DNA from: Mobula hypostoma
Taxonomy: Eukaryota
DNA: 64,000 nt
Assembly (NCBI RefSeq): GCF_963921235.1
Contig: NC_086106.1
Span: 20,212,001-20,276,000 of the forward strand
Reading direction: 5' to 3'
Positions 1 to 64,000 of the stretch are shown here, piece by piece (positions within the stretch are counted from its first letter, which is position 1; the number at the start of each line of letters is the position of its first letter). The position numbers and the translations under genes were made by a program. The notes below the pieces were generated by a model that saw nothing but the letters and a program-made list of their open reading frames with translations, was not told where the DNA came from and did no database searches.

Positions 1-340
1 GTCGGTGGATGGAGTAAATTTTAAGGAGCAGGAATTTTGTAGATTTGGCAAAACAAAATGCATAAAGGCAGTTCGCATGGTGTAGTTTGTGGTAAATTCT
101 GCCTTACTAATTTGGTTGATTTTTTAAAAGGAGAATACCGAGAAGACTTACGAAGCTAGGGCAATAGATGTCTCTACAAACTTCAGTAAGACGTTACCGA
201 TGGTCCTACCACTAAAGACCTGCGTGGTAGCATGATTCAGAATGATGCAGATGAGAGTCACAGCTATTTTGCTAATTGGATGCAAAATGGACTTTATGAT
301 AGGAAGAAATGGGTAATGGTAAAATAATTTTCTTTTCTGA
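1..340 (+). mobile_element. Decayed CR1-type LINE reverse transcriptase fragment
   Basis: Aligns with 5810-6130; contains ggtaaattctgccttactaatttggttgattttttt (GKFCLTNLVDFF), the CR1 RT motif GKSCLTNLIEFF. Confidence 0.75.
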
Positions 341-582
341 TTGAATTCTAGTATCTGAATATATTAATATTTAAATGCAATCAGCTCGCAGCAGCAATAG
401 GACATATATCCCAACTTACTTTCAAAGAAGCAGTCTGTGTGTGTGTATATATATATTTGCTTTTCACCTTGGAGTCTACTCCTGTTCTCACATGACACAA
501 TTCAACCAGGTTTTCTTGATTTTTAAACTTACGAAGTTCACTCAGGGATATATTGCACACAGTACAAGCAAAGTCGACTTAC

Positions 583-639
583 GTGGAGTTACAGTCAGGC
601 TGGTTCCTAATCCAAATGTTATTCGGTAGCTCTGACCCA
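583..639 (-). CDS. TRAJ: TCR alpha J segment, canonical
   Basis: GQSYRITFGLGTSLTVTP; RSS cacagta 640-646 / 12 / tcaaaaact; donor GTAAGT. Confidence 0.93.
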
Positions 640-789
640 CACAGTAGTGGGCAGCCTCTCAAAAACTCGTGTGCTAGGCGCTATAGAAATGTAAACCTTT
701 GTTTTGGTAATGATGGCTGTAGATTGTGATGGCCCCAGGACTGAAACTTAGCAGGAGTTTCTTTTTTAAAAAAAATCTCGGGGTAGCAG

Positions 790-1240
790 AATTTGATTTT
801 GTTTTCTGATTAGAAAGAAACTCTTATGGACAGGAGGCCACTCTGTCACTCAGACCTGCCCCGCTATTCAATATGAACTGATTTGTCCCAGGTCCCATCT
901 CCTCTGTTGCACGAGATCGTCATAAGCTGGAATTTTCCAATCACACAGAAATTCATCTACTTACTCCTTCAATATCAGCGATGGTCCACCTCTCACAATC
1001 AGTTGCGGTGTGGACTTCCAGAGATTCGCTCATCCCTGAAAGAATAAATCTCTAAATCCACAGTTTCAAATAACAGATCCTTTCCCTTGTTTGTCCCTCA
1101 TTTACTGGTCTTCAAATGGTGGAAACATCTTCTCAGCTGTCAAACCTTTTCGAAATCCACAGCTTTCAATAAGATCACCTATCGTTCTTCCAATAGATCG
1201 TAAATCTAACTTTTCAACATTTTGTACAAGGTGCGTGGTC
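790..1240 (-). mobile_element. Decayed LINE 3' end (reverse orientation)
   Basis: Resembles the reverse-oriented CR1 3' end at 16660-17230; duplicated at 6710-7160; boundaries approximate. Confidence 0.5.
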
Positions 1241-1420
1241 GCACTAACAAGTATTATAACAGCTGTCGGCTTCAGATCCGTACAGTAGCTAAGCCAATAT
1301 CAAGATACTATCAATCCCGCCAGCAAGGCCACAGAAAGACCAGAAAGTAAATATTTCTAGGCGGCAATAATGCCAAGCGGGAATAATGGACCAAGTGATT
1401 GGTGAACTAGGGTGACTTAC

Positions 1421-1474
1421 TTGGAGTTACAGTGAGCCTGGTTCCCGATCCAAATATTACTTTGACATTATTCG
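1421..1474 (-). CDS. TRAJ: TCR alpha J segment, canonical
   Basis: NNVKVIFGSGTRLTVTP; RSS cacagtg 1475-1481 / 12 / ccaaaaact; donor GTAAGT. Confidence 0.93.
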
Positions 1475-2029
1475 CACAGTGCGAGACGTCCACCCAAAAA
1501 CTTGGCCCCATTGCCAGATGTGGCGTTTGGCTCATGAGATTCTGTGCACATAGATATAATATTCATACTTCTCATTGTGGAGGGGAATTGTATTTTAGGG
1601 AAAGGCCCAGTGGCAGGAATCAACAATTTGGTCCTCCTTGCTGGCTCTGTCACTTAGTACAATCATGACGATCCACCATCTCAATGCCATACACTACTTC
1701 AGGGTGCTTTTTGCATAGGGATAATTATCGGGAAATAAGTGACAGAGCACTGCCTTTGAGATATAATGGTAACATTCCATACATGCAATTCCTGACAATC
1801 TATCTGTAAAGAGTAAGCACTTATCTGTCTATATGTTGTCAGTCCGTGTACTTACCTACCTACCCATCTATCGATCTATCTGTATTTTCCCATGCATCAG
1901 AATGAATCAGAATCTCTTTGTCTGTGTACCTGTCGCTTCGTCCATTCGTCTGAATCTCGATTAATCTGTCTGTCCAACTAGATTATAGGTTATGGTGGAT
2001 ATTTGCTATCCTAGTCTGTGAGACCTGAA

Positions 2030-2575
2030 AATGGTTTTGAAAGAAGAAGGAAGTGTTGAACGAGTCACACAGAGTACTTGTCTTCATTAGCTAGGCAATA
2101 GAATACAGAAGCAGAAAGGTTATGGAACAAGTTTTCAAAAGATTGGTTTGGTCACTCTTGGAATATTCTTGGAATGTTGTGCGCGCCTCACTATAAGAAG
2201 GATTTGGTTGTGTTGGAGAGTGTGCATAAAAGATTCGTAAGGTTGTCGCCCAGGTTGGGGCGTTTCAATTATGATTGATAGCGTCAGTTTGTTGCTTTTG
2301 GAGCTGGCCAACTAAAGTTCATGAAAAAGGTACTTAAAGTTAGAGGACATAGGTTTAGGGAACGATTAGAGCTCTTAGGGTTATCCAAAGAGGGTTTTTT
2401 TCACCCAGAGGATGGATGGGTCAGTACGCACGTTATTTAACAATTATGTAGAGGATAGCGTGAATGGTCAAATGATCAAAGTGTATAGGCGATTAATTCG
2501 TAATTGAGTAGGTAGAAAGCTGATGATTGGTGTGAATATGATGTGCTGAAAGGCCGCATGTCTTGCATTCTAACT
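2030..2575 (+). mobile_element. Decayed CR1 LINE ORF2 3' fragment
   Basis: ctataagaaggatttggttgtgttggagagtgtgcataaaagattc resembles YRKDV.ALERVQRRFTR; copies at 3425-3965 and 7950-8540. Confidence 0.7.
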
Positions 2576-2937
2576 TTTATATTACCTTAAAATTCTGTGA
2601 GTTAGTTGCATATTTTGCCTGGTTTGACATATGCGGCTTCCATTCTCGGCATAATAAATAACATGTCCTGCATTTCCTTCACTGAGGAAGAGAAACTCAG
2701 CCATTTTGCTTTCTGTGTTCCAAAAAGAGTCTTGTTCCACTTCTAAACATTAATTTACTCTCCATTCCATAATCTACACAGGAAAAGAAACTCTTACACA
2801 AATATCTGCTGACTAACCCATTGTAGTGTTTCAAAAAGAAATCAGTCCGTTTATTCCAGCGAATCCCAAATTCAGTAATATGGATGCGGATTACGATCAT
2901 AGAGCGTCTATGTTAAGAGCAGCTGAGGGTGACTTAC

Positions 2938-2994
2938 TTGGAATCACAGTCAGTATAGTTCCTGATCCAAAGGTTAATGGTAAGTTGCTATTCA
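2938..2994 (-). CDS. TRAJ: TCR alpha J segment, canonical
   Basis: NSNLPLTFGSGTILTVIP; RSS cacactg 2995-3001 / 12 / acaataacc; donor GTAAGT. Confidence 0.92.
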
Positions 2995-3424
2995 CACACT
3001 GTTGGATAACATTACAATAACCCAGAGCCACTGAGGGACTCATTATGGGAAATATTAGTGAGTCCAATTAAATACAATGTTTGCTCTGCTTCATTATAAA
3101 CCACAAATGCAACTTACGTAAGCAACTGCTGATACATTATTTTACTTCTATTTGCTAATGCATGCATGAAGTTATTAATGGACGTATTAGCCCAGTCACG
3201 AAAATTTACAACGCAGAAACAGATCCATCCCAGCACTTATCCATTCAGCTATCTATTTGTCTATCTACATTTTGCCATTCATCAGCCTGTTTGTTTTCCC
3301 GTAACCGTCTCTGACTCTGCATATTTCAGTTATTCTATTCATGTGAATCTCGATTCATCGGTCTGCCTGTTTGTCTGTCTTACTAGGTTGTAGACTATAG
3401 TTGATATTTTTTCCCAGTCTGTGA

Positions 3425-3965
3425 CATGTGAAAATGGTTTTCAAAAGAAGGAGAAAGTGTTGAAGCAAGCATACAGAGTGCTTGTCTTTACCAGCCAGAT
3501 AACAGCTGGAAGGTTATGGAACATATTTACAAACGATTGGTTTGGTCACTCTTGGAATATACTACAGCCAGTCTATAGGAAGGATTTGATTGTTTTGGAG
3601 AGTGCCAAAAAAGATTAATCAGGCTGCTACCCAGGATGAAGAGTTTTACCTATAACTGATAGCCTCAGTTTGTGTCAAAATTTGGCTATGGCAAAGATAC
3701 TTAAAGATAGAGAACATAGGTTTAGAGAGGATTAGATCTTTTATGGTTATTCATAGAGAGAGCTTTCATCTAGTGGATGGTTGGGATCTGGAATACACTG
3801 CCCAAAGTGGTGGAAGCAGTACGCACAGTGTTTCAGAATTATGTAGACGACAACTTGAATTGCCAATTCATCAAGTTCTCTGGGGATCCGTTGAAAAATG
3901 GGTAGGTAAAAAGCTCATTATTGGTGTGGATATGTTGAGCTGAAACAGCTCATTCTCTGCACTGT
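3425..3965 (+). mobile_element. Decayed CR1 LINE ORF2 3' fragment (duplicate)
   Basis: YRKDLIVLESAKKD in ORF 3421-3618; colinear with 2030-2575. Confidence 0.7.
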
Positions 3966-4202
3966 AACTTTTATATTAACTTCAAATTTAATATAAAAAA
4001 TAAAAAAAAAACATTAATTTGTTGCTCATTCCATACTTCATACAGCAACTGAAACTTATATAACAAATACCAGCTGACCAACCCATTATAGTACCTGAAA
4101 AAGAAAACAACCTGGTTATCGCAGCAAATCCTAAATTCAGGCACATTAGAGCTAATTATGCTTATAAACCTTCCATGTTAGCAGCAGGTGCGGGTGACTT
4201 AC

Positions 4203-4259
4203 TTGGAATTACAGTCAGTCTGGATCCTGGTCCAAAGGTTAGTGGTAAGTTGTTATTCA
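4203..4259 (-). CDS. TRAJ: TCR alpha J segment, canonical frame, weak heptamer
   Basis: NNNLPLTFGPGSRLTVIP; RSS cacaccg 4260-4266 / 12 / acaataact; donor GTAAGT. Confidence 0.9.
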
Positions 4260-4654
4260 CACACCGTTAGAGAACATTACAATAACTCGGATCCAGTAAA
4301 GGACACTTTATGGAAACTATAATATCTGCTCTGTTGCATTATAAAACACAAACATAACTAATGTAAGCATTTGCAGATACATCATTTTACTTCTATTTGC
4401 TAAAGTATGTATCAATCTATGAATGGACATATTAGCTCAGTCACAGAAAGATTCATCTTAGAAACAGACCCTTCCGCCCAACAAGTCTTGCTGACCATCA
4501 AACACTTATTTGCACTAATTCTATTGTCATACAGCACCGACACTGGCCCTTAGGCCGAATCAGTCGTCACCGACCTTCTTGTACCCAATTACAGCATTGT
4601 ACCCTAGCTATTTTTTCTTCCCAAATTTTCATGAAATCCTTTCAGATTCCAGCA

Positions 4655-4815
4655 CTCTCCCACACACTGGGGGAAATTTACAGTAACCAATTACCCGTCC
4701 AAGGCAGTCGGAGAAAATCTACAGGGTCGCAGGAAAATCAGGCCAACTGCACACATTCAGCTCTGTAGCCGAGGATGGAAATTGGATCTCTGGAGCTGTC
4801 GTGGCGTTGCCAGTT
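4655..4815 (-). mobile_element. Decayed tRNA-derived SINE (shark/ray type)
   Basis: ggatctctggagctgt is shared with the better-preserved copy at 49385-49570; duplicate at 9295-9470. Confidence 0.55.
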
Positions 4816-5137
4816 TCCTCACTCTGCCATCTCATCTATGTGTGACATATATTTCTTTTTGACTTTCTATTAACTCTGTTTTTCTCCCCACCCGTCCATC
4901 TAAACATAAAAACTTTTCAATAAAAATGTGCGTTAACCAGTTATATTTTCAACTAATCTTTGAGAAGGTAATCATTTAGTGAAGGAACATATTTACCTGA
5001 AAGTAATTGACCTACAACGATACTGAAAGCTAACTAATTTGTTTAAGGGTTAGAAGTTGCACCAAATCATATTTTCAAACATGTTATGTCCCAACTTTAC
5101 ACTTCTTTCTTCAGTTTAGACAAATATGAACTCTTAC

Positions 5138-5199
5138 TGGGTTCCATAGTATATTGGTCCTACTCCTGAATAACAACTTGTTATTGCCTATGTGATTCA
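5138..5199 (-). pseudogene. TRAJ: TRAJ pseudogene (1-nt deletion, FRSR motif, heptamer CAA)
   Basis: NHIGNNKLLFRSRTNILWNP, 62 nt so out of phase with donor GTAAGA; heptamer caaagta 5200-5206; paralog of 9768. Confidence 0.8.
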
Positions 5200-5558
5200 C
5201 AAAGTACTTGACTCCCTTTGAAAAGTATCCGCTTCAGTTTTAAAACCTTCCTTGTTAATTGACGCTAAATGATAAAAAAAATTAAGTTAAGTTTATCCCT
5301 GAGACCAACGATAGTATTTCCACAGAAATCAGCCCAGTTGTCTTTCTACAGACGCATCAAAAACCTAAAGTAGTTTACAGCCAATGTAGCTTCTGAAGGT
5401 TTAGCCACCTCTTGTGCAGAAAGGTTCAGTCCGAACCTTGCAGTCCAAACTGTCCCCAAAGATGCCGTCTAGTTTTGAATCTAGGGTATGAGGGCGAGGT
5501 CTTAAATTAGTACTGCTGGTCAATAATCGCCAAGGATATGGACATGAAGGATAGCGAA

Positions 5559-5561
<3 letters not shown>

Positions 5562-5603
<42 letters not shown>

Positions 5604-5624
5604 TGTGAGAGAGAGAGAGAGAGA
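5562..5624. repeat. (GT)n(GA)n compound microsatellite
   Basis: Direct reading. Confidence 0.95.
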
Positions 5625-5774
5625 AAGTCGGTGAAATGTTTCCCAGAATACTATACAAAACAAAGGAAATATTACTGAGATTCTGATGGAGAACTTCCAT
5701 CTTCTGTAGTCATAGGTGAGGTGTCAAAACTTTGGAAGTCACCTAGCTTTTTCTATTATTTCAGCAATATGGCT

Positions 5775-6130
5775 ACAGCAGAGAATTACAGGGGTGAGCC
5801 TAAAGTCAGTGGTCAGTGGTTGAAGAGAACTCTAAGGAGCAGGAATTCTGTACATTTGGGAAAACAATGATACATAAAGTAGTCAGCATGGCATAGTGTG
5901 GTAAATTTTGTCTCACTAATATGATTGATTTTTTTGAGGAGGCAGCTAAGACTTATGAAGGCAGGTCAGTAGACGTTGCCTATGTGAACTTCAGCAAGGC
6001 TTTCCTGATGGTTCTACCACAAAATCCTACGTGATCAAGAATGGTTAAGGTAGATGAGAGTCATGGCGATTTAGCTAATTGGATCCAAAATGGACCACGA
6101 TAGGCAATAGGTAATGGCAGAAAATATCTG
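5775..6130 (+). mobile_element. Decayed CR1-type LINE reverse transcriptase fragment
   Basis: Reads QHG, then after a frameshift GKFCLTNMIDFFEEAAKTYEGRSVDVAYVNFSKAF, matching CR1 ORF2 RT (QHGF...SCLTNL...DVVYMDFSKAFD); boundaries approximate. Confidence 0.85.
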
Positions 6131-6497
6131 ATGGAAATTCTGTACAGTATTCGAATATATAAATTGATCGAAAATGTCAGCTGTTAGGGATAACAATATT
6201 GCTATTTTATATTCAAAAAGAGGAGCAGGATATATTTTCGCGTTTCAGCCTGCCTGGGTTTGCTGTTTCTCTCTGATCTGACTTCCGTGGTCTTTCTTTG
6301 TTTTGAGGCTACATGGAGAAGATTAACTTCAGAGTGCTGCATCAATACTTTGATAATCAATGAACCTTTGAGCTTTTAGAACCTTTGGATTATATGCCTT
6401 TTGTCACCTGACACAATTCAACCAGATTTTCCTGATTTCACACTTACAAAGTTCTCTTAGTGATAATTTGCACACAATACAAGCAAAGTCGACTTAC

Positions 6498-6554
6498 GCA
6501 GAGATACAGTCAGGCTGGTTCCTAATCCAAACGTTATTTCATAGTTGCCACCCA
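6498..6554 (-). CDS. TRAJ: TCR alpha J segment, canonical
   Basis: GGNYEITFGLGTSLTVSL; RSS cacagta 6555-6561 / 12 / acaaaaagc; donor GTAAGT; paralog of 583. Confidence 0.92.
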
Positions 6555-6709
6555 CACAGTAGCGGATAGCCTCACAAAAAGCATGTTTAATTGAAACTAT
6601 AGATATGTAAACCTTTGGGACTGATGGCTATGGAATTTGATGGCCCCAGGACCGAAATTTAGCAGGATTCGCTATTTATTTTTAATCTTGGGTTTGCAGC
6701 ATCTGCTTT

Positions 6710-7160
6710 TTTTTCCGGATGTCTAAGAAACACTTGAACTAGGAATAGGCCACTCGGTCCCTCGGACCTGCTCCACTATTCAACATGAACTGATTGTCCC
6801 CAGACTCCATCTACTCTGCTGTACGAGATTTGCTCTGTATTTTCCGATCTTCAAGAATTATATCTAATTAGTCCTTCAATATCGCTAATGGTCCAACCCT
6901 TACATCCGGCTGTGGTATGGAATTCCAGCCATTCACTCTCCATGAAAGAGTAAATCTCCAATTCCACAGCTTCGAATGAAAGATCCCTTCCCTTGTTTGT
7001 CCCTTATTCAAAAATGTTAACTGGTGGACACATCTCCTCATCAAACTGTCAAGCCTTCTCGGAATCTTACACGTTTCAATAAGATCACCCATCATTCTTC
7101 TGACATGTCTTTAATCTAACTTTTCAACACTTTGTACAAGGAGGATGGTCGCACTACTAG
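6710..7160 (-). mobile_element. Decayed LINE 3' end (reverse orientation), duplicate of 790-1240
   Basis: Colinear similarity to 790-1240 inside the segmental duplication. Confidence 0.5.
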
Positions 7161-7338
7161 ATATTATAGCACTGTCTTCCTCAGATGCAAACAGTGTCTG
7201 ACCTAATACCAAGATACGTACATGGTATCAATCCCACCAGTAAGTCCACAGAAAGCATCTCACTGTTAATATATCTAGGCGATAATGATGCCAAGCGGGA
7301 ACAATGGACCAAGTGTTTGAAGAACAAGGGTGACTTAC

Positions 7339-7395
7339 TCGGAGTTACAGTGAGTTTGGTTCCCGATCCAAAGATTACTTTGAGGTTGTCATTCA
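7339..7395 (-). CDS. TRAJ: TCR alpha J segment, canonical
   Basis: NDNLKVIFGSGTKLTVTP; RSS cacagtc 7396-7402 / 12 / ccaaaaacg; donor GTAAGT; paralog of 1421. Confidence 0.93.
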
Positions 7396-7949
7396 CACAG
7401 TCTGACACCTCCACCCAAAAACGGTCATTTGTGGCGTTTGGCTCATGGAATACTGTACACATAAATATGATGCTCACACTTCTCATTTTGGAGGGAAATT
7501 GTATTCCAGAAAACAGGCACAGGGCAGGAATCAACTGTTTTTCCCTCCGAGTTGGTTCTGTCATTCAATGCAATCATGGTTGATCCACCATCTCAGTGCC
7601 ATATACTATATCTGGGCGCTTTTTGCAACGATATAGTTACTGCCAATAGTGATAGAGCATTGCATTTGAGATATAATAATAACATTGCATCCATATTATT
7701 CCTGTCCATCTTTCAGGAGTCAGCATCTATCAGTCTATATGCTGGCTGTTCTTGTACCTACCTGCCCATCTATCAATCTACCGATACTACACCATGCATC
7801 AGACTGAATATTCCCCTCATACACCTCTCAGTCTCTCAGGTATCTTTTACAGTAGTTCGCCCATTCGTTTGACCCTCAATTCACCAGCCTGTCTATCCAT
7901 ATACTAAATTATAGGTTACAGTCGAAAATTACTTTCCTAGTCTGTGAGT

Positions 7950-8540
7950 TCTGAAAGTGATTTTTAAAAGAAGCTGAAAATGGTGAAAGAGGCAAAAGGA
8001 TTATTTGCCTCAGCTGTAATGTTATTAAGCGTTCTGTACGTCTCACTACAGGAAGGATTACTCGCACTGGAGAGCGTACAGAGAAAGTTCACCTGGTTGC
8101 TGTCTGGGATAGAACCTTTCGGTATGTTGTGAGACTGTATAGTCTGGGTTTGACTACTTTGAAGCGAGGAATATTGAGTGGAGGAAGGACCTGATAACTG
8201 TGCGCACAATTATGAGGCATTAAGATACAGTAGCAAACATTCTCCTGTAGCAAAGTTAAAAAACAATAGAGGACAAAGGCTTAGGGAAATATAAAAATCC
8301 TTGTGGGAATAATTGGAGGATCGTGTTTTTTTTTCGCCATGAGGATGGCTGGTATCTAGAACACATTGCTTGATGGAGTGAAATAAGCAGTACTCACAAC
8401 ATTTAAGAAATACGTAGACGAGGACTGGAATTCCTGAGACATGAAAGGACATGAACGAAATGCTTTTATTTCTGAATAATATAGGTAGAAATTCGAAGAT
8501 TGTGGTAGTTGTGATGGACTCAATAGATTGATTCTGTACA
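7950..8540 (+). mobile_element. Decayed CR1 LINE ORF2 3' fragment (duplicate)
   Basis: ctacaggaaggattactcgcactggagagcgtacagagaaagttcacctggttgctg resembles YRKD.LALERVQRKFTRLL. Confidence 0.72.
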
Positions 8541-8901
8541 ATCTAAGGGTAATTTTCCTCTCAAATCCTGCGAATTAATTGCAAATTTTACACTTTTTCT
8601 TCGAAGATAGAGCTTCCATTCTCTGCTTAACTAATTAAATGTCTTGTGTTTTCCTTTACTGAGAAAGGGAAACACTGCTAGTTTGCTTACTGGGTTCCAC
8701 GAAGAGCTTTGTTTCTCTTCCAAACTTTAATTTGTTGCCCATTAGGTAATATATACAATGCCTGATCCTCTTACAGAAATTACCCGCTGGCTAACCCCTT
8801 ACAGTATTTAAAAAAGAAGGCAAGCTAGCTATCAAAATGAATCTTAAATGTCGGTAATAACGATAACCCGACTGTGCTAACAATGAGTGTTGGCGACTTA
8901 C

Positions 8902-8958
8902 TTGGAATCACATTCAGTATGGTTCCTGATCCAAATGTTAATGGTAGGCCACTATTTA
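8902..8958 (-). CDS. TRAJ: TCR alpha J segment, canonical
   Basis: NSGLPLTFGSGTILNVIP; RSS cacactg 8959-8965 / 12 / acaataacc; donor GTAAGT; paralog of 2938 and 4203. Confidence 0.92.
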
Positions 8959-9294
8959 CACACTGTTAGATGGTCTTACAATAACCCTGAGCTATTAAGG
9001 GAAAGATTAATGAGTGCACCCAACTATAAGGTTTGCTTTTCTTCTTCGTAGACAACAAATTCAATTTGTATAAGTAATTGCTGATATCTTACTTTAATTT
9101 TCTTTGCTAACGTAGGCATGAATTGAGGAATGGACATATTAGCTCATAGTCACAAAATGATAAAACTCAGAAACGCACCATTCAGCTGAATGAGTCCGTT
9201 CTGACCATCAAACACTAATTTGTACTAATCATAGGATCATACAACACAGATAGAGGCCATTTGGCTCAACGAATCTGACTGACCCTCTTGCACA

Positions 9295-9470
9295 TCAGCT
9301 CCTTTCAGATTCCAGCAGTAATTTGCAGTAACGAATTAGACTACCAACTTCTCTTCCTTTAGAACGAGGGAGGAATTACAACAATCCTGTAGATCACAGG
9401 GAGAACCTGCAAACTACCAGGAACTAAAGATGGAATGCGGATCTCTGGATCTGTAGTGGCTTTGCCACCA
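9295..9470 (-). mobile_element. Decayed tRNA-derived SINE (duplicate of 4655-4815)
   Basis: cacagggagaacctgcaaactacc is the reverse complement of the SINE body word ggagtttgca(c)gttctccctgtg. Confidence 0.55.
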
Positions 9471-9767
9471 TCTCCACTGTGCCATCTATGTGTGACATTT
9501 ATCTCTTCAATTTTCTATTCTCCCAAAAAAGATCTCTCCATCCATGCACTGATACATGAAGTTCTAGTCCTTTCAATTAAGGAGTGTGTATTTCAATTTT
9601 ATTTTCATCTGGCTATCAAGAAGGAAATAATTTGGAAAAGAGAATATATTTTGCCTCAGCCAAATGACCTGTAACTAGATTTACGGGTTGGAAGTTGCTT
9701 CAAGCTACATTTTCATACCATATGTGTTACAATTTGTGTCTCAGGATCTACAATTATAAACACTTAT

Positions 9768-9830
9768 TGGGTTCCATAGTCACACTTGTCCCAATCTCAA
9801 AAATTAAAGTGTTATTACCCATATAATTCA
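9768..9830 (-). pseudogene. TRAJ: TRAJ pseudogene (FEIG motif, donor AT, heptamer CAT)
   Basis: NYMGNNTLIFEIGTSVTMEP; heptamer cataatg 9831-9837 / 12 / tcaaatata; donor ATAAGT. Confidence 0.82.
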
Positions 9831-10749
9831 CATAATGATTGACCCTCTTTCAAATATATCCGCTTCACTCTCTTTCATCCAGTTCATCCTACTTTGTGAA
9901 GGACCTTCCTCGTTAACTGACCCCAATTGATGTCAATATTTTGTAAGTTTTATCCCTGAGAACAACCACCGTAATTCCATAGACACCAGCTAAATGTCGA
10001 AAGGATTGTATTTCTATAGCATGCCTCGCATCCCTAACTCAGCTCACTGTCAGTACAGCACTTTGAAAGATTAGCCACTGCCAGCTTGCAGAAAAAAGGA
10101 TAACCAATATAGGCGCAGCAAGTTTCCAGATGCAGCAAGCCAGCTCCGCATGTAAACGTTGGTGCTAACTCCCAAAATGACTCTCGAATGCAGAGTCAAG
10201 ACAGTTCTTCACTGGACATTTGTAGGCGATGGGACGTGGGGTTGTGAGAGACTGTGAGGGACTTTGGGATGACCAAGATAGGGCAACGCAATAAACTGCA
10301 GGGGCGTATTAAAGATTTTGTTGACTAGGCAAATAAATACCAACAACCTCAGCAGCAATTAAAGAGGAGAAGTCTGCTATAATGGAAATAATATGCTCAT
10401 AATTAGCTTTGAAATATAGCGGCCATTTTAACAAGTATTACTTTTCAGTGAATGAATGAGTTTACACTGGAATCATTTACCGCTTGCATTCTCCATCCAT
10501 TTTAACTTTCTCTTTTTATCTTCTCTTATATTATTTTCCTGCACATTTTTCTCTATCTCTGCAGGTCCACCGATCAATAGAATGGTCATAACAATCGTTT
10601 CATATTGAACGTGATTTGCAACACCCTCTGGGTTTGATTTAAGAGATAGAGCAGACAAATAATGACATTTTCCCACGTTTTATGAAAAAAAAACACACAA
10701 ATATGTTTTAAGCAAAATTGCTGCAAAATAACGATTGTTTCACACTTAC

Positions 10750-10812
10750 TAGGTTCCACAATCAGTCTCGTCCCACTTCCAAATACCAGCTTGTCTCCCG
10801 CTCCATAATTCA
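10750..10812 (-). CDS. TRAJ: TCR alpha J segment, canonical
   Basis: NYGAGDKLVFGSGTRLIVEP; RSS cacagta 10813-10819 / 12 / acaataaca; donor GTAAGT. Confidence 0.94.
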
Positions 10813-10975
10813 CACAGTATCTGATTCTCATACAATAACACCACTAGCCAGTCCATGTTGTTTTTCTGAAAATCTCAGCACACAAGGACCTCCTAACAGA
10901 AATATCTCTGGTCAATCTCTGGTCAATTAGAAATAATAAAGGATTTTTAAAAATTTGGAACCAAGAGTGACTTAA

Positions 10976-11030
10976 TTGGAATTACAACGATTCTGGTCTC
11001 TGATCTAAAACATAGTCTGTAATTATTATT
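10976..11030 (-). pseudogene. TRAJ: TRAJ pseudogene (FRSE motif, donor TT)
   Basis: NNNYRLCFRSETRIVVIP; heptamer cacatgg 11031-11037 / 12 / acataagac; donor TTAAGT. Confidence 0.72.
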
Positions 11031-12299
11031 CACATGGAGACATTCACTCACATAAGACCTCTGTGCCATTACTAGTTGCGTTTTACCATATACAGCTAAA
11101 TATTACTTTCATGCTGCAGATTAAGAGATAAAACTACTGACTACTATTGATGATACTAAGAGACATAGGAATTATGAATGAATCTTAAAATTATTCATTA
11201 TTAATCACATGATTATGAATGCTTTTAATATGTGCTTGTCATGACTTCATCAATCTGCCTATTTCTCTATATTAAAACAGAAAGTGCAGGGAAAATTAAC
11301 AGGCTTAGTGGCGTCTGTGGAAGAAGAACAGGAGTTATTTATAAGCTTGATGAAGAGCCTTTGACTTGAAGCTTTATCTCTGCTTCTCTTTCCACGGCTG
11401 GTGTCTGACCTGCTGAGTGTTTCCAGTATTTTATGTTTTTATAGTTACAGAGCAGGACAGCAGAGAAGCTGGTCCAATAGCCTAACATTTTTATCCCTCC
11501 CTTTTGCCCGTCTACATTAATTCAATTTCCCGGCATGACCACCATATCTTATCACTTGCCTGTTAATATGTCTCTCTAAATGACACTATCTACGAGATTT
11601 TATCTCATTCCACCACCTCTTCTAGCAGTCATTCCAGATATCAATCACTATGTGAAAAAAAAATCACCCCCCGCCACAGAATCCCTATGAAGCTCGGTCC
11701 CCCACTTTAAACCCTCTCCCCATTGTTTTTGATGTCACGACCATAGGAAATAATTACTATTTACGCAATCTGTCATCCTCGGAATCTTATATATCTCAAC
11801 CAGAATTTCTGTTAACTAGTGTATATCGACTCTGTTTAGGAAATGGATAGTTGAGTACTGCATGATACTTTATTGCCACCTTTAAGTTCTTACAGCAATT
11901 AACATTGTTGTATAGTTTTTGATTTGCCAAGAATGAGAACATAATCATACTTCCTGTGTTTATTGGTCGATACACCTGAGCTTGTTTCCATTCTCGTTTC
12001 CTGAAATTCTCACATGAAATTCCAAATAACCTTTCCTTATTTTGGGGATCTGGGCAGAGCTGATCAATCAGCATTTATTGCCCTTGAGAAAGTGGCAGTA
12101 ATTTAGAGCATGAGGGAAGCGTCTCTTGATAGGTCAGCACTCCGACCCATGAATTAGCCTGGGGATTTTCATTTGGACTGCTAATGACACTATATATGTA
12201 CATAATATTCCAGAAAACACCTCATTATTTCTGAAAAATTGAAACAAAATCGCCCTATTCTTAAACTTTAGTCAGATTCACAAGAAATAATAAAATTTG

Positions 12300-12965
12300 T
12301 GTTCCTACTCAACGTCTGCCTTCTGTGATTTGCACACTAGAACACCGAGAACCATCTGTATTATCCTCAATTTCTTTCTTTCCTGTTATTAATTCATCAT
12401 CTTCGTTCTCTAGAGGTCCGACACAAACAGTATTTCCTTCTTCATGCTTATATATCGATAGAAACTCTTATTGCTTGATTTGTTATTGCGTGGAAGTTTT
12501 CTCTGAAAAACAAATTCGACCCTTCTGTGACCATTTTAGTCTTTCTTTGCTTGATCCTAAAGGAATCCTAGTTCTTTGGCCTACAATCAGTCCTTGCTAT
12601 TTTGGATGCCCCATCCCTCAATTTTCACATGATCCTAGACCTAATTTATGAACCAGATTGTGCATCTTTCTCAGTGTATCACTCTTTCTTGTTGAGTGTT
12701 ATGGACTCATGTGTTGACCTTTTGACTCTCGTCATCAACCAAATCATCAACTTATGTTTCCACTCCATTTTCGACAACTCCACCACCACGCTATTATAAT
12801 TGCTTTTCTTGAAGCCGAAGACAGTGTGATTGGTCCCGTCATGCTTTCCCTCAAACTGAACTTGGATTATGGTCACTACTTCTGGGAGATATTTCACCGC
12901 AAGATCTCTTGAGGATTCTTCCCCACAGTTCATGATCAAATCTTACATTGCCTGTTCCTGGTAGG
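12300..12965 (-). mobile_element. Decayed CR1 LINE ORF2 fragment (region after the endonuclease)
   Basis: Minus-strand ORF 12679-12939 contains FGFKKSNYNSVVVELSKMEW, resembling the CR1 motif LNFKKA(N/D)F...ELAKVDW; boundaries approximate. Confidence 0.55.
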
Positions 12966-13302
12966 TTCTGTAGCATAGCGATCCCTGATGTAATTCACAA
13001 ATACCTTCTCTGCAATATCCTAGCCAATTCAGTTCTCCCAATAAACACGGAGATTAAAACATTCCACGACAACTGATGTTCACCCTATTTATTGGTAGTG
13101 GCGGAGTAATCTAATAGGCACCCAGAATCTGATCTTTCGATAGAACTTTCCGCAACTTTGCTTCGATCTGTCCCTCATATCGTTTTATTCTATCACAATT
13201 CAATTAAAATATATATTGCGTGTAATGCATTTCATTTCTTCATAAACGTTAATAATTTCCAATATTGTTAATTAGGCATTTATTACAGTGTGCATTACTT
13301 AC

Positions 13303-13359
13303 TTGGTGTCACGGTCAGTCTGGTACCAGACCCAAATGTTATTTCATAAGTACTAGACG
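13303..13359 (-). CDS. TRAJ: TCR alpha J segment, canonical
   Basis: SSTYEITFGSGTRLTVTP; RSS cacagca 13360-13366 / 12 / acaaaaact; donor GTAAGT. Confidence 0.94.
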
Positions 13360-14181
13360 CACAGCATCAGAAAACCACACAAAAACTCAGCACCGTGGCC
13401 AATGGAGAGATGAGTTTTATGGGATAAAGTGCTGAATGACTTTTACTGAAATATTCGTCTTTCTACAGAACCCCGTAACATCTATGCCGATTACACTTAA
13501 TGCAATTAGTATTCTATATGATATTGTAATACCTTAAAGGGGCCTGGGCCAAAGGTTCTATTAACACTTCTCATCTCCACAGATGCTGCCTGCCTGACCC
13601 GGTTTTCAGCATTTTAAATTTAGAATTCAGCTTTTCTTATTGAATATCTGTTTAACTAACAGTCCACCTATGCACTTGTTTATCTTCTCCTCTGTCCGTC
13701 TGTATGCTTGCTTGTAGCTATGCTTAACCTGTTTGACAGCCAGGTCATTTTCAGCAACAATGAAATATCAATTCCGAAAATGGGAAAATAACTCACTGAT
13801 ACGCATTTTCTGAAGAATGTACATTAATTAATATGCTCCCTTCTTTGATTTGGGATATGCAAAAACATCTCTTGTCATTTGCGTATTTGCTAAAATGTCC
13901 CATTTAGAACAAATAGTGAATGTTTTTCATTGAGTCAAGTGCTGTGAGATAGACTGGTTTTCTCTTCACCTACTTGGTCAAACAATTATTCATAAAATAT
14001 ACAACAGTACAACGCAGGAAAAGGCTAAAATGTTGTGTGGACCATCTAAAAAAACAAATCAAAAACATCCAAACACTAATCCCTCCTACCCGCACAATGT
14101 CAATATCTCCACTTCTTCCTTACATCCATGTGCCTATCTAAACGTCTCTTAAAACCGTATTTGCCACTATCACCATACCTG

Positions 14182-14206
14182 GCCCGGTTCCAAATATTAA
14201 CCCCAA
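14182..14206 (-). pseudogene. TRAJ: Probable remnant of a D-slot TRAJ (LIFGTG core only)
   Basis: ccggttccaaatattaaccc is identical to the core of the Js at 29416 and 31991; no RSS or donor; followed by the spacer and SINE remnant that follow D-slot Js in other cassettes. Confidence 0.45.
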
Positions 14207-14479
14207 AGTTTTTTTTCTTTGATCTAATTTTAGGAAACAACTTTAATCGCTTTCTGAGCTATTTAATTCCAGACCCAAAGCTGATTTGTACAGAATTCCT
14301 GCTCGACTTCACTTCCACAAAAAGACTACAACTCAATAGAAATAAGAATTATCTTGCGCTCCAAGCGAAATCACTGCCCACGTCTCTGTAGGATTTAATA
14401 TTCTCTATGTCAGAGTTCCACCTGTATCCATTATTTCCAGTAAAGTAAAATATGGGTGAAAATGAAAATTTTTATTCTT

Positions 14480-14735
14480 GCTGGTCCTCATTTTATCAGA
14501 CATCTCCTCCTCCCCGTCACATGGGGCTCCTCGGAATGCTGATTTAGTTCCGCATCCCATGGATGTGCGAATCAGCAAGATGATTAGCTGCTATAAGCTT
14601 CCCCCTGTGCAACTGGGGAGCAAAATATTTGGGAATATGTGAGGTTGCAAGGAAAATTATTCGGTGAATAGAATTGCTCTGTGAGCGGGCAGAAGCTCAG
14701 TGGGCCGATTGGCCTTCTATGTCTTATGAAAGTAC
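14480..14735 (+). mobile_element. Decayed SINE, shared cassette marker
   Basis: Homologous remnants lie about 450 bp above D-slot Js at roughly 15545, 19440, 23800, 29895 and 34160. Confidence 0.55.
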
Positions 14736-15126
14736 ACTTCTATTAATTAGCTTTCGAACTTTCACATCTTCGTTAACAGACCAATCAATTCAAATCAATG
14801 ACAGAAAAATAACACACCCAACGTGCCAGGCAGCATCTGTGGAGAGAGGAACTGCGCATATTTCAGGTCTGAGACCCTTTGTCAGAAGTGTGAAAGACAG
14901 TGGACAAGTTGTTCTTAATTTTCAGTGTGGGTGTGAGAGGGATATATCGGGCAACTGGAAGATGATGCTAGCTGTCTAACGCTTGGGTACTTCCACCTTT
15001 TTCCGCCACGGGAAATAACATCCCATAGACTCTTTTCCTATTTGCTTAAACCTAGCATTTAGAATAAATTACACACGTTCGACTTTAATTACGAAGTAAG
15101 ACAAAAATGGCTTTCTTGAAACTTAC

Positions 15127-15189
15127 TCGGTACAATAATCACTCGAGTCCCAGCTCCAAATATTATCTGTTGGCTGCCTCCAAAATTCA
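15127..15189 (-). CDS. TRAJ: TCR alpha J segment, canonical (cassette slot D)
   Basis: NFGGSQQIIFGAGTRVIIVP; RSS cacagtg 15190-15196 / 12 / acaaataca; donor GTAAGT. Confidence 0.94.
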
Positions 15190-16464
15190 CACAGTGCCTG
15201 CCCCCCTTACAAATACACCTACTGGCCTTAAGAATCTCCACTAGCCCTTTCCCAAATAACAATGCAGTGATCGCAATACCCACTAAACCTAAGATACGTG
15301 TTGGTCATCTGGTCTTTATTTTTATAAATAGTTTTAAAATATTTTTAATAACCATCTCTTTCTGTGGACACCACCTCCAAAGCTGCCCCACTCTGCTGCT
15401 GAGTTCCTTTCAAACCGAACATCCACAAAACAACCCAGAATGAAAAAAGATTTACTTGCGCAATCATGTTGTAGTTGTATTTGTTATTATTTCTCCTAAG
15501 ACTTCTATGGAGCTTCGATTTTCAACATTTTGGTTTTGTTCTTCCTCATTTTTTAGTTGTTTGCTCGCCCCAACACCTCCGTAATGTGTTTCTCCCAGAG
15601 TGTTTTGGTTTTCTCCCAGATCCCAAAGATGTGCATTACGGTTAGGTGACTGGTATACACTGCTTCCTGCCGAATTACTGGAGAGTGGGGAGAAGTGGTT
15701 ACAGGGAACATTTGAGAGCAAATGCAAATGGCCTCCCCTTAAGTCGTATGGAAAGAAATTCCTTTTGCCCATTCTCTACATCCTTATTGGCCCTCTAATA
15801 ACTTTCATCCAAAAATGGAGAATAGCGGAAAACAAAACTCAGCGGGTCAGGCAACATCTCTGGAGAGAGAACTAGCGAACATTTCAAGTCGGAGACCCCC
15901 TGTTAGAACAGAGAAAGGGAGAAGGCAGGATGGGTTTCCGTTTTAGGGATGGATTGGACAAGAGGATGATGATGTTAGCTGCCTGATTTCTGAATGACTG
16001 CAGTGTTTTCTGATTCTTTCTCCAATCTCACGCTTTCAGAGATATTCCCAGTGATTACACCATTCGTCCCTTATCAATTTTGCAACGTTAACCTGCTTTC
16101 TTTTTTTTCATCCTCCCTGACTGAACCACAATACACTCAATTCCATAAATACGTAAGGATCATATTCCAAAGGGGGCAATATTTATCGCCTATAAATCAA
16201 TCTGTATGTAAGGAGGCTTTCTCTGAATTTTCTACTAGATTAACAAACTATTTAGATATTTTGATATGTACTATCATATTGATATGGTGAACATCTCTTT
16301 AACTTTATGCATTTTTCTATCTTATCAAACCCTTGTACAGAGGTCACACACTGGACACACCTTTTCCTCTCAATCATGCATAATCTTTGCAATTTTATTT
16401 GAATGCCAAGCCTCTGATATTTATCACCAAAGCAACATTTTTTAACACCGAGAGTCGAACTTAC

Positions 16465-16521
16465 TAGGTTCCACGTTCAGCTTGGTTCCAGATCCAAATG
16501 TTATGATATTGAAGGAATCCA
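16465..16521 (-). CDS. TRAJ: TCR alpha J segment, canonical (slot A)
   Basis: DSFNIITFGSGTKLNVEP; RSS cacagta 16522-16528 / 12 / acagaaaca; donor GTAAGT. Confidence 0.93.
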
Positions 16522-16659
16522 CACAGTACTACACACCAGTACAGAAACATGCTTCTGGTCTCAGATTCTACATACGCCACAGAGTCTTACATTCACAAAG
16601 CACAATTACAGACCCTGCCGCCAGTATTGCATGCTGCCCATCAGATAAATATAAGACAA

Positions 16660-17230
16660 TAATACACAGGAACAGAATTAGGCTATTCGGCTCGTTGATC
16701 TTCCGCTATTTCATCATGACTGATTTATTATCCCTGTCAATCCGCTTCTCCCCGTGACCTTTGAAGCCCTTACTAATCAACACCTATCAACTTTATCTTT
16801 AAATATGTCCATGGACTTGGCCTCCACAACCACCTGTGGCAATGAGTTCCACAGATTCACCACCCTCTGGCTGAAGAAATTCCTCCTCATCTCTGTTCTA
16901 AAGGGAAGCCCTCTTATTCCTAGGCTGTGCCCTCTGGTCCTAGATTCCCCATTATAGGAAATATCCTCTGCGTATCCCTTCCATCTAGGCCATTATATAT
17001 TATGCATGTTTCAATGAGACCACCTTCCGCCGTTCCTCAGAACTCCAGCGAATACAGGCCCAGCGCCATCAAACGCTCCTCATGCGTTAAAGCTCTCATT
17101 CCTGGGATCATTCTCGTGAACCTCTTCTAGACCTCTCCAATGCCAACATATTCTTTCTTAGATAAGGGGGACCAGAACTGCTCACAATATTGCAAGCAAG
17201 GTCTGATCAATACCTTAATAAGCCTTAGCA
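16660..17230 (-). mobile_element. 5'-truncated CR1 LINE, 3' end
   Basis: Minus strand reads YCEQFWSPYLRKNMLALER..., the CR1 ORF2 C-terminal region, followed by a 3' UTR; low decay. Confidence 0.85.
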
Positions 17231-17953
17231 TAAGGTATTATGCTTATCATAAGGTATTAAGCCTTATTACAACCTTCCACTCCTATTATCCTACACTTGA
17301 TCCATAGCCTTCTATGGACTAGTGATTCAAGAGCCTGTCCACATACTTGTTAGTTTTGTAACTGCCTCCACCAAGTTCTGAGACAGACTGCAATCCCTTC
17401 CTGAGTGAGAGAGTTGGCTGGTAATAGTTGTCTCCTGTGTGTGGCTGAACGGCAGATTCTGGGGAGATGTGAGAGGAGTATTTGGAGCATGGATGGGATT
17501 TTGTGAGGTAAGTGAAACTGGGTAGTTGATGATCTACACAGGTTTATGGACGAAAGGTCTGTTTCCTTGCTATATGGCTGTCACTCATTGGGCATTGGCG
17601 ACTCAAGTCCTTAATTGCGCGAGAGTCCCTGTCACTACCACTTCTTCAGCAGTGCCTTCCAGATTACTACATACACTGCATAAATAGAATTTCTTCTTTG
17701 TATCCCATTTAAACATTTACTGGTTACTCTAAGTCTATGCCCAAGTTATCATTATGAATTATGATTCACAGAATTCACCTAAGATTTTATTTGATGAATG
17801 AAATTAGTGTGGATTCAGTTGCTTCCATGGTTTTGGAGCACCGAATCATGTTATGAGAAAGCATAGATGACGTCCATTACCAACAGCATATCATTTGATC
17901 TGAATACCGAATGTGATTAGAATCTAATAATGAATACCGTATTGATAACTTAC

Positions 17954-18016
17954 CAGGTTTAACAATAAGCCTTGTGCCGCTTCCAAACACTAACTTGTCG
18001 ACCCCCCCGGAATTCA
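17954..18016 (-). CDS. TRAJ: TCR alpha J segment, canonical (slot B)
   Basis: NSGGVDKLVFGSGTRLIVKP; RSS cacagta 18017-18023 / 12 / acaagaatt; donor GTAAGT. Confidence 0.93.
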
Positions 18017-18311
18017 CACAGTAAATGAGCCCCTGACAAGAATTCATTTCAGTGGCTCCCCCCTTGTGTGCTATTGGCACCACACATTTATTTCAAACCT
18101 TAAAATATCTTCTTCATCTATTTGGTCATTTTCGTTGCCTCGTTGAGGGAATAATTGGTTTCATATTTGGAGTAATATTTATTAAAAGTATAATGCTTAC
18201 TAGGACCCTCAATTTATCAAATAACTCCTCAAAATACAACCACGGATTTCGAACTTTTGATACACTCTTGCACTAACTCAAGGGAAACGAAGTGAGATAC
18301 TCAGCACTCAC

Positions 18312-18371
18312 TGGGCTCTGCAATCACCCTGTTGTCTCTTCCACAGATTAGCTGGTTGCTTGCATAATTCA
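18312..18371 (-). pseudogene. TRAJ: TRAJ pseudogene (slot C; CGRD motif, RSS destroyed)
   Basis: NYASNQLICGRDNRVIAEP; heptamer gacaatg 18372-18378 with shortened spacer; donor GTGAGT; flanks homologous to 20661 and 26547. Confidence 0.78.
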
Positions 18372-18975
18372 GACAATGCTGACCACTTAGAAAATAAAAC
18401 TTTGACAATCGAAGATTGGCTGATTGAAGCAATAATGTAGATTACTCCCCGTTTTTGATACTTATATATTCAAAGCATAAGGAATTATGCAGATGCTAGA
18501 AATCCATAGCAATATACACAAGATGGTGGAAGAACTGAGCAGATCAGGCAGCATCCATGGAAGTGGATGTTTTGTGCCGAGACCCATCTTCATGACTGGA
18601 GCAATACATACTGTGCATGTATTGAGCTGTTGTCAGCTGCTGTCCCTCACTTTCTCCACATCACGTTCTCTCTCTTTCTATCTGTCTCTCTAATTTTTAT
18701 CTCTGCCTGTTAACCTGTCCAAACTCTCCAGCCACCCATAGCTTCCTTTAACAGGGGTGATAACCAGTTAATTGCGAGTACAATGTTGGAACAATCCTGA
18801 AAACGGGGAATTGGTTGGTTGTCCCGATTGTGCCGAAAACCGTGTTCTAAATTAAGATACAGCGGCCACATCTCACGGCATTGCCATATTTGCTGTAAGG
18901 CTGCAATTCGAATAAATGACAGTTATATTTAATTTCAATAGGAGTTGTAAGTATGATTGCTTTCTTAACACTTAC

Positions 18976-19038
18976 TTGGTACAACAATTACTCTAGTCCC
19001 CGTTCCAAATATTAACTTCACGCTGCTAGCAGAATTCA
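18976..19038 (-). CDS. TRAJ: TCR alpha J segment, canonical (slot D)
   Basis: NSASSVKLIFGTGTRVIVVP; RSS cacagta 19039-19045 / 12 / acaaataca; donor GTAAGT. Confidence 0.94.
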
Positions 19039-20039
19039 CACAGTACCTGACCCCCTTACAAATACATCTATTGGCTTTAACCATGTCCCAATGCCTTCTT
19101 CTAAGAAAATGAAATATAGCGACAGCAACGCCCATTAAACCTCAGATTTTTCTCGTCAATCTCTTCGCCTTTGGTAAATAATGTTTAATTATTTTCCAGC
19201 TATTTAATTCCTTTGAATCTGTGCAATCATGCTGCATAAATGTATTGAATTCCAGAAAATAATGCAACATAATTAAAAGTAAGCAAGATTTATCTGGGCT
19301 CTGGAAACAAAATAACTGCCACTGTTTGCACGTGATTTTCTGTCGTTTCAGAGTTCTCTGTGTATCTTTGATTCCCAGTAAAAAGTTTATAGGTGAAAAA
19401 TTGAGTAACCTCTTCGCTGTTCACTCTCATTTGTTCAGAGATTCCCTCTCCCCCTACGGTGCACTTTCTCCAATCTGAGAAAGAGGGAAGACTAGTTAGC
19501 TTTAAGTTTTAGAGAGGGTCACGTAGTATGGATTGGACAACTGGAGGATGATGTCATTGTCTGAATTCCGTGGGTTTCTGCATTGTTTCTGATCTCACAT
19601 TCTCAGAGATATTCTCAACGACCCCACCATCCCTTCCTTATCCTCATCTGAAATTTTAACTGGTTTTCTCAGATTCCTCCTTCCAAAACTGATCTCATTC
19701 CTTCAATTCTTTTAACACCCAACAACCACATTCAAAGTGATAGGGAAAGCACCTATAAGAGAGCATTTTTATATCAATATTTTCCAATGAATTAATAAGC
19801 CGTTGAGTTATTTGTGTTTTTTTAATACATTATCTAAATGTTGAAAACCTCTTTAAGTTTAGGTTGTTTTGGTATCCCATCAATCCTTGCACTGTAGTCA
19901 ACTACAAAGACACACCCATCCACTCAATCATTCCTAATCTCAACAATTCGCTTTAAATGTGTAGAACATGATATACATTAACAAAATAAAATTTGAAGTC
20001 TTCAGAATTTCGACGCATCACATGATGAATTGGCCTTAA

Positions 20040-20068
20040 TGGGTTCCACCCTCAGTTTGGTTCCAGAT
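20040..20068 (-). pseudogene. TRAJ: TRAJ remnant (slot A; 3' half only)
   Basis: SGTKLRVEP followed by donor TTAAGG; FG and RSS lost. Confidence 0.62.
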
Positions 20069-20297
20069 TAGAAGCTATAGTTGCGAATTATCAATCATAT
20101 ACGTTCAAATATTCATCTTGCATTTTACCTGATGAATCAATTCAGTGCAGCCTGAGTTATCTTCACGTATTACTGATACCTAAGTAGTTTATGACAAAAT
20201 ATAGCTGACATCTATTGGTGTCTATTTCCCAGTTCATGTCAGGTTGCTCAAGTTACAGAATGGGATTGGAATCTAATTTTGAATATTGATAACTTAC

Positions 20298-20360
20298 TAA
20301 GTTTAACAATAAGCCTGGTGTCGCTTCCAAACTCTAATTTGCTGAAGGGTACAGAGACCA
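20298..20360 (-). other. TRAJ: TRAJ open reading frame with atypical FGSD motif (slot B)
   Basis: VSVPFSKLEFGSDTRLIVKL; RSS cacagta 20361-20367 / 12 / gcaagaaca; donor GTAAGT. Confidence 0.85.
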
Positions 20361-20660
20361 CACAGTAAATGGCTCTTTCGCAAGAACACATTTCAATTGC
20401 TGCTCCCTGTGCACTATCGGCATGACATATTTAATTTCAGCAATAAAATAGCTTCATCATCTGCTTCGTAATTTTGTTTGACAGTTTAGGATAACAGCTG
20501 CTTTTCCGATTTGAGGCACTGATCATTCAATGGAAAATGTTATTGGGACCCACAATTTATCAACACTTGATGAAATTATGAGTAGAAGTTTCCAATTGTT
20601 AACGCACTCTTGTACTAACTGATGAAAATTACCAAAGTAGAACATAGATTCAGCACTTAC

Positions 20661-20720
20661 TGGGTTGCACAGTCACTCTGGTTCCACTTCCAAATATTAG
20701 TTTTGTGCCCCCAGCATTCA
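20661..20720 (-). CDS. TRAJ: TCR alpha J segment, canonical (slot C)
   Basis: NAGGTKLIFGSGTRVTVQP; RSS cacagtg 20721-20727 / 12 / acaaaattc; donor GTAAGT. Confidence 0.94.
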
Positions 20721-21191
20721 CACAGTGTTCAACCCTCTTACAAAATTCTCCCCGCCTATTCAATGTTGGCAGACTGTGTGAAACAATATTGTAGATGGAT
20801 ACTCAGTGTATCATATTTATTATATATATATTGTCTTCTATTCTTCCGTCTGCGCACCTCCCTCTCTGTTCCTCGCTCTTATCTCCCCGCTCTTCCTCTC
20901 TCCCTCTCTCCAGCTCCATCTAAACGTATTAGTGTCTCCTCGTCTGTCTGCAGTTTTATTTAACTTGCAAAGCTGGAGCAAAAACTCTGAAAATGCGAAA
21001 ATAATTTTATGATAGAATGTATTAAGTAACATACTCTTTCTTGATGTGGGCCATTAAGAAACATAGTATATTATCTAACAGGAGATGAGGTTACATTTAC
21101 ATTTTTTCTGAAGTCTTGTTTTTAGAATTTATAAGATGGTTTGGGATTTTAATCAAGAATTCTAGGGAAGAATGGGTTTTTTGAAACTTAC

Positions 21192-21254
21192 TTGGTTCGA
21201 CAATTACTCGAGTTCCGGTTCCAAATATTAACTCCCAGCTCCCTCCAGAATTCA
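21192..21254 (-). CDS. TRAJ: TCR alpha J segment, canonical (slot D)
   Basis: NSGGSWELIFGTGTRVIVEP; RSS cacggtg 21255-21261 / 12 / acaaataca; donor GTAAGT. Confidence 0.94.
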
Positions 21255-22630
21255 CACGGTGCTTGCCCCCTTTACAAATACACTTTCTAGTCTTAACAAT
21301 ATCCCCGTGGTTTTCTTCCAAATAATGCAATTCAGCGACCTCAATGACCCTGAAATTTCATTTTTTCGTCAATCTGGCCTTAGTTTATGAAGCAATTACA
21401 ATAATTTTCACACCATTCAAATTCACTTCATTGCAGCCCAAGTTCCTACTCATAAAGTCAGTAAGTTCCTGTTCAACTTAGTCTTCACACACAGATATAT
21501 CATAATAAGAATACATGGTCCCATACATGATTTAACTATGGGACCTAAAGGAAATAATTTTATTAGCTTGTGTGTGATTTTATTCATCTTCAGTGTTCCC
21601 TCTGTATTTTTTTAAAATCCCGGTAACAGGTGTTTAGGTCACACAATAAAAATATATGGTCCCGTGATTTATCTATGGGCCCCAAAGGAAATTAATGTGT
21701 AAGATTGTGTGCGATTTTATTTTCCCTCGGAGTGCCATCTGCATGATTAATTTCTATAAGCAGGTGACTAGGGTGAAAGATATTGCTGTAACTTCTCTTG
21801 AGTATGCTCGGGTAGTTCCCCCTTACTGTCCTATGGGTTTGATCGGGTTATCTCCAGTATCTCCAACATCCCACAGATCTGCAGGTCGGTAGATTAATTG
21901 ACAGGTGTCAACTGCGCCGAATGATAATGGAAGGCAGAAGTGTTTGAAATTCTCGGAATAGAAGTCACAAGGAAAATCTGTGGAGGAATTTGATTGCTTT
22001 GTGAACGGCAGAGGTTCTTGTGCTGACTAGACTTCTTGAATGTCGTTTTGAAATAAATCCCCTTTGCCCTCTTTCTAGAAGGTTTACTTTCTTATTGACC
22101 TGATCAACACTTTAATTCAAAAACAGTGAACTGGGAAGCAAAAAGGCAAGCTGGGGTTAACTTCTGAGTGTTCCAAGCATTTTCTGATTTTTTTTTTGTC
22201 CCCAAATTCATCTTGTCGGAGATATTCCCTCTGACCCCTTTATCCCTCCACAGCCACTCTGCGACTTTAACTTGTTTTCTCTTTTCACTTAACCACACAA
22301 GAAGAATTACCCTTAAGTCAATAAATGCTGAAGAATCATATTTAAAGTGACAGTGGACATCTCCTATAAATCATTCTGTCGGTACAGAAGCTTCCTGTTA
22401 ATTGAATTGGTTATTTATTATGTATTTTCATAGCACCACGTTTTGAATCTTCTTTTTAGCTTGCGTATTTATATCCATTTTATCAATACCTAGCATAGAA
22501 GTCACCCACTCCGACAAACCTCATCTTCTGATCATTACAAGTTACTTTTATGGCACCGATCTGACGCTGATCATCAAATTTCATTGTGAATTCCTGGCAT
22601 GTGAGACATTGCATAATATACCAGACTTAC

Positions 22631-22687
22631 TGGGTTTCACCTTCAGTTTGGTTCCAGATCCAAATGTCAGTACATTCATGTTATTCA
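22631..22687 (-). CDS. TRAJ: TCR alpha J segment, canonical (slot A)
   Basis: NNMNVLTFGSGTKLKVKP; RSS cacagca 22688-22694 / 12 / acagaaacc; donor GTAAGT. Confidence 0.93.
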
Positions 22688-22970
22688 CACAGCACCACAG
22701 ACTTGTACAGAAACCCCTCACCTAGTCCCAACTTCAATATTCATTCTATCTAGAACAAAACAGATCATTCAGCCATATGAATCCATACTTATTTAAGTCC
22801 CCTTCCATTGCATCTGATGAATTAGTGTTGGAAGAATTATTTTCACGTGTTATGGCACTTATGAATTTAATGGTAAGATATCACTGAAATCTACCGTGAT
22901 CCTTTACATATCCCATAATATATTGACAAGGATATAGAATTTCTTTAAACATCGATTTTGAATATTAACA

Positions 22971-23033
22971 CCTGAACAAGATAAAGAATTCTGGTGTCAC
23001 TTCCAGCATTAATTTGCAGAGCTCACCAGAATG
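22971..23033 (-). pseudogene. TRAJ: Heavily decayed TRAJ (slot B)
   Basis: ctggtgtcacttccagcattaatttgc aligns with ctggtgtcgcttccaaactctaatttgc of the J at 20298, and the flanks align too; heptamer reduced to aacagag; no donor. Confidence 0.55.
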
Positions 23034-23283
23034 AACAGAGCAACCACTTCTCCCTCTCAAGAGCTCAATTTAGTGGCTGCTCAATGTGCATTGTTGTCTT
23101 TGGATATTTCACTTCGAAGATTAAAGATTGACAATTTAGCAAAATGGATTATATTAGATTTTGGAGCATTATTCATCCGAAGTCCGATCGATACTGGGGT
23201 CCATAATTTATCAGGCACCTCTATAAAGTACATGCATGACTCTATACAAGAGAAAATCTCACTTAAATCAATCATTTAAAATA

Positions 23284-23300
23284 AATAATAATAATAATAA
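23284..23300. repeat. (AAT)n microsatellite
   Basis: Direct reading. Confidence 0.8.
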
Positions 23301-23349
23301 AATGATTTAACCAGCAGTTCGAGGAGAAAATGCATTTCGCAGCACTTAC

Positions 23350-23412
23350 TTGGTTGGACAATTATTTGAGTCCCAGTTCCAAAGAGTAACCCCGTGCTGG
23401 CTGTATTATTAG
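23350..23412 (-). CDS. TRAJ: TCR alpha J segment, canonical (slot D)
   Basis: NNTASTGLLFGTGTQIIVQP; RSS cacggtg 23413-23419 / 12 / acaaataca; donor GTAAGT. Confidence 0.93.
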
Positions 23413-23799
23413 CACGGTGCCTAACCCCTTTACAAATACACTAAATGGTCCCCACTATGTCCACGCTACCTTATTTCAAATAATGCGACTTATTGGCCGA
23501 AATGTCCATTATATCGAAGTTATTTTTCTTTATTCTAGCTTCATTTTAGTAAATAGCTTTAAATAATTTTACAATCTTCTAAATCCTATTGCTGAACCCC
23601 AGATCTGCCCCATGCAGTCAACTAAGTCCTGTTGAACTTGGATTGAATCAAGGAATCAAGCATTATTGCAACCGTGTTTCACTACCAAAAATGTTTGGCT
23701 AGGTTTCTGTACGATTTAACTTCGCTTGACAGATGCCTCTGTATGTTTGATTCCCAGTTAAAGATGCTTGGAAGAAAAAAAATCGCATTTTTGACTCCC

Positions 23800-24045
23800 T
23801 CATTTGCTCTGTGATTTCCCCCTCTCTGCAGTGTAAGTTTCAACTAGGCTCTCCGGATTTCTCCCACATCCGAAAGGTGTGCGCCAGATACATTAGCTGG
23901 CTGCTCTAAACTGCTTACGGAGATGATGTGAGGTAGAATTTTTGGAAATGTGCGAAAGGAGTTGCAGGGGAAATTACTGGGTGAATAGGATTGCTCTCTG
24001 AACAGTAGAGACTCGGTAAACCGAATAGTCGCTTTCTCTGTCGTA
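23800..24045 (+). mobile_element. Decayed SINE (cassette marker)
   Basis: ctaggctctccggatttctcccacatccgaaaggtgtgc matches the SINE body ...gctccggtttcctcccacatcccaaagacgtg. Confidence 0.6.
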
Positions 24046-24741
24046 GGCTAATAAATTCATTTTGAACCATCCCAAAAAATGTCACATCCTTATTGATCCA
24101 CTAATTAATTCCACTCAGAAACATTGAATGCTGGAAGTACTAAGCAGGCCATGCAGCATCTGTAGGGAGAAGAACAAGTGGAATCGTTTCAGGTGGAAAA
24201 ACCTTCGTCAGAACAGGCAGAGAGAAGACAGGATGGTTCTGAGTTTGTGGAAGGGTTGAGGAGGGATATGTTAGACAATGGGAAGATTGTGCCATCCGAT
24301 TGATGTCTGAATGTTTGTAACATCTTATGATTTTGAATCTGATTTTAACTGACCTTACTCTGACCTGGTCTGTCAGAGTTATTCCCAGTGCCTCCTCTAT
24401 AGTCTCTGTCTGCACCTTAATTTATTTTCTCTCTTTCCTCTTTCCTGTACTGGCCTTCTTACCACATCAACTCAACAAATGCCCAAGGATCATATTCACC
24501 GCAGCAGTGCATACTTCCCAGAAATTAGTTAATCGGAAGGGAAATTTTCATTAATAAATCCTTCATTGGATTAGCAAGATATTGAGCTACTGGGCTACGT
24601 ATTAGAAGAAGAAGAAGCCACATGCCCTAGTCACTTCTAATCTTTATAAAGTGCTCTCTATGAATACAACATAATGTCTGTTAATAAAACCGCTTTTTGC
24701 ACTCTGGAATGTAGGCATGTTACATCATAAGTTGGACTTAC

Positions 24742-24798
24742 TGGGTTCCACCATTAGTCTGGTTCCAGATCCAAATGTTAGCTCATTGTAGCTATTCA
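24742..24798 (-). CDS. TRAJ: TCR alpha J segment, canonical frame, weak heptamer (slot A)
   Basis: NSYNELTFGSGTRLMVEP; RSS cacatca 24799-24805 / 12 / acataaacc; donor GTAAGT. Confidence 0.9.
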
Positions 24799-25848
24799 CA
24801 CATCACTATACAACAATACATAAACCCTTTACCTGTCCCTATATTCAATCTACGTCATCGAGTCTCAGATGAATATAGCAGGAAAGCAGGACATTCAGTC
24901 CAACGATAATAATTATTTAAGTTAAAATATGCACCTTTCACCCGAACCAATGAATTAATGTCGATTCAGCTCATTCACACACTCATGGTACATGTGCATG
25001 TTGTGATAAAATATAGCTGAAATCTCATAGCATCCATTATCCATACCATAGTATGTTGAACAGAGCATAGAACATTCACATCCTTATTGACATACTGATA
25101 AATACCATACAGAAATAGAGAATGGTAGAAACACACAGCGGGTCAGGTAGCACTTGTGGAGCTCGCAACAGTAAACATTTTAGGAGGAAGAACCTACGAC
25201 AGGCGTAGGAATGAGAGGATAGATCGGTTTTGAATTTCTGGTAAGGTAGGAAAGGTACAGATCAGACAGTGGGAAAATGTTGCTATTCAAGATTCAAGAT
25301 TTCAAGATTCAAAAAAACTTCATTGTCATTCTAACCGTACATCAGCTCTGCAGGGCAGAATGAGAGCTTTTTTTTTCGTTCCACTTCTGAAGGTTTCCAA
25401 TATTTCTTGATGTTGTGTCCCATCTCAATCTGTTATAAATATTCTCGGTGACCCCACCATCCCTCCCCACCCTCTCTGAAACTTTGAATTGATTTATTTC
25501 TTTTTATCTTCCCTACACTGACCCCAATAACCTCAAGACAGTGAATTCTCAAGGTCATATTCCAAGTAGCAGTATGCACCTCCTGTGAATCATACTCCAG
25601 GTAAAGAACTTCCGTTTGAATTCTGTGTTAGATTAACACACTATTGAATTAATCTGCGACCTATTGTACAACGCTTTAGCTGCTTTTATTTCTACTTTAT
25701 TTAACCTGAGCAAAAGCACCCACTATAAGACCTCCGAATTTGTTTTAATTTGTACAAATTGTCCTAATGCCAGCAAACCGACTTCCATCAGCAAAACTGC
25801 ATTTGACACTCTAGAATGCAGAGGCACTGCACAATTATACGGACTTAA

Positions 25849-25903
25849 AGTGTCTCATCTTCACTAGTTCAAGACTCAAATGTCAGTACATTTAGGTTAT
25901 TCA
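25849..25903 (-). pseudogene. TRAJ: TRAJ pseudogene (slot A; stop codon)
   Basis: NNLNVLTFES*; heptamer cagagca 25904-25910; donor TTAAGT; paralog of 22631. Confidence 0.75.
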
Positions 25904-26192
25904 CAGAGCACCATGGGTCACTATAGAAAATTTTACCTGGGCGCAAATCAAGCTAGGTTATAGTCTTCGATTTCTACAGCATGAAATAAACGTTCGGTCC
26001 AGTATGTTCATGCTTATAAAGATCGCTTAAAATTGGAGCATTCTATCCGATATGTCGAATCTGTATTAGTGGTCCCTACTTAAGTTATAAAATATATAGA
26101 GGAACCCACTCAGCCTCCATTGCCCACATCACATTATATTGACCAAAATATAGCATCTGCTTGGAAAGTGAATTAGAATATTGCCATCGTAT

Positions 26193-26254
26193 TGTGATTC
26201 ACAATACGTCTGGTGCCGATTTCAAGCACGTTTTGTCCAGTCCTCTAGAAACCG
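26193..26254 (-). pseudogene. TRAJ: TRAJ pseudogene (slot B; frameshift, donor AT)
   Basis: VSRGLDK then frameshift, with GTRRIVNH in another frame; heptamer cacagta 26255-26261 / 13 / acaagaact; donor ATACGA. Confidence 0.75.
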
Positions 26255-26546
26255 CACAGTAAATGACCCACCTGACAAGAACTTCGTTTAGTGACTGCTT
26301 CCTGGGCACCATTGACATAGATTATTTTATTTCAAAGAAACATTCATCAATTATTTGGTAATTTTGCTCGATACGTTGGGACAATAACTTACTTTTATAT
26401 TCGAAGCATCATTCATTCAAAGTATAATAATTATTACTAGGACCCATAATTAATTAAATATTTCCTCAAAATATAACCACGAAGCTCTTGCACTCACAGA
26501 TGAGAACCATCAAAATAGACCACATATGAGGGATGTCTGCACTTAC

Positions 26547-26606
26547 TGGGTTCTACAGTCACCTTGGTTCCACTTCCAAAGATCAGTTTGTTGCCATCAT
26601 AATTCA
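26547..26606 (-). CDS. TRAJ: TCR alpha J segment, canonical (slot C)
   Basis: NYDGNKLIFGSGTKVTVEP; RSS cacggtg 26607-26613 / 12 / acaaaatac; donor GTAAGT. Confidence 0.94.
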
Positions 26607-26944
26607 CACGGTGCTGAACCCTCTTACAAAATACCCCATGCTAATCAAACATTGGCTAACTGAACGAAGCAACATGACAGTTAGCAACTCATTTCTTGCA
26701 CATTCATATTACCTATCTATGCAACTAAATGTCTGTCTGTGCTCATCTCTCTTTCTCTCTAGAGTCCACCATGTCTCTACTTCTCCATCTTTTACTCTGT
26801 ATCTATCTATCTGCATATCATCCGTATGTGGCTTTAAGTAACATGTGTGATGGCCAGCTTATTATCAGTGAAGATACAGTAACAAATCTGAACATGCGAG
26901 ATTTTTTTTTGATTGAAGGACAGAATGGTTTTCTCACCACTTAC

Positions 26945-27007
26945 TTGGTTCAACAATTACCCGAGTCCCGGTTCCAAACGTTAGCTCAGTGTTGACTCCA
27001 TAACCCA
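26945..27007 (-). CDS. TRAJ: TCR alpha J segment, canonical (slot D)
   Basis: GYGVNTELTFGTGTRVIVEP; RSS cacagtg 27008-27014 / 12 / acaaataca; donor GTAAGT. Confidence 0.94.
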
Positions 27008-28295
27008 CACAGTGCCTGGTTCCCTTACAAATACACCCATTGGGTTTCATTAAAACAGTCGTCCTCTAAACATTACAAGGCTTCTTAAGGCTAAGAATGC
27101 TTCTTCAATCCACTCTATTTTTTTTCTGAATGGGTTGAAATCTTTATGAAACCTCTCTAATTTCCTTGACTCCAGCCCTATATCTGCACTATACAACATC
27201 GAATTTCTGTCCAACGTAATTCCCACAAAATAATTTAGCAAGAAAAAAAATGGTAATGTGCATAATCCAAAGGAAATCAGTGCACTGGTATCAATGAAAT
27301 TTTATTCCTTCTCAGAGATTCTCTGGATATGTGATTCTCAGTAGAAAAAGTTCAGAGTTTATAAAGATTTCCCTCATTTCCCTATCGTTTGCCCTTACTC
27401 GCTTGGTCCTATTAAATTCCATTTTAATTTTCCCTAGAATCATTACACCTTCATTGAACAATTAACCAATTCCATTCAATTCAGAGAATGGTGGTAACAC
27501 TCAGCAAGGGGATACACTATCTGAGAGCAGAGAGAGGAACATGGTGAACAGCGGAGTCCATTCGTCAGAATCAGGAAAGGCAAATGACACTACGGTTTTG
27601 AGCTTCAGAGAGGCTGGGGTTGTGAAGGGGGGGTGGTGTGGGTGGGGAGGGTGGCGGGTGTTGGGTGGAATAACTGGTCAGCAGGAAGGTGAATGCCATC
27701 CACCTGACATCTGAGTATTTCCAACATTTCCTGCATTAATCTCCAACGTCACACAGTCAGAAATATTCCCAGTGTCCCTGCTTTGTTTGATGCACGGTAG
27801 CCAATTTATTACCAGTAAAGATGTAGCAACAATTCTGAAAATGCGAGATTGTTGTTTGTTTCCTTTCCGTTTTTGGCTGTAAGATGCTTCCTTCCCAGTC
27901 TGTCCACAAAGTGAACTTGTTTTTCTAACTTTCCTCTTCCCTGCACTGATCCCATGAATCTCAGTTCCAGAAATGCTCAAGAAGCACATTCAAAGTGACA
28001 ATCTACACCTCCTATAAATCACTCTCCAGGTAAGGAGGCTTCTTCTGTATTTCTATTGGATTAACAAGCTGTTGAGTTATCTGCTACCTTATTTTAATAG
28101 TGGCATATTTTGAACAGCTTTTTAAATAACTCCTGTTTCCCACCTTAGAAACCTTGCACAGAATGGACTCAGCATGATACACCCACACTAGCAATCACTA
28201 ATAATCTCTATAATTTGTCTTTAATGACGATGAAAAATGCACATAAAAGCAAGCTCTGCAGAAATTAGACAAATGACATAACAAGTTGGATTTCC

Positions 28296-28351
28296 TGGGC
28301 GTTACTTCAGTTTGGCCACAGATCCAAATGTTATCACATTGAAAGTATTCA
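28296..28351 (-). pseudogene. TRAJ: TRAJ pseudogene (slot A; stop, dead RSS and donor)
   Basis: NTFNVITFGSVAKLK*; heptamer tacagca 28352-28358; donor GGAAAT. Confidence 0.8.
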
Positions 28352-28656
28352 TACAGCACTGCCAATATACAAATACTACCCAGACCCCAAATTCAACTCG
28401 TTATGGAGTCTTAGATTCCTAGAACACGAAGCAGTTTCTTTGGCCCACCATGTCCGTGTCAATTTAAATTAGAATATCTAGATCTCATTTTATATGATAT
28501 ATCATATCTGTGTAGATTCAGTTCTTTTCCCCTATTAGTAGTGATGTATGATGCAGCATATAGCTGAAATCTCTTGGCGCCCATTGCCTACTTCATGTTA
28601 GGATGACTAGAATATCGAATTTGTTTGAAAACTAATTTTCAACATTAACATCTTAC

Positions 28657-28710
28657 CGGGATTAACAATAATTTAGGTGCTGCTTGCAAACAGCAATTTA
28701 TTGAGCACTG
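28657..28710 (-). pseudogene. TRAJ: TRAJ pseudogene (slot B; stop, RSS deleted)
   Basis: LNKLLFASST*IIVNP; donor GTAAGA intact; no RSS found. Confidence 0.7.
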
Positions 28711-28981
28711 AATTTAGTGGCCGTTACCAGTGCACTATTACCATTGCCAATTACATTTCTAAATACTAAAATCACTTCATCGCAGATACGGATTTGATTA
28801 GGTTGGAGAAAATAAAGCTTATTTTGAACCATCATTCCTGCAAAATACAATGCTTGCTGTGACCTAGATTTCAGAAAATTCTCCCTGTAAGTATAAAGAC
28901 GGGTTTCCAACCATTAACCAACACTGGCACCAACAGATGGAAACTGAAGTGGGAAATTGCAGTAGGAATGTCAACACTTAC

Positions 28982-29041
28982 TTGGTTCTACCGTCACTAT
29001 GGTTCCACTTCCAAATATTAGCTCGTTGCCTGCATAACTCA
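28982..29041 (-). pseudogene. TRAJ: TRAJ with intact coding frame and donor but no heptamer (slot C)
   Basis: SYAGNELIFGSGTIVTVEP; donor GTAAGT; heptamer position reads caaaata; nonamer acaaaatac at 29065-29073. Confidence 0.85.
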
Positions 29042-29415
29042 CAAAATAACCCTCTAACCCTCTTACAAAATACAGCCTTCCAATGCAATATTAGTTAATC
29101 GTTGAAGCAATAATGCAGATAGGCACTCATTTTAGCGTATTTATTTTCTATATCTATTAGTCAATCGGTACGTCCCCCTGTGCATCTATCTGAATCTCAC
29201 TGTTGCTTTATAGCTCCCTCTTACTTTACATATCCATCTTTTTTTTTTCTGTCTACCTATCTGGATATTTTCTGCCCCCTCCTGTAGCTTTGTTTTACCT
29301 AGTAACAGGGAAACTTATTAGTGAAATTTATCATTATTTATGATCAGGGAAAATGAGGCAATAACTCTGAGTACTCGACTATTTTTTGTTGCTGATTGGC
29401 CTTCTCAGTACTTAC

Positions 29416-29478
29416 TTGGTTGAACAATTACTCGCGTGCCGGTTCCAAATATTAACCCAGTGTTCCCTGCATAATCCA
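29416..29478 (-). CDS. TRAJ: TCR alpha J segment, canonical (slot D)
   Basis: DYAGNTGLIFGTGTRVIVQP; RSS cacagtg 29479-29485 / 12 / acaaataca; donor GTAAGT. Confidence 0.94.
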
Positions 29479-30834
29479 CACAGTGCTTGACCATCTTACA
29501 AATACACACACCGCTTTTAACATTGTTAACATCGTCTTACTCCACACATGCAATGTAGCGAGCGCAAACCCAACACAATTTAACATTTTTTCAAGATACT
29601 TTCATTTAAAAAAAAAGTTTTAACCATCTATTCAGCTCAATATCGGCCTTATGCAGACAATAGGTTCGTATGCAATTTAGCTTCCATAAGTGAAGGTAGC
29701 AGAATAAACAAAATAGGATTTATCTGTTTGATCCAAAGAGAATCATTGCGTATATTTTTGTGTGATTTTATTGCTCTTTAGAGTTAAATCTGTATCTTTG
29801 ACTCTCAGAAAAAAAAAATCTGTATGGCTGAAAATTATTTCCGTAATTTTTCTATTGTTCGCCCTTGTTTGCTCAGTCATTTCTCTCTCTCTCTGCCCTG
29901 CCTCCCTAGGGTGCTCTGTCTTTTTCTCACATTCCTAAACTATGCGAGATGATAGGTTAGTAGCCCGCTGTGAACTGCTCTAAGTGAGGTGCGAGAAAGA
30001 ATTGTCGAGGTTATGGTGAGAAAAGGTATTAAAGAAAATTTGATGAGGGATTGATTACTATATGAACAGACCGAGACACTTTGGCGTGACTGGCCAACTT
30101 CTATGTCTAATGCTAATATATAATTTTTGCACTCTCCTAGCAATCTTCCCAAAGTTATGGACGTAGTGTTATCCATTGAAAATCAGATAATACAGGAAGA
30201 TTTCAATAGATCAGAGAGCGTCTGGGAGAGAGAAGCAGTGAATGCTTCAGATCAAAAGCCTTTGATTAAAACTGGGAACGAGAGAAGAGAGGTTGGTTCT
30301 GGGCATGGCAGAGATTCGGGGAGAATGGATTGGATTGCCATCTGCCTAATCTCTGAGGTTTCCAGTATTTTCTGAATTTGCCTCCCATCTCACTCCATCA
30401 GAAATGTTCCCAGTGACCCTAACGTCCCTCCCTACCTCCTCTGCAACTTTGAATTGATTTATTTATTTTTGTATTCCCTACACTGACCCCACTACCCTCA
30501 AGACAGGAAATGCCCAAGAATCTTATTCAATTTAACAGTATGCATCTCCTGTAAATTATACTTCAGACAAGGAAGCTTCTTTCGTATTCTCTGTTGGATT
30601 AGCACACTGTTGAATTAATTGGCTACTCATTACTGTAGTCTAATGGCTAGGGATTTTGTACACCTCTTAAGTTGTTTTTATTTCTATTTTATTAAACTTG
30701 TGCACAAGCACCTACTATAATACTTTCCACTACCCAATCTCTTTTAATCTCTAACGTTTGCTTCTAATGCCAGCAACTCGACCTCCATCAACAAAACTGC
30801 ATAAGGTACCTAGGCTGTAGTGACACAACCTAAT

Positions 30835-30895
30835 AAACTTTCTTCACTAGCTTCAGATTAATTTGTCAGCACTTTGAAATTATACTGAACTCAAA
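30835..30895 (-). pseudogene. TRAJ: Heavily decayed TRAJ (slot A)
   Basis: tcttcactagcttcagattaatttgtcagcac aligns with the 25849 pseudogene; caaagcaccatagaccagtatagaaaa is the matching RSS relic. Confidence 0.5.
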
Positions 30896-31210
30896 GCACC
30901 ATAGACCAGTATAGAAAAACCTTAGGTGGTCCCAAACTCAACCCACGTTATAGGTTCTTCGATTTCCCCGGCATGAGATAGGCTTACGGTCCAGCACTTT
31001 CAGGCTTATTAAGTTAACTTTAAATTAACATCGATAATTCCATCCGATAAGTTGGATCTGTGTAGATTTTAGTTGTATATAAGTGTTAGCGGAGCATACG
31101 TAAGTTATTAAAATACAAATGAACTCTCTCAGCGCCCACTGCTTACATCCTATTATATTGACCAGAATATAGCACTTGCTTGAAACTGAATTATAATATC
31201 GCCACCTTAC

Positions 31211-31273
31211 TAGTATTCACAATACGTCTGGTGCCGAGTTCGAAAACATTTTAGTCCAGTCCTCCAGAAACCG
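31211..31273 (-). pseudogene. TRAJ: TRAJ pseudogene (slot B; stop, FELG motif)
   Basis: VSGGLD*NVFELGTRRIVNT; heptamer cacgata 31274-31280 / 13 / acaaaactc; donor GTAAGG. Confidence 0.8.
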
Positions 31274-31582
31274 CACGATAAACGACCTGCCTGACAAAAC
31301 TCCGTTTCGTGACTGCTTCCTGTCAACTATTGCCATTGATTATTTTATTTCAAAGAAACATTCATCACTTACTTAGGAATTTTTTCTTGATACATTGGCA
31401 GAATAGTTTACTTTCAGATTCCAGGCATCATTCATTCAAAGTACAATAATTGTTACTAGAACCCACAATTAATTAAATGTCTCCTCAAAATATAACCACG
31501 AATGGTCAATTATTGACAAGCTTTTTCATTCACAGATGGAAACCATCAATATAGACCGCATATTAGGGATGTCTGCACTTAC

Positions 31583-31639
31583 TGGGTTCTACAGTCACCT
31601 TGGTTCCACCTCCAAATATTAGCTTGTCTCCATAGTTCA
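31583..31639 (-). CDS. TRAJ: TCR alpha J segment, canonical (slot C)
   Basis: NYGDKLIFGGGTKVTVEP; RSS cacagtg 31640-31646 / 12 / acaaaaaac; donor GTAAGT. Confidence 0.94.
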
Positions 31640-31990
31640 CACAGTGCTGAACCCTCTTACAAAAAACCCCAGGACAATTTAAAACTAGCTAACTGAATGA
31701 AGCAACATGGCAGTTAGCAACTCATTTCTTGCACATTCATATTACATATCTCTGTAGCTACATGTCTGTGTTAATTTCTCTTTCTCTCTATCTCTCTGTC
31801 TAGGGCCTACCCTCTCTCTACTTCTCAATCTTTTACTCTGTTTATACATCTGTATATCCATCCGTATGCCTGTGGTTTAAATTAACCTGCGTGATGTCCA
31901 GTTTATTATCTGTGAAGATGCAGCAACAATTCTGAAAATGCGAAATATTTTATTTTGAGTGAAAGACAGAATGGCTTCCTCACCACTTAC

Positions 31991-32053
31991 TTGGTTCAAC
32001 AATTACCCGAGTCCCGGTTCCAAATATTAACCCAGTGTTGACTTCATTGCCCA
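31991..32053 (-). CDS. TRAJ: TCR alpha J segment, canonical (slot D)
   Basis: GNEVNTGLIFGTGTRVIVEP; RSS cacagtg 32054-32060 / 12 / ccaaataca; donor GTAAGT. Confidence 0.94.
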
Positions 32054-32890
32054 CACAGTGCCTGGGTCCCTTCCAAATACACCCTTTGGTCTTTGTTAGA
32101 GTCTTCCTCTGAACATTGCAAGGCTTTTGATAGCTACGAATTCTTCTTCAATCTAATCTATTTTTTTTTCTGAATAGGTTGAAATCTTTCTGAGACCTAT
32201 ATAATTCACTTGACTCCTGCCCAATACCTGCAGGACACAACATCGAAATCCTGGCCAACTTAGTTCCCGCAAAATAATAAATCACGACAAAAAATAATGC
32301 TTATATGTATGATTCAAAGGAAATCAGTGCACAGGTATCTATGTAATTCTATTACTCATCGGAGTGCTTTCTGCATATATGATTCTCCGTAGAAAAAGTT
32401 CAGTGTTGAAAAAGATTTCAGTAATTTCCTTATCGTTCACCCTTACTTGCTTGCTCCTAATAAATCTCATTTTCATTTTCCTTAGAATCAACACATCCTT
32501 ATTGAAAAACTAACCAATTCCATTCAAAGCAGACAATAATGGCAACACTCAGCAGGTGATACAGTATCTGAGAGAAAAGGGAGGAGCATAGTGAATAGTG
32601 AAGAGCATTCGCCAAAATTCAACCTATATTGTGTACTCTTAGATTCCAAGAACTTGAAACAGTCACTTCGGCCCGCCATGTTCATTTGTATTTAAATTAA
32701 AATATATAGATTTAATTTTATCTGACGAATCATATCCTTGTAGATTCAGTTCTTTTCACGTATAGGTAGTCCCAATGTATGTTATTGCAAGATATAGCTG
32801 CAATCTATTGGCTTCCATTACTCATTGTATGTTAGGATGGCCAGTATATCGAATTTGTTTGAAAACTCATATTCCATATTAACATCTTAT

Positions 32891-32953
32891 CAGGATTAAT
32901 AATAAATTTGGTGCCGCTTCGAAACACCAACTTATTGATCCCTGAAGATCATA
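32891..32953 (-). pseudogene. TRAJ: TRAJ pseudogene (slot B; FRSG motif, donor AT, RSS lost)
   Basis: *SSGINKLVFRSGTKFIINP; heptamer position ttaagca, but spacer aatgatcccctg matches that of 17954; donor ATAAGA. Confidence 0.78.
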
Positions 32954-33267
32954 TTAAGCAAATGATCCCCTGAGCTTGGATTAAAGGCTGTCCCAGTGTC
33001 CCCAGTGCACTATTGACAATGCTAATTTTAACCCAAATATAAAATCAACCTTTCACCTATTCGTCAAGTGACCGTCATTAATCTGGAGAAAAAAGCTTAC
33101 TTTCAGATTTGAAACATTATTCCTGCAAAATACAATGTCTGCGGAGAGTCAGATTTCAGAAAATTCTCCCTGCAAATATAAACACGAGTTTACAACCGTC
33201 AACACACACTTCCTGCACTAACAGATGGAAACCGAAATAGAAGTTGCATTAGGAATGTAACACTTAT

Positions 33268-33327
33268 TTGGTTCTACCTTCTCTCTGATTCCACTTCCAA
33301 ATATCAGCTTGCTGCCTGCATACTTCT
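33268..33327 (-). pseudogene. TRAJ: TRAJ with consensus heptamer and FGSG but dead splice donor (slot C)
   Basis: KYAGSKLIFGSGIREKVEP; RSS cacagtg 33328-33334 / 12 / acaaattag; donor ATAAGT. Confidence 0.85.
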
Positions 33328-33677
33328 CACAGTGCTCAAACCTGTGACAAATTAGAACCTTCGAATGCAATATTAGGTGATTGCTTGAAGTAATAATGCA
33401 AATAGGTACTTATTTTAACGTGCTTATGAATTGGCCAATTAGTATGTCCGCCTCTGTATCTATCTGAATCTCACCGTGTCCCTGCAGCTCACGCCCATCT
33501 ACATATTTATCTATTTTCTTCTTTCTGTCTATCTGTCCGTATACCTGCCCACCTGTCGGTAGCTTTGTTTCAGTTGTGTGATTGACAATTTATTATGTTC
33601 GAAAATGTAGTGAAAATTCTGAGTAAGCGAGTTTTTTTTTTGTTGTTGTCAGATGTAGAGGCCCTATCAGTACTTAC

Positions 33678-33740
33678 TTGGTTGAACAATTACTCGAGTG
33701 CCGGTTCCAAATATTATTTCCCTGTTGCCTCCATAACCCA
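33678..33740 (-). CDS. TRAJ: TCR alpha J segment, canonical (slot D)
   Basis: GYGGNREIIFGTGTRVIVQP; RSS cacagcg 33741-33747 / 12 / acaaataca; donor GTAAGT. Confidence 0.93.
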
Positions 33741-35104
33741 CACAGCGCTTGACCCCCTTACAAATACACACACCGCTTTTAACATTGTTGACAATGCCTT
33801 ACTCAGCATAATTCAATTAGTGAGCGCAAAGCCATCTCCATTTAATATTTTTCTTCAAGATATTTTAATTTTATTAAATAGTTTCATGTCTTTTACTACC
33901 TGTCCTGCTCAATATCGGCCTCATCCAGACAATAAGTTCGTTTGCAACTTAGCTTCTATAAGCGTACATAACATAATCATAAAGTAAGATTTATCCGTAT
34001 TACCTCAAGAGAATCATACACATAATTTCTTATGATCCTTTTCTCCTTAGAGTTACCTCTGTATCATTAATTCTCAAAAAACATCTTATTGCTGAAAGTC
34101 ACTTCCGCAATTTCTGTCTCGTTCGCCCTCATTTGCTCAGACATTTCTATCTCTGTCCTGTCTCCCGAGGGTGCTCCTTTTTTCTAAATCCCAAAAATAC
34201 GCGGGTCTGTAGGTTCATAGTCTGCTTTGAACTGCTGCAGGTGAGGTGGAAGGAAGAATTGTCGAGGTTGTGGTGGGAAAAGGTATTACAAAAAATTAGA
34301 AGGTGAATTGATTACAATATGAGCAGGCAGAGACACAATGGCCCGAGTGGCCTTCTTCTATGTCGTATGATAACATATCACCATTGCACTCTTCCAGCAA
34401 CCTTCCCAAAGTTATTGACCTCTCAATCAATTCTATGGAAAATCACATAATCGTGGAAGAATTCAGCAGGTCGGGCAGCGTCAGTAGAGAGAGAAGCAAT
34501 GAGAGCTTCAGGTCAAAGATCTTCGATTATAACTGGGGAAGAGAGAAAAGAGCTTCGTTCTGAACTTGAGGGAAGGTTTTGGGCGAGTGCTTTAGAGATG
34601 GGAAGATGTTGCCATCTACCTAATTTCTGAGTGTTTCCAGCATTTGCTGCTTTTGTCGCCAATCTTATTTTCTCAGAGGTATTCCCAGTGGCCGCTCCAT
34701 CTCTTCCACAACAACTTCAACTTGATTTGTCTCTTTCTTCCTGCACCAATTATCCTGAGGTCAATAAATGTCCAAGAATCATATTCAAGTTGCAGTATAC
34801 ACTTCCTGTAAACTGTTCTCTGAGTGAGAAGGCGACATCTTCAATCGCTATTCGATTAATAAAATATTCACTAATTTGGCTACTTTCTACCTCATTTTAA
34901 TAGTTACCAGTTTTGAATGCCCCTTGAAGTGTAGTTATTGGTTTCCTCATGTTAAACCATTGGTAGAAATCACTTAATAGGTTATACTCTCATTCACTCC
35001 TAATCTCTACAATTTTATTTAAAAAAATGTAAACCCACATCTAACACCAGAACTACATTCCGACACACATAATGTAGGGACGTTACATGACGAATTGGAC
35101 TTAC

Positions 35105-35161
35105 TGGGTTTCACCTTTAAATTGGTTCCAGATCCAAATGTTATCTGATTGATGTTATTCA
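35105..35161 (-). CDS. TRAJ: TCR alpha J segment, canonical (slot A)
   Basis: NNINQITFGSGTNLKVKP; RSS cacagca 35162-35168 / 12 / gcagaaact; donor GTAAGT. Confidence 0.92.
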
Positions 35162-35457
35162 CACAGCACTACACACCAGGGCAGAAACTCCTTCCCTGGT
35201 CTCATATTCAACTTTTGCTACAGAGTCTTATATTCATACAGCACAATGGAAGTTTGGTCACCATGCCCATGTCCAGTTGTTAAAACATATAAATTTCATT
35301 CCATGTAACGAATCGGTGTAGATTTAGTTGTTTTCACATATTGTGTACTTTTCTGTTACTACAGAAAACAGGGTAACCGTTTGTTATTCCTTTCCAAATG
35401 TAATGTAAACCAGGATATAGAATTTGCTTGAAAACTAATTTTCAATATTGGTTAACA

Positions 35458-35520
35458 CAAGCATTAAGAATATGTCAGTGCCGCCTCCAAATACTAATTT
35501 GATAAGCCCTCCAGAATACA
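35458..35520 (-). pseudogene. TRAJ: TRAJ pseudogene (slot B; FGGG kept, FR4 and donor degenerate)
   Basis: YSGGLIKLVFGGGTDIFLML; RSS cacagaa 35521-35527 / 12 / acaagtagt; no in-phase GT donor. Confidence 0.78.
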
Positions 35521-35756
35521 CACAGAAATAAATACCCTCACAAGTAGTATTCCTCCATATCTTGATCAGTTCGGAAAATAGCTTTTTCTTTCTGCATATC
35601 TGGAGCCTTATTTATCAAAGTACAATGCTTACTGAGATCCACAAATAATCATGCACCATCCCAAAAATATAAGCAAGGGTTTCTAATCTTTGACATACTC
35701 CTGCACTAACTATTGGAAAACACTGAAGGAAGCAAACATGAGGTGTGCCAACTTAC

Positions 35757-35798
35757 CGGTTCAAATTCCAAATATTAAATTGCTGCCCCCATAATTTA
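35757..35798 (-). pseudogene. TRAJ: TRAJ pseudogene (slot C; about 18-nt internal deletion, stop)
   Basis: NYGGSNLIFGI*; donor GTAAGT at 35751-35756 intact; heptamer lost. Confidence 0.72.
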
Positions 35799-36275
35799 CT
35801 CCTTGCCCGACTCCTATGTATACTTCTTCCTTATCATTTTGCGATTTGCTCTAGTTCTATACGGTTATGGGAAACAGTGACATATTTTGATTCGAGTGGT
35901 TGCTTATCCATCTCCTCCCTCCCCCCTCTCTATCAAGCTCTCTTTATATCCTTCTAGAAATGTTGTCCGTATATTTGTCTGACTATCTAGTTTTCTCCTT
36001 TTCCATCCCTTCCTTCTGTCCATCTATCCTGTTATGTATTTGCCTGTCTATATGTGTCTGTTTGCATAACTAATTGCTGGAACATGGTGTTCGACTGAGT
36101 TTTGTTTGGTTGCTCTTGGTGAAATCGCCGTTGGAACATAATTTATACGCATTTTGCTTAGGAAGATACAAACTACTGCATATCCCTTGGATTTTTAAGT
36201 GGTCCAATCTATTAATTAAAGTTAAAATGTACCTTTTTACTGAGTTATGAGAACTAATACAAAAATCGCACTTAC

Positions 36276-36338
36276 TGGGTTCTACAATTAGTCTAGTTCC
36301 TCCTCCAAATATCAGCTTGTTATTGCCTCCAAGATTCT
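36276..36338 (-). CDS. TRAJ: TCR alpha J segment, canonical (probably a divergent slot D)
   Basis: NLGGNNKLIFGGGTRLIVEP; RSS cacagtg 36339-36345 / 12 / tcaaaaata; donor GTAAGT. Confidence 0.93.
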
Positions 36339-36629
36339 CACAGTGCCCGGCCCTCCTTCAAAAATACTTTCTGGCCATACCAGTGCCTGTCTTATCTGTG
36401 AAAAATGCAGCCCATCCTTCACAAAGAGCTTTCACAAAATATAATGCTATCAATTTTTCTAACCTGAGAATATCAATTACAAAGCCGATCCATAATTATG
36501 AAGGATAAAGCATCTTGAGAATTTTATCACATCATTTAACAGAAGTTACACGCAATATTAAAAACTGATCACATTCTCTGTACTGTCCAAGGTAAATTGT
36601 TCTTTAGGATGTGCCATTTATTTACTTAC

Positions 36630-36686
36630 TAGGTTCAACAGTCACTCTAGTTCCGCTTCCAAATATTAACTGTTGTGCAAAATTCA
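36630..36686 (-). CDS. TRAJ: TCR alpha J segment, canonical
   Basis: NFAQQLIFGSGTRVTVEP; RSS caccgtg 36687-36693 / 12 / acaaaaagc; donor GTAAGT. Confidence 0.92.
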
Positions 36687-37559
36687 CACCGTGACTGCCC
36701 CCTCTACAAAAAGCAATTTGTTAGCCAATTCCCACTGTTTAGTTAACTTTCATTGGCAACCTCATTGGTAACTATTCATTTAGTCTCGTTCAACGTGAAT
36801 TGGTAAATTTGAGTTAAAATTGTTTGATCTTGTTCGTAGCTTTGCTTTTATTAAGGCAAGATTCTCTGAGGCAAAGTTCTCTAAGAATTCCCCTTGCAAC
36901 TAAAACAAACATTGGATGCTAGTTTTAACAATGTCCAAAGGTTTTAGTTTAGTCCCAGTTTAATATAAGGATTTTAGTAATAGATTCCAAACTTTTCTCC
37001 CAGGTGTAGACGAACTATAGAGAAGAAGTCACAAAATGATCCAGTAAACAAGTGGAAAATAATAACTGCTGATAGTAGAAATTTAAAGTAAAATCTGAAA
37101 ATGCTGGAAACACTCTACAGGCCAGGCAGCAACTGTGTAAAGTAAAACATTAAGCGTTCTGTGTCCTAGAATGGAAAGAACAAAAGAAAAAGGAGTTTTC
37201 AGTAGGAGAGACAATGTGTAGGAAAAATATCTGATAGGAAAGGCTAAGTAGACGAATGAGGATAGTAACAAACGCATTTAACAACCTTTGTTTGTGCAAA
37301 GCGTTGGGAAAGCGTTGTGAGACAGAGCCAAGGGGTAAGAAAAACCGAGCCTAGTGACAACTGGTGCAAATATCTGTTTCTGCTACATGAAGTTGGAGAA
37401 TTCGCTAATTTGACAAGATACTCCGGAATATGTATAATCTGATTTGGTTACATATTAATAATAGGACAACGAAGATAGGATCATGGACTGTGTAACTAGC
37501 ACCCCAAACATTTGGTCCATTATCCTCCACTTATCACATTCTTATTACAATTTACTTCC

Positions 37560-37613
37560 CTGGTGTTACTGTTGGCTTGGATCCAGACCCGAATGTAAGC
37601 TTCTCATATATCA
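37560..37613 (-). pseudogene. TRAJ: TRAJ pseudogene (FGSG kept; donor GG, degenerate heptamer)
   Basis: IYEKLTFGSGSKPTVTP; heptamer cattgca 37614-37620 / 12 / gaaaaaacc; donor GGAAGT. Confidence 0.78.
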
Positions 37614-39017
37614 CATTGCACGTCATATTAGTGAAAAAACCTATCGCCCTATTCCGATGTCGAGTTCCACACTGGACAATAGATAATAACCTCAAGAGCA
37701 TTACGTTCCTACGTCACCTTTGACACAACACACACTCAACTTGATGCACTGCTGACAGTATCTACAGAGATTTCAATTACACTTCGGAAACTAATCTCAG
37801 TAGTATTCCAAGGGACCATAGAAAAGCGAGTCAGTGCCAAAAGTGTATTGTCTTCACTTCACTAATATAACCCGACTTTTTAAGCACACTGAATGCTTCA
37901 TTGCAAATAAACGAGAATATTTCCACGGAAGTAATGTCACATCGGTTCAAAGGACGATATTTACCGAATCCATGTATTCTTTGCCATTTTCTGTTTGACT
38001 CCTACATCATTCGAGACTGCACCATGTTTGCCTGGCAATAACGCAAAATTTGTCCGGATTTGAAGTGGCTAAAATATGGAAAGATACTAAGTATGTTGTA
38101 ATTGAATGAATATTTACACTGACTGAATTTAGGTTAAATTGTGAATGTTATTGGCATTATATTAATGATGTAGCCCAGGACAGGGTATGGAAAATACATA
38201 CCCTCTAAAAGGCCCTTAAATAGTCTCAGCAGAAAGAGTGGGTCTTCTGTTGCTTGGTTGTTCCAAGCGTCTGCTCCCGTGACAGAGCGCAAAGATACCG
38301 ACATACAAGTTTGCCGTAAATTCCCGAGGGGGGGGGGCAGATAGAGGAAGCGGAATTGGACTGGAGGGGCGAAGGCATGTGTCAGATGTCAATGAGACAA
38401 GTTATCCAGGGTGAAGAGAATAGAAAGCACAGTAGGGGAATTTGTGCTTTTATCCTCAAACTACACCCAAACATCATGTAGGGCAAAATGTGGAGGTTAT
38501 TCAATTAAATCAGTGGAGTTATGATGTTTTAAGGCCTGGTTGTGCCATGATTTTCCCTCGGTCATTAGCAGTGTGATTACTCTGGCTGGTAATATATTAA
38601 CGATAGGCATCTGCATCACCCCACTGGAGTTAAAATCCCTTAATTGTACAATAGAACTGTATAGAGTTACATAACTATAATCCTACTCCAAACATTAGCA
38701 GGGGATATAACAAAGCATTTAAGAGCATCGGAATGATTGTGTGGTATTACTCATTCGGGTAGTTTCAATCTCAGCTACATTTCATGACTTTGGAAACCCT
38801 TATCACATTAGTGAAGAATGTCACACATTCCGAGAGAAGTTCAATTTAGTTATGTATTTTTCTACAAGCAACACATATGGAAAGCACTTCAGTTTACTCA
38901 TTGTTTATGGTAAGATTGACAATGAGATTGAAAACACCTTTTGCTTTTAAAAATAAAATGTGTCGTACACAGCTTAAAAGATTATGCAAAAAAGTGAGGA
39001 GATATTAAACCACTCAC

Positions 39018-39077
39018 TAGGTTGAACTTTAAGCCTTGTTCCTGATCCAAATGTCAGCCTGCCAGTGTTATCATCCA
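39018..39077 (-). CDS. TRAJ: TCR alpha J segment, canonical
   Basis: DDNTGRLTFGSGTRLKVQP; RSS cacagca 39078-39084 / 12 / acaaaaatc; donor GTGAGT. Confidence 0.93.
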
Positions 39078-39399
39078 CACAGCATCATACCCTCAAACAA
39101 AAATCTATCGATTCAAATTTGTTTCTTCCAATGCACACTAAGGGAAGATCCACTTTTTTTTTTTTACGTGTTGGATGATTGCAGTGATATAATTCCTGCA
39201 GCCCATATTGATGCGAAATTATTTTCCAACTTCCTTCTCTTTCAGTTCTGCTCTCTGCTAATCACACGGTGGTCACCACCATTCAGCTGTCCTGTTCCTT
39301 CTAAACTATTCCACCTTACGCTCCCCTGTTTACAGAATCCAAATACTAGTTTTCCCTTTATTTCACCACCAGTCCTGATGGAAATCCGACGTCCTGAAC

Positions 39400-39720
39400 C
39401 ATTAGCAAGACAATAGGAACTGGGGCCTTCGACCTTTCTTCCTGCTCTCCAATCTCCAAGATCATGACAGATATTGTTACTCGTCAGCTTCAGATTCTTT
39501 GATTCCAACTAGTATCAATGAATTCAAATACCACCCCACGCCGTTTTGAATGAAATTAATGCCCGAACCTTCACAGTTCTCCGATCCGGTTAGAGAATTC
39601 CAAAGACTCACTTCCTCCAAACGAAGGAACTGCTGCATATCCCAGTCATACCCCTTATTGTGTATTGTGGCGCATTGTTCTCGATTCCTCAACCAAGAGA
39701 ACATACACCCCGATCCACCC
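39400..39720 (-). mobile_element. Decayed CR1 LINE 3' fragment
   Basis: Minus-strand frame contains VSLWNSL, matching the CR1 C-terminal RVV.LWNSLP motif. Confidence 0.6.
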
Positions 39721-40274
39721 CAGTGAGGTAGCGGCATGGAAGATGCCCTCTCAGTGTTCTAAACTAGAGTATTTAGGCTAAGTCTATCTATTTCTTCTCC
39801 CCCTTCCTTACCTGCATCTTAACACTTAGAACTGTCGTCTCTTCTTTCCATCTATTGACCTAATTGAGAATCCAACTTGCCAGAACTTGCCTCACTTTTA
39901 TGTATCTCTAAATGTTCCTTCATACAGGTCTTGCTTGAATTTCCCATGGGTATCTAGGCTATTTCTGACGTATATCTGCTTTATATCTCCTCCTCATGCA
40001 AAGAATGCTATAACGAATTGGATCTATCAGACGGTACCTCATTTAGATGCCTAATTTTGTTCTTCCTTAAAATCAGAGAGATCTTCTCAATATCTGCCTT
40101 TCCTTATGTCTGTATAATTAGGGACATTCTTTATTAGATTATCGTTCATCCAACTTGTTTATAAAGGAGGACTTCATCTACAGATGACCTGGGAAACTAT
40201 TTACTGTTTTAATTCTAACAATCTCACAATAGTTATGAACAGAGAACTCCAGAGTCTGGCATTGCCGCACTTAC

Positions 40275-40331
40275 CTGGTTGTACGGTGAGTTTGGTCCCA
40301 GATCCAAATATTATCTCGTTGCCAGCAAACG
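40275..40331 (-). CDS. TRAJ: TCR alpha J segment, canonical
   Basis: FAGNEIIFGSGTKLTVQP; RSS cacagtg 40332-40338 / 12 / actgaaacc; donor GTAAGT. Confidence 0.93.
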
Positions 40332-40496
40332 CACAGTGTTACACATCAGTACTGAAACCCCATTTGATCCTAAGCATGCAGATCATTTGCAAAACATGAG
40401 TTTTCAAAGATTTAAAGATAAAAAACAGGAATTCCGATATTCAAAGTAATATCCTAAAACACTAGTTTATTGGATGCAGGATGTCATTGAACTTAC

Positions 40497-40553
40497 TTGG
40501 TAAAACTGTCAGCTTACTCCCTGTACCAAATAAGAGTATCTGTCCATAGTCCA
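40497..40553 (-). CDS. TRAJ: TCR alpha J segment, canonical
   Basis: DYGQILLFGTGSKLTVLP; RSS cacagta 40554-40560 / 12 / acataaacc; donor GTAAGT. Confidence 0.92.
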
Positions 40554-41509
40554 CACAGTAAGCCATGCCATAACATAAACCCATTTTCAGTTAAGGTAAA
40601 CCATTCTCACTAGTTAAGGATTCACCTATTTAACTAAAAAAAACATGCTACTGCTGTTATAGCATTTTGTAGCAGAAAAGGAACTGATCTTCCACTTGCC
40701 GTGAATTCTGAACTGTCAAATCTTCAGTACAATTATCGTGATCTGAAATTTTGATTTAGATTTTCTTTCACTCTGAATGCAGGTTAGACCTGCTGAGATT
40801 TGTGATACTTTCTAAGACGATTTAAATCTTCCAGTACACTTCGCTGTTTGAGTCAGAGCACGAACAAAATTTTCATGGATCTAGTAGAACAGGAAATGCT
40901 GGGATCACTCAGTAGACCAGGTAGCAAATGTGCAAAGAGAGACAGAGCAGATGGATCTGGTCTAAGAGCCTTCATAAGGAACATAAAGTGAGAAAATAAG
41001 TTACTTTAAGATGAGAGCATTTCTAAAAGGCGAGACCGGAATTGTCTAGGTGTTCCTAAGGTCTAATTTCCTGTCCCTGAATCGATGAGCATAATCGCCA
41101 GTTACCGGTCCACTGACAAGAGTCATGTTTTAGTACACTAAATTGTTTGACAGCTCACGTTATCTGAATTTTTTTTTTCAGAAGGATAGATTTGGCTTGT
41201 TATCATACTTCTGCAATTTCCTTACCAGAAGTCCATACCGGCCCTTAAAACAAACCTTTCATTCCCATTGCATTTATTTTCCAGTAATCCAAATTCTATT
41301 TCTAATAATTCTTTAAAGCTACAAACATATCAATTGTTAGGAAATGAACGGTTCTGCCATTGCCCTGAGTAGTCATAACCAACTGAATTCAGACTCCAGC
41401 TTATTAAATATAACAGGAAACTAAAGTACATAATGCATGGATATCGAGAAATTGAACTTCTATACACTTGTAGGAAATAGACTCAGGTTAAATGTTAATT
41501 AATACTTAC

Positions 41510-41572
41510 TTAACAACACAGATAACTTAGTCCCAGTTCCAAAGATAAGTTTGGTATTAGCTCCTGCATTCA
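41510..41572 (-). CDS. TRAJ: TCR alpha J segment, canonical
   Basis: NAGANTKLIFGTGTKLSVLL; RSS cacagta 41573-41579 / 12 / ccaaaaact; donor GTAAGT. Confidence 0.92.
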
Positions 41573-42119
41573 CACAGTACTATACTCCAAACCAAAAACT
41601 CTCATTAGGCCAGAATTAGTAGATAACCACACCTATTGGTTGCTAGATCTGAATGCTTGGAATGATTCAATGGAATTATCCACAGGACGCTCATTTTCAA
41701 AGGAATGCTGATCAACACTCATTAATTACTTTGAAAGAGATTTTTGTTTAAAACCCATACTCCGCTTAATTATTATTAATTTTAAAGTGGCACATGATAG
41801 TGTAATCTTTGTTAGTGAACAAACAATCGAACTTCTGGAACAATTATCCAAGGACTTGAATATGAAACTTAACCGTAGTGGTTAGTGATTGATATTCAAG
41901 AAGGTCACTTTGAAATGGAAACGGCAAAATCGTCTCGGCAATGACGACCACGAAAGCGAATGGCTTGCCATAAAACTCCTTGGTGAATCTCTGGAAATCT
42001 CTGCACCAGAGAGCTGTGGCCACTAGATTACTGGGTGCAGTATGAGAAGATGGAATTGACTGTTTGAAGGAACTGGAAATGAAGCATATGGAGAAAGAGC
42101 TCAGAAGAGAAGATGACTG

Positions 42120-42530
42120 CTAAAGCAGATCACCCAAACACTGCTATAGGAAGAGACTGACATTAAATTGCAAAGGATGCAGAAAAGATTTGCATGGATA
42201 TTACAGGGACCGGAGATCTTGAGTTGTTAGGAAAGAGTGGACAAATTGAGCTTCATTTCTTGAAGCGCAGGAAGATTTGGGGTGACATATAGAAGTATAT
42301 AAAACGACGAGTAGCATAGAAAAAGTGAACAATCATTTAGGGGAGTCTAATACTGGATAGTATAGGTTGAAGGTGAGAAGAAAAAGACATAAAGAGGACT
42401 TGAGAAGCAGATTTTACAAAATCAAATGATGGTGTGTTTATGGAAGGAGCTGCACAAGAAGTTATAAATATGTTTGAAAGGCATTTAGATAGAACGAACC
42501 CGTACATTTCCGAGAAATGACCAACATTCC
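42120..42530 (+). mobile_element. Decayed CR1 LINE 3' fragment
   Basis: ctataggaagagactgacattaaattgcaaaggatgcagaaaagatttgcatggatattacaggga resembles YRKD.IKLERVQKRFTRMLPG. Confidence 0.7.
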
Positions 42531-42638
42531 GACCCTTTCTCCTCAAATAGTCTGACTATGGATTTGAAGTTTAAAGAACAAATGAATTTGTTTTAAAAAG
42601 TCTACTAATGATTTCATTTTAGAGGTCTACTGAAGGCG

Positions 42639-42812
42639 NNNNNNNNNNNNNNNNNNNNNNNNNNNNNNNNNNNNNNNNNNNNNNNNNNNNNNNNNNNNNN
42701 NNNNNNNNNNNNNNNNNNNNNNNNNNNNNNNNNNNNNNNNNNNNNNNNNNNNNNNNNNNNNNNNNNNNNNNNNNNNNNNNNNNNNNNNNNNNNNNNNNNN
42801 NNNNNNNNNNNN
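42639..42812. other. Assembly gap (174 N)
   Basis: Run of N. Confidence 1.
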
Positions 42813-43039
42813 TTTTGTAGTGATCAACATTAACTTATCTATGGAATAAATTATAATTGTGAAGAATGATTCAAGTTTCATTGATACGATCTGTAAGCAA
42901 TTCCCTCTCACTGTACGTAAACGTAGAAGGGCTTTAAAAGCGATCAGAGAAACAGAAGTTGATCTACGTTTCTGCTCAGTTCGTAAGATACACCTGACTC
43001 TCAATACATAAATATGATATCCCAAAAGCTCCTACTTAC

Positions 43040-43096
43040 TAGGCGTGATACGGAGCCTCGTGCCAGATCCAAAGATGATGTCGTTACCAACGTTCA
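43040..43096 (-). CDS. TRAJ: TCR alpha J segment, canonical
   Basis: NVGNDIIFGSGTRLRITP; RSS cacagca 43097-43103 / 12 / accaaaaac; donor GTAAGT. Confidence 0.92.
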
Positions 43097-43809
43097 CACA
43101 GCATGAAATCCTAGTACCAAAAACCTTTGCGGGCCAGACGTTACACTGCCAGCTCTGAATGCAAGACTACATTACAGGAGCTGTGAATAACTGTCGAAAG
43201 TAGCCCAAAATCTTATTATTTCCACTGATGTATAATAATGAAATGCATTTTATTCTTGATTAGCAAATTTGTTTCTGAATATATGCTCTGAGTTAACTCC
43301 TGGCCAAGACATGTAGAAACATTAAATGACTACAAATTGTCTAAATTATATGAATCTATTACATATTTAATTATTCCCAACTGTTAAATGTTAATTGACA
43401 CGAGTTTATCCTGTGTTAATGAAGCTCTGAGTCACAAAAGCGACACCACCTCTCCCTTCCCTATCTCTCTCCTCTCCCTCCCCCCCTCTCTCTCTCTTTG
43501 TCCCTCTGTCTCTGTCTCTCCGTATGTGTTTTGATTACTGAGAAACCTCAAAGAGTACAGTCTGAGGATAATTGGCACTTTTAGCCTGTGAAGATTTTTC
43601 CTTATTATCAAACATTTTCTATCCCCTGACCCGTTCTTTATGCGTCTAGAATTCGTACGTATTTCTACAAAGAAAAATCAACATCCCCTATGAAAACTAC
43701 GGTGGGATTTGCTTCTAAGTCTCCTGACTGAGCTGTAGACCATAACATCTCGAATCGTCAATTCTCCCTGGCTAATGACTTCACATCTATGTCTCAGTCT
43801 CGGTATCCC

Positions 43810-44260
43810 TTCTGACAATGGGAGTGGTTACCTTTTCCTTTGCCTGCCATTAACTTGAATGAACACCTATCTCATGTCCTCCCTCGACTTGTCTTTTCTT
43901 ATGGAAAAGAGTACTGTCGACGTTTCTGGCCGGAAAGACGCCAGATTTACCCATTCTATCCCTCTACCCAAGGAAACACTTCCAACCTCTCTTCTAAGTC
44001 TAATTGTTTCGAACGATTGGGTGCCAGAAATGGATACAGTGCTCCAGTTGTGGCCAAACCAGCATCCTAAAAAAGTGCTGCATAATTTTCTGCCGGGTCC
44101 CCTGCATTTTCATCCGATGCTTTCTCACGCTATCCTGTTACCATCAGCATATACTCGATTTCCCATTGATCCCCACCCTTTTATATTCCTCGTTATGTCA
44201 CGTCGCCTCTTTGTGATCCAAATAAAAGCATATAATCGTTAGTTTGTCCTTGCTCACAGC
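43810..44260 (-). mobile_element. Decayed LINE fragment, duplicated at 47150-47560
   Basis: acaatgctccagttgtggccaaaccaa-type sequence typical of reverse-oriented CR1/L2 ORF2 3' regions; present in both copies of the 43-48.8 kb duplication. Confidence 0.55.
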
Positions 44261-44399
44261 CATAAAGAATTATCTCAAAGATCATCCAAATGAGTCAATT
44301 TATGTAAGTGATTATCTTGTAATCGTTCGCGATAATAGCATTAATCTAACATATCAATGGCCTCTTTCTGTTCTATTAGAAGTACAAAATAAGATTTAT

Positions 44400-44462
44400 C
44401 GGGCTGTACAGTTAGACGTGTCCCAGTTCCAAAGGTTAACACGTTCGTGCTGTCATAAGCCA
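44400..44462 (-). pseudogene. TRAJ: TRAJ with consensus heptamer and FGTG but dead splice donor
   Basis: AYDSTNVLTFGTGTRLTVQP; RSS cacagtg 44463-44469 / 12 / acacaaccc; donor ATAAAT (paralog 47686 has GTAAGT). Confidence 0.87.
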
Positions 44463-44756
44463 CACAGTGCCCTATCCCCAAACACAACCCCCCCACTTCA
44501 TTCTGACTATTCCTACATAATCAACTCATTGTAGTACTCAGCTAAAACAGCCAAAAGCGTAGATACCAAAACGCACAAACTAAGACTCGATGGGCCGAAT
44601 GGCACAATTCTGTTACTATATCTTATGGTATTATTATAGCAGTATTGATCGCATGCTTATTTCATCTTCTGTTACATCATTACAATATACATGACAGCCA
44701 TTTAATACAAATCCACACCCTTCACGAATAACCCTGGTAAATTGTCTCACACCTAC

Positions 44757-44818
44757 TTGGTTTAACAGTGAGTTTAGTACCAGATCCAAATATGAGATTG
44801 TATCCACCAGCATTCGCC
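44757..44818 (-). CDS. TRAJ: TCR alpha J segment, canonical, perfect RSS
   Basis: ANAGGYNLIFGSGTKLTVKP; RSS cacagtg 44819-44825 / 12 / acaaaaacc; donor GTAGGT. Confidence 0.95.
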
Positions 44819-45350
44819 CACAGTGTGTGAGAGGTTGACAAAAACCACTTGTCAGAGGTAAGCAGCAAAGTACAAAGTCTTATAAATGGGCAACAGCCCT
44901 CAAAGGAATTTTTGGGATAGTCTCGCCATCAGTGCACGTCTATTTCGCATTGAATTAAAGAGAAATACCTTCACTCACAGGCAGATATATATTTTCAATT
45001 CTCTCCGCTGAAAGGCTGTGGATGGTGAAGCGCTAACCGCATCCACAACAGTGGAATTATACTTTAAGGAAATCAAAAGAGAGATAGGAGGTTGATTTCA
45101 TCGATTTATCAAACTGGAGGGGCTCAATGGGCTCTCCCTGCCTTTGTTCCTCAGGCTTTACTTCCCTGTCGGACCACTATTAAAAGGAATATTGATGAAG
45201 GTTAATGGCACTGGCTTCCAGCTACATTTCGTTTGTTGTGTTTCCTAACCGAATCCTTTCCATAGTCAAAGGAGTTTGCTGTGTGGTTTGTTAAGAAGAT
45301 TGCAGTTGTATCAGATCCATACAGTAATACAGCATGCAAACAGACACTTC

Positions 45351-45847
45351 GGACCAGGATGTGGAAGCATTGGAAAGGGCACAGAGGAGATTTACCAGGA
45401 TGCTGCCTGGTTTGGAGATTATGCATTATGATCAGAGATTAAGGGAGCTAGGGCTTTACTCTTTGGAGAGAAGGAGGATGAGAGGAGACATGATAGAAAT
45501 ATACAAGATATTAAGAGGAATAGATACAGTGGACAGCCGGCGCCTCTTCCCCAGGGCACCACTGCTCAATACAAGAGGACATGGCTTTAAAGTAAGGGGT
45601 GTGAAGTTCAAGCGTGGATATTAGAGGAAGGTTTTTTGCTTAGAGAGTGGTTGGTGCGCGGAATGCAGTGCCTGAGTCAGTGGTGGAGGCAGATACACTA
45701 GTGAAATTTAAGAGACTACTAGACAGGTATATGGAGGAATTTAAGGTGGGGGGTTATATGGGAGGCAGCGTTTAAGTGTCGGCACAACATTGTGGGCCGA
45801 AAGGCCTGTACTACGCTGTATTATTCTATGTTCTATGTTCTATGTTC
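45351..45847 (+). mobile_element. Young 5'-truncated CR1-clade LINE with (TTCTATG)n tail
   Basis: DVEALERAQRRFTRMLPGLEIMHYDQRLRELGLYSLERRRMRGDMIEIYKILRGIDTVDSRRLFPR is CR1 ORF2 C-terminus; tandem 7-mer tail at 45824-45847; absent from the paralogous block near 48500. Confidence 0.93.
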
Positions 45848-46180
45848 ATTTCTGTGCTTATTCGGTTTGCGTTTGATTTTTTTTGTCTATAATCGCCCCA
45901 CCCCGAATTTTTCCCAACCAAGTAATTTTCCAACTTTTTTTTCACATACCTTAATTGTGCCGCCTCTACCTCTTACTCTGGCAGCTCATTCCATATTCTA
46001 ACCACCTGAACACGTTCCCCTCAGCTCCCTTTTAAATCTTTCCCTTCTTCCTATAAGCCAACAGCTCTATGGTCAGGTTCCATGACCCTGAGAGAAAGAC
46101 TAGCAAGTTTTTACCCTATGCATGTCCCACATAGTGGTATTATTAGCTATAAATTTCTCACACAGTCTCTCTCATTCCAA

Positions 46181-46192
46181 GACAGAGAGAGT

Positions 46193-46274
<82 letters not shown>
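46181..46274. repeat. (GA)n(CAGA)n microsatellite
   Basis: Direct reading; lies close to the junction of the 43-48.8 kb duplication. Confidence 0.95.
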
Positions 46275-46275
<1 letters not shown>

Positions 46276-46465
46276 TCAAGTTTCTAGGAGATGATATGGA
46301 TTACTTTGATCAACATTTTGAAGCAGTTCATTTCTGCTGTCCATGGAGGTAGAAGGACTTTAGAGAGAAATCATGTTGATACAAGTTGACACACTTTTCT
46401 GCTCAACTTCTGTGATACATCTGACTCCCAATTCACAAATACAATATGCTACAACTCCTACTTAC

Positions 46466-46522
46466 TAGGCATAACCTGAAGCCTCGTGCCAGATCCAAAG
46501 ATGATGTTGTTAGCAAGGTTCA
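46466..46522 (-). CDS. TRAJ: TCR alpha J segment, canonical
   Basis: NLANNIIFGSGTRLQVMP; RSS cacagca 46523-46529 / 12 / aacaaaaca; donor GTAAGT; paralog of 43040. Confidence 0.92.
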
Positions 46523-47685
46523 CACAGCATGAAATCCCAGTAACAAAACATTTGCTGGTCAGACGTTACGCTCCCATTTCTCAATGCAGGACTATATCAC
46601 AAGAGCTGTATATGACTGTCCAAATTGCCTAAAATCTCATTATTTCCAGTGATGTATAATAATGCAATGTGTTTTATTCCTTATTAGCAAATATGTTTCT
46701 GAATATATGCACTGAGTAAACTCCTGGTCAAGCCTCATAGAAATATAAAATGAATGCAAAAGCTCTAAATTGTATGAATCGATGACACATTTAATTATTC
46801 CCAACTGTTAAATGTTAATTGACACCAGTTTATCCTGTGTTAAGAAAGATCTGATTCACAGCGGCGATTCCGCCTCGGTATGTTCTTTGATTATAGAGAA
46901 AGCTCAAACAGTACATTTTGGGGTTAATCGGCACTTTTAGCCTGTGAAGACCTTTTCTGTAAAATCAAAGTCAAATACTTTTCATCACCTGGTCCCTTCC
47001 ATATCTGTCTACATCCTTTCCACTCCGCCACACGTAGAAATCCACATTCCCTATGAAAACTACGGTGGAATGTGCTTCCAAATCCCCTTCACTAAGCTGT
47101 AGACCAAATCTTCTCGTTGAGTAAATTCTTCTTGGCTAGTGATCTCATATCTGTGTCTCAATCTCGACGCTTCTGCCAGTTGGAATGTTTTTTCCCCTTC
47201 ATCTGCCTGCCATTAACTTCAATGGACAATTATCTCATGTACTCCCTCGCCTTGTCTTTTCAGAGCGGAAACACGCCAGATTTACCCATTCTATCCTTCG
47301 GCCTATGGACACACTTTCCAAGTCCCTTCTAATCCCAGTTGCTTTGAAAGTTTAGCTGCCAGAAATGGATACAATGCTCCAGTTGTGGCCAAACCAACGA
47401 CCTACGAAAGTACTGCACAACGCTTCCTTACACTACCGAAGCCCCTATATACACTGCACCCTATTGCATTCCATCGCCAGATACATCGCTACTTCGTGTT
47501 CTAAATAAAATTACAGCGCTCTTGTTTAGTCCTCGCTCTGAGCTATAAAGAATTACCCCAAAGATTCTAAATACGTTAATTCATGGACGTGATTATCTTG
47601 TAATCGTCTATGATAATCACATTAATCTAAGGCGATGTGTCAGCAGTCTCTTTCTGTGCTGTTAGAAGTACAAAATAAGACTTAC

Positions 47686-47748
47686 TAGGCTGTACAGTTA
47701 GGCGTGTCCCAGTTCCAAAAGTTAAAATGTTGGTGTTGCCATAAGTCG
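47686..47748 (-). CDS. TRAJ: TCR alpha J segment, canonical
   Basis: TYGNTNILTFGTGTRLTVQP; RSS cacagtg 47749-47755 / 12 / acacaaacc; donor GTAAGT. Confidence 0.94.
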
Positions 47749-48024
47749 CACAGTGCCATATCCCCAAACACAAACCCCTCACTTCCTTCTGACCATTCCT
47801 GCATAATCAACTGATTGTAGCACTCAGATAAAACAGCAAAACGCGTAGAAGTAACAAAGACGAATTCTGTTTGCATATTTTATGGTCTTATTAATAAATA
47901 TAGATGGTGGTATTGATCTCATGCTTATTTTATCTTCTGTAACATCATCGCAGCATACATGACAGCTATTTAAAACAGATCAAAACTCTTCACCAATAGC
48001 TCAGGTAATTTTTCTGTTACGTAC

Positions 48025-48086
48025 TTGGTTGAACAGTGAGTTTGGTACCAGATCCAAATATGAGCTTGTATCCAGCATCATTCACC
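48025..48086 (-). CDS. TRAJ: TCR alpha J segment, canonical, perfect RSS
   Basis: VNDAGYKLIFGSGTKLTVQP; RSS cacagtg 48087-48093 / 12 / acaaaaacc; donor GTACGT; paralog of 44757. Confidence 0.94.
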
Positions 48087-49117
48087 CACAGTGTGTGAGA
48101 GGTTGACAAAAACCATTGTCAGAGGTGAGCAACAAACTACAAACTCCTATAAATGGGCAGCACATGCAAAATGCTGGAGGAACTCAGCCGGCCAGGCAGC
48201 ATCTATGGAAGAGAGTACAGTCGACGTTTCTGGCCGAAATCCAAATGAGCAACAACTCTCAAAATAATTTTTCGGACAAACACACAACCAGTGGTTATCA
48301 ATTTGGGATTGGATTCAAGAAAAATACCTCCTCTGCCAGAGTTATGTACTTTTGGAATTCTGTCCGCTGAACGGCTGTAGAGGCTGAATCTTTGATCATA
48401 TTTATAAGCGTGGATTATATTTTAGAAAAAAATCTAGGGGTAGTGGGAAAGGTAGGAAGATGATTTCAACGATCTTATTAAATAGCAGAACAGATAATAA
48501 GGAACTTCGACCCAACACGTCTATGCCAACCACGATGTATTTATTTTCATATCCTATTTGCATTCGCTTTTTGCTTTAACCAAACCCCACCCCGCAAACG
48601 TTTCCCAACCAAGTACTTGTCGAAGTGATCTTTAGACACCATAATTATGCTGCCTCTATCATTTCCTCTGACAGCCTATTCCATATACTGAGCCCCTCAT
48701 CTTCCTTTTAAGGGTCCCTTTCCCCTTTTAACCAATGCCTTTGTATTCAGACTCAATGACCCTGAGGGAAAGACTGGAACTATCTATCCCATTCATGACT
48801 GTAAAGGTTACTACATAGTCTGTTCCACTCCAAAGAAGAGTCAAAGCCTGAGTCTAAGTCTAAATAAATAATCTCTATTTATTTAGAGATCGTTGCTCCT
48901 CAGTCGTTAAGTCGATTCTCTGGGAGAACTCCAAACTCCGACGACCTAACTTCTACGCCACTGTGACGCCATTTTAACTGGAGTCAATAGTTCAAATCCA
49001 ATTCAACCTTATAGCTCAAGCTTTCAAACATTCAAATTGGCGCACAGCAGTTTTGGTGAAACTTGCTGTAATTATTCCGACATGACACAAACCAAATGCA
49101 AACAATTGCAAACTTAC

Positions 49118-49174
49118 TCGGAATAACAGACAGCTTTGTTCCAGATCCAAATGTGAGGGTGTAACCGTCATTCG
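49118..49174 (-). CDS. TRAJ: TCR alpha J segment, canonical
   Basis: NDGYTLTFGSGTKLSVIP; RSS cacagtg 49175-49181 / 12 / tcaaaaact; donor GTAAGT. Confidence 0.94.
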
Positions 49175-49384
49175 CACAGTGGCAACATGGCGCTCAAAAA
49201 CTCCTGGGCAACTGTATGAAATGTTATGTGTTTTGTAACCGAGATAATTTAAACCCTGCTTCTTTCTCCACAGGCTCTACCCGGTATGTGGAACATTTTC
49301 AGAACTTTTTGCCTCTATTACATAATTAGTGAAGGTTCCCCCAGCTCACTGTTCTTACTTGTTACAACATTTTACCATCTACTT

Positions 49385-49570
49385 CCTAAGGTTCGCAGGC
49401 ACAGAACCAATTAACCTATTAATCCTCATCACCTAATAATACATCAGGGAACAGCAGGAATCCCACTCCGTCATAAGGAGAAGTTATAAACTCCATAAAG
49501 ACAGCACCAGAGGTCAGGATAGAACCCGGGTCTCTGGAGCTGTGAAACGAGAGCTCTAGCAGCGGCACTG
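49385..49570 (-). mobile_element. tRNA-derived SINE (HE1-like shark/ray family, family assignment uncertain)
   Basis: Minus strand CACAGCTCCAGAGACCCGGGTTCTATCCTGACCTC contains a Pol III B-box-like GGTTCTATCC (49517-49526). Confidence 0.75.
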
Positions 49571-49882
49571 ATGACTAGACGTCATTCTGATGCATATTTA
49601 TCAACGTTTCACTGTTGCATTCTTTCAGTACACCATCAAATGCTGAAACAATAGAAATATAGCAACGGTGTAAACTCAATCTATTAACCAAAATCGTTTG
49701 CCTACCGCTGGGTTGAATTTCATGGGTTGCATTATGGTGGGTAAATCCACCATATATCGACAAATTTAAAGACCTTTCCTTGCATTCTATCTTTGGAATC
49801 TTTTATTGCATCGTCCCTAAGAAAATGATCGTCGTCATCTCTATAGAAACTCCCCAGTTATATCAAAGTAATCAATACTCAC

Positions 49883-49946
49883 TTGGAATTACAGTGAGCT
49901 TGGTCCCAGCTGCAAATATAAGCTGAAAGCCAGATCCATCATATCC
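49883..49946 (-). other. TRAJ: TRAJ, probably functional, with FAAG motif and perfect RSS
   Basis: GYDGSGFQLIFAAGTKLTVIP; RSS cacagtg 49947-49953 / 12 / acaaaaacc; donor GTGAGT. Confidence 0.9.
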
Positions 49947-50957
49947 CACAGTGAGAAGGTAATGTACAAAAACCATTCCCTTTGCACCCGAGCATCCATC
50001 ATGATAAATGCTCTCCAACATTACATTCGGGGTGTTGCTAAATAATACTAACTGCCTTAATCACATTATTAAGAGAACACTGTTAAGTTATCACTTTACC
50101 ACTTTTCGTTTACTTCACTGGACATATCCCACAGGAAGACACAGTGTAATTCAGTAAGAGCGAAAGACTTTGAACAAAATTTGCTTCCAAAGGCTAGCAT
50201 CGGAAATAATTAGCCAGCTCTTGCGAAGCCTTAAGGAAATCCCTGTGCTGATTGATAAGAGACTTGTCGTTTAAGCGGCATTGATAGACTAAAGTTATTA
50301 ATGATATATTAATAAGACGCATTCAGGCTGTATTTTAGATTACTTTGCTCTGTGAAACATTAATATGAAATAATGTTTAAGCTTTATTATGGGAATATTG
50401 TCGTTTGTGTTATATCACCAAGAGACGTATTTTGCGCTATTGCATGAGAATTTTGTTTTGCATAATGTTATTAACAACGACATACTGTTTAAGCTGTGTT
50501 GTTGGAATGCTATCCTTTCGTGGAGATTTCGTAAGGGATCTTTGTTTAAGCTACTTTGCTTTTTTTGTTAGACGTATTAATTAATGGGGAATTGTTTAAT
50601 GCCCTTTGTGATTTTAATGACATAAGATCAGCAAATGCCTCTTTCAAATTGAAGGAAATAGGAGAGAAAATAACAGTTACAAGAGCTTGCCTCAATGTTG
50701 AGAAAGCGTTAGCTCGATTTATGTAAAACCTTTCATGATAAAACAAACACATCAGACTGCTCTCAAATAATTTGATTATTTTTCATGGAAAAATCCAGCA
50801 GATCAGGCAGATACTGTGGAAATAGAAACTGACCTACAATGTTGTCTTCAATTCCATTTACACGGGTGCTGCCTTTCCTGCTGAGCATCACCACTTATTT
50901 CTTAAAATTCGGACTGAGAAGAATCTGATGAACTCGTCAACATGCTGAACTACTTAC

Positions 50958-51020
50958 TCGGTTCGATGATCAATCGAGTTCCACCTCCAAATATCAGTTG
51001 ACCTGTTGCTCCTGTATACA
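50958..51020 (-). CDS. TRAJ: TCR alpha J segment, canonical
   Basis: YTGATGQLIFGGGTRLIIEP; RSS cacagtg 51021-51027 / 12 / acaaaaact; donor GTAAGT. Confidence 0.94.
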
Positions 51021-51434
51021 CACAGTGTCTAACTCCGCCACAAAAACTTGTTCAATGAATATTTACGTACTCATGATGACCTTCTGATCGGTAAACTATA
51101 GGGGCAACATTTTAACACAATTGTTTCTCAATTCTTCTCTGTTCTGGCACTTCATTTCTTTTCTAAACCGTCATTAATTTTCAAAGGATCCACCTTCGAT
51201 TCCTTCCGTGAAGACACATTACTCCTACAACATCTTACCCAGTGACGGGAACATTTCCAGACAATGCTAACTCAGTTTGCCACTGTCTACTTTCCAACCA
51301 GGCAGCCTGTCAAAGTCCACTGACTCCCCATACTTACCTTTTGCCTTTGAGTAACAGATTTCTTAAATTTCTGAAATTAGTTTAGGGATTTGGAGAGACA
51401 ACAGGGAACGTCCTAGGAAGATGATCTTTCACTG

Positions 51435-51720
51435 GAGCAGTAACGCAGGTAGCAAAAGTTGCTGGAACGGAGACAAGGGATCAGTCTACCCTTGGGGTGC
51501 CTTATGTGTGGAGTTTGCTGTTTCTCCCTGTGATTGCCTGACTAACTGACGGCGATACTCTTTATCCCCAGAGCCTTAGGCGAATTACCACTGCAAATTG
51601 CTCCCAGTTTGCAGGAAAATGCAAGAAAGAAAGGAGAATAAAATAATGTAGCAATGTAGGATTGATATGAATGGTCTGCACGAACTCAGCAGGCTGAAGG
51701 ATCGATTTTTGTGCTGCACC
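51435..51720 (+). mobile_element. Decayed tRNA-derived SINE
   Basis: ggtgccttatgtgtggagtttgctgtttctccctgtga matches the SINE body seen in other copies. Confidence 0.65.
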
Positions 51721-52034
51721 TCGTTAGAACTCACTGATTCTATTTCGCCTGTGTTAAAAAAAAATGTCTTTGACCTGAAACGTTGGCATCATGCCTCCCT
51801 CCAAAGCTACTGGTACACCTACTGAATTATTACATTTAATATTTTCAGTGTATGGAACAGAGCTCAAGCTGAGTAACGCAGTTCATCCATATTCCCAGAC
51901 GTTGGTCTGATAAAAATTATTATGGTGTTTATATCTGGTTTGAAATTATTTTTACGAAATTCTAAACAAGGAGCTCAACAGGATTACTAGATGGTTTCCA
52001 GTATAAGTCTCCACAAAATATGCACCTTGCTTAT

Positions 52035-52097
52035 AGAGTACTAAGGGCAATCTAGTCCCGCTTCCAGATATGAGGGGACACTTTTTCCCTATACTCC
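52035..52097 (-). pseudogene. TRAJ: TRAJ pseudogene (SGSG motif, donor AT, heptamer AAC)
   Basis: ...LISGSGTRLPLVL; heptamer aacaatg 52098-52104 / ttcaacaccgtc / acaaatctt; donor ATAAGC. Confidence 0.7.
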
Positions 52098-52465
52098 AAC
52101 AATGTTCAACACCGTCACAAATCTTCCCCTGTCAACAGTTGCTTACTATTGCTACCTGCTGAATGCAAGCAAACTTCCAGACAAATAGAATTTTACTTTA
52201 TCTTTAGTTATCTCTTGCGCTCTTCTTCGTATATCTTGGGATTTTTACATCTTGGGATTTTCAATTGTTCTCATTTCCCTCTCTGTCACTACTCAGGGTT
52301 CAGCCCAATCGATATTGCAACGGAGAAACCCACTCCTAGTACCCCTTACAAATGCATTGCGGGAATATATTCAGATATTTGTCTGGAGAATATATTTGGT
52401 CCATTTTTCTAACATGTAAAACCCAAAGAGTTTAATGCAGATGAATTTCCTTTCGAAATTCTTAC

Positions 52466-52525
52466 TTGGTATGACTGTCAGGTTCGTTCCTGATTTCAAC
52501 GCTAGGTAGTCAATACTGGAATTCT
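52466..52525 (-). pseudogene. TRAJ: TRAJ pseudogene/ORF (LKSG motif, heptamer CAT)
   Basis: NSSIDYLALKSGTNLTVIP; heptamer catagta 52526-52532 / 12 / accaaagcc; donor GTAAGA. Confidence 0.78.
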
Positions 52526-52956
52526 CATAGTACTATTCACCAGTACCAAAGCCATTTTGGGGCTGTTCTGGTCCGGAGAAAAGAGACTCAGCTCTATATA
52601 ATTCTCACTCCATCCTTCCATTTGGAGAACGCGTGAATATAGAAAAGGATTATCTTCCTGTTGTTATGGATGAGTTACACCACACAGAGAGAAAACTACG
52701 CAGAAAGATTAGAGTCAACAAATGGATCATTAAACTGAGGCATTTACACTCTCCTTCTTCCCCCTCCTTCACATTCTCCATCGAGGCTGGCTGACCTGGT
52801 GAATATTTTCTAACTTCACATTTTTATTTCTTTTTTTTCTCCCCCAGTATCTTGAAATTTAGATGAGTGTGGTTTTTTGACCATTCAACCTTTCTAGTTT
52901 CCATTTTTTTTTGATAATCCAGGCATAAGATCTAGAGAATGTTCAGGATTACTTAC

Positions 52957-53022
52957 TAGGAATCACGGTTAATCTGGTTCCTGGTCCGAATGTTAACTTC
53001 CTATCGCCTCCACTATTATTCG
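52957..53022 (-). CDS. TRAJ: TCR alpha J segment, canonical
   Basis: NNSGGDRKLTFGPGTRLTVIP; RSS cacagtg 53023-53029 / 12 / gcaaaaacg; donor GTAAGT. Confidence 0.94.
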
Positions 53023-54139
53023 CACAGTGGCAATCAGCAGTGCAAAAACGCCAGAGTCTAATTTAGTGCAGGCGTGAACCTGTCGCCTCCGTCCTCAATC
53101 TGGTTATTTTCGTTTCTTTTAAGGAGCGCAGGAACACACGAAAATAGGATCGGGAATAGGAAACCAGTTCCTCTCAAACCTGGTCAGCCTTCTAACATGG
53201 CAATAGCTGATCAGTGCTGGTTGTTTGCTCATCAAATATTTGTCATCTCCGTCTTTAATACTTATAATGTTCTGGATTTCAGAGTCCTAATTCTAGCGAT
53301 TCCATACCCTCGGAGAGGTTTTACAGATCTCAGTTTTAAATGGTTTCCGCCTTTAAAATGTAACTACATTTCTTTGTCCATTAATCTCCCACAAACAGCA
53401 GATACCTCCATCCTTATTCCTCTAACCTCTAAGAAATACAAACCGACCTACCCGGCCTCTCTTGGTATGCAAGACACCTTTATCGCAGGGTTCTTTTAAC
53501 ATGGAAATATTCCATTTATTATTACATCCCAGAGTTTCTTGTCATGATACTTATGCCTCATTCTACACAACTCACAGATGAAAACCTGGCAACAATTGAG
53601 AATAAAAAAAAAATCTGCGTAACGAGATCCATTTCTATTTGACAGGACTTTGACAGGTTTTCGCAAATCAGTTTTATCATGTATTGCTATAAGCTCAAGC
53701 TACATTATTAAATTAATTGCAAGTACTTCTTTGCATATGATTATCATTTGACGTGAGTCAACAAGTGTTCTGTAAGATTACGTTATTTCATTGGGAATGA
53801 GAAGGAAACAGCTGGCATTTGCATCACATGTGGGACAGCATCATTTTCCAATAAACTATAACCTTATTACAAGATCCAAGAAGCAACTCCTTACAGTTAT
53901 CAATAAAATATGTTTTGCAGTGTGTATTGATCGCTCAGATGGATAACAGACAGCCAACAATAATTGATATATTATTGTTTATAATACCAGATGTTCTTTC
54001 CATAACACATTATAGTTGGTTCTAAATGTAAGGTTCAGGTTAGGTTAATAATTCGTTAAAACTATATTCATTAAATATTAAGACTCGAGCAACTGGTGTT
54101 AGCTGATAGCTGAGCCCACCATCGTATTGTTCTACTTAC

Positions 54140-54202
54140 TGGGTTCGATAGTGAGTTTGGTCCTACCTCCAAATATGAGAGTATTTGATCCTAGAGTATT
54201 CA
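54140..54202 (-). other. TRAJ: TRAJ open reading frame with atypical FGGR motif
   Basis: NTLGSNTLIFGGRTKLTIEP; RSS cacaacg 54203-54209 / 12 / gcaagaact; donor GTAAGT. Confidence 0.85.
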
Positions 54203-54529
54203 CACAACGCTTAATCCCGTCGCAAGAACTTCGCTGACCACAGTTACTCAGTTATCCTGAAATCTCATGTAGCTCCAAGGGTCAAAGCAGGGTATAAAAT
54301 AGGAATGAATCTTGCTTCTCCTTCCTCACACACCCTACATTCCCGGAACAGCATTTCCCTTGTTCTCGTTACCATATGAGGCATAAAAGTATTTTCTTCG
54401 ATGCGCATTCCTAAATATTACGAATTACTCAGTTATATAGCGTATTTATGGAAAAGTGGTAAACAGATCCACAAATTAAACATAGAGAGAAAAAGTTGCT
54501 GGAGAATTTCTGTTTGCAAAAACACTAAC

Positions 54530-54589
54530 TGGGTGTCATTGTTAGTCTTGTTCCCTGGTCGAATGTTATTTTATCATTGCCATAACACA
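54530..54589 (-). other. TRAJ: TRAJ open reading frame with atypical FDQG motif and weak signals
   Basis: CYGNDKITFDQGTRLTMTP; RSS cacagaa 54590-54596 / 12 / acacaaact; donor GTTAGT. Confidence 0.82.
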
Positions 54590-55099
54590 CACAGAACAAA
54601 CAAGGAATACACAAACTCGGGGGGCTCTTTTGAATCTGGGTATAACACAATAGTTCTTCAACGTTCTGATTCTGAACTCTTTTTGACTGGAAACATCAGT
54701 TTTTCAATGACCTACAGCCAAATATATCACATGAAACCACACAGGTTACAATGCGTTTGTAAACTCTTACTGCACACTCCCAAATAATCAGCTTTCTTCG
54801 AACAATACAGAAACTTCAATTGAAGTTTGGTCAAGGAGACGTCTCCAGTGAATTGTTTTCGTACTCGAAGTGCTTTAGTCCACTTAACAATACGTACATG
54901 ATCTAATATGAGTTCAAGCTATTTTGACAACTATCCTTATAATTTGTTACCTTGTGGTTACCTACAGATTATCTATTTATATAACTTTTCATAAAGTGAT
55001 CAGGAGCTTCAAAGGTCTCTTTGTAAATCAAGTATTAAGGTGAGCTTAATGCTTTAAACATCCAGACACCAAATCATAAAGTTTGCTAATTCCCTTCAG

Positions 55100-55431
55100 C
55101 GTTAGTCAGGAATAAGGTAAACAGGGATATGAAGGGAGGGGGAGGGAGGGGTGGATCGAGCGAAAGAGAGCCAAGGAGAAAGACGGAGAGACAGCCAGAG
55201 ATAGAGAGAGGGAGGGTGAGAAAAAGAGATGTTGGGTGAAAGCAAGCGACTGAGTGAGACAGGCAGGGACGAGCACTGGGAGGGAGAGAAGCAACGACAG
55301 ATACTGGGAGTTTCGAGACAGAAAGAGTGAAAGGGGAGGAAAAGAGATGCAGCGTATGGTGGTGGAGGAGATATAGAGATGGACAACGATAATCACATAG
55401 ATAATTAGATAGATAGAAAAGGACAAAAATT
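55100..55431. repeat. Purine-rich low-complexity tract (decayed GA repeat)
   Basis: Direct reading; paralogous tract at about 58690-58960. Confidence 0.8.
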
Positions 55432-55565
55432 NNNNNNNNNNNNNNNNNNNNNNNNNNNNNNNNNNNNNNNNNNNNNNNNNNNNNNNNNNNNNNNNNNNNN
55501 NNNNNNNNNNNNNNNNNNNNNNNNNNNNNNNNNNNNNNNNNNNNNNNNNNNNNNNNNNNNNNNNN
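55432..55565. other. Assembly gap (134 N)
   Basis: Run of N. Confidence 1.
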
Positions 55566-55700
55566 AGTTGCAGTTGTTTTGATCCTTCGGTTGTTATGAT
55601 TTTTCTCATTTTTGACAGACTATTTGGAAAATTGGGAACCAGTTCCAGAAATTCGAGACAACAACTTGATTATTGCAGATATGCAGTTTGATACACTTAC

Positions 55701-55766
55701 TGGGGCCCACATTTAACTTAGTTCCTGGTCCGAATGTTAACTTTCCAGCTGCTGAATCAGTGTACA
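55701..55766 (-). CDS. TRAJ: TCR alpha J segment, canonical
   Basis: YTDSAAGKLTFGPGTKLNVGP; RSS cacagta 55767-55773 / 12 / acaaaaata; donor GTAAGT. Confidence 0.93.
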
Positions 55767-56496
55767 CACAGTACTAACTACAAATACAAAAATACTCGTA
55801 TCCGTATTGCTCCCGCGAATATCTGCAGAACATTCACTAGCCACTTCCCAGTGGCACTTTTGAGACTACTTTGGAGATATGTTCCCTAGCCTTTCGATTA
55901 TCATGTCAGGCCACATGCTTCGATCAAAATTATAGTAAATACCACGACTGCAATAATAAATGCCTGGCTTCCTCTCAAATTCACTTTACCGGAGGTCACC
56001 CTGCAGAACTCGCAACCGAACAGTTTCTCAACTTATTAACAACGAACAATATGGAAGAAGATGTCTCTCTAACTCTTGATTCTGATCCTGCTTTCCTGCT
56101 TCAGAAAATCTGTCCTTTCAAATGAACAATCACGCCACTGACAAAATTTCAAATTAGTTATTGAAACTGTAGATTTAGATTGATCCAAGAACATTCTCAA
56201 CGAAAGATTTCTCCTAATGTGGATCAATATTATTTTCTTTCAAAGGCTATCTACTTACATGTACAAACAATGAATCCCCTGAACTATATCTTGAAGTGAT
56301 CAGTAAAAGGCAATGATTAAATAAAATATCGACGCTCACTTGCCCATATATCCTTCCAGCTGAAAATGATTGTTGGCTCTCTAGGTAAAATTGGGTATGC
56401 AGTAATAATACTTTATTAAACCAGATAAACTAGATTTTGGGACTGGAGTAACTGTTGTTTACTGATGACCGAACACCAAAATACTTTCCTACTTAC

Positions 56497-56559
56497 TTGG
56501 TTCTACGGTCAATTTCGTCCCACCACCAAATATGAGAGGAGTTGCTCCCATATCATTCA
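56497..56559 (-). CDS. TRAJ: TCR alpha J segment, canonical frame, heptamer CACAACG
   Basis: NDMGATPLIFGGGTKLTVEP; RSS cacaacg 56560-56566 / 12 / acaaaaaca; donor GTAAGT. Confidence 0.92.
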
Positions 56560-56983
56560 CACAACGCTTAACTCCGTCACAAAAACATTTCCAGTCATCT
56601 CAGAGTTATACTTTTACCTCATGCAGTAATCCAAACAGGAAATAAGTCATGAAATATAACACTAACTTCATTCCCTTCTGACCTGTTTGTGTTCCATATC
56701 ATGATCATTTCCTCTAGAATTCCTTCTTTCCCCTCCAGGAACAAGATTCAACCGAGTCTGAATTTTAACAGGCATCAGCTTTATCAGCCTCTAGTTTATA
56801 CGAATAACTCCAGGTGCCATGTTCCCGTTACAAATTACAGCCGAAGGAAGTTATTCCATTGCAAATATCTGTGAATATTACGCATTACCCCGTTTTACAG
56901 CACATTACTGAAAATCTGGCGACCGCATCCACAAACGATTGAAAAAGAGAAGAATAGGATAGATTTCTGTTTGAAGCACTTAC

Positions 56984-57043
56984 TAGGCGTTACTGTTAAC
57001 TTCGTTCCTGAGCCGAATGTAAGTGTGTCTAACCCGGATTTCA
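56984..57043 (-). CDS. TRAJ: TCR alpha J segment, canonical
   Basis: KSGLDTLTFGSGTKLTVTP; RSS cacagtg 57044-57050 / 12 / acaaaaaca; donor GTAAGT. Confidence 0.94.
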
Positions 57044-57864
57044 CACAGTGCCAGTCACCAGTACAAAAACACTTCGGTGTTATTTTGATCCTTGGAATAA
57101 TCAGAAGATGGCTTCCTGGCAGATGAGGTAACTTGACGTTAAATTGACTTCTGGGCGTTTGAGAAATAATGCCCAGAGTTTGCTCCCTCTGCCTAAAGAC
57201 AAGCTTCAGGAATAATGTAATACTACTTTTTTAAATTCTGTAAGTTAGGTTGGGAGCCTGATATCCGCATGTTGGTGCCAATAGTACTAATGAATTTGTT
57301 GCAAAACTCTAGTTCAGGATCATGGAGTCACGCAGCACGGAAAAGGGATTTGCGGGTCACAGAGTCCATCACGCATTTGCACTAAATTTACATAAATCCC
57401 ACAGTATTTTCCTTATATCCCATCAACACATAAATAAGTAGATAGATAGAAGCAGACAGACAGTTAGGTAGACAGAGAGAGAGAGAGAGAGTTGGTGGGA
57501 GGGAGAGAGACAGTAAAGGAGTCAAGGAAATTCTCATTGACTTGTTAGGATGTGACATCTCTTTCTGCTAGAAAGATGCTGTCTACCTGTACAGATTTTT
57601 GTGCACTAAAGACTGCAGTTCATTTGACATTTCCACTGCTCTGTATTTCCTGAATTTTGACAGGATGTTGGAAAGATTGATAGCCAGTTCTACAAATGAG
57701 AGCCAACATTTTTTTTTCAAAACTACTGTTTGAAAATTATTGTTTTCTGCCAGAGTAGACTTTAGTTATGTTATAATACACTGCACTACTCCACACAAAT
57801 TAGATATTAGTACTGGATGAAGTGGTTGTTGATGGCTGAACCGTTAATGTGATGAGCTACTTAC

Positions 57865-57927
57865 TTGGATCCACGGCCAGTTTGGACTCATCGCTAAAAA
57901 TGAGAGGAATTGTATCCATGCCTTTCA
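57865..57927 (-). pseudogene. TRAJ: TRAJ pseudogene/ORF (FSDE motif, heptamer CAT)
   Basis: KGMDTIPLIFSDESKLAVDP; heptamer cataatg 57928-57934 / 12 / acaaaaata; donor GTAAGT; paralog of 56497 and 59979. Confidence 0.83.
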
Positions 57928-58384
57928 CATAATGCTTAACCTCGTCACAAAAATATTTCCAGTCATCAGTTACACAGTTATCCATTTTCTTTGTGTAGTC
58001 TAACTGGAGAGGAACCAAGTCATGACACTCGACTGCAATCTTATTACAATTACCTTGCTTCGGGTACGTTTTGGTATCTTCCCTTCTCTTTTTCATCCCC
58101 TTCACTCTCAGTTCCTGGGAAAGGATTATCCCCTATCCGTATTTTAACATTACATCTCATTGCAATGCATCTGTATGTCTGATTACTGTCACATCTCTCA
58201 AATACTTCTGGATGATATAAATTATAATGGGATCTATGCTTCTCTAATCCTTTGCATCTGACTCATATTATTTCTTTGAAGATAATTGTGAAGAAAACGA
58301 ATTGTTCAATTTTGTACCAAGCTTATGGTAACAACCAAAATACAAAGGCAAGAATTTTGATAAATTTCCATTTGAAACACTTCC

Positions 58385-58444
58385 TAGGAGATATTGCTAA
58401 CCTCTTTCATGGGCCGAAAGTTACCTTAACGTTAATAACATCTG
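58385..58444 (-). pseudogene. TRAJ: TRAJ pseudogene (stop, donor GG, heptamer GAC)
   Basis: DVINVKVTFGP*KRLAISP; heptamer gacagta 58445-58451; donor GGAAGT. Confidence 0.8.
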
Positions 58445-59153
58445 GACAGTACAAACCGCTGGCACAACGCACGTCAGGGCTATATGGATTTTGTAAGAGA
58501 TCCGACTATTTTGAGAATGAAGTCTCTTTGTAATTTGCTTGTGAATATCTTCAGAATTTATATAATTTCCTGATTCCAAATATTGTTGTCTGAAATGTTT
58601 CAGAATGCGAGTAAGGACTTTCAAGACATGAAATATCGTGACATACTTATTGTGTAGATTGGCGTAATCGCTGCTTCTGTTTAAAGACAAACTAGGAATA
58701 AGGTCGTACGGGAGAAAGAGAGAAACGCAAGACGTAAAGACAAACAGAGAGAGAAGGAAACGGAGAGAATAAATGAGTGCAGCAGATTTGAGATAGATAG
58801 AAAGATGAAGATAGGTAGGTACAGAGACACATAGATAAAGGGAGAGAACAAGGCAACAACTGAGACAAACGGAGGAGAACGAAGGGGTGAAGAGACGGGA
58901 GACAAGAAGAAGAACAGAAGTTAAGAAGGAGAGAAAGAAAGGCAGAAACGATTATACAGAGAAAGCCAAAATCATTGCAAGGCCCGTTGATGGTACCTTT
59001 CATTTCCAGAATTTATTGATTCTGTTTCAGATTTCTCGCATTTGCAGATCATTTGACCTTTTCTGTGTTATGCCTGATTTAAGTTTCGACAGATTATTTA
59101 GAAGATTAGAAACCATTTGTGCAAATTGGAGCCAACAAATTTGAAACACTTAC

Positions 59154-59220
59154 TGGGAGCCACGAATAACCTGGTTCCTGGTCTGAATATTATCTTTCCA
59201 GCAACTGAACTCAGTGTATA
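59154..59220 (-). pseudogene. TRAJ: TRAJ pseudogene/ORF (FRPG motif, heptamer CAT)
   Basis: YTLSSVAGKIIFRPGTRLFVAP; heptamer catagtg 59221-59227 / 12 / acaaaaaag; donor GTAAGT; paralog of 55701. Confidence 0.85.
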
Positions 59221-59978
59221 CATAGTGGTAACTAGCAGTACAAAAAAGATTACACTCTGCATTGCTCGAGGAAAGATCTGCAGAACATTTACTAGCCATT
59301 CCCCAATGGTTTTTTTGTGACCACTTTGCAAATCTGTTTCCCAGCCTTTCAATTATCACGTCAGCCTACATCCCCTATTCAAAATTAGATTAAATACCAC
59401 GATTGTCATAGTAAATTCTCTCTTCCTCTCCAAATCACCTTACCGGAATTCATTCTGTAGAAGCCGCAATTGAACAGTTTCTCGACTTAATTACAACGAA
59501 CAATATGGATCAATATGTATCTCTAACATCAGACTGAGATCCTGCTTTTCTTAAGCATCTTTAAGAAACCAGTCCTTTGAAATTAGGAATGCCTCCTCTA
59601 ACAAAATTTTAGACTAGATTTACCAAAAAATATAATATTGAAACTGAACTTTTAGATTAATACAAGTACTTTTTTAACAGAAGACTTCTCTAGATGTGGA
59701 TCACAATTATTTTGTTTAATTTAGTTTCAACAGAGTTCCATACATTTATAACTAAATAATGCCCTAAAATATATCTTGACTGTTGAAGAGAGCAGTAGAA
59801 GGCCATGAATTAGCAAGATATCGTCGCTTCCATGTCCGGCTTTCGTTCCAGCAGAAAAGGATACTAGGTCTCTAGGTATGAAGTACTAATACTTCACTAA
59901 ACCAGATAGACTTAATATTGGGACTGGACTAACTGCTGATTGCTGATGACTGGACCACCAGAATACTTTCCTACTTAC

Positions 59979-60041
59979 TTGGTTCTACGGTCAATTTGGT
60001 CCCACCGCCAAATATGAGAGGAGTTGCTCCCATGCCATTCA
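59979..60041 (-). CDS. TRAJ: TCR alpha J segment, canonical frame, heptamer CACAACG
   Basis: NGMGATPLIFGGGTKLTVEP; RSS cacaacg 60042-60048 / 12 / acaaaaaaa; donor GTAAGT. Confidence 0.92.
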
Positions 60042-60282
60042 CACAACGCTTAACTCCGTCACAAAAAAACATTTCCAGTCATCACTGAGTTATTCTTTTA
60101 CCCTATGCAATCTAGCCAAAGAAAGCAACTTTTGGAACTTGGCACCAATTTCATTCCATCCTGACCTGTTCCTGGTCAACATTGGGACCATTTCCTTAAT
60201 AATTCCTTCTTTTCTCTACATGAACAGACGGGAATAAAACGGACAGAGAAGAAATTGATGGATTTCTGTTTGAAACACTTAC

Positions 60283-60342
60283 TAGGCGTTACTGTTAACT
60301 TCGTCCCTGGGCCGAACGTTAGCTTTCCTACAGTAGAACTCA
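60283..60342 (-). CDS. TRAJ: TCR alpha J segment, canonical
   Basis: SSTVGKLTFGPGTKLTVTP; RSS cacagca 60343-60349 / 12 / acaaaaaca; donor GTAAGT. Confidence 0.93.
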
Positions 60343-60739
60343 CACAGCACTAATCACCGGTACAAAAACACTTTGGGTTTATCTTGATTCCTGGAATGGC
60401 TAAAAGATGGCTGTTCGATACATTAGAAACTTGACGTTAGATTGATCTCTGGTCGTTAGAGAAATAATGCCCAGTGATTGCTCCCTCTGCCTGAAACAGA
60501 TTTAAGGAATAAGGAAATCTTATTTTTTGATTTTATAAATTAGATTGGGAGCGGGATTTCTGCCTGTTGGTACCAAAATATCTAAATGAACATGTAGCAA
60601 ATTTGTAAATACGTGACATATCCCGCAGCTCGGAATCATAGAGTCACACAACATGGAAAAAGGCTTTGCGGCTCATAGAGTTCATCATCCATTTCCACTA
60701 ATCTTACATGAATCCCATAGTATATTCATCATAATCCCA

Positions 60740-60955
60740 TCAACACCCCAGAATCTTACCTACACGTCAGGAGCAATTTACAGTGGTAAATTAACCTACT
60801 GATACGTACTTATTTAGAATTTGTGAGGGGAACAAATTGCCAGAGGAAACCCACGCGGTCACTGGGAGAATGGCAAACTTCACATAGACATCGCTGGTTT
60901 GGAGGTGAGCCTCTAGAATTGTGATGTAGATGCTGAACCTGCTCTGCCAGTGTCA
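60740..60955 (-). mobile_element. Decayed tRNA-derived SINE
   Basis: cagaggaaacccacgcggtcactgggagaatggcaaacttcaca is the reverse complement of the SINE body. Confidence 0.7.
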
Positions 60956-61142
60956 CTGAGTTGAAGTTTTGTGTCAGTGTATCACTGCTAAATATTTCCT
61001 GCATTTCAAGTTTTCAGGATTGACAATTTAATTTTTGCTCTTTTCGTGCTACATCCTCTTTTGATTTCGACGAGGACTTTGACAGTTCGTGAACGAGATC
61101 AATCCTTTGGGAAACTTGCGAATTGGGTTTAAATTTACTTAC

Positions 61143-61203
61143 TAAGTGTTAACCTTGTTCCTGGACAGAGCGTTAACTCTCCAATACCCCCAGCAGTAAT
61201 ACA
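61143..61203 (-). other. TRAJ: TRAJ open reading frame with LCPG motif and shortened FR4
   Basis: CITAGGIGELTLCPGTRLTL; RSS cacagta 61204-61210 / 12 / aagaaaaac; donor GTAAGT in phase 1. Confidence 0.78.
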
Positions 61204-61994
61204 CACAGTACCACTACCAGTAAAGAAAAACAAACACCTGGGCATTCGTTGTTACAGACAATAAATGTTTCATGCGCAATTCCTCAATTGTCTTTATATT
61301 TGGGTTCCGTTTGTATTTCGGGCCCCAAGCCTTATAATGATCTCGCCAGAACACAATTCTCTGTTTTATGTTAAAAGAGTGCCCTCGATGACAACATTAA
61401 AAACATGGCTCACTGATATGATAACTTTACCATAGTTCACTCTGTAGAACTCTCAAATGAACAGTTGCACGAAGTATAAACAATAAACCAGAGGGAACAA
61501 GATATACTTCCGACACCTGAATGTAACCTGACTTTAATTTCTGGAATAGCTTAGTGAAACATGTCCTTCGAATTAAGGAATGCATACTTCGGATTAGATT
61601 TCGAATCAGTTTTAATATGAAATGCTAAGCAGTATTGTTAGATCCTACCGGGGGTTTATCTAACGGGAAATTTCTCCAGATGTGGATTAACATGTACTTT
61701 TCTATTCAGGTACAACATTACTAAAAGAACCTGCTGACAACTCTGAGCATTTGCAAATAAATCATAATCGATCATGATTATTGAGCATCCAATTGATAAC
61801 AGGAATGACATAAGGGGACAACATATTGTAGCTGACATGCCTAGATGTTCTTCCAACAGGAAATTATTCTTGGATCTAAGGGTATCCTTTGAGTATATGG
61901 CAACAAATCTTCAAAAAAGCACGTAATCTTTCTATTAGTATTTGACAAATTGGTGGTTGTTGATAACTGAAACAACAACGTGACTTCTGTCTTC

Positions 61995-62057
61995 TGTGTT
62001 CTTTGGTCAGTTTGACCCCTCCTCCATATATCAGTGAACTTGCTGTTCCCGCATTCT
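61995..62057 (-). pseudogene. TRAJ: TRAJ pseudogene (YGGG motif; heptamer replaced by poly-C; donor GA)
   Basis: NAGTASSLIYGGGVKLTKEH; poly-C from 62058; donor GAAGAC; intron-side flank resembles those of 56497 and 59979. Confidence 0.75.
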
Positions 62058-62396
62058 CCCCCCCCCCCCACCATCAGTGAATCCCGTCGAAAAGGGAAGC
62101 ACAATCAACTCTTGCACAGCGAAGCAAACAGTTTATCTTAATTTCCCCTCTGACCTGCCCCAAGTCCACTTCAGAATATTTCCTCCGTTTGTTCGCCACC
62201 CCACTCTTTTCATTCCCAACACAGGATTGTCTCCTCTCCGGATTATAACTGGACATCTTCTGCCAATACTATTTGCGGCACATTAAAGTCTATGCTTTAA
62301 GAAGGCTTCTGCATATATAAATTGGAATGGGGCCCGTTCTCGTGTCCAGATCAAAAACTGTAACAGATAGAACAGAATTCTGTCGGAAACACTTAC

Positions 62397-62456
62397 TTGG
62401 AGTCACTGTTAATCTCGTCCCTGACCCGAATATTAGCTTCTGATTGCCAGCATCCA
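62397..62456 (-). CDS. TRAJ: TCR alpha J segment, canonical
   Basis: DAGNQKLIFGSGTRLTVTP; RSS cacagtg 62457-62463 / 12 / acaaaaaca; donor GTAAGT. Confidence 0.94.
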
Positions 62457-63325
62457 CACAGTGCTAATCCTTGATACAAAAACACCACGTTTATTTTGAT
62501 CCTGGAACTGACATCTTAGTTCTTTTCAATTTGATTTCCCACCTACTTTTCGTATGCAATAACCGATTTCTCTCGAAGATAATCACTATCAGCTCAATGT
62601 TCTGCGCTTCAATCATTTTAGTACAGCTGAACAAACTGCGTTCTTTAATCTCGCGGCTCTGCAGTATTGACTTCACAGAAATAATCAAAGGAAATAAGGA
62701 TTTTCTTGCAGTTTTTGTGATTAAATGCAGAACATCCTTTACTTTTCAGATACATATATTATTCCTTGAACGTGATCAGATAGATACATATGAATCATTG
62801 TATATGAGGTATTTTGACATTAGATTATACGCCGGACGCTTAAACAAAAACACACAGCTGTTAATTAAATATTAAAAGACTGCTGCTACTCCAAGAGTAA
62901 AGAGGCACTATTTCTAGATGTTATATTTCATGCAAGGAGCCGAATAACTTCTTGCTGGCGCTGACTGCCTCGAGTGACTTGTTGCAAAACAGACAATATT
63001 GTACACATATTGCAGGCCAGATTCACAGAGCCGTACATCACGGAAAGATGGCCCTTCAGCCAAGTGAATCAGTCAACAACTCATTTACACAAATCCTGCA
63101 GGTATTCCATTCTACCATTCTATTCTCCCTACATTCCCATCATCTTCCTCAAATCTTCACCTACACCTCTATGCACCCATTTTCGGCATCTGTGGTTCAT
63201 TTATTTTTTGCTGCTGACTATTATACTTTGTCTACATTTCCACAAGATTTTTGAAACACTGGGAACAAGATCTCACCTTTGTCACCAGGGCAATAAGATT
63301 TGCAAATTCTGCTTAATATACTTAC

Positions 63326-63391
63326 TGGGTGTCACGGTTAACTTGGTTCCCTGGCCGAATATTAATTTTCCATATCCTGAACCTTCATTCA
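63326..63391 (-). CDS. TRAJ: TCR alpha J segment, canonical
   Basis: NEGSGYGKLIFGQGTKLTVTP; RSS cacagtg 63392-63398 / 12 / acaaaaaca; donor GTAAGT. Confidence 0.95.
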
Positions 63392-64000
63392 CACAGTGCC
63401 AACTACAGTTACAAAAACACCGTGTGGTTAAAAGTAATTGTATTCTTTCTAATGGTATCATTCTACTGACTTCAGATATCCTTGAGTTATTATGCCTGCT
63501 TGTCATTGTGCTGCTCTCAATGTTACTTATGTAAGGCTTATCAATCACGTTGTAAAGTACAAGATTTCCTTGTCAAAAGGGTTCTATGCCTGAATTCCTG
63601 ATTAACGAATTGCTACGATTGTTAAAATGGAGCATCAGTGGAATAATATTAAACCCGCTCTGCAATCATTTTACTCATTTTCTCTCTTGAGGTCATCATG
63701 TTGCTATTTCTTTTTCGATCGGTCTTTCTTTCGTTTCTATTCTTGGATTGTACGGAGATATTTTTAATTTGTACAAACTGTATTCTAAAATGCACCTGAG
63801 GCTCATGTTGGATGAATGTGAAACATAATTAAAACGATACAGGGAGAAAGAAAAGAAAGCGAGTGAAATCTTGATAAGCCTGCAGTTTGATTCAGAAGAG
63901 AGCAAAGACCAAGAGACAGGAGCCCATCCACCTAAACGACGCAAATTAAAGGCTCCTCGTACCCATTCCAATAATCTACAGGTTAAGTAGAGCCAGGTGT

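Follow-up and report, generated by a model that had tools for sequence, protein, structure and literature searches.

We analyzed a 64,000-nucleotide stretch of the Mobula hypostoma genome (the window), in which the minus strand between 13.9 and 36.4 kb is, judging from its sequence, part of the TCR-alpha J (TRAJ) array of this ray. The array arose from a TRAJ block that was duplicated and then underwent birth-and-death evolution, a process of known kind, and the copies of one of its four J types, termed D, are kept by purifying selection rather than by gene conversion or recent copying. We give a probability of roughly 0.65 to the explanation as a whole, that is, an old amplification followed by birth-and-death evolution in which D was held by selection.

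All J segments of the window lie on the minus strand, a segment comprising a nonamer, a 12-bp spacer, a heptamer, an FGxG motif and a GTAAGT donor. Read in the direction of transcription, the ~2.5 kb repeat unit has its four J segments arranged as D-C-B-A and closes with a spacer of 1.3 kb; the inter-unit spacers are homologous to one another. With slot-specific nhmmer profiles, four types cover every element between 13.9 and 36.4 kb, the best type scoring 2-4 times the runner-up, and the cyclic order D-C-B-A is kept throughout nine D-bearing units, a solitary A and a remnant of D. Recurrence of the member types in one order, with homologous intervening DNA, identifies tandem cassette amplification; both the slot profiles and the spacer comparison thus confirm the recurring four-J cassette proposed in an earlier note on this DNA, whose coordinates agree with ours and mark the 3' ends of the J exons. 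The family ends at ~13.9 kb and ~36.4 kb, and its relatives elsewhere in the window are at most weak, core-only matches (for example, the J segments at 10740-10841 and 36622-36714). D had also been described as the first J of each cassette, which holds in the sense that it is the first J past the sole long (1.3 kb) spacer of the unit; otherwise the label is a consequence of where the cyclic unit is cut. The elements, with units numbered K0 to K9, are as follows.

13936-14205, minus strand: K0_D, dead remnant of D type, at the 3' array edge; FGTG part at 14183-14205, 3' end and donor flank at 13936-13991, with an insertion of ~190 bp between them
15118-15219, minus strand: K1_D, intact D-type with FGAG, in a unit without C, B and A
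16455-16549, minus strand: K2_A, intact A-type
16560-17942, no strand assigned: K2 B-to-A spacer, larger by ~1.1 kb, with a very high-copy interspersed repeat at ~16710-17100
17944-18045, minus strand: K2_B, the sole intact B-type J
18303-18399, minus strand: K2_C, dead; heptamer end GTC, FGSG changed to CGRD
18966-19066, minus strand: K2_D, intact D-type
19998-20068, minus strand: K3_A, dead; 3' half alone recognizable, donor gone
20289-20390, minus strand: K3_B, non-canonical open reading frame; FGSD, Leu in place of the terminal Pro, intact RSS and donor
20651-20745, minus strand: K3_C, intact C-type
21182-21284, minus strand: K3_D, intact D-type
22622-22717, minus strand: K4_A, intact A-type
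22928-23120, minus strand: K4_B, dead remnant; heptamer, frame and donor gone, GGC>GAC and CCT>CTT in common with K3_B (the C slot of the K4 unit is deleted)
23340-23442, minus strand: K4_D, intact D-type
24731-24828, minus strand: K4b_A, intact lone A-type; upstream D, C and B absent
25386-34600, minus strand: two-unit tandem duplication of ~4.9 kb, copy 1 at ~25386-30351 and copy 2 at ~30352-34600
25794-25985, minus strand: K5_A, dead remnant; lesion in common with K7_A
26196-26283, minus strand: K5_B, dead; frameshift, stop, donor gone, GGA>GAA in common with K7_B
26538-26632, minus strand: K5_C, intact C-type
26936-27036, minus strand: K5_D, intact D-type
28285-28373, minus strand: K6_A, dead; lesions in heptamer and donor, Gly changed to Val, frameshift
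28651-28708, minus strand: K6_B, dead; RSS deleted, FASS, stop
28973-29070, minus strand: K6_C, frame and donor intact; RSS broken by a 4-bp insertion, heptamer lost
29407-29507, minus strand: K6_D, intact D-type
30819-30975, minus strand: K7_A, dead remnant
31206-31299, minus strand: K7_B, dead; stop, Gly changed to Glu
31574-31668, minus strand: K7_C, intact C-type, shorter by one codon
31983-32082, minus strand: K7_D, intact D-type
32612-32653, minus strand: K8_A, 5' flank alone remaining; J lost in a deletion of ~0.8 kb
32886-32943, minus strand: K8_B, dead; heptamer lost, FRSG, donor AT
33257-33351, minus strand: K8_C, dead; donor GT changed to AT, FGSGI
33668-33769, minus strand: K8_D, intact D-type
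35095-35191, minus strand: K9_A, intact A-type
35468-35547, minus strand: K9_B, dead; 1-nt deletion in FR4, donor gone
35758-35799, minus strand: K9_C, dead; heptamer gone, deletion and stop
36266-36368, minus strand: K9_D, intact D-type with FGGG, the most diverged of the D copies

No second copy of the repeat inserted in K2 occurs within the window, and a tRNA-derived SINE was rejected as its identity after no tRNA-like structure was found.

A functional TRAJ segment, under an IMGT-type definition, has a nonamer, a spacer of 12 +/- 1 bp and a heptamer ending in GTG that adjoins the coding end, together with an open frame containing F-G-x-G, a fixed distance of 33+1 nt from the Phe codon to the donor, and a GT donor in phase 1. 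The recognizable segments number 10 for D, 9 for A, 7 for C and 8 for B, and intact copies account for 9/10, 4/9, 3/7 and 1/8 of them, respectively, a total of 17 among about 34. A fourth C (28973-29070), with an intact frame and a broken RSS, is among the seven but not among the three intact ones. These values match the earlier tally of nine units with an intact D, a lost edge copy, a single intact B, four A and three C, except that the denominator for A rises from 8 to 9; the profiles added remnants of A at 25794-25985, 30819-30975 and 32612-32653, and of B at 22928-23120. All 17 of 17 intact copies carry a 12-RSS with a 12-bp spacer and a heptamer ending in GTG, an FR4 of length 33 with no stop and FG[STAG]G, and an AGTAAGT or GGTAAGT donor, whereas dead copies fail at least one criterion. 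Their RSS scores from a PWM range from 11.7 to 22.9, compared with 22.1 on average for the J segments that lie outside the array. Measured from the heptamer to the Phe codon, the J segments of the window form length classes of 20, 23, 26, 29 and 32 (A, 23; C, 26 or 23; B and D, 29), and J coding ends mostly begin with TG.

Contigs from public sequencing runs, presumed to be RNA, end at the exon boundaries of K1_D, K2_D and K3_C, which hints at TRA transcripts, either rearranged or spliced. In run X1, one contig begins exactly at the K1_D exon end (15127), contig X1#6 departs from the germline 4 nt inside the 5' coding end of K2_D, and contig X2#15 spans exactly the K3_C exon (20661-20719) before departing from it. 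Run X1 covers 15.1-21.1 kb extensively but at low depth, and such contigs cannot rank the J segments. Run X2 also has a reported joint from 21100 back to 18970.

The cassettes are old, with spacer p-distances of 0.36-0.46 differences per site. The cassette tree has a star-like shape: its terminal branches measure 0.26-0.42 substitutions per site, and two sister pairs stand at 100/100. Its deep nodes are poorly supported, and any concealed common ancestry, such as between K3 and K4, could cut the number of independent events. The sister pairs, K5/K7 and K6/K8, derive from the most recent event, in which K7/K8 were duplicated from K5/K6 with breakpoints within the long A-to-D spacer. Silent sites are as diverged as the spacers (pS 0.39 versus 0.36-0.46) and intact and dead copies are mixed, the combination by which birth-and-death evolution is recognized.

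The history starts from an ancestral unit of ~2.5 kb, arranged 5'-D-C-B-A-3' with 0.25-0.3 kb between J segments and a 1.3 kb spacer past A, in an array transcribed on the minus strand, presumably towards TRAC. This unit was amplified long ago in a single burst that gave at least six or seven lineages, and the most likely mechanism is unequal crossing-over whose breakpoints fell in the long spacer; the later two-unit duplication then copied K5/K6 into K7/K8. Afterwards, each J copy has been either held by purifying selection or left to drift at a nearly neutral rate: the D copies of full units were all held, while most A, B and C copies escaped selection at an early stage and decayed separately.

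Per unit of neutral divergence, the slots lost copies at rates of 0-0.6 for D, 1.6-2.0 for A, 2.0-3.8 for C and 5.4-6.2 for B. Under an irreversible-loss model on the cassette tree, four loss rates fitted better than one (simulated p 0.01-0.05, and p<0.05 under all codings), and the comparison of D with the rest gave p 0.006-0.075 after correction for choosing the best of four slots; these statistics draw on only about 6-8 independent lineages, and the pattern that they test was noticed post hoc. Differences among A, B and C were not significant in the same model, and B did not differ significantly from A and C (p 0.2-0.6; for independent lineages, B versus A+C, p=0.6). The slot bias is real but statistically modest, and its entire signal is that of D versus the rest. 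The non-random survival described in the earlier note accordingly stands for D, with shared ancestry modeled, but not for B, which is not significantly different from A and C.

Selection on D can be read from its substitutions. In the D FR4, pN is 0.11 and pN/pS is 0.28 with a synonymous divergence (0.39) equal to that of the spacers, and D is therefore held by purifying selection, while the CDR3 end has a pN/pS of 0.96. Intact copies of all slots differ from their slot consensus at 12.6% of core positions versus 32% in the flanks, with no core indel in any, and dead copies differ at 24.8% versus 27.6%. The framework FGTGTRVIV is conserved in D, and its nine germline CDR3 ends, of the long 29-nt class, are all different. 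The anatomy, the history, the selection on D and the independent losses of B are shown by these data. Selection on the contribution of the D-type J to the receptor is likely to be the reason for its retention, although D-type sequence and D position are fully confounded within the array. On this view, B is largely redundant with the adjoining D, since it falls in the same length class, resembles D in its 5' coding end and has the weaker nonamer.

A possible reading, which we hold less than probable, is that B was already marginal before the amplification, with a weak nonamer and redundancy with D, so that its copies drifted from the start and the intact B is either still needed or a lucky survivor. 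In the seven dead B copies, core divergence equals flank divergence (0.21-0.27 versus 0.18-0.34), and these copies were therefore released early. A weak TCTTG nonamer core is common to all B, the intact B has an RSS score of 15.1 against the mean of 22.1 outside the array, and B and D have the same 29-nt length class and similar 5' coding ends. Nevertheless, the heptamer, the FGxG or the donor is each intact in several dead B copies, and the B ancestor was therefore structurally intact. A single ancestral B lesion was rejected, since no disabling lesion is common to all dead copies: the first Gly codon of FGxG shows three different substitutions, and lesions are shared by K5/K7 and probably by K3/K4. 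This distribution leaves at least four to five independent B losses, not seven. The doubt voiced earlier about a single ancestral death of B was thus well placed, and one or two ancestral losses spread by duplication, named beforehand as the outcome that would speak against the slot pattern, were not what the lesions showed. K2_B also looks constrained, with 13/97 core and 23/98 flank differences, but at p about 0.1. A marginal B accounts for B and not for the constant retention of D.

It is unlikely, in our judgment, that there is no real slot effect and that chance and shared ancestry in a small sample, seen post hoc, produced the pattern. The small number of lineages, the non-significant differences among A, B and C, the corrected p of 0.05-0.075 for D versus the rest under some codings, and lesions inherited in two dead-B pairs and one dead-A pair all speak for caution. 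Against this, D is intact in 6/6 independent lineages, as well as in K1, compared with 6/18 for the other slots (Fisher p=0.014), heterogeneity in the loss model persists under every coding, and selection has maintained every D across about 0.3 substitutions per site.

We consider doubtful an effect of position, in which the first J past the long spacer would be more accessible or more used, for instance because of a local germline promoter or because RAG reaches it more easily, and be under stronger selection whatever its sequence. D always follows the sole long spacer, a long upstream gap is associated with survival within the array (p=0.02), and the lone A at 24731-24828, likewise past a long spacer, is intact. 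Outside the array, however, survival shows no relation to the length of the upstream gap (28 intact versus 15 dead, p=0.73), and K9_D is intact despite another intact J only about 250 bp upstream. The spacers contain no conserved non-J block above background: sliding identity in the A-to-D spacer was 0.47-0.68 against a background of 0.5-0.6, compared with 0.80-0.83 for the D element. A promoter-like block of the TEA or J-alpha-49 type was not found upstream of D by this conservation test, which is weak for short motifs. The RSS of D was not stronger either (14.6-19.9, versus 14.8-21.5 for intact A and 11.7-22.9 for intact C), and because its scores are not above those of intact A or C, the analysis yielded no mechanistic reason for D to be used more. 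The local promoter or accessibility put forward in the earlier note thus gained no support. A related and rather improbable idea is that the first J of each 2.5 kb unit may be a preferred entry for successive V-to-J rearrangements, a periodic pattern of accessibility or usage. If so, selection would keep one working J per step with the other three as passengers, and J usage in the TCR-alpha locus of an early-branching vertebrate would follow a rule of position.

Maintenance of similarity among the D copies, and their repair, by gene conversion or recent copying is very improbable and was rejected: D elements are 72-85% alike, more so than their flanks, but this excess is limited to constrained positions, silent sites have diverged as much as the spacers, CDR3 ends differ at 40% of sites, no non-sister D pair exceeds 85% identity, and near-identity at silent and flanking sites between non-sister D copies was looked for and was absent.

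With D held by selection, the array offers nine old paralogues under selection beside many siblings that decay neutrally and whose relative ages are known. It is in this sense a natural experiment on what makes a J worth keeping: sequence, RSS or position. It is also a cartilaginous-fish example of a TCR-alpha J repertoire built by amplification of a multi-J unit and then pruned, although in itself it leaves the current understanding of TCR loci unchanged.

Teleost TRAJ arrays resemble that of the ray in being long J-alpha series upstream of TRAC (presumably so in the ray), grown by local tandem duplication, with a 12-RSS, an FGxG and a donor per J and with some non-canonical FGxG or pseudogenes. 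Channel catfish has 125 TRAJ in subgroups of up to 12, of which 4/125 are annotated pseudogenes (PMC8656973), and Atlantic salmon has 128, many of them duplicated, with 9/128 annotated pseudogenes (PMC8559430). The ray array, in a cartilaginous fish, differs from both in its defined four-J unit recurring about ten times, in that about half of its recognizable copies are dead, and in its slot-dependent decay. For the TRAJ of fish and sharks, Giorgetti et al. 2023 (PMC10322711) described J length classes and a precise RSS phase, and the window likewise shows heptamer-to-Phe classes three nucleotides apart and mostly TG coding starts; unlike the present case, that study addresses junction predictability, not cassette amplification or differential J loss. 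Our literature search turned up no TRAJ array described from a ray or a shark that could serve for comparison.

In the birth-and-death evolution of immune multigene families, formulated by Nei and co-workers, members arise by tandem duplication and are independently retained or turned into pseudogenes, with no homogenization. The ray cassettes conform to this in their synonymous divergence, which equals the neutral one, and in the independent fates of their copies. By itself, however, this model does not predict the constant retention of one co-duplicated member, and the asymmetric retention of D is the only unusual feature of the ray array.

Six-frame translation of the whole window yields about 60 FGxG-type J peptides, every one on the minus strand, each J being preceded on its 5' side by a nonamer, a 12-bp spacer and a heptamer and followed on its 3' side by a GTAAGT donor. 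We interpret the stretch as a TCR-alpha J (TRAJ) array and, since all J segments lie on the minus strand, transcription as running from high to low coordinates. The distance from heptamer to Phe codon falls into classes 3 nt apart (20, 23, 26, 29 and 32 nt), the sole exception being the 28 nt of a duplicated J pair (44748-44848 and 48017-48115), and the coding ends mostly start with TG; both features agree with fish and shark J-alpha elements, for which positional precision and TG-starting coding ends are reported (PMC10322711). Two runs of N lie inside the J array, at 42639-42812 (174 bases) and 55432-55565 (134 bases).

A general J profile detected 86 J-like elements in the window. When slot-specific profiles, built with 200 bp of flank, were applied to the elements at 13.9-36.4 kb, each was assigned to one of four types, A to D, with 130-198 bits for the top type versus 30-70 for the runner-up. 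Along transcription the order is invariably D, C, B, A, with spacers of approximately 0.3, 0.25 and 0.25 kb within a unit and then 1.3 kb up to the next D, and the spacers are homologous from unit to unit. The four-type order with homologous spacers, the J coordinates and the intact counts reported in the earlier note were reproduced, and the profiles also recovered remnants missed at that first reading: three of A, one of B and both halves of the edge D. Within the window, the cassette family is restricted to this interval.

A and B remnants recovered with the slot profiles
25794-25985, minus strand, A remnant
30819-30975, minus strand, A remnant
32612-32653, minus strand, A remnant
22928-23120, minus strand, B remnant

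Cassette units of the array, minus strand
K9, K8, K7, K6, K5, K3 and K2: full units
K4: C deleted
K4b: A alone
K1: D alone
K0: D remnant, interrupted by an insertion

At 14267-14288, 85 bp upstream of the dead D at the array edge, is a short J remnant of FGSG type that carries a stop codon and has no slot assignment. Intact J segments at 10740-10841 and 36622-36714 flank the array and resemble D and C in the J core only; they score 67-68 bits against the D profile, their flanks are without match, and both could represent older relatives of the cassette D/C pair. The peptide at 10783 resembles the B type (DKLVFGSGTRLIVEP).

Units differ from one another mostly at 0.36-0.46 of aligned sites, the closer pairs being K5/K7 (0.20) and K6/K8 (0.23). 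The maximum-likelihood tree of the D-to-A block has a star shape, its terminal branches measuring 0.26-0.42 substitutions per site; these two sister pairs have 100/100 support in it and all deeper forks fall below 80. Both pairs stem from a single two-unit tandem duplication, in which approximately 25386-30351 was copied to approximately 30352-34600 with breakpoints within the long spacer; the array is therefore an old burst followed by a single later event. Further duplicated multi-J units, with 72-82% identity, occur at 466-9229 (period about 5.9 kb), 42923-48159 (3.3-3.4 kb) and 55687-60746 (3.3-3.5 kb). Local tandem duplications built most of the window's TRAJ array.

Intact counts differ among the slots. 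About half of the array copies are dead; for J-like elements in the rest of the window the share is about one third.

Intact copies per slot, from the lesion table
D slot: 9 of 10 present copies
A slot: 4 of 9 present copies
C slot: 3 of 7 present copies; in addition, the C of K6 keeps its frame and has lost its RSS
B slot: 1 of 8 present copies; the B of K3 reads FGSD with good RSS and donor

The significance of these differences was assessed with an irreversible-loss model on the cassette tree, with one rate per slot and p values simulated under a common rate, while the coding was varied (deletions as losses or not, the C of K6 intact or not, three off-tree units in or out). Four rates were preferred over one at p = 0.010-0.046 across codings. 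Corrected for best-of-four slot choice, D versus the rest gave p = 0.006-0.075 and B versus the rest p of about 0.09-0.11; A, B and C among themselves gave p = 0.22-0.36. Restricted to independent lineages (n=6), D is intact in 6/6 versus 6/18 for the other slots (p=0.014), and B in 1/6 versus 5/12 for A and C together (p=0.6). The slot effect, real but modest, lies in the retention of D; the near-total loss of B cannot be told apart statistically from the losses in the A and C slots. With ancestry modelled, the earlier proposal of non-random slot survival is supported for D only.

No lesion is common to all dead B copies in the comparison among them. The first Gly codon of FGxG is GAA in K5 and K7 (GGA>GAA, the lesion common to both), GCA in K6 and CGA in K8, while K3, K4 and K9 retain GGA. 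Good heptamers persist in K3 and K5 and good donors in K3, K6 and K7, and K9 carries a private 1-nt deletion. The lesions of K3 and K4 (GGC>GAC, CCT>CTT) are probably shared by descent. With sharing limited to K5/K7 and probably K3/K4, 4-5 independent B losses remain, which argues against an early death of B in an ancestral cassette, with one or two losses propagated by duplication. The other slots show separate losses as well: in C, the sister pair K6/K8 died separately (K6 without RSS, K8 without donor) and K2 and K9 each have their own lesions; in A, one lesion is common to K5/K7, K3 and K6 are separate, and the A of K8 was removed by a 0.8 kb deletion. Relative to their slot consensus, dead copies are changed at 24.8% of core and 27.6% of flank positions and intact copies at 12.6% and 32%; the intact copies have zero core indels. 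Since core divergence in dead copies is close to that of the flank, most of them, including all dead B, have drifted almost since the amplification.

In the D framework (FGTGTRVIVxP), pS is 0.39, equal to spacer divergence, and pN is 0.11 (pN/pS 0.28); the CDR3-encoding part has a pN/pS of 0.96, with all nine germline ends different. Every D has thus been kept by purifying selection on framework, RSS and donor, with the CDR3 end free to change. Gene conversion or recent copying of D is ruled out by the synonymous divergence of 0.39, equal to that of the spacers.

D-type sequence and D position are fully confounded inside the array. With an RSS matrix derived from 30 J segments that lie beyond the array, intact D copies score 14.6-19.9, no higher than A (14.8-21.5) or C (11.7-22.9), and the intact B scores 15.1, so that no stronger D RSS was found among intact copies. 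Outside the array, the distance to the upstream neighbour is similar for intact and dead elements (medians 840 versus 884 bp, p=0.73, n=43 J-like elements). No support emerged for a local promoter upstream of D: sliding identity across deep cassette pairs, a weak test where motifs are short, peaks at the J segments (D 0.80-0.83, C 0.69-0.76, A 0.70-0.73, B 0.64-0.68) and never exceeds 0.68 in the spacers, with no conserved promoter-like block there. Together, the RSS, spacer and distance tests lean towards selection on D-type sequence over position. B and D belong to the same 29-nt length class and have similar 5' coding ends, and B nonamers are weak throughout; early release of B through redundancy with the adjacent D and a weak nonamer is plausible. 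A preference for keeping D-type J segments is modestly supported.

Three public runs from one study, presumed to be RNA, contain parts of 15.1-21.1 kb. Contigs of one run (X1) cover 26 of the 30 bins of this interval at low depth, spacers included. Three contigs break off precisely at J exon boundaries: X1#1 begins at 15127, the final base of the D of K1; X1#6 is germline from the intron to 19034, a point 4 nt within the 5' coding end of the D of K2, followed by 30 unmatched letters; and X2#15, from a second run, matches exactly 20661-20719 (the C exon of K3 minus one base), followed by 34 unmatched letters. Such contigs would be expected from rearranged or spliced TRA transcripts, the runs being presumed RNA, and they provide no ranking of J usage. 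A contig of X2 has a joint that returns from 21100 to 18970, a step of 2131 bases ending close to the 3' end of the D of K2; it may be an assembly chimera of the paralogous D copies of K3 and K2. The B-to-A spacer of K2 is enlarged (16560-17942) and contains a very high-copy interspersed repeat at 16710-17100, with a summed contig depth of 13,000-45,000 in all three runs versus 0-20 nearby and many internal joints. A search with ARAGORN gave no tRNA-like structure for it, and no second copy occurs within the window.

Overall, the observation of the earlier note was confirmed and its interpretation partly supported, in D retention and not in a distinct B loss. The structure is a TRAJ block that has been duplicated and evolves through birth and death, an already familiar process. 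Our literature search found no published ray or shark TRAJ array. Catfish and salmonid TRAJ loci have expanded by local duplication into subgroups whose J segments are similar, and they include non-canonical FGxG variants and a few pseudogenes (PMC8656973, PMC8559430). The ray array resembles them in its expansion through local duplication and differs in its clearly defined four-J unit, in the large proportion of copies that are dead and in keeping one slot uniformly.
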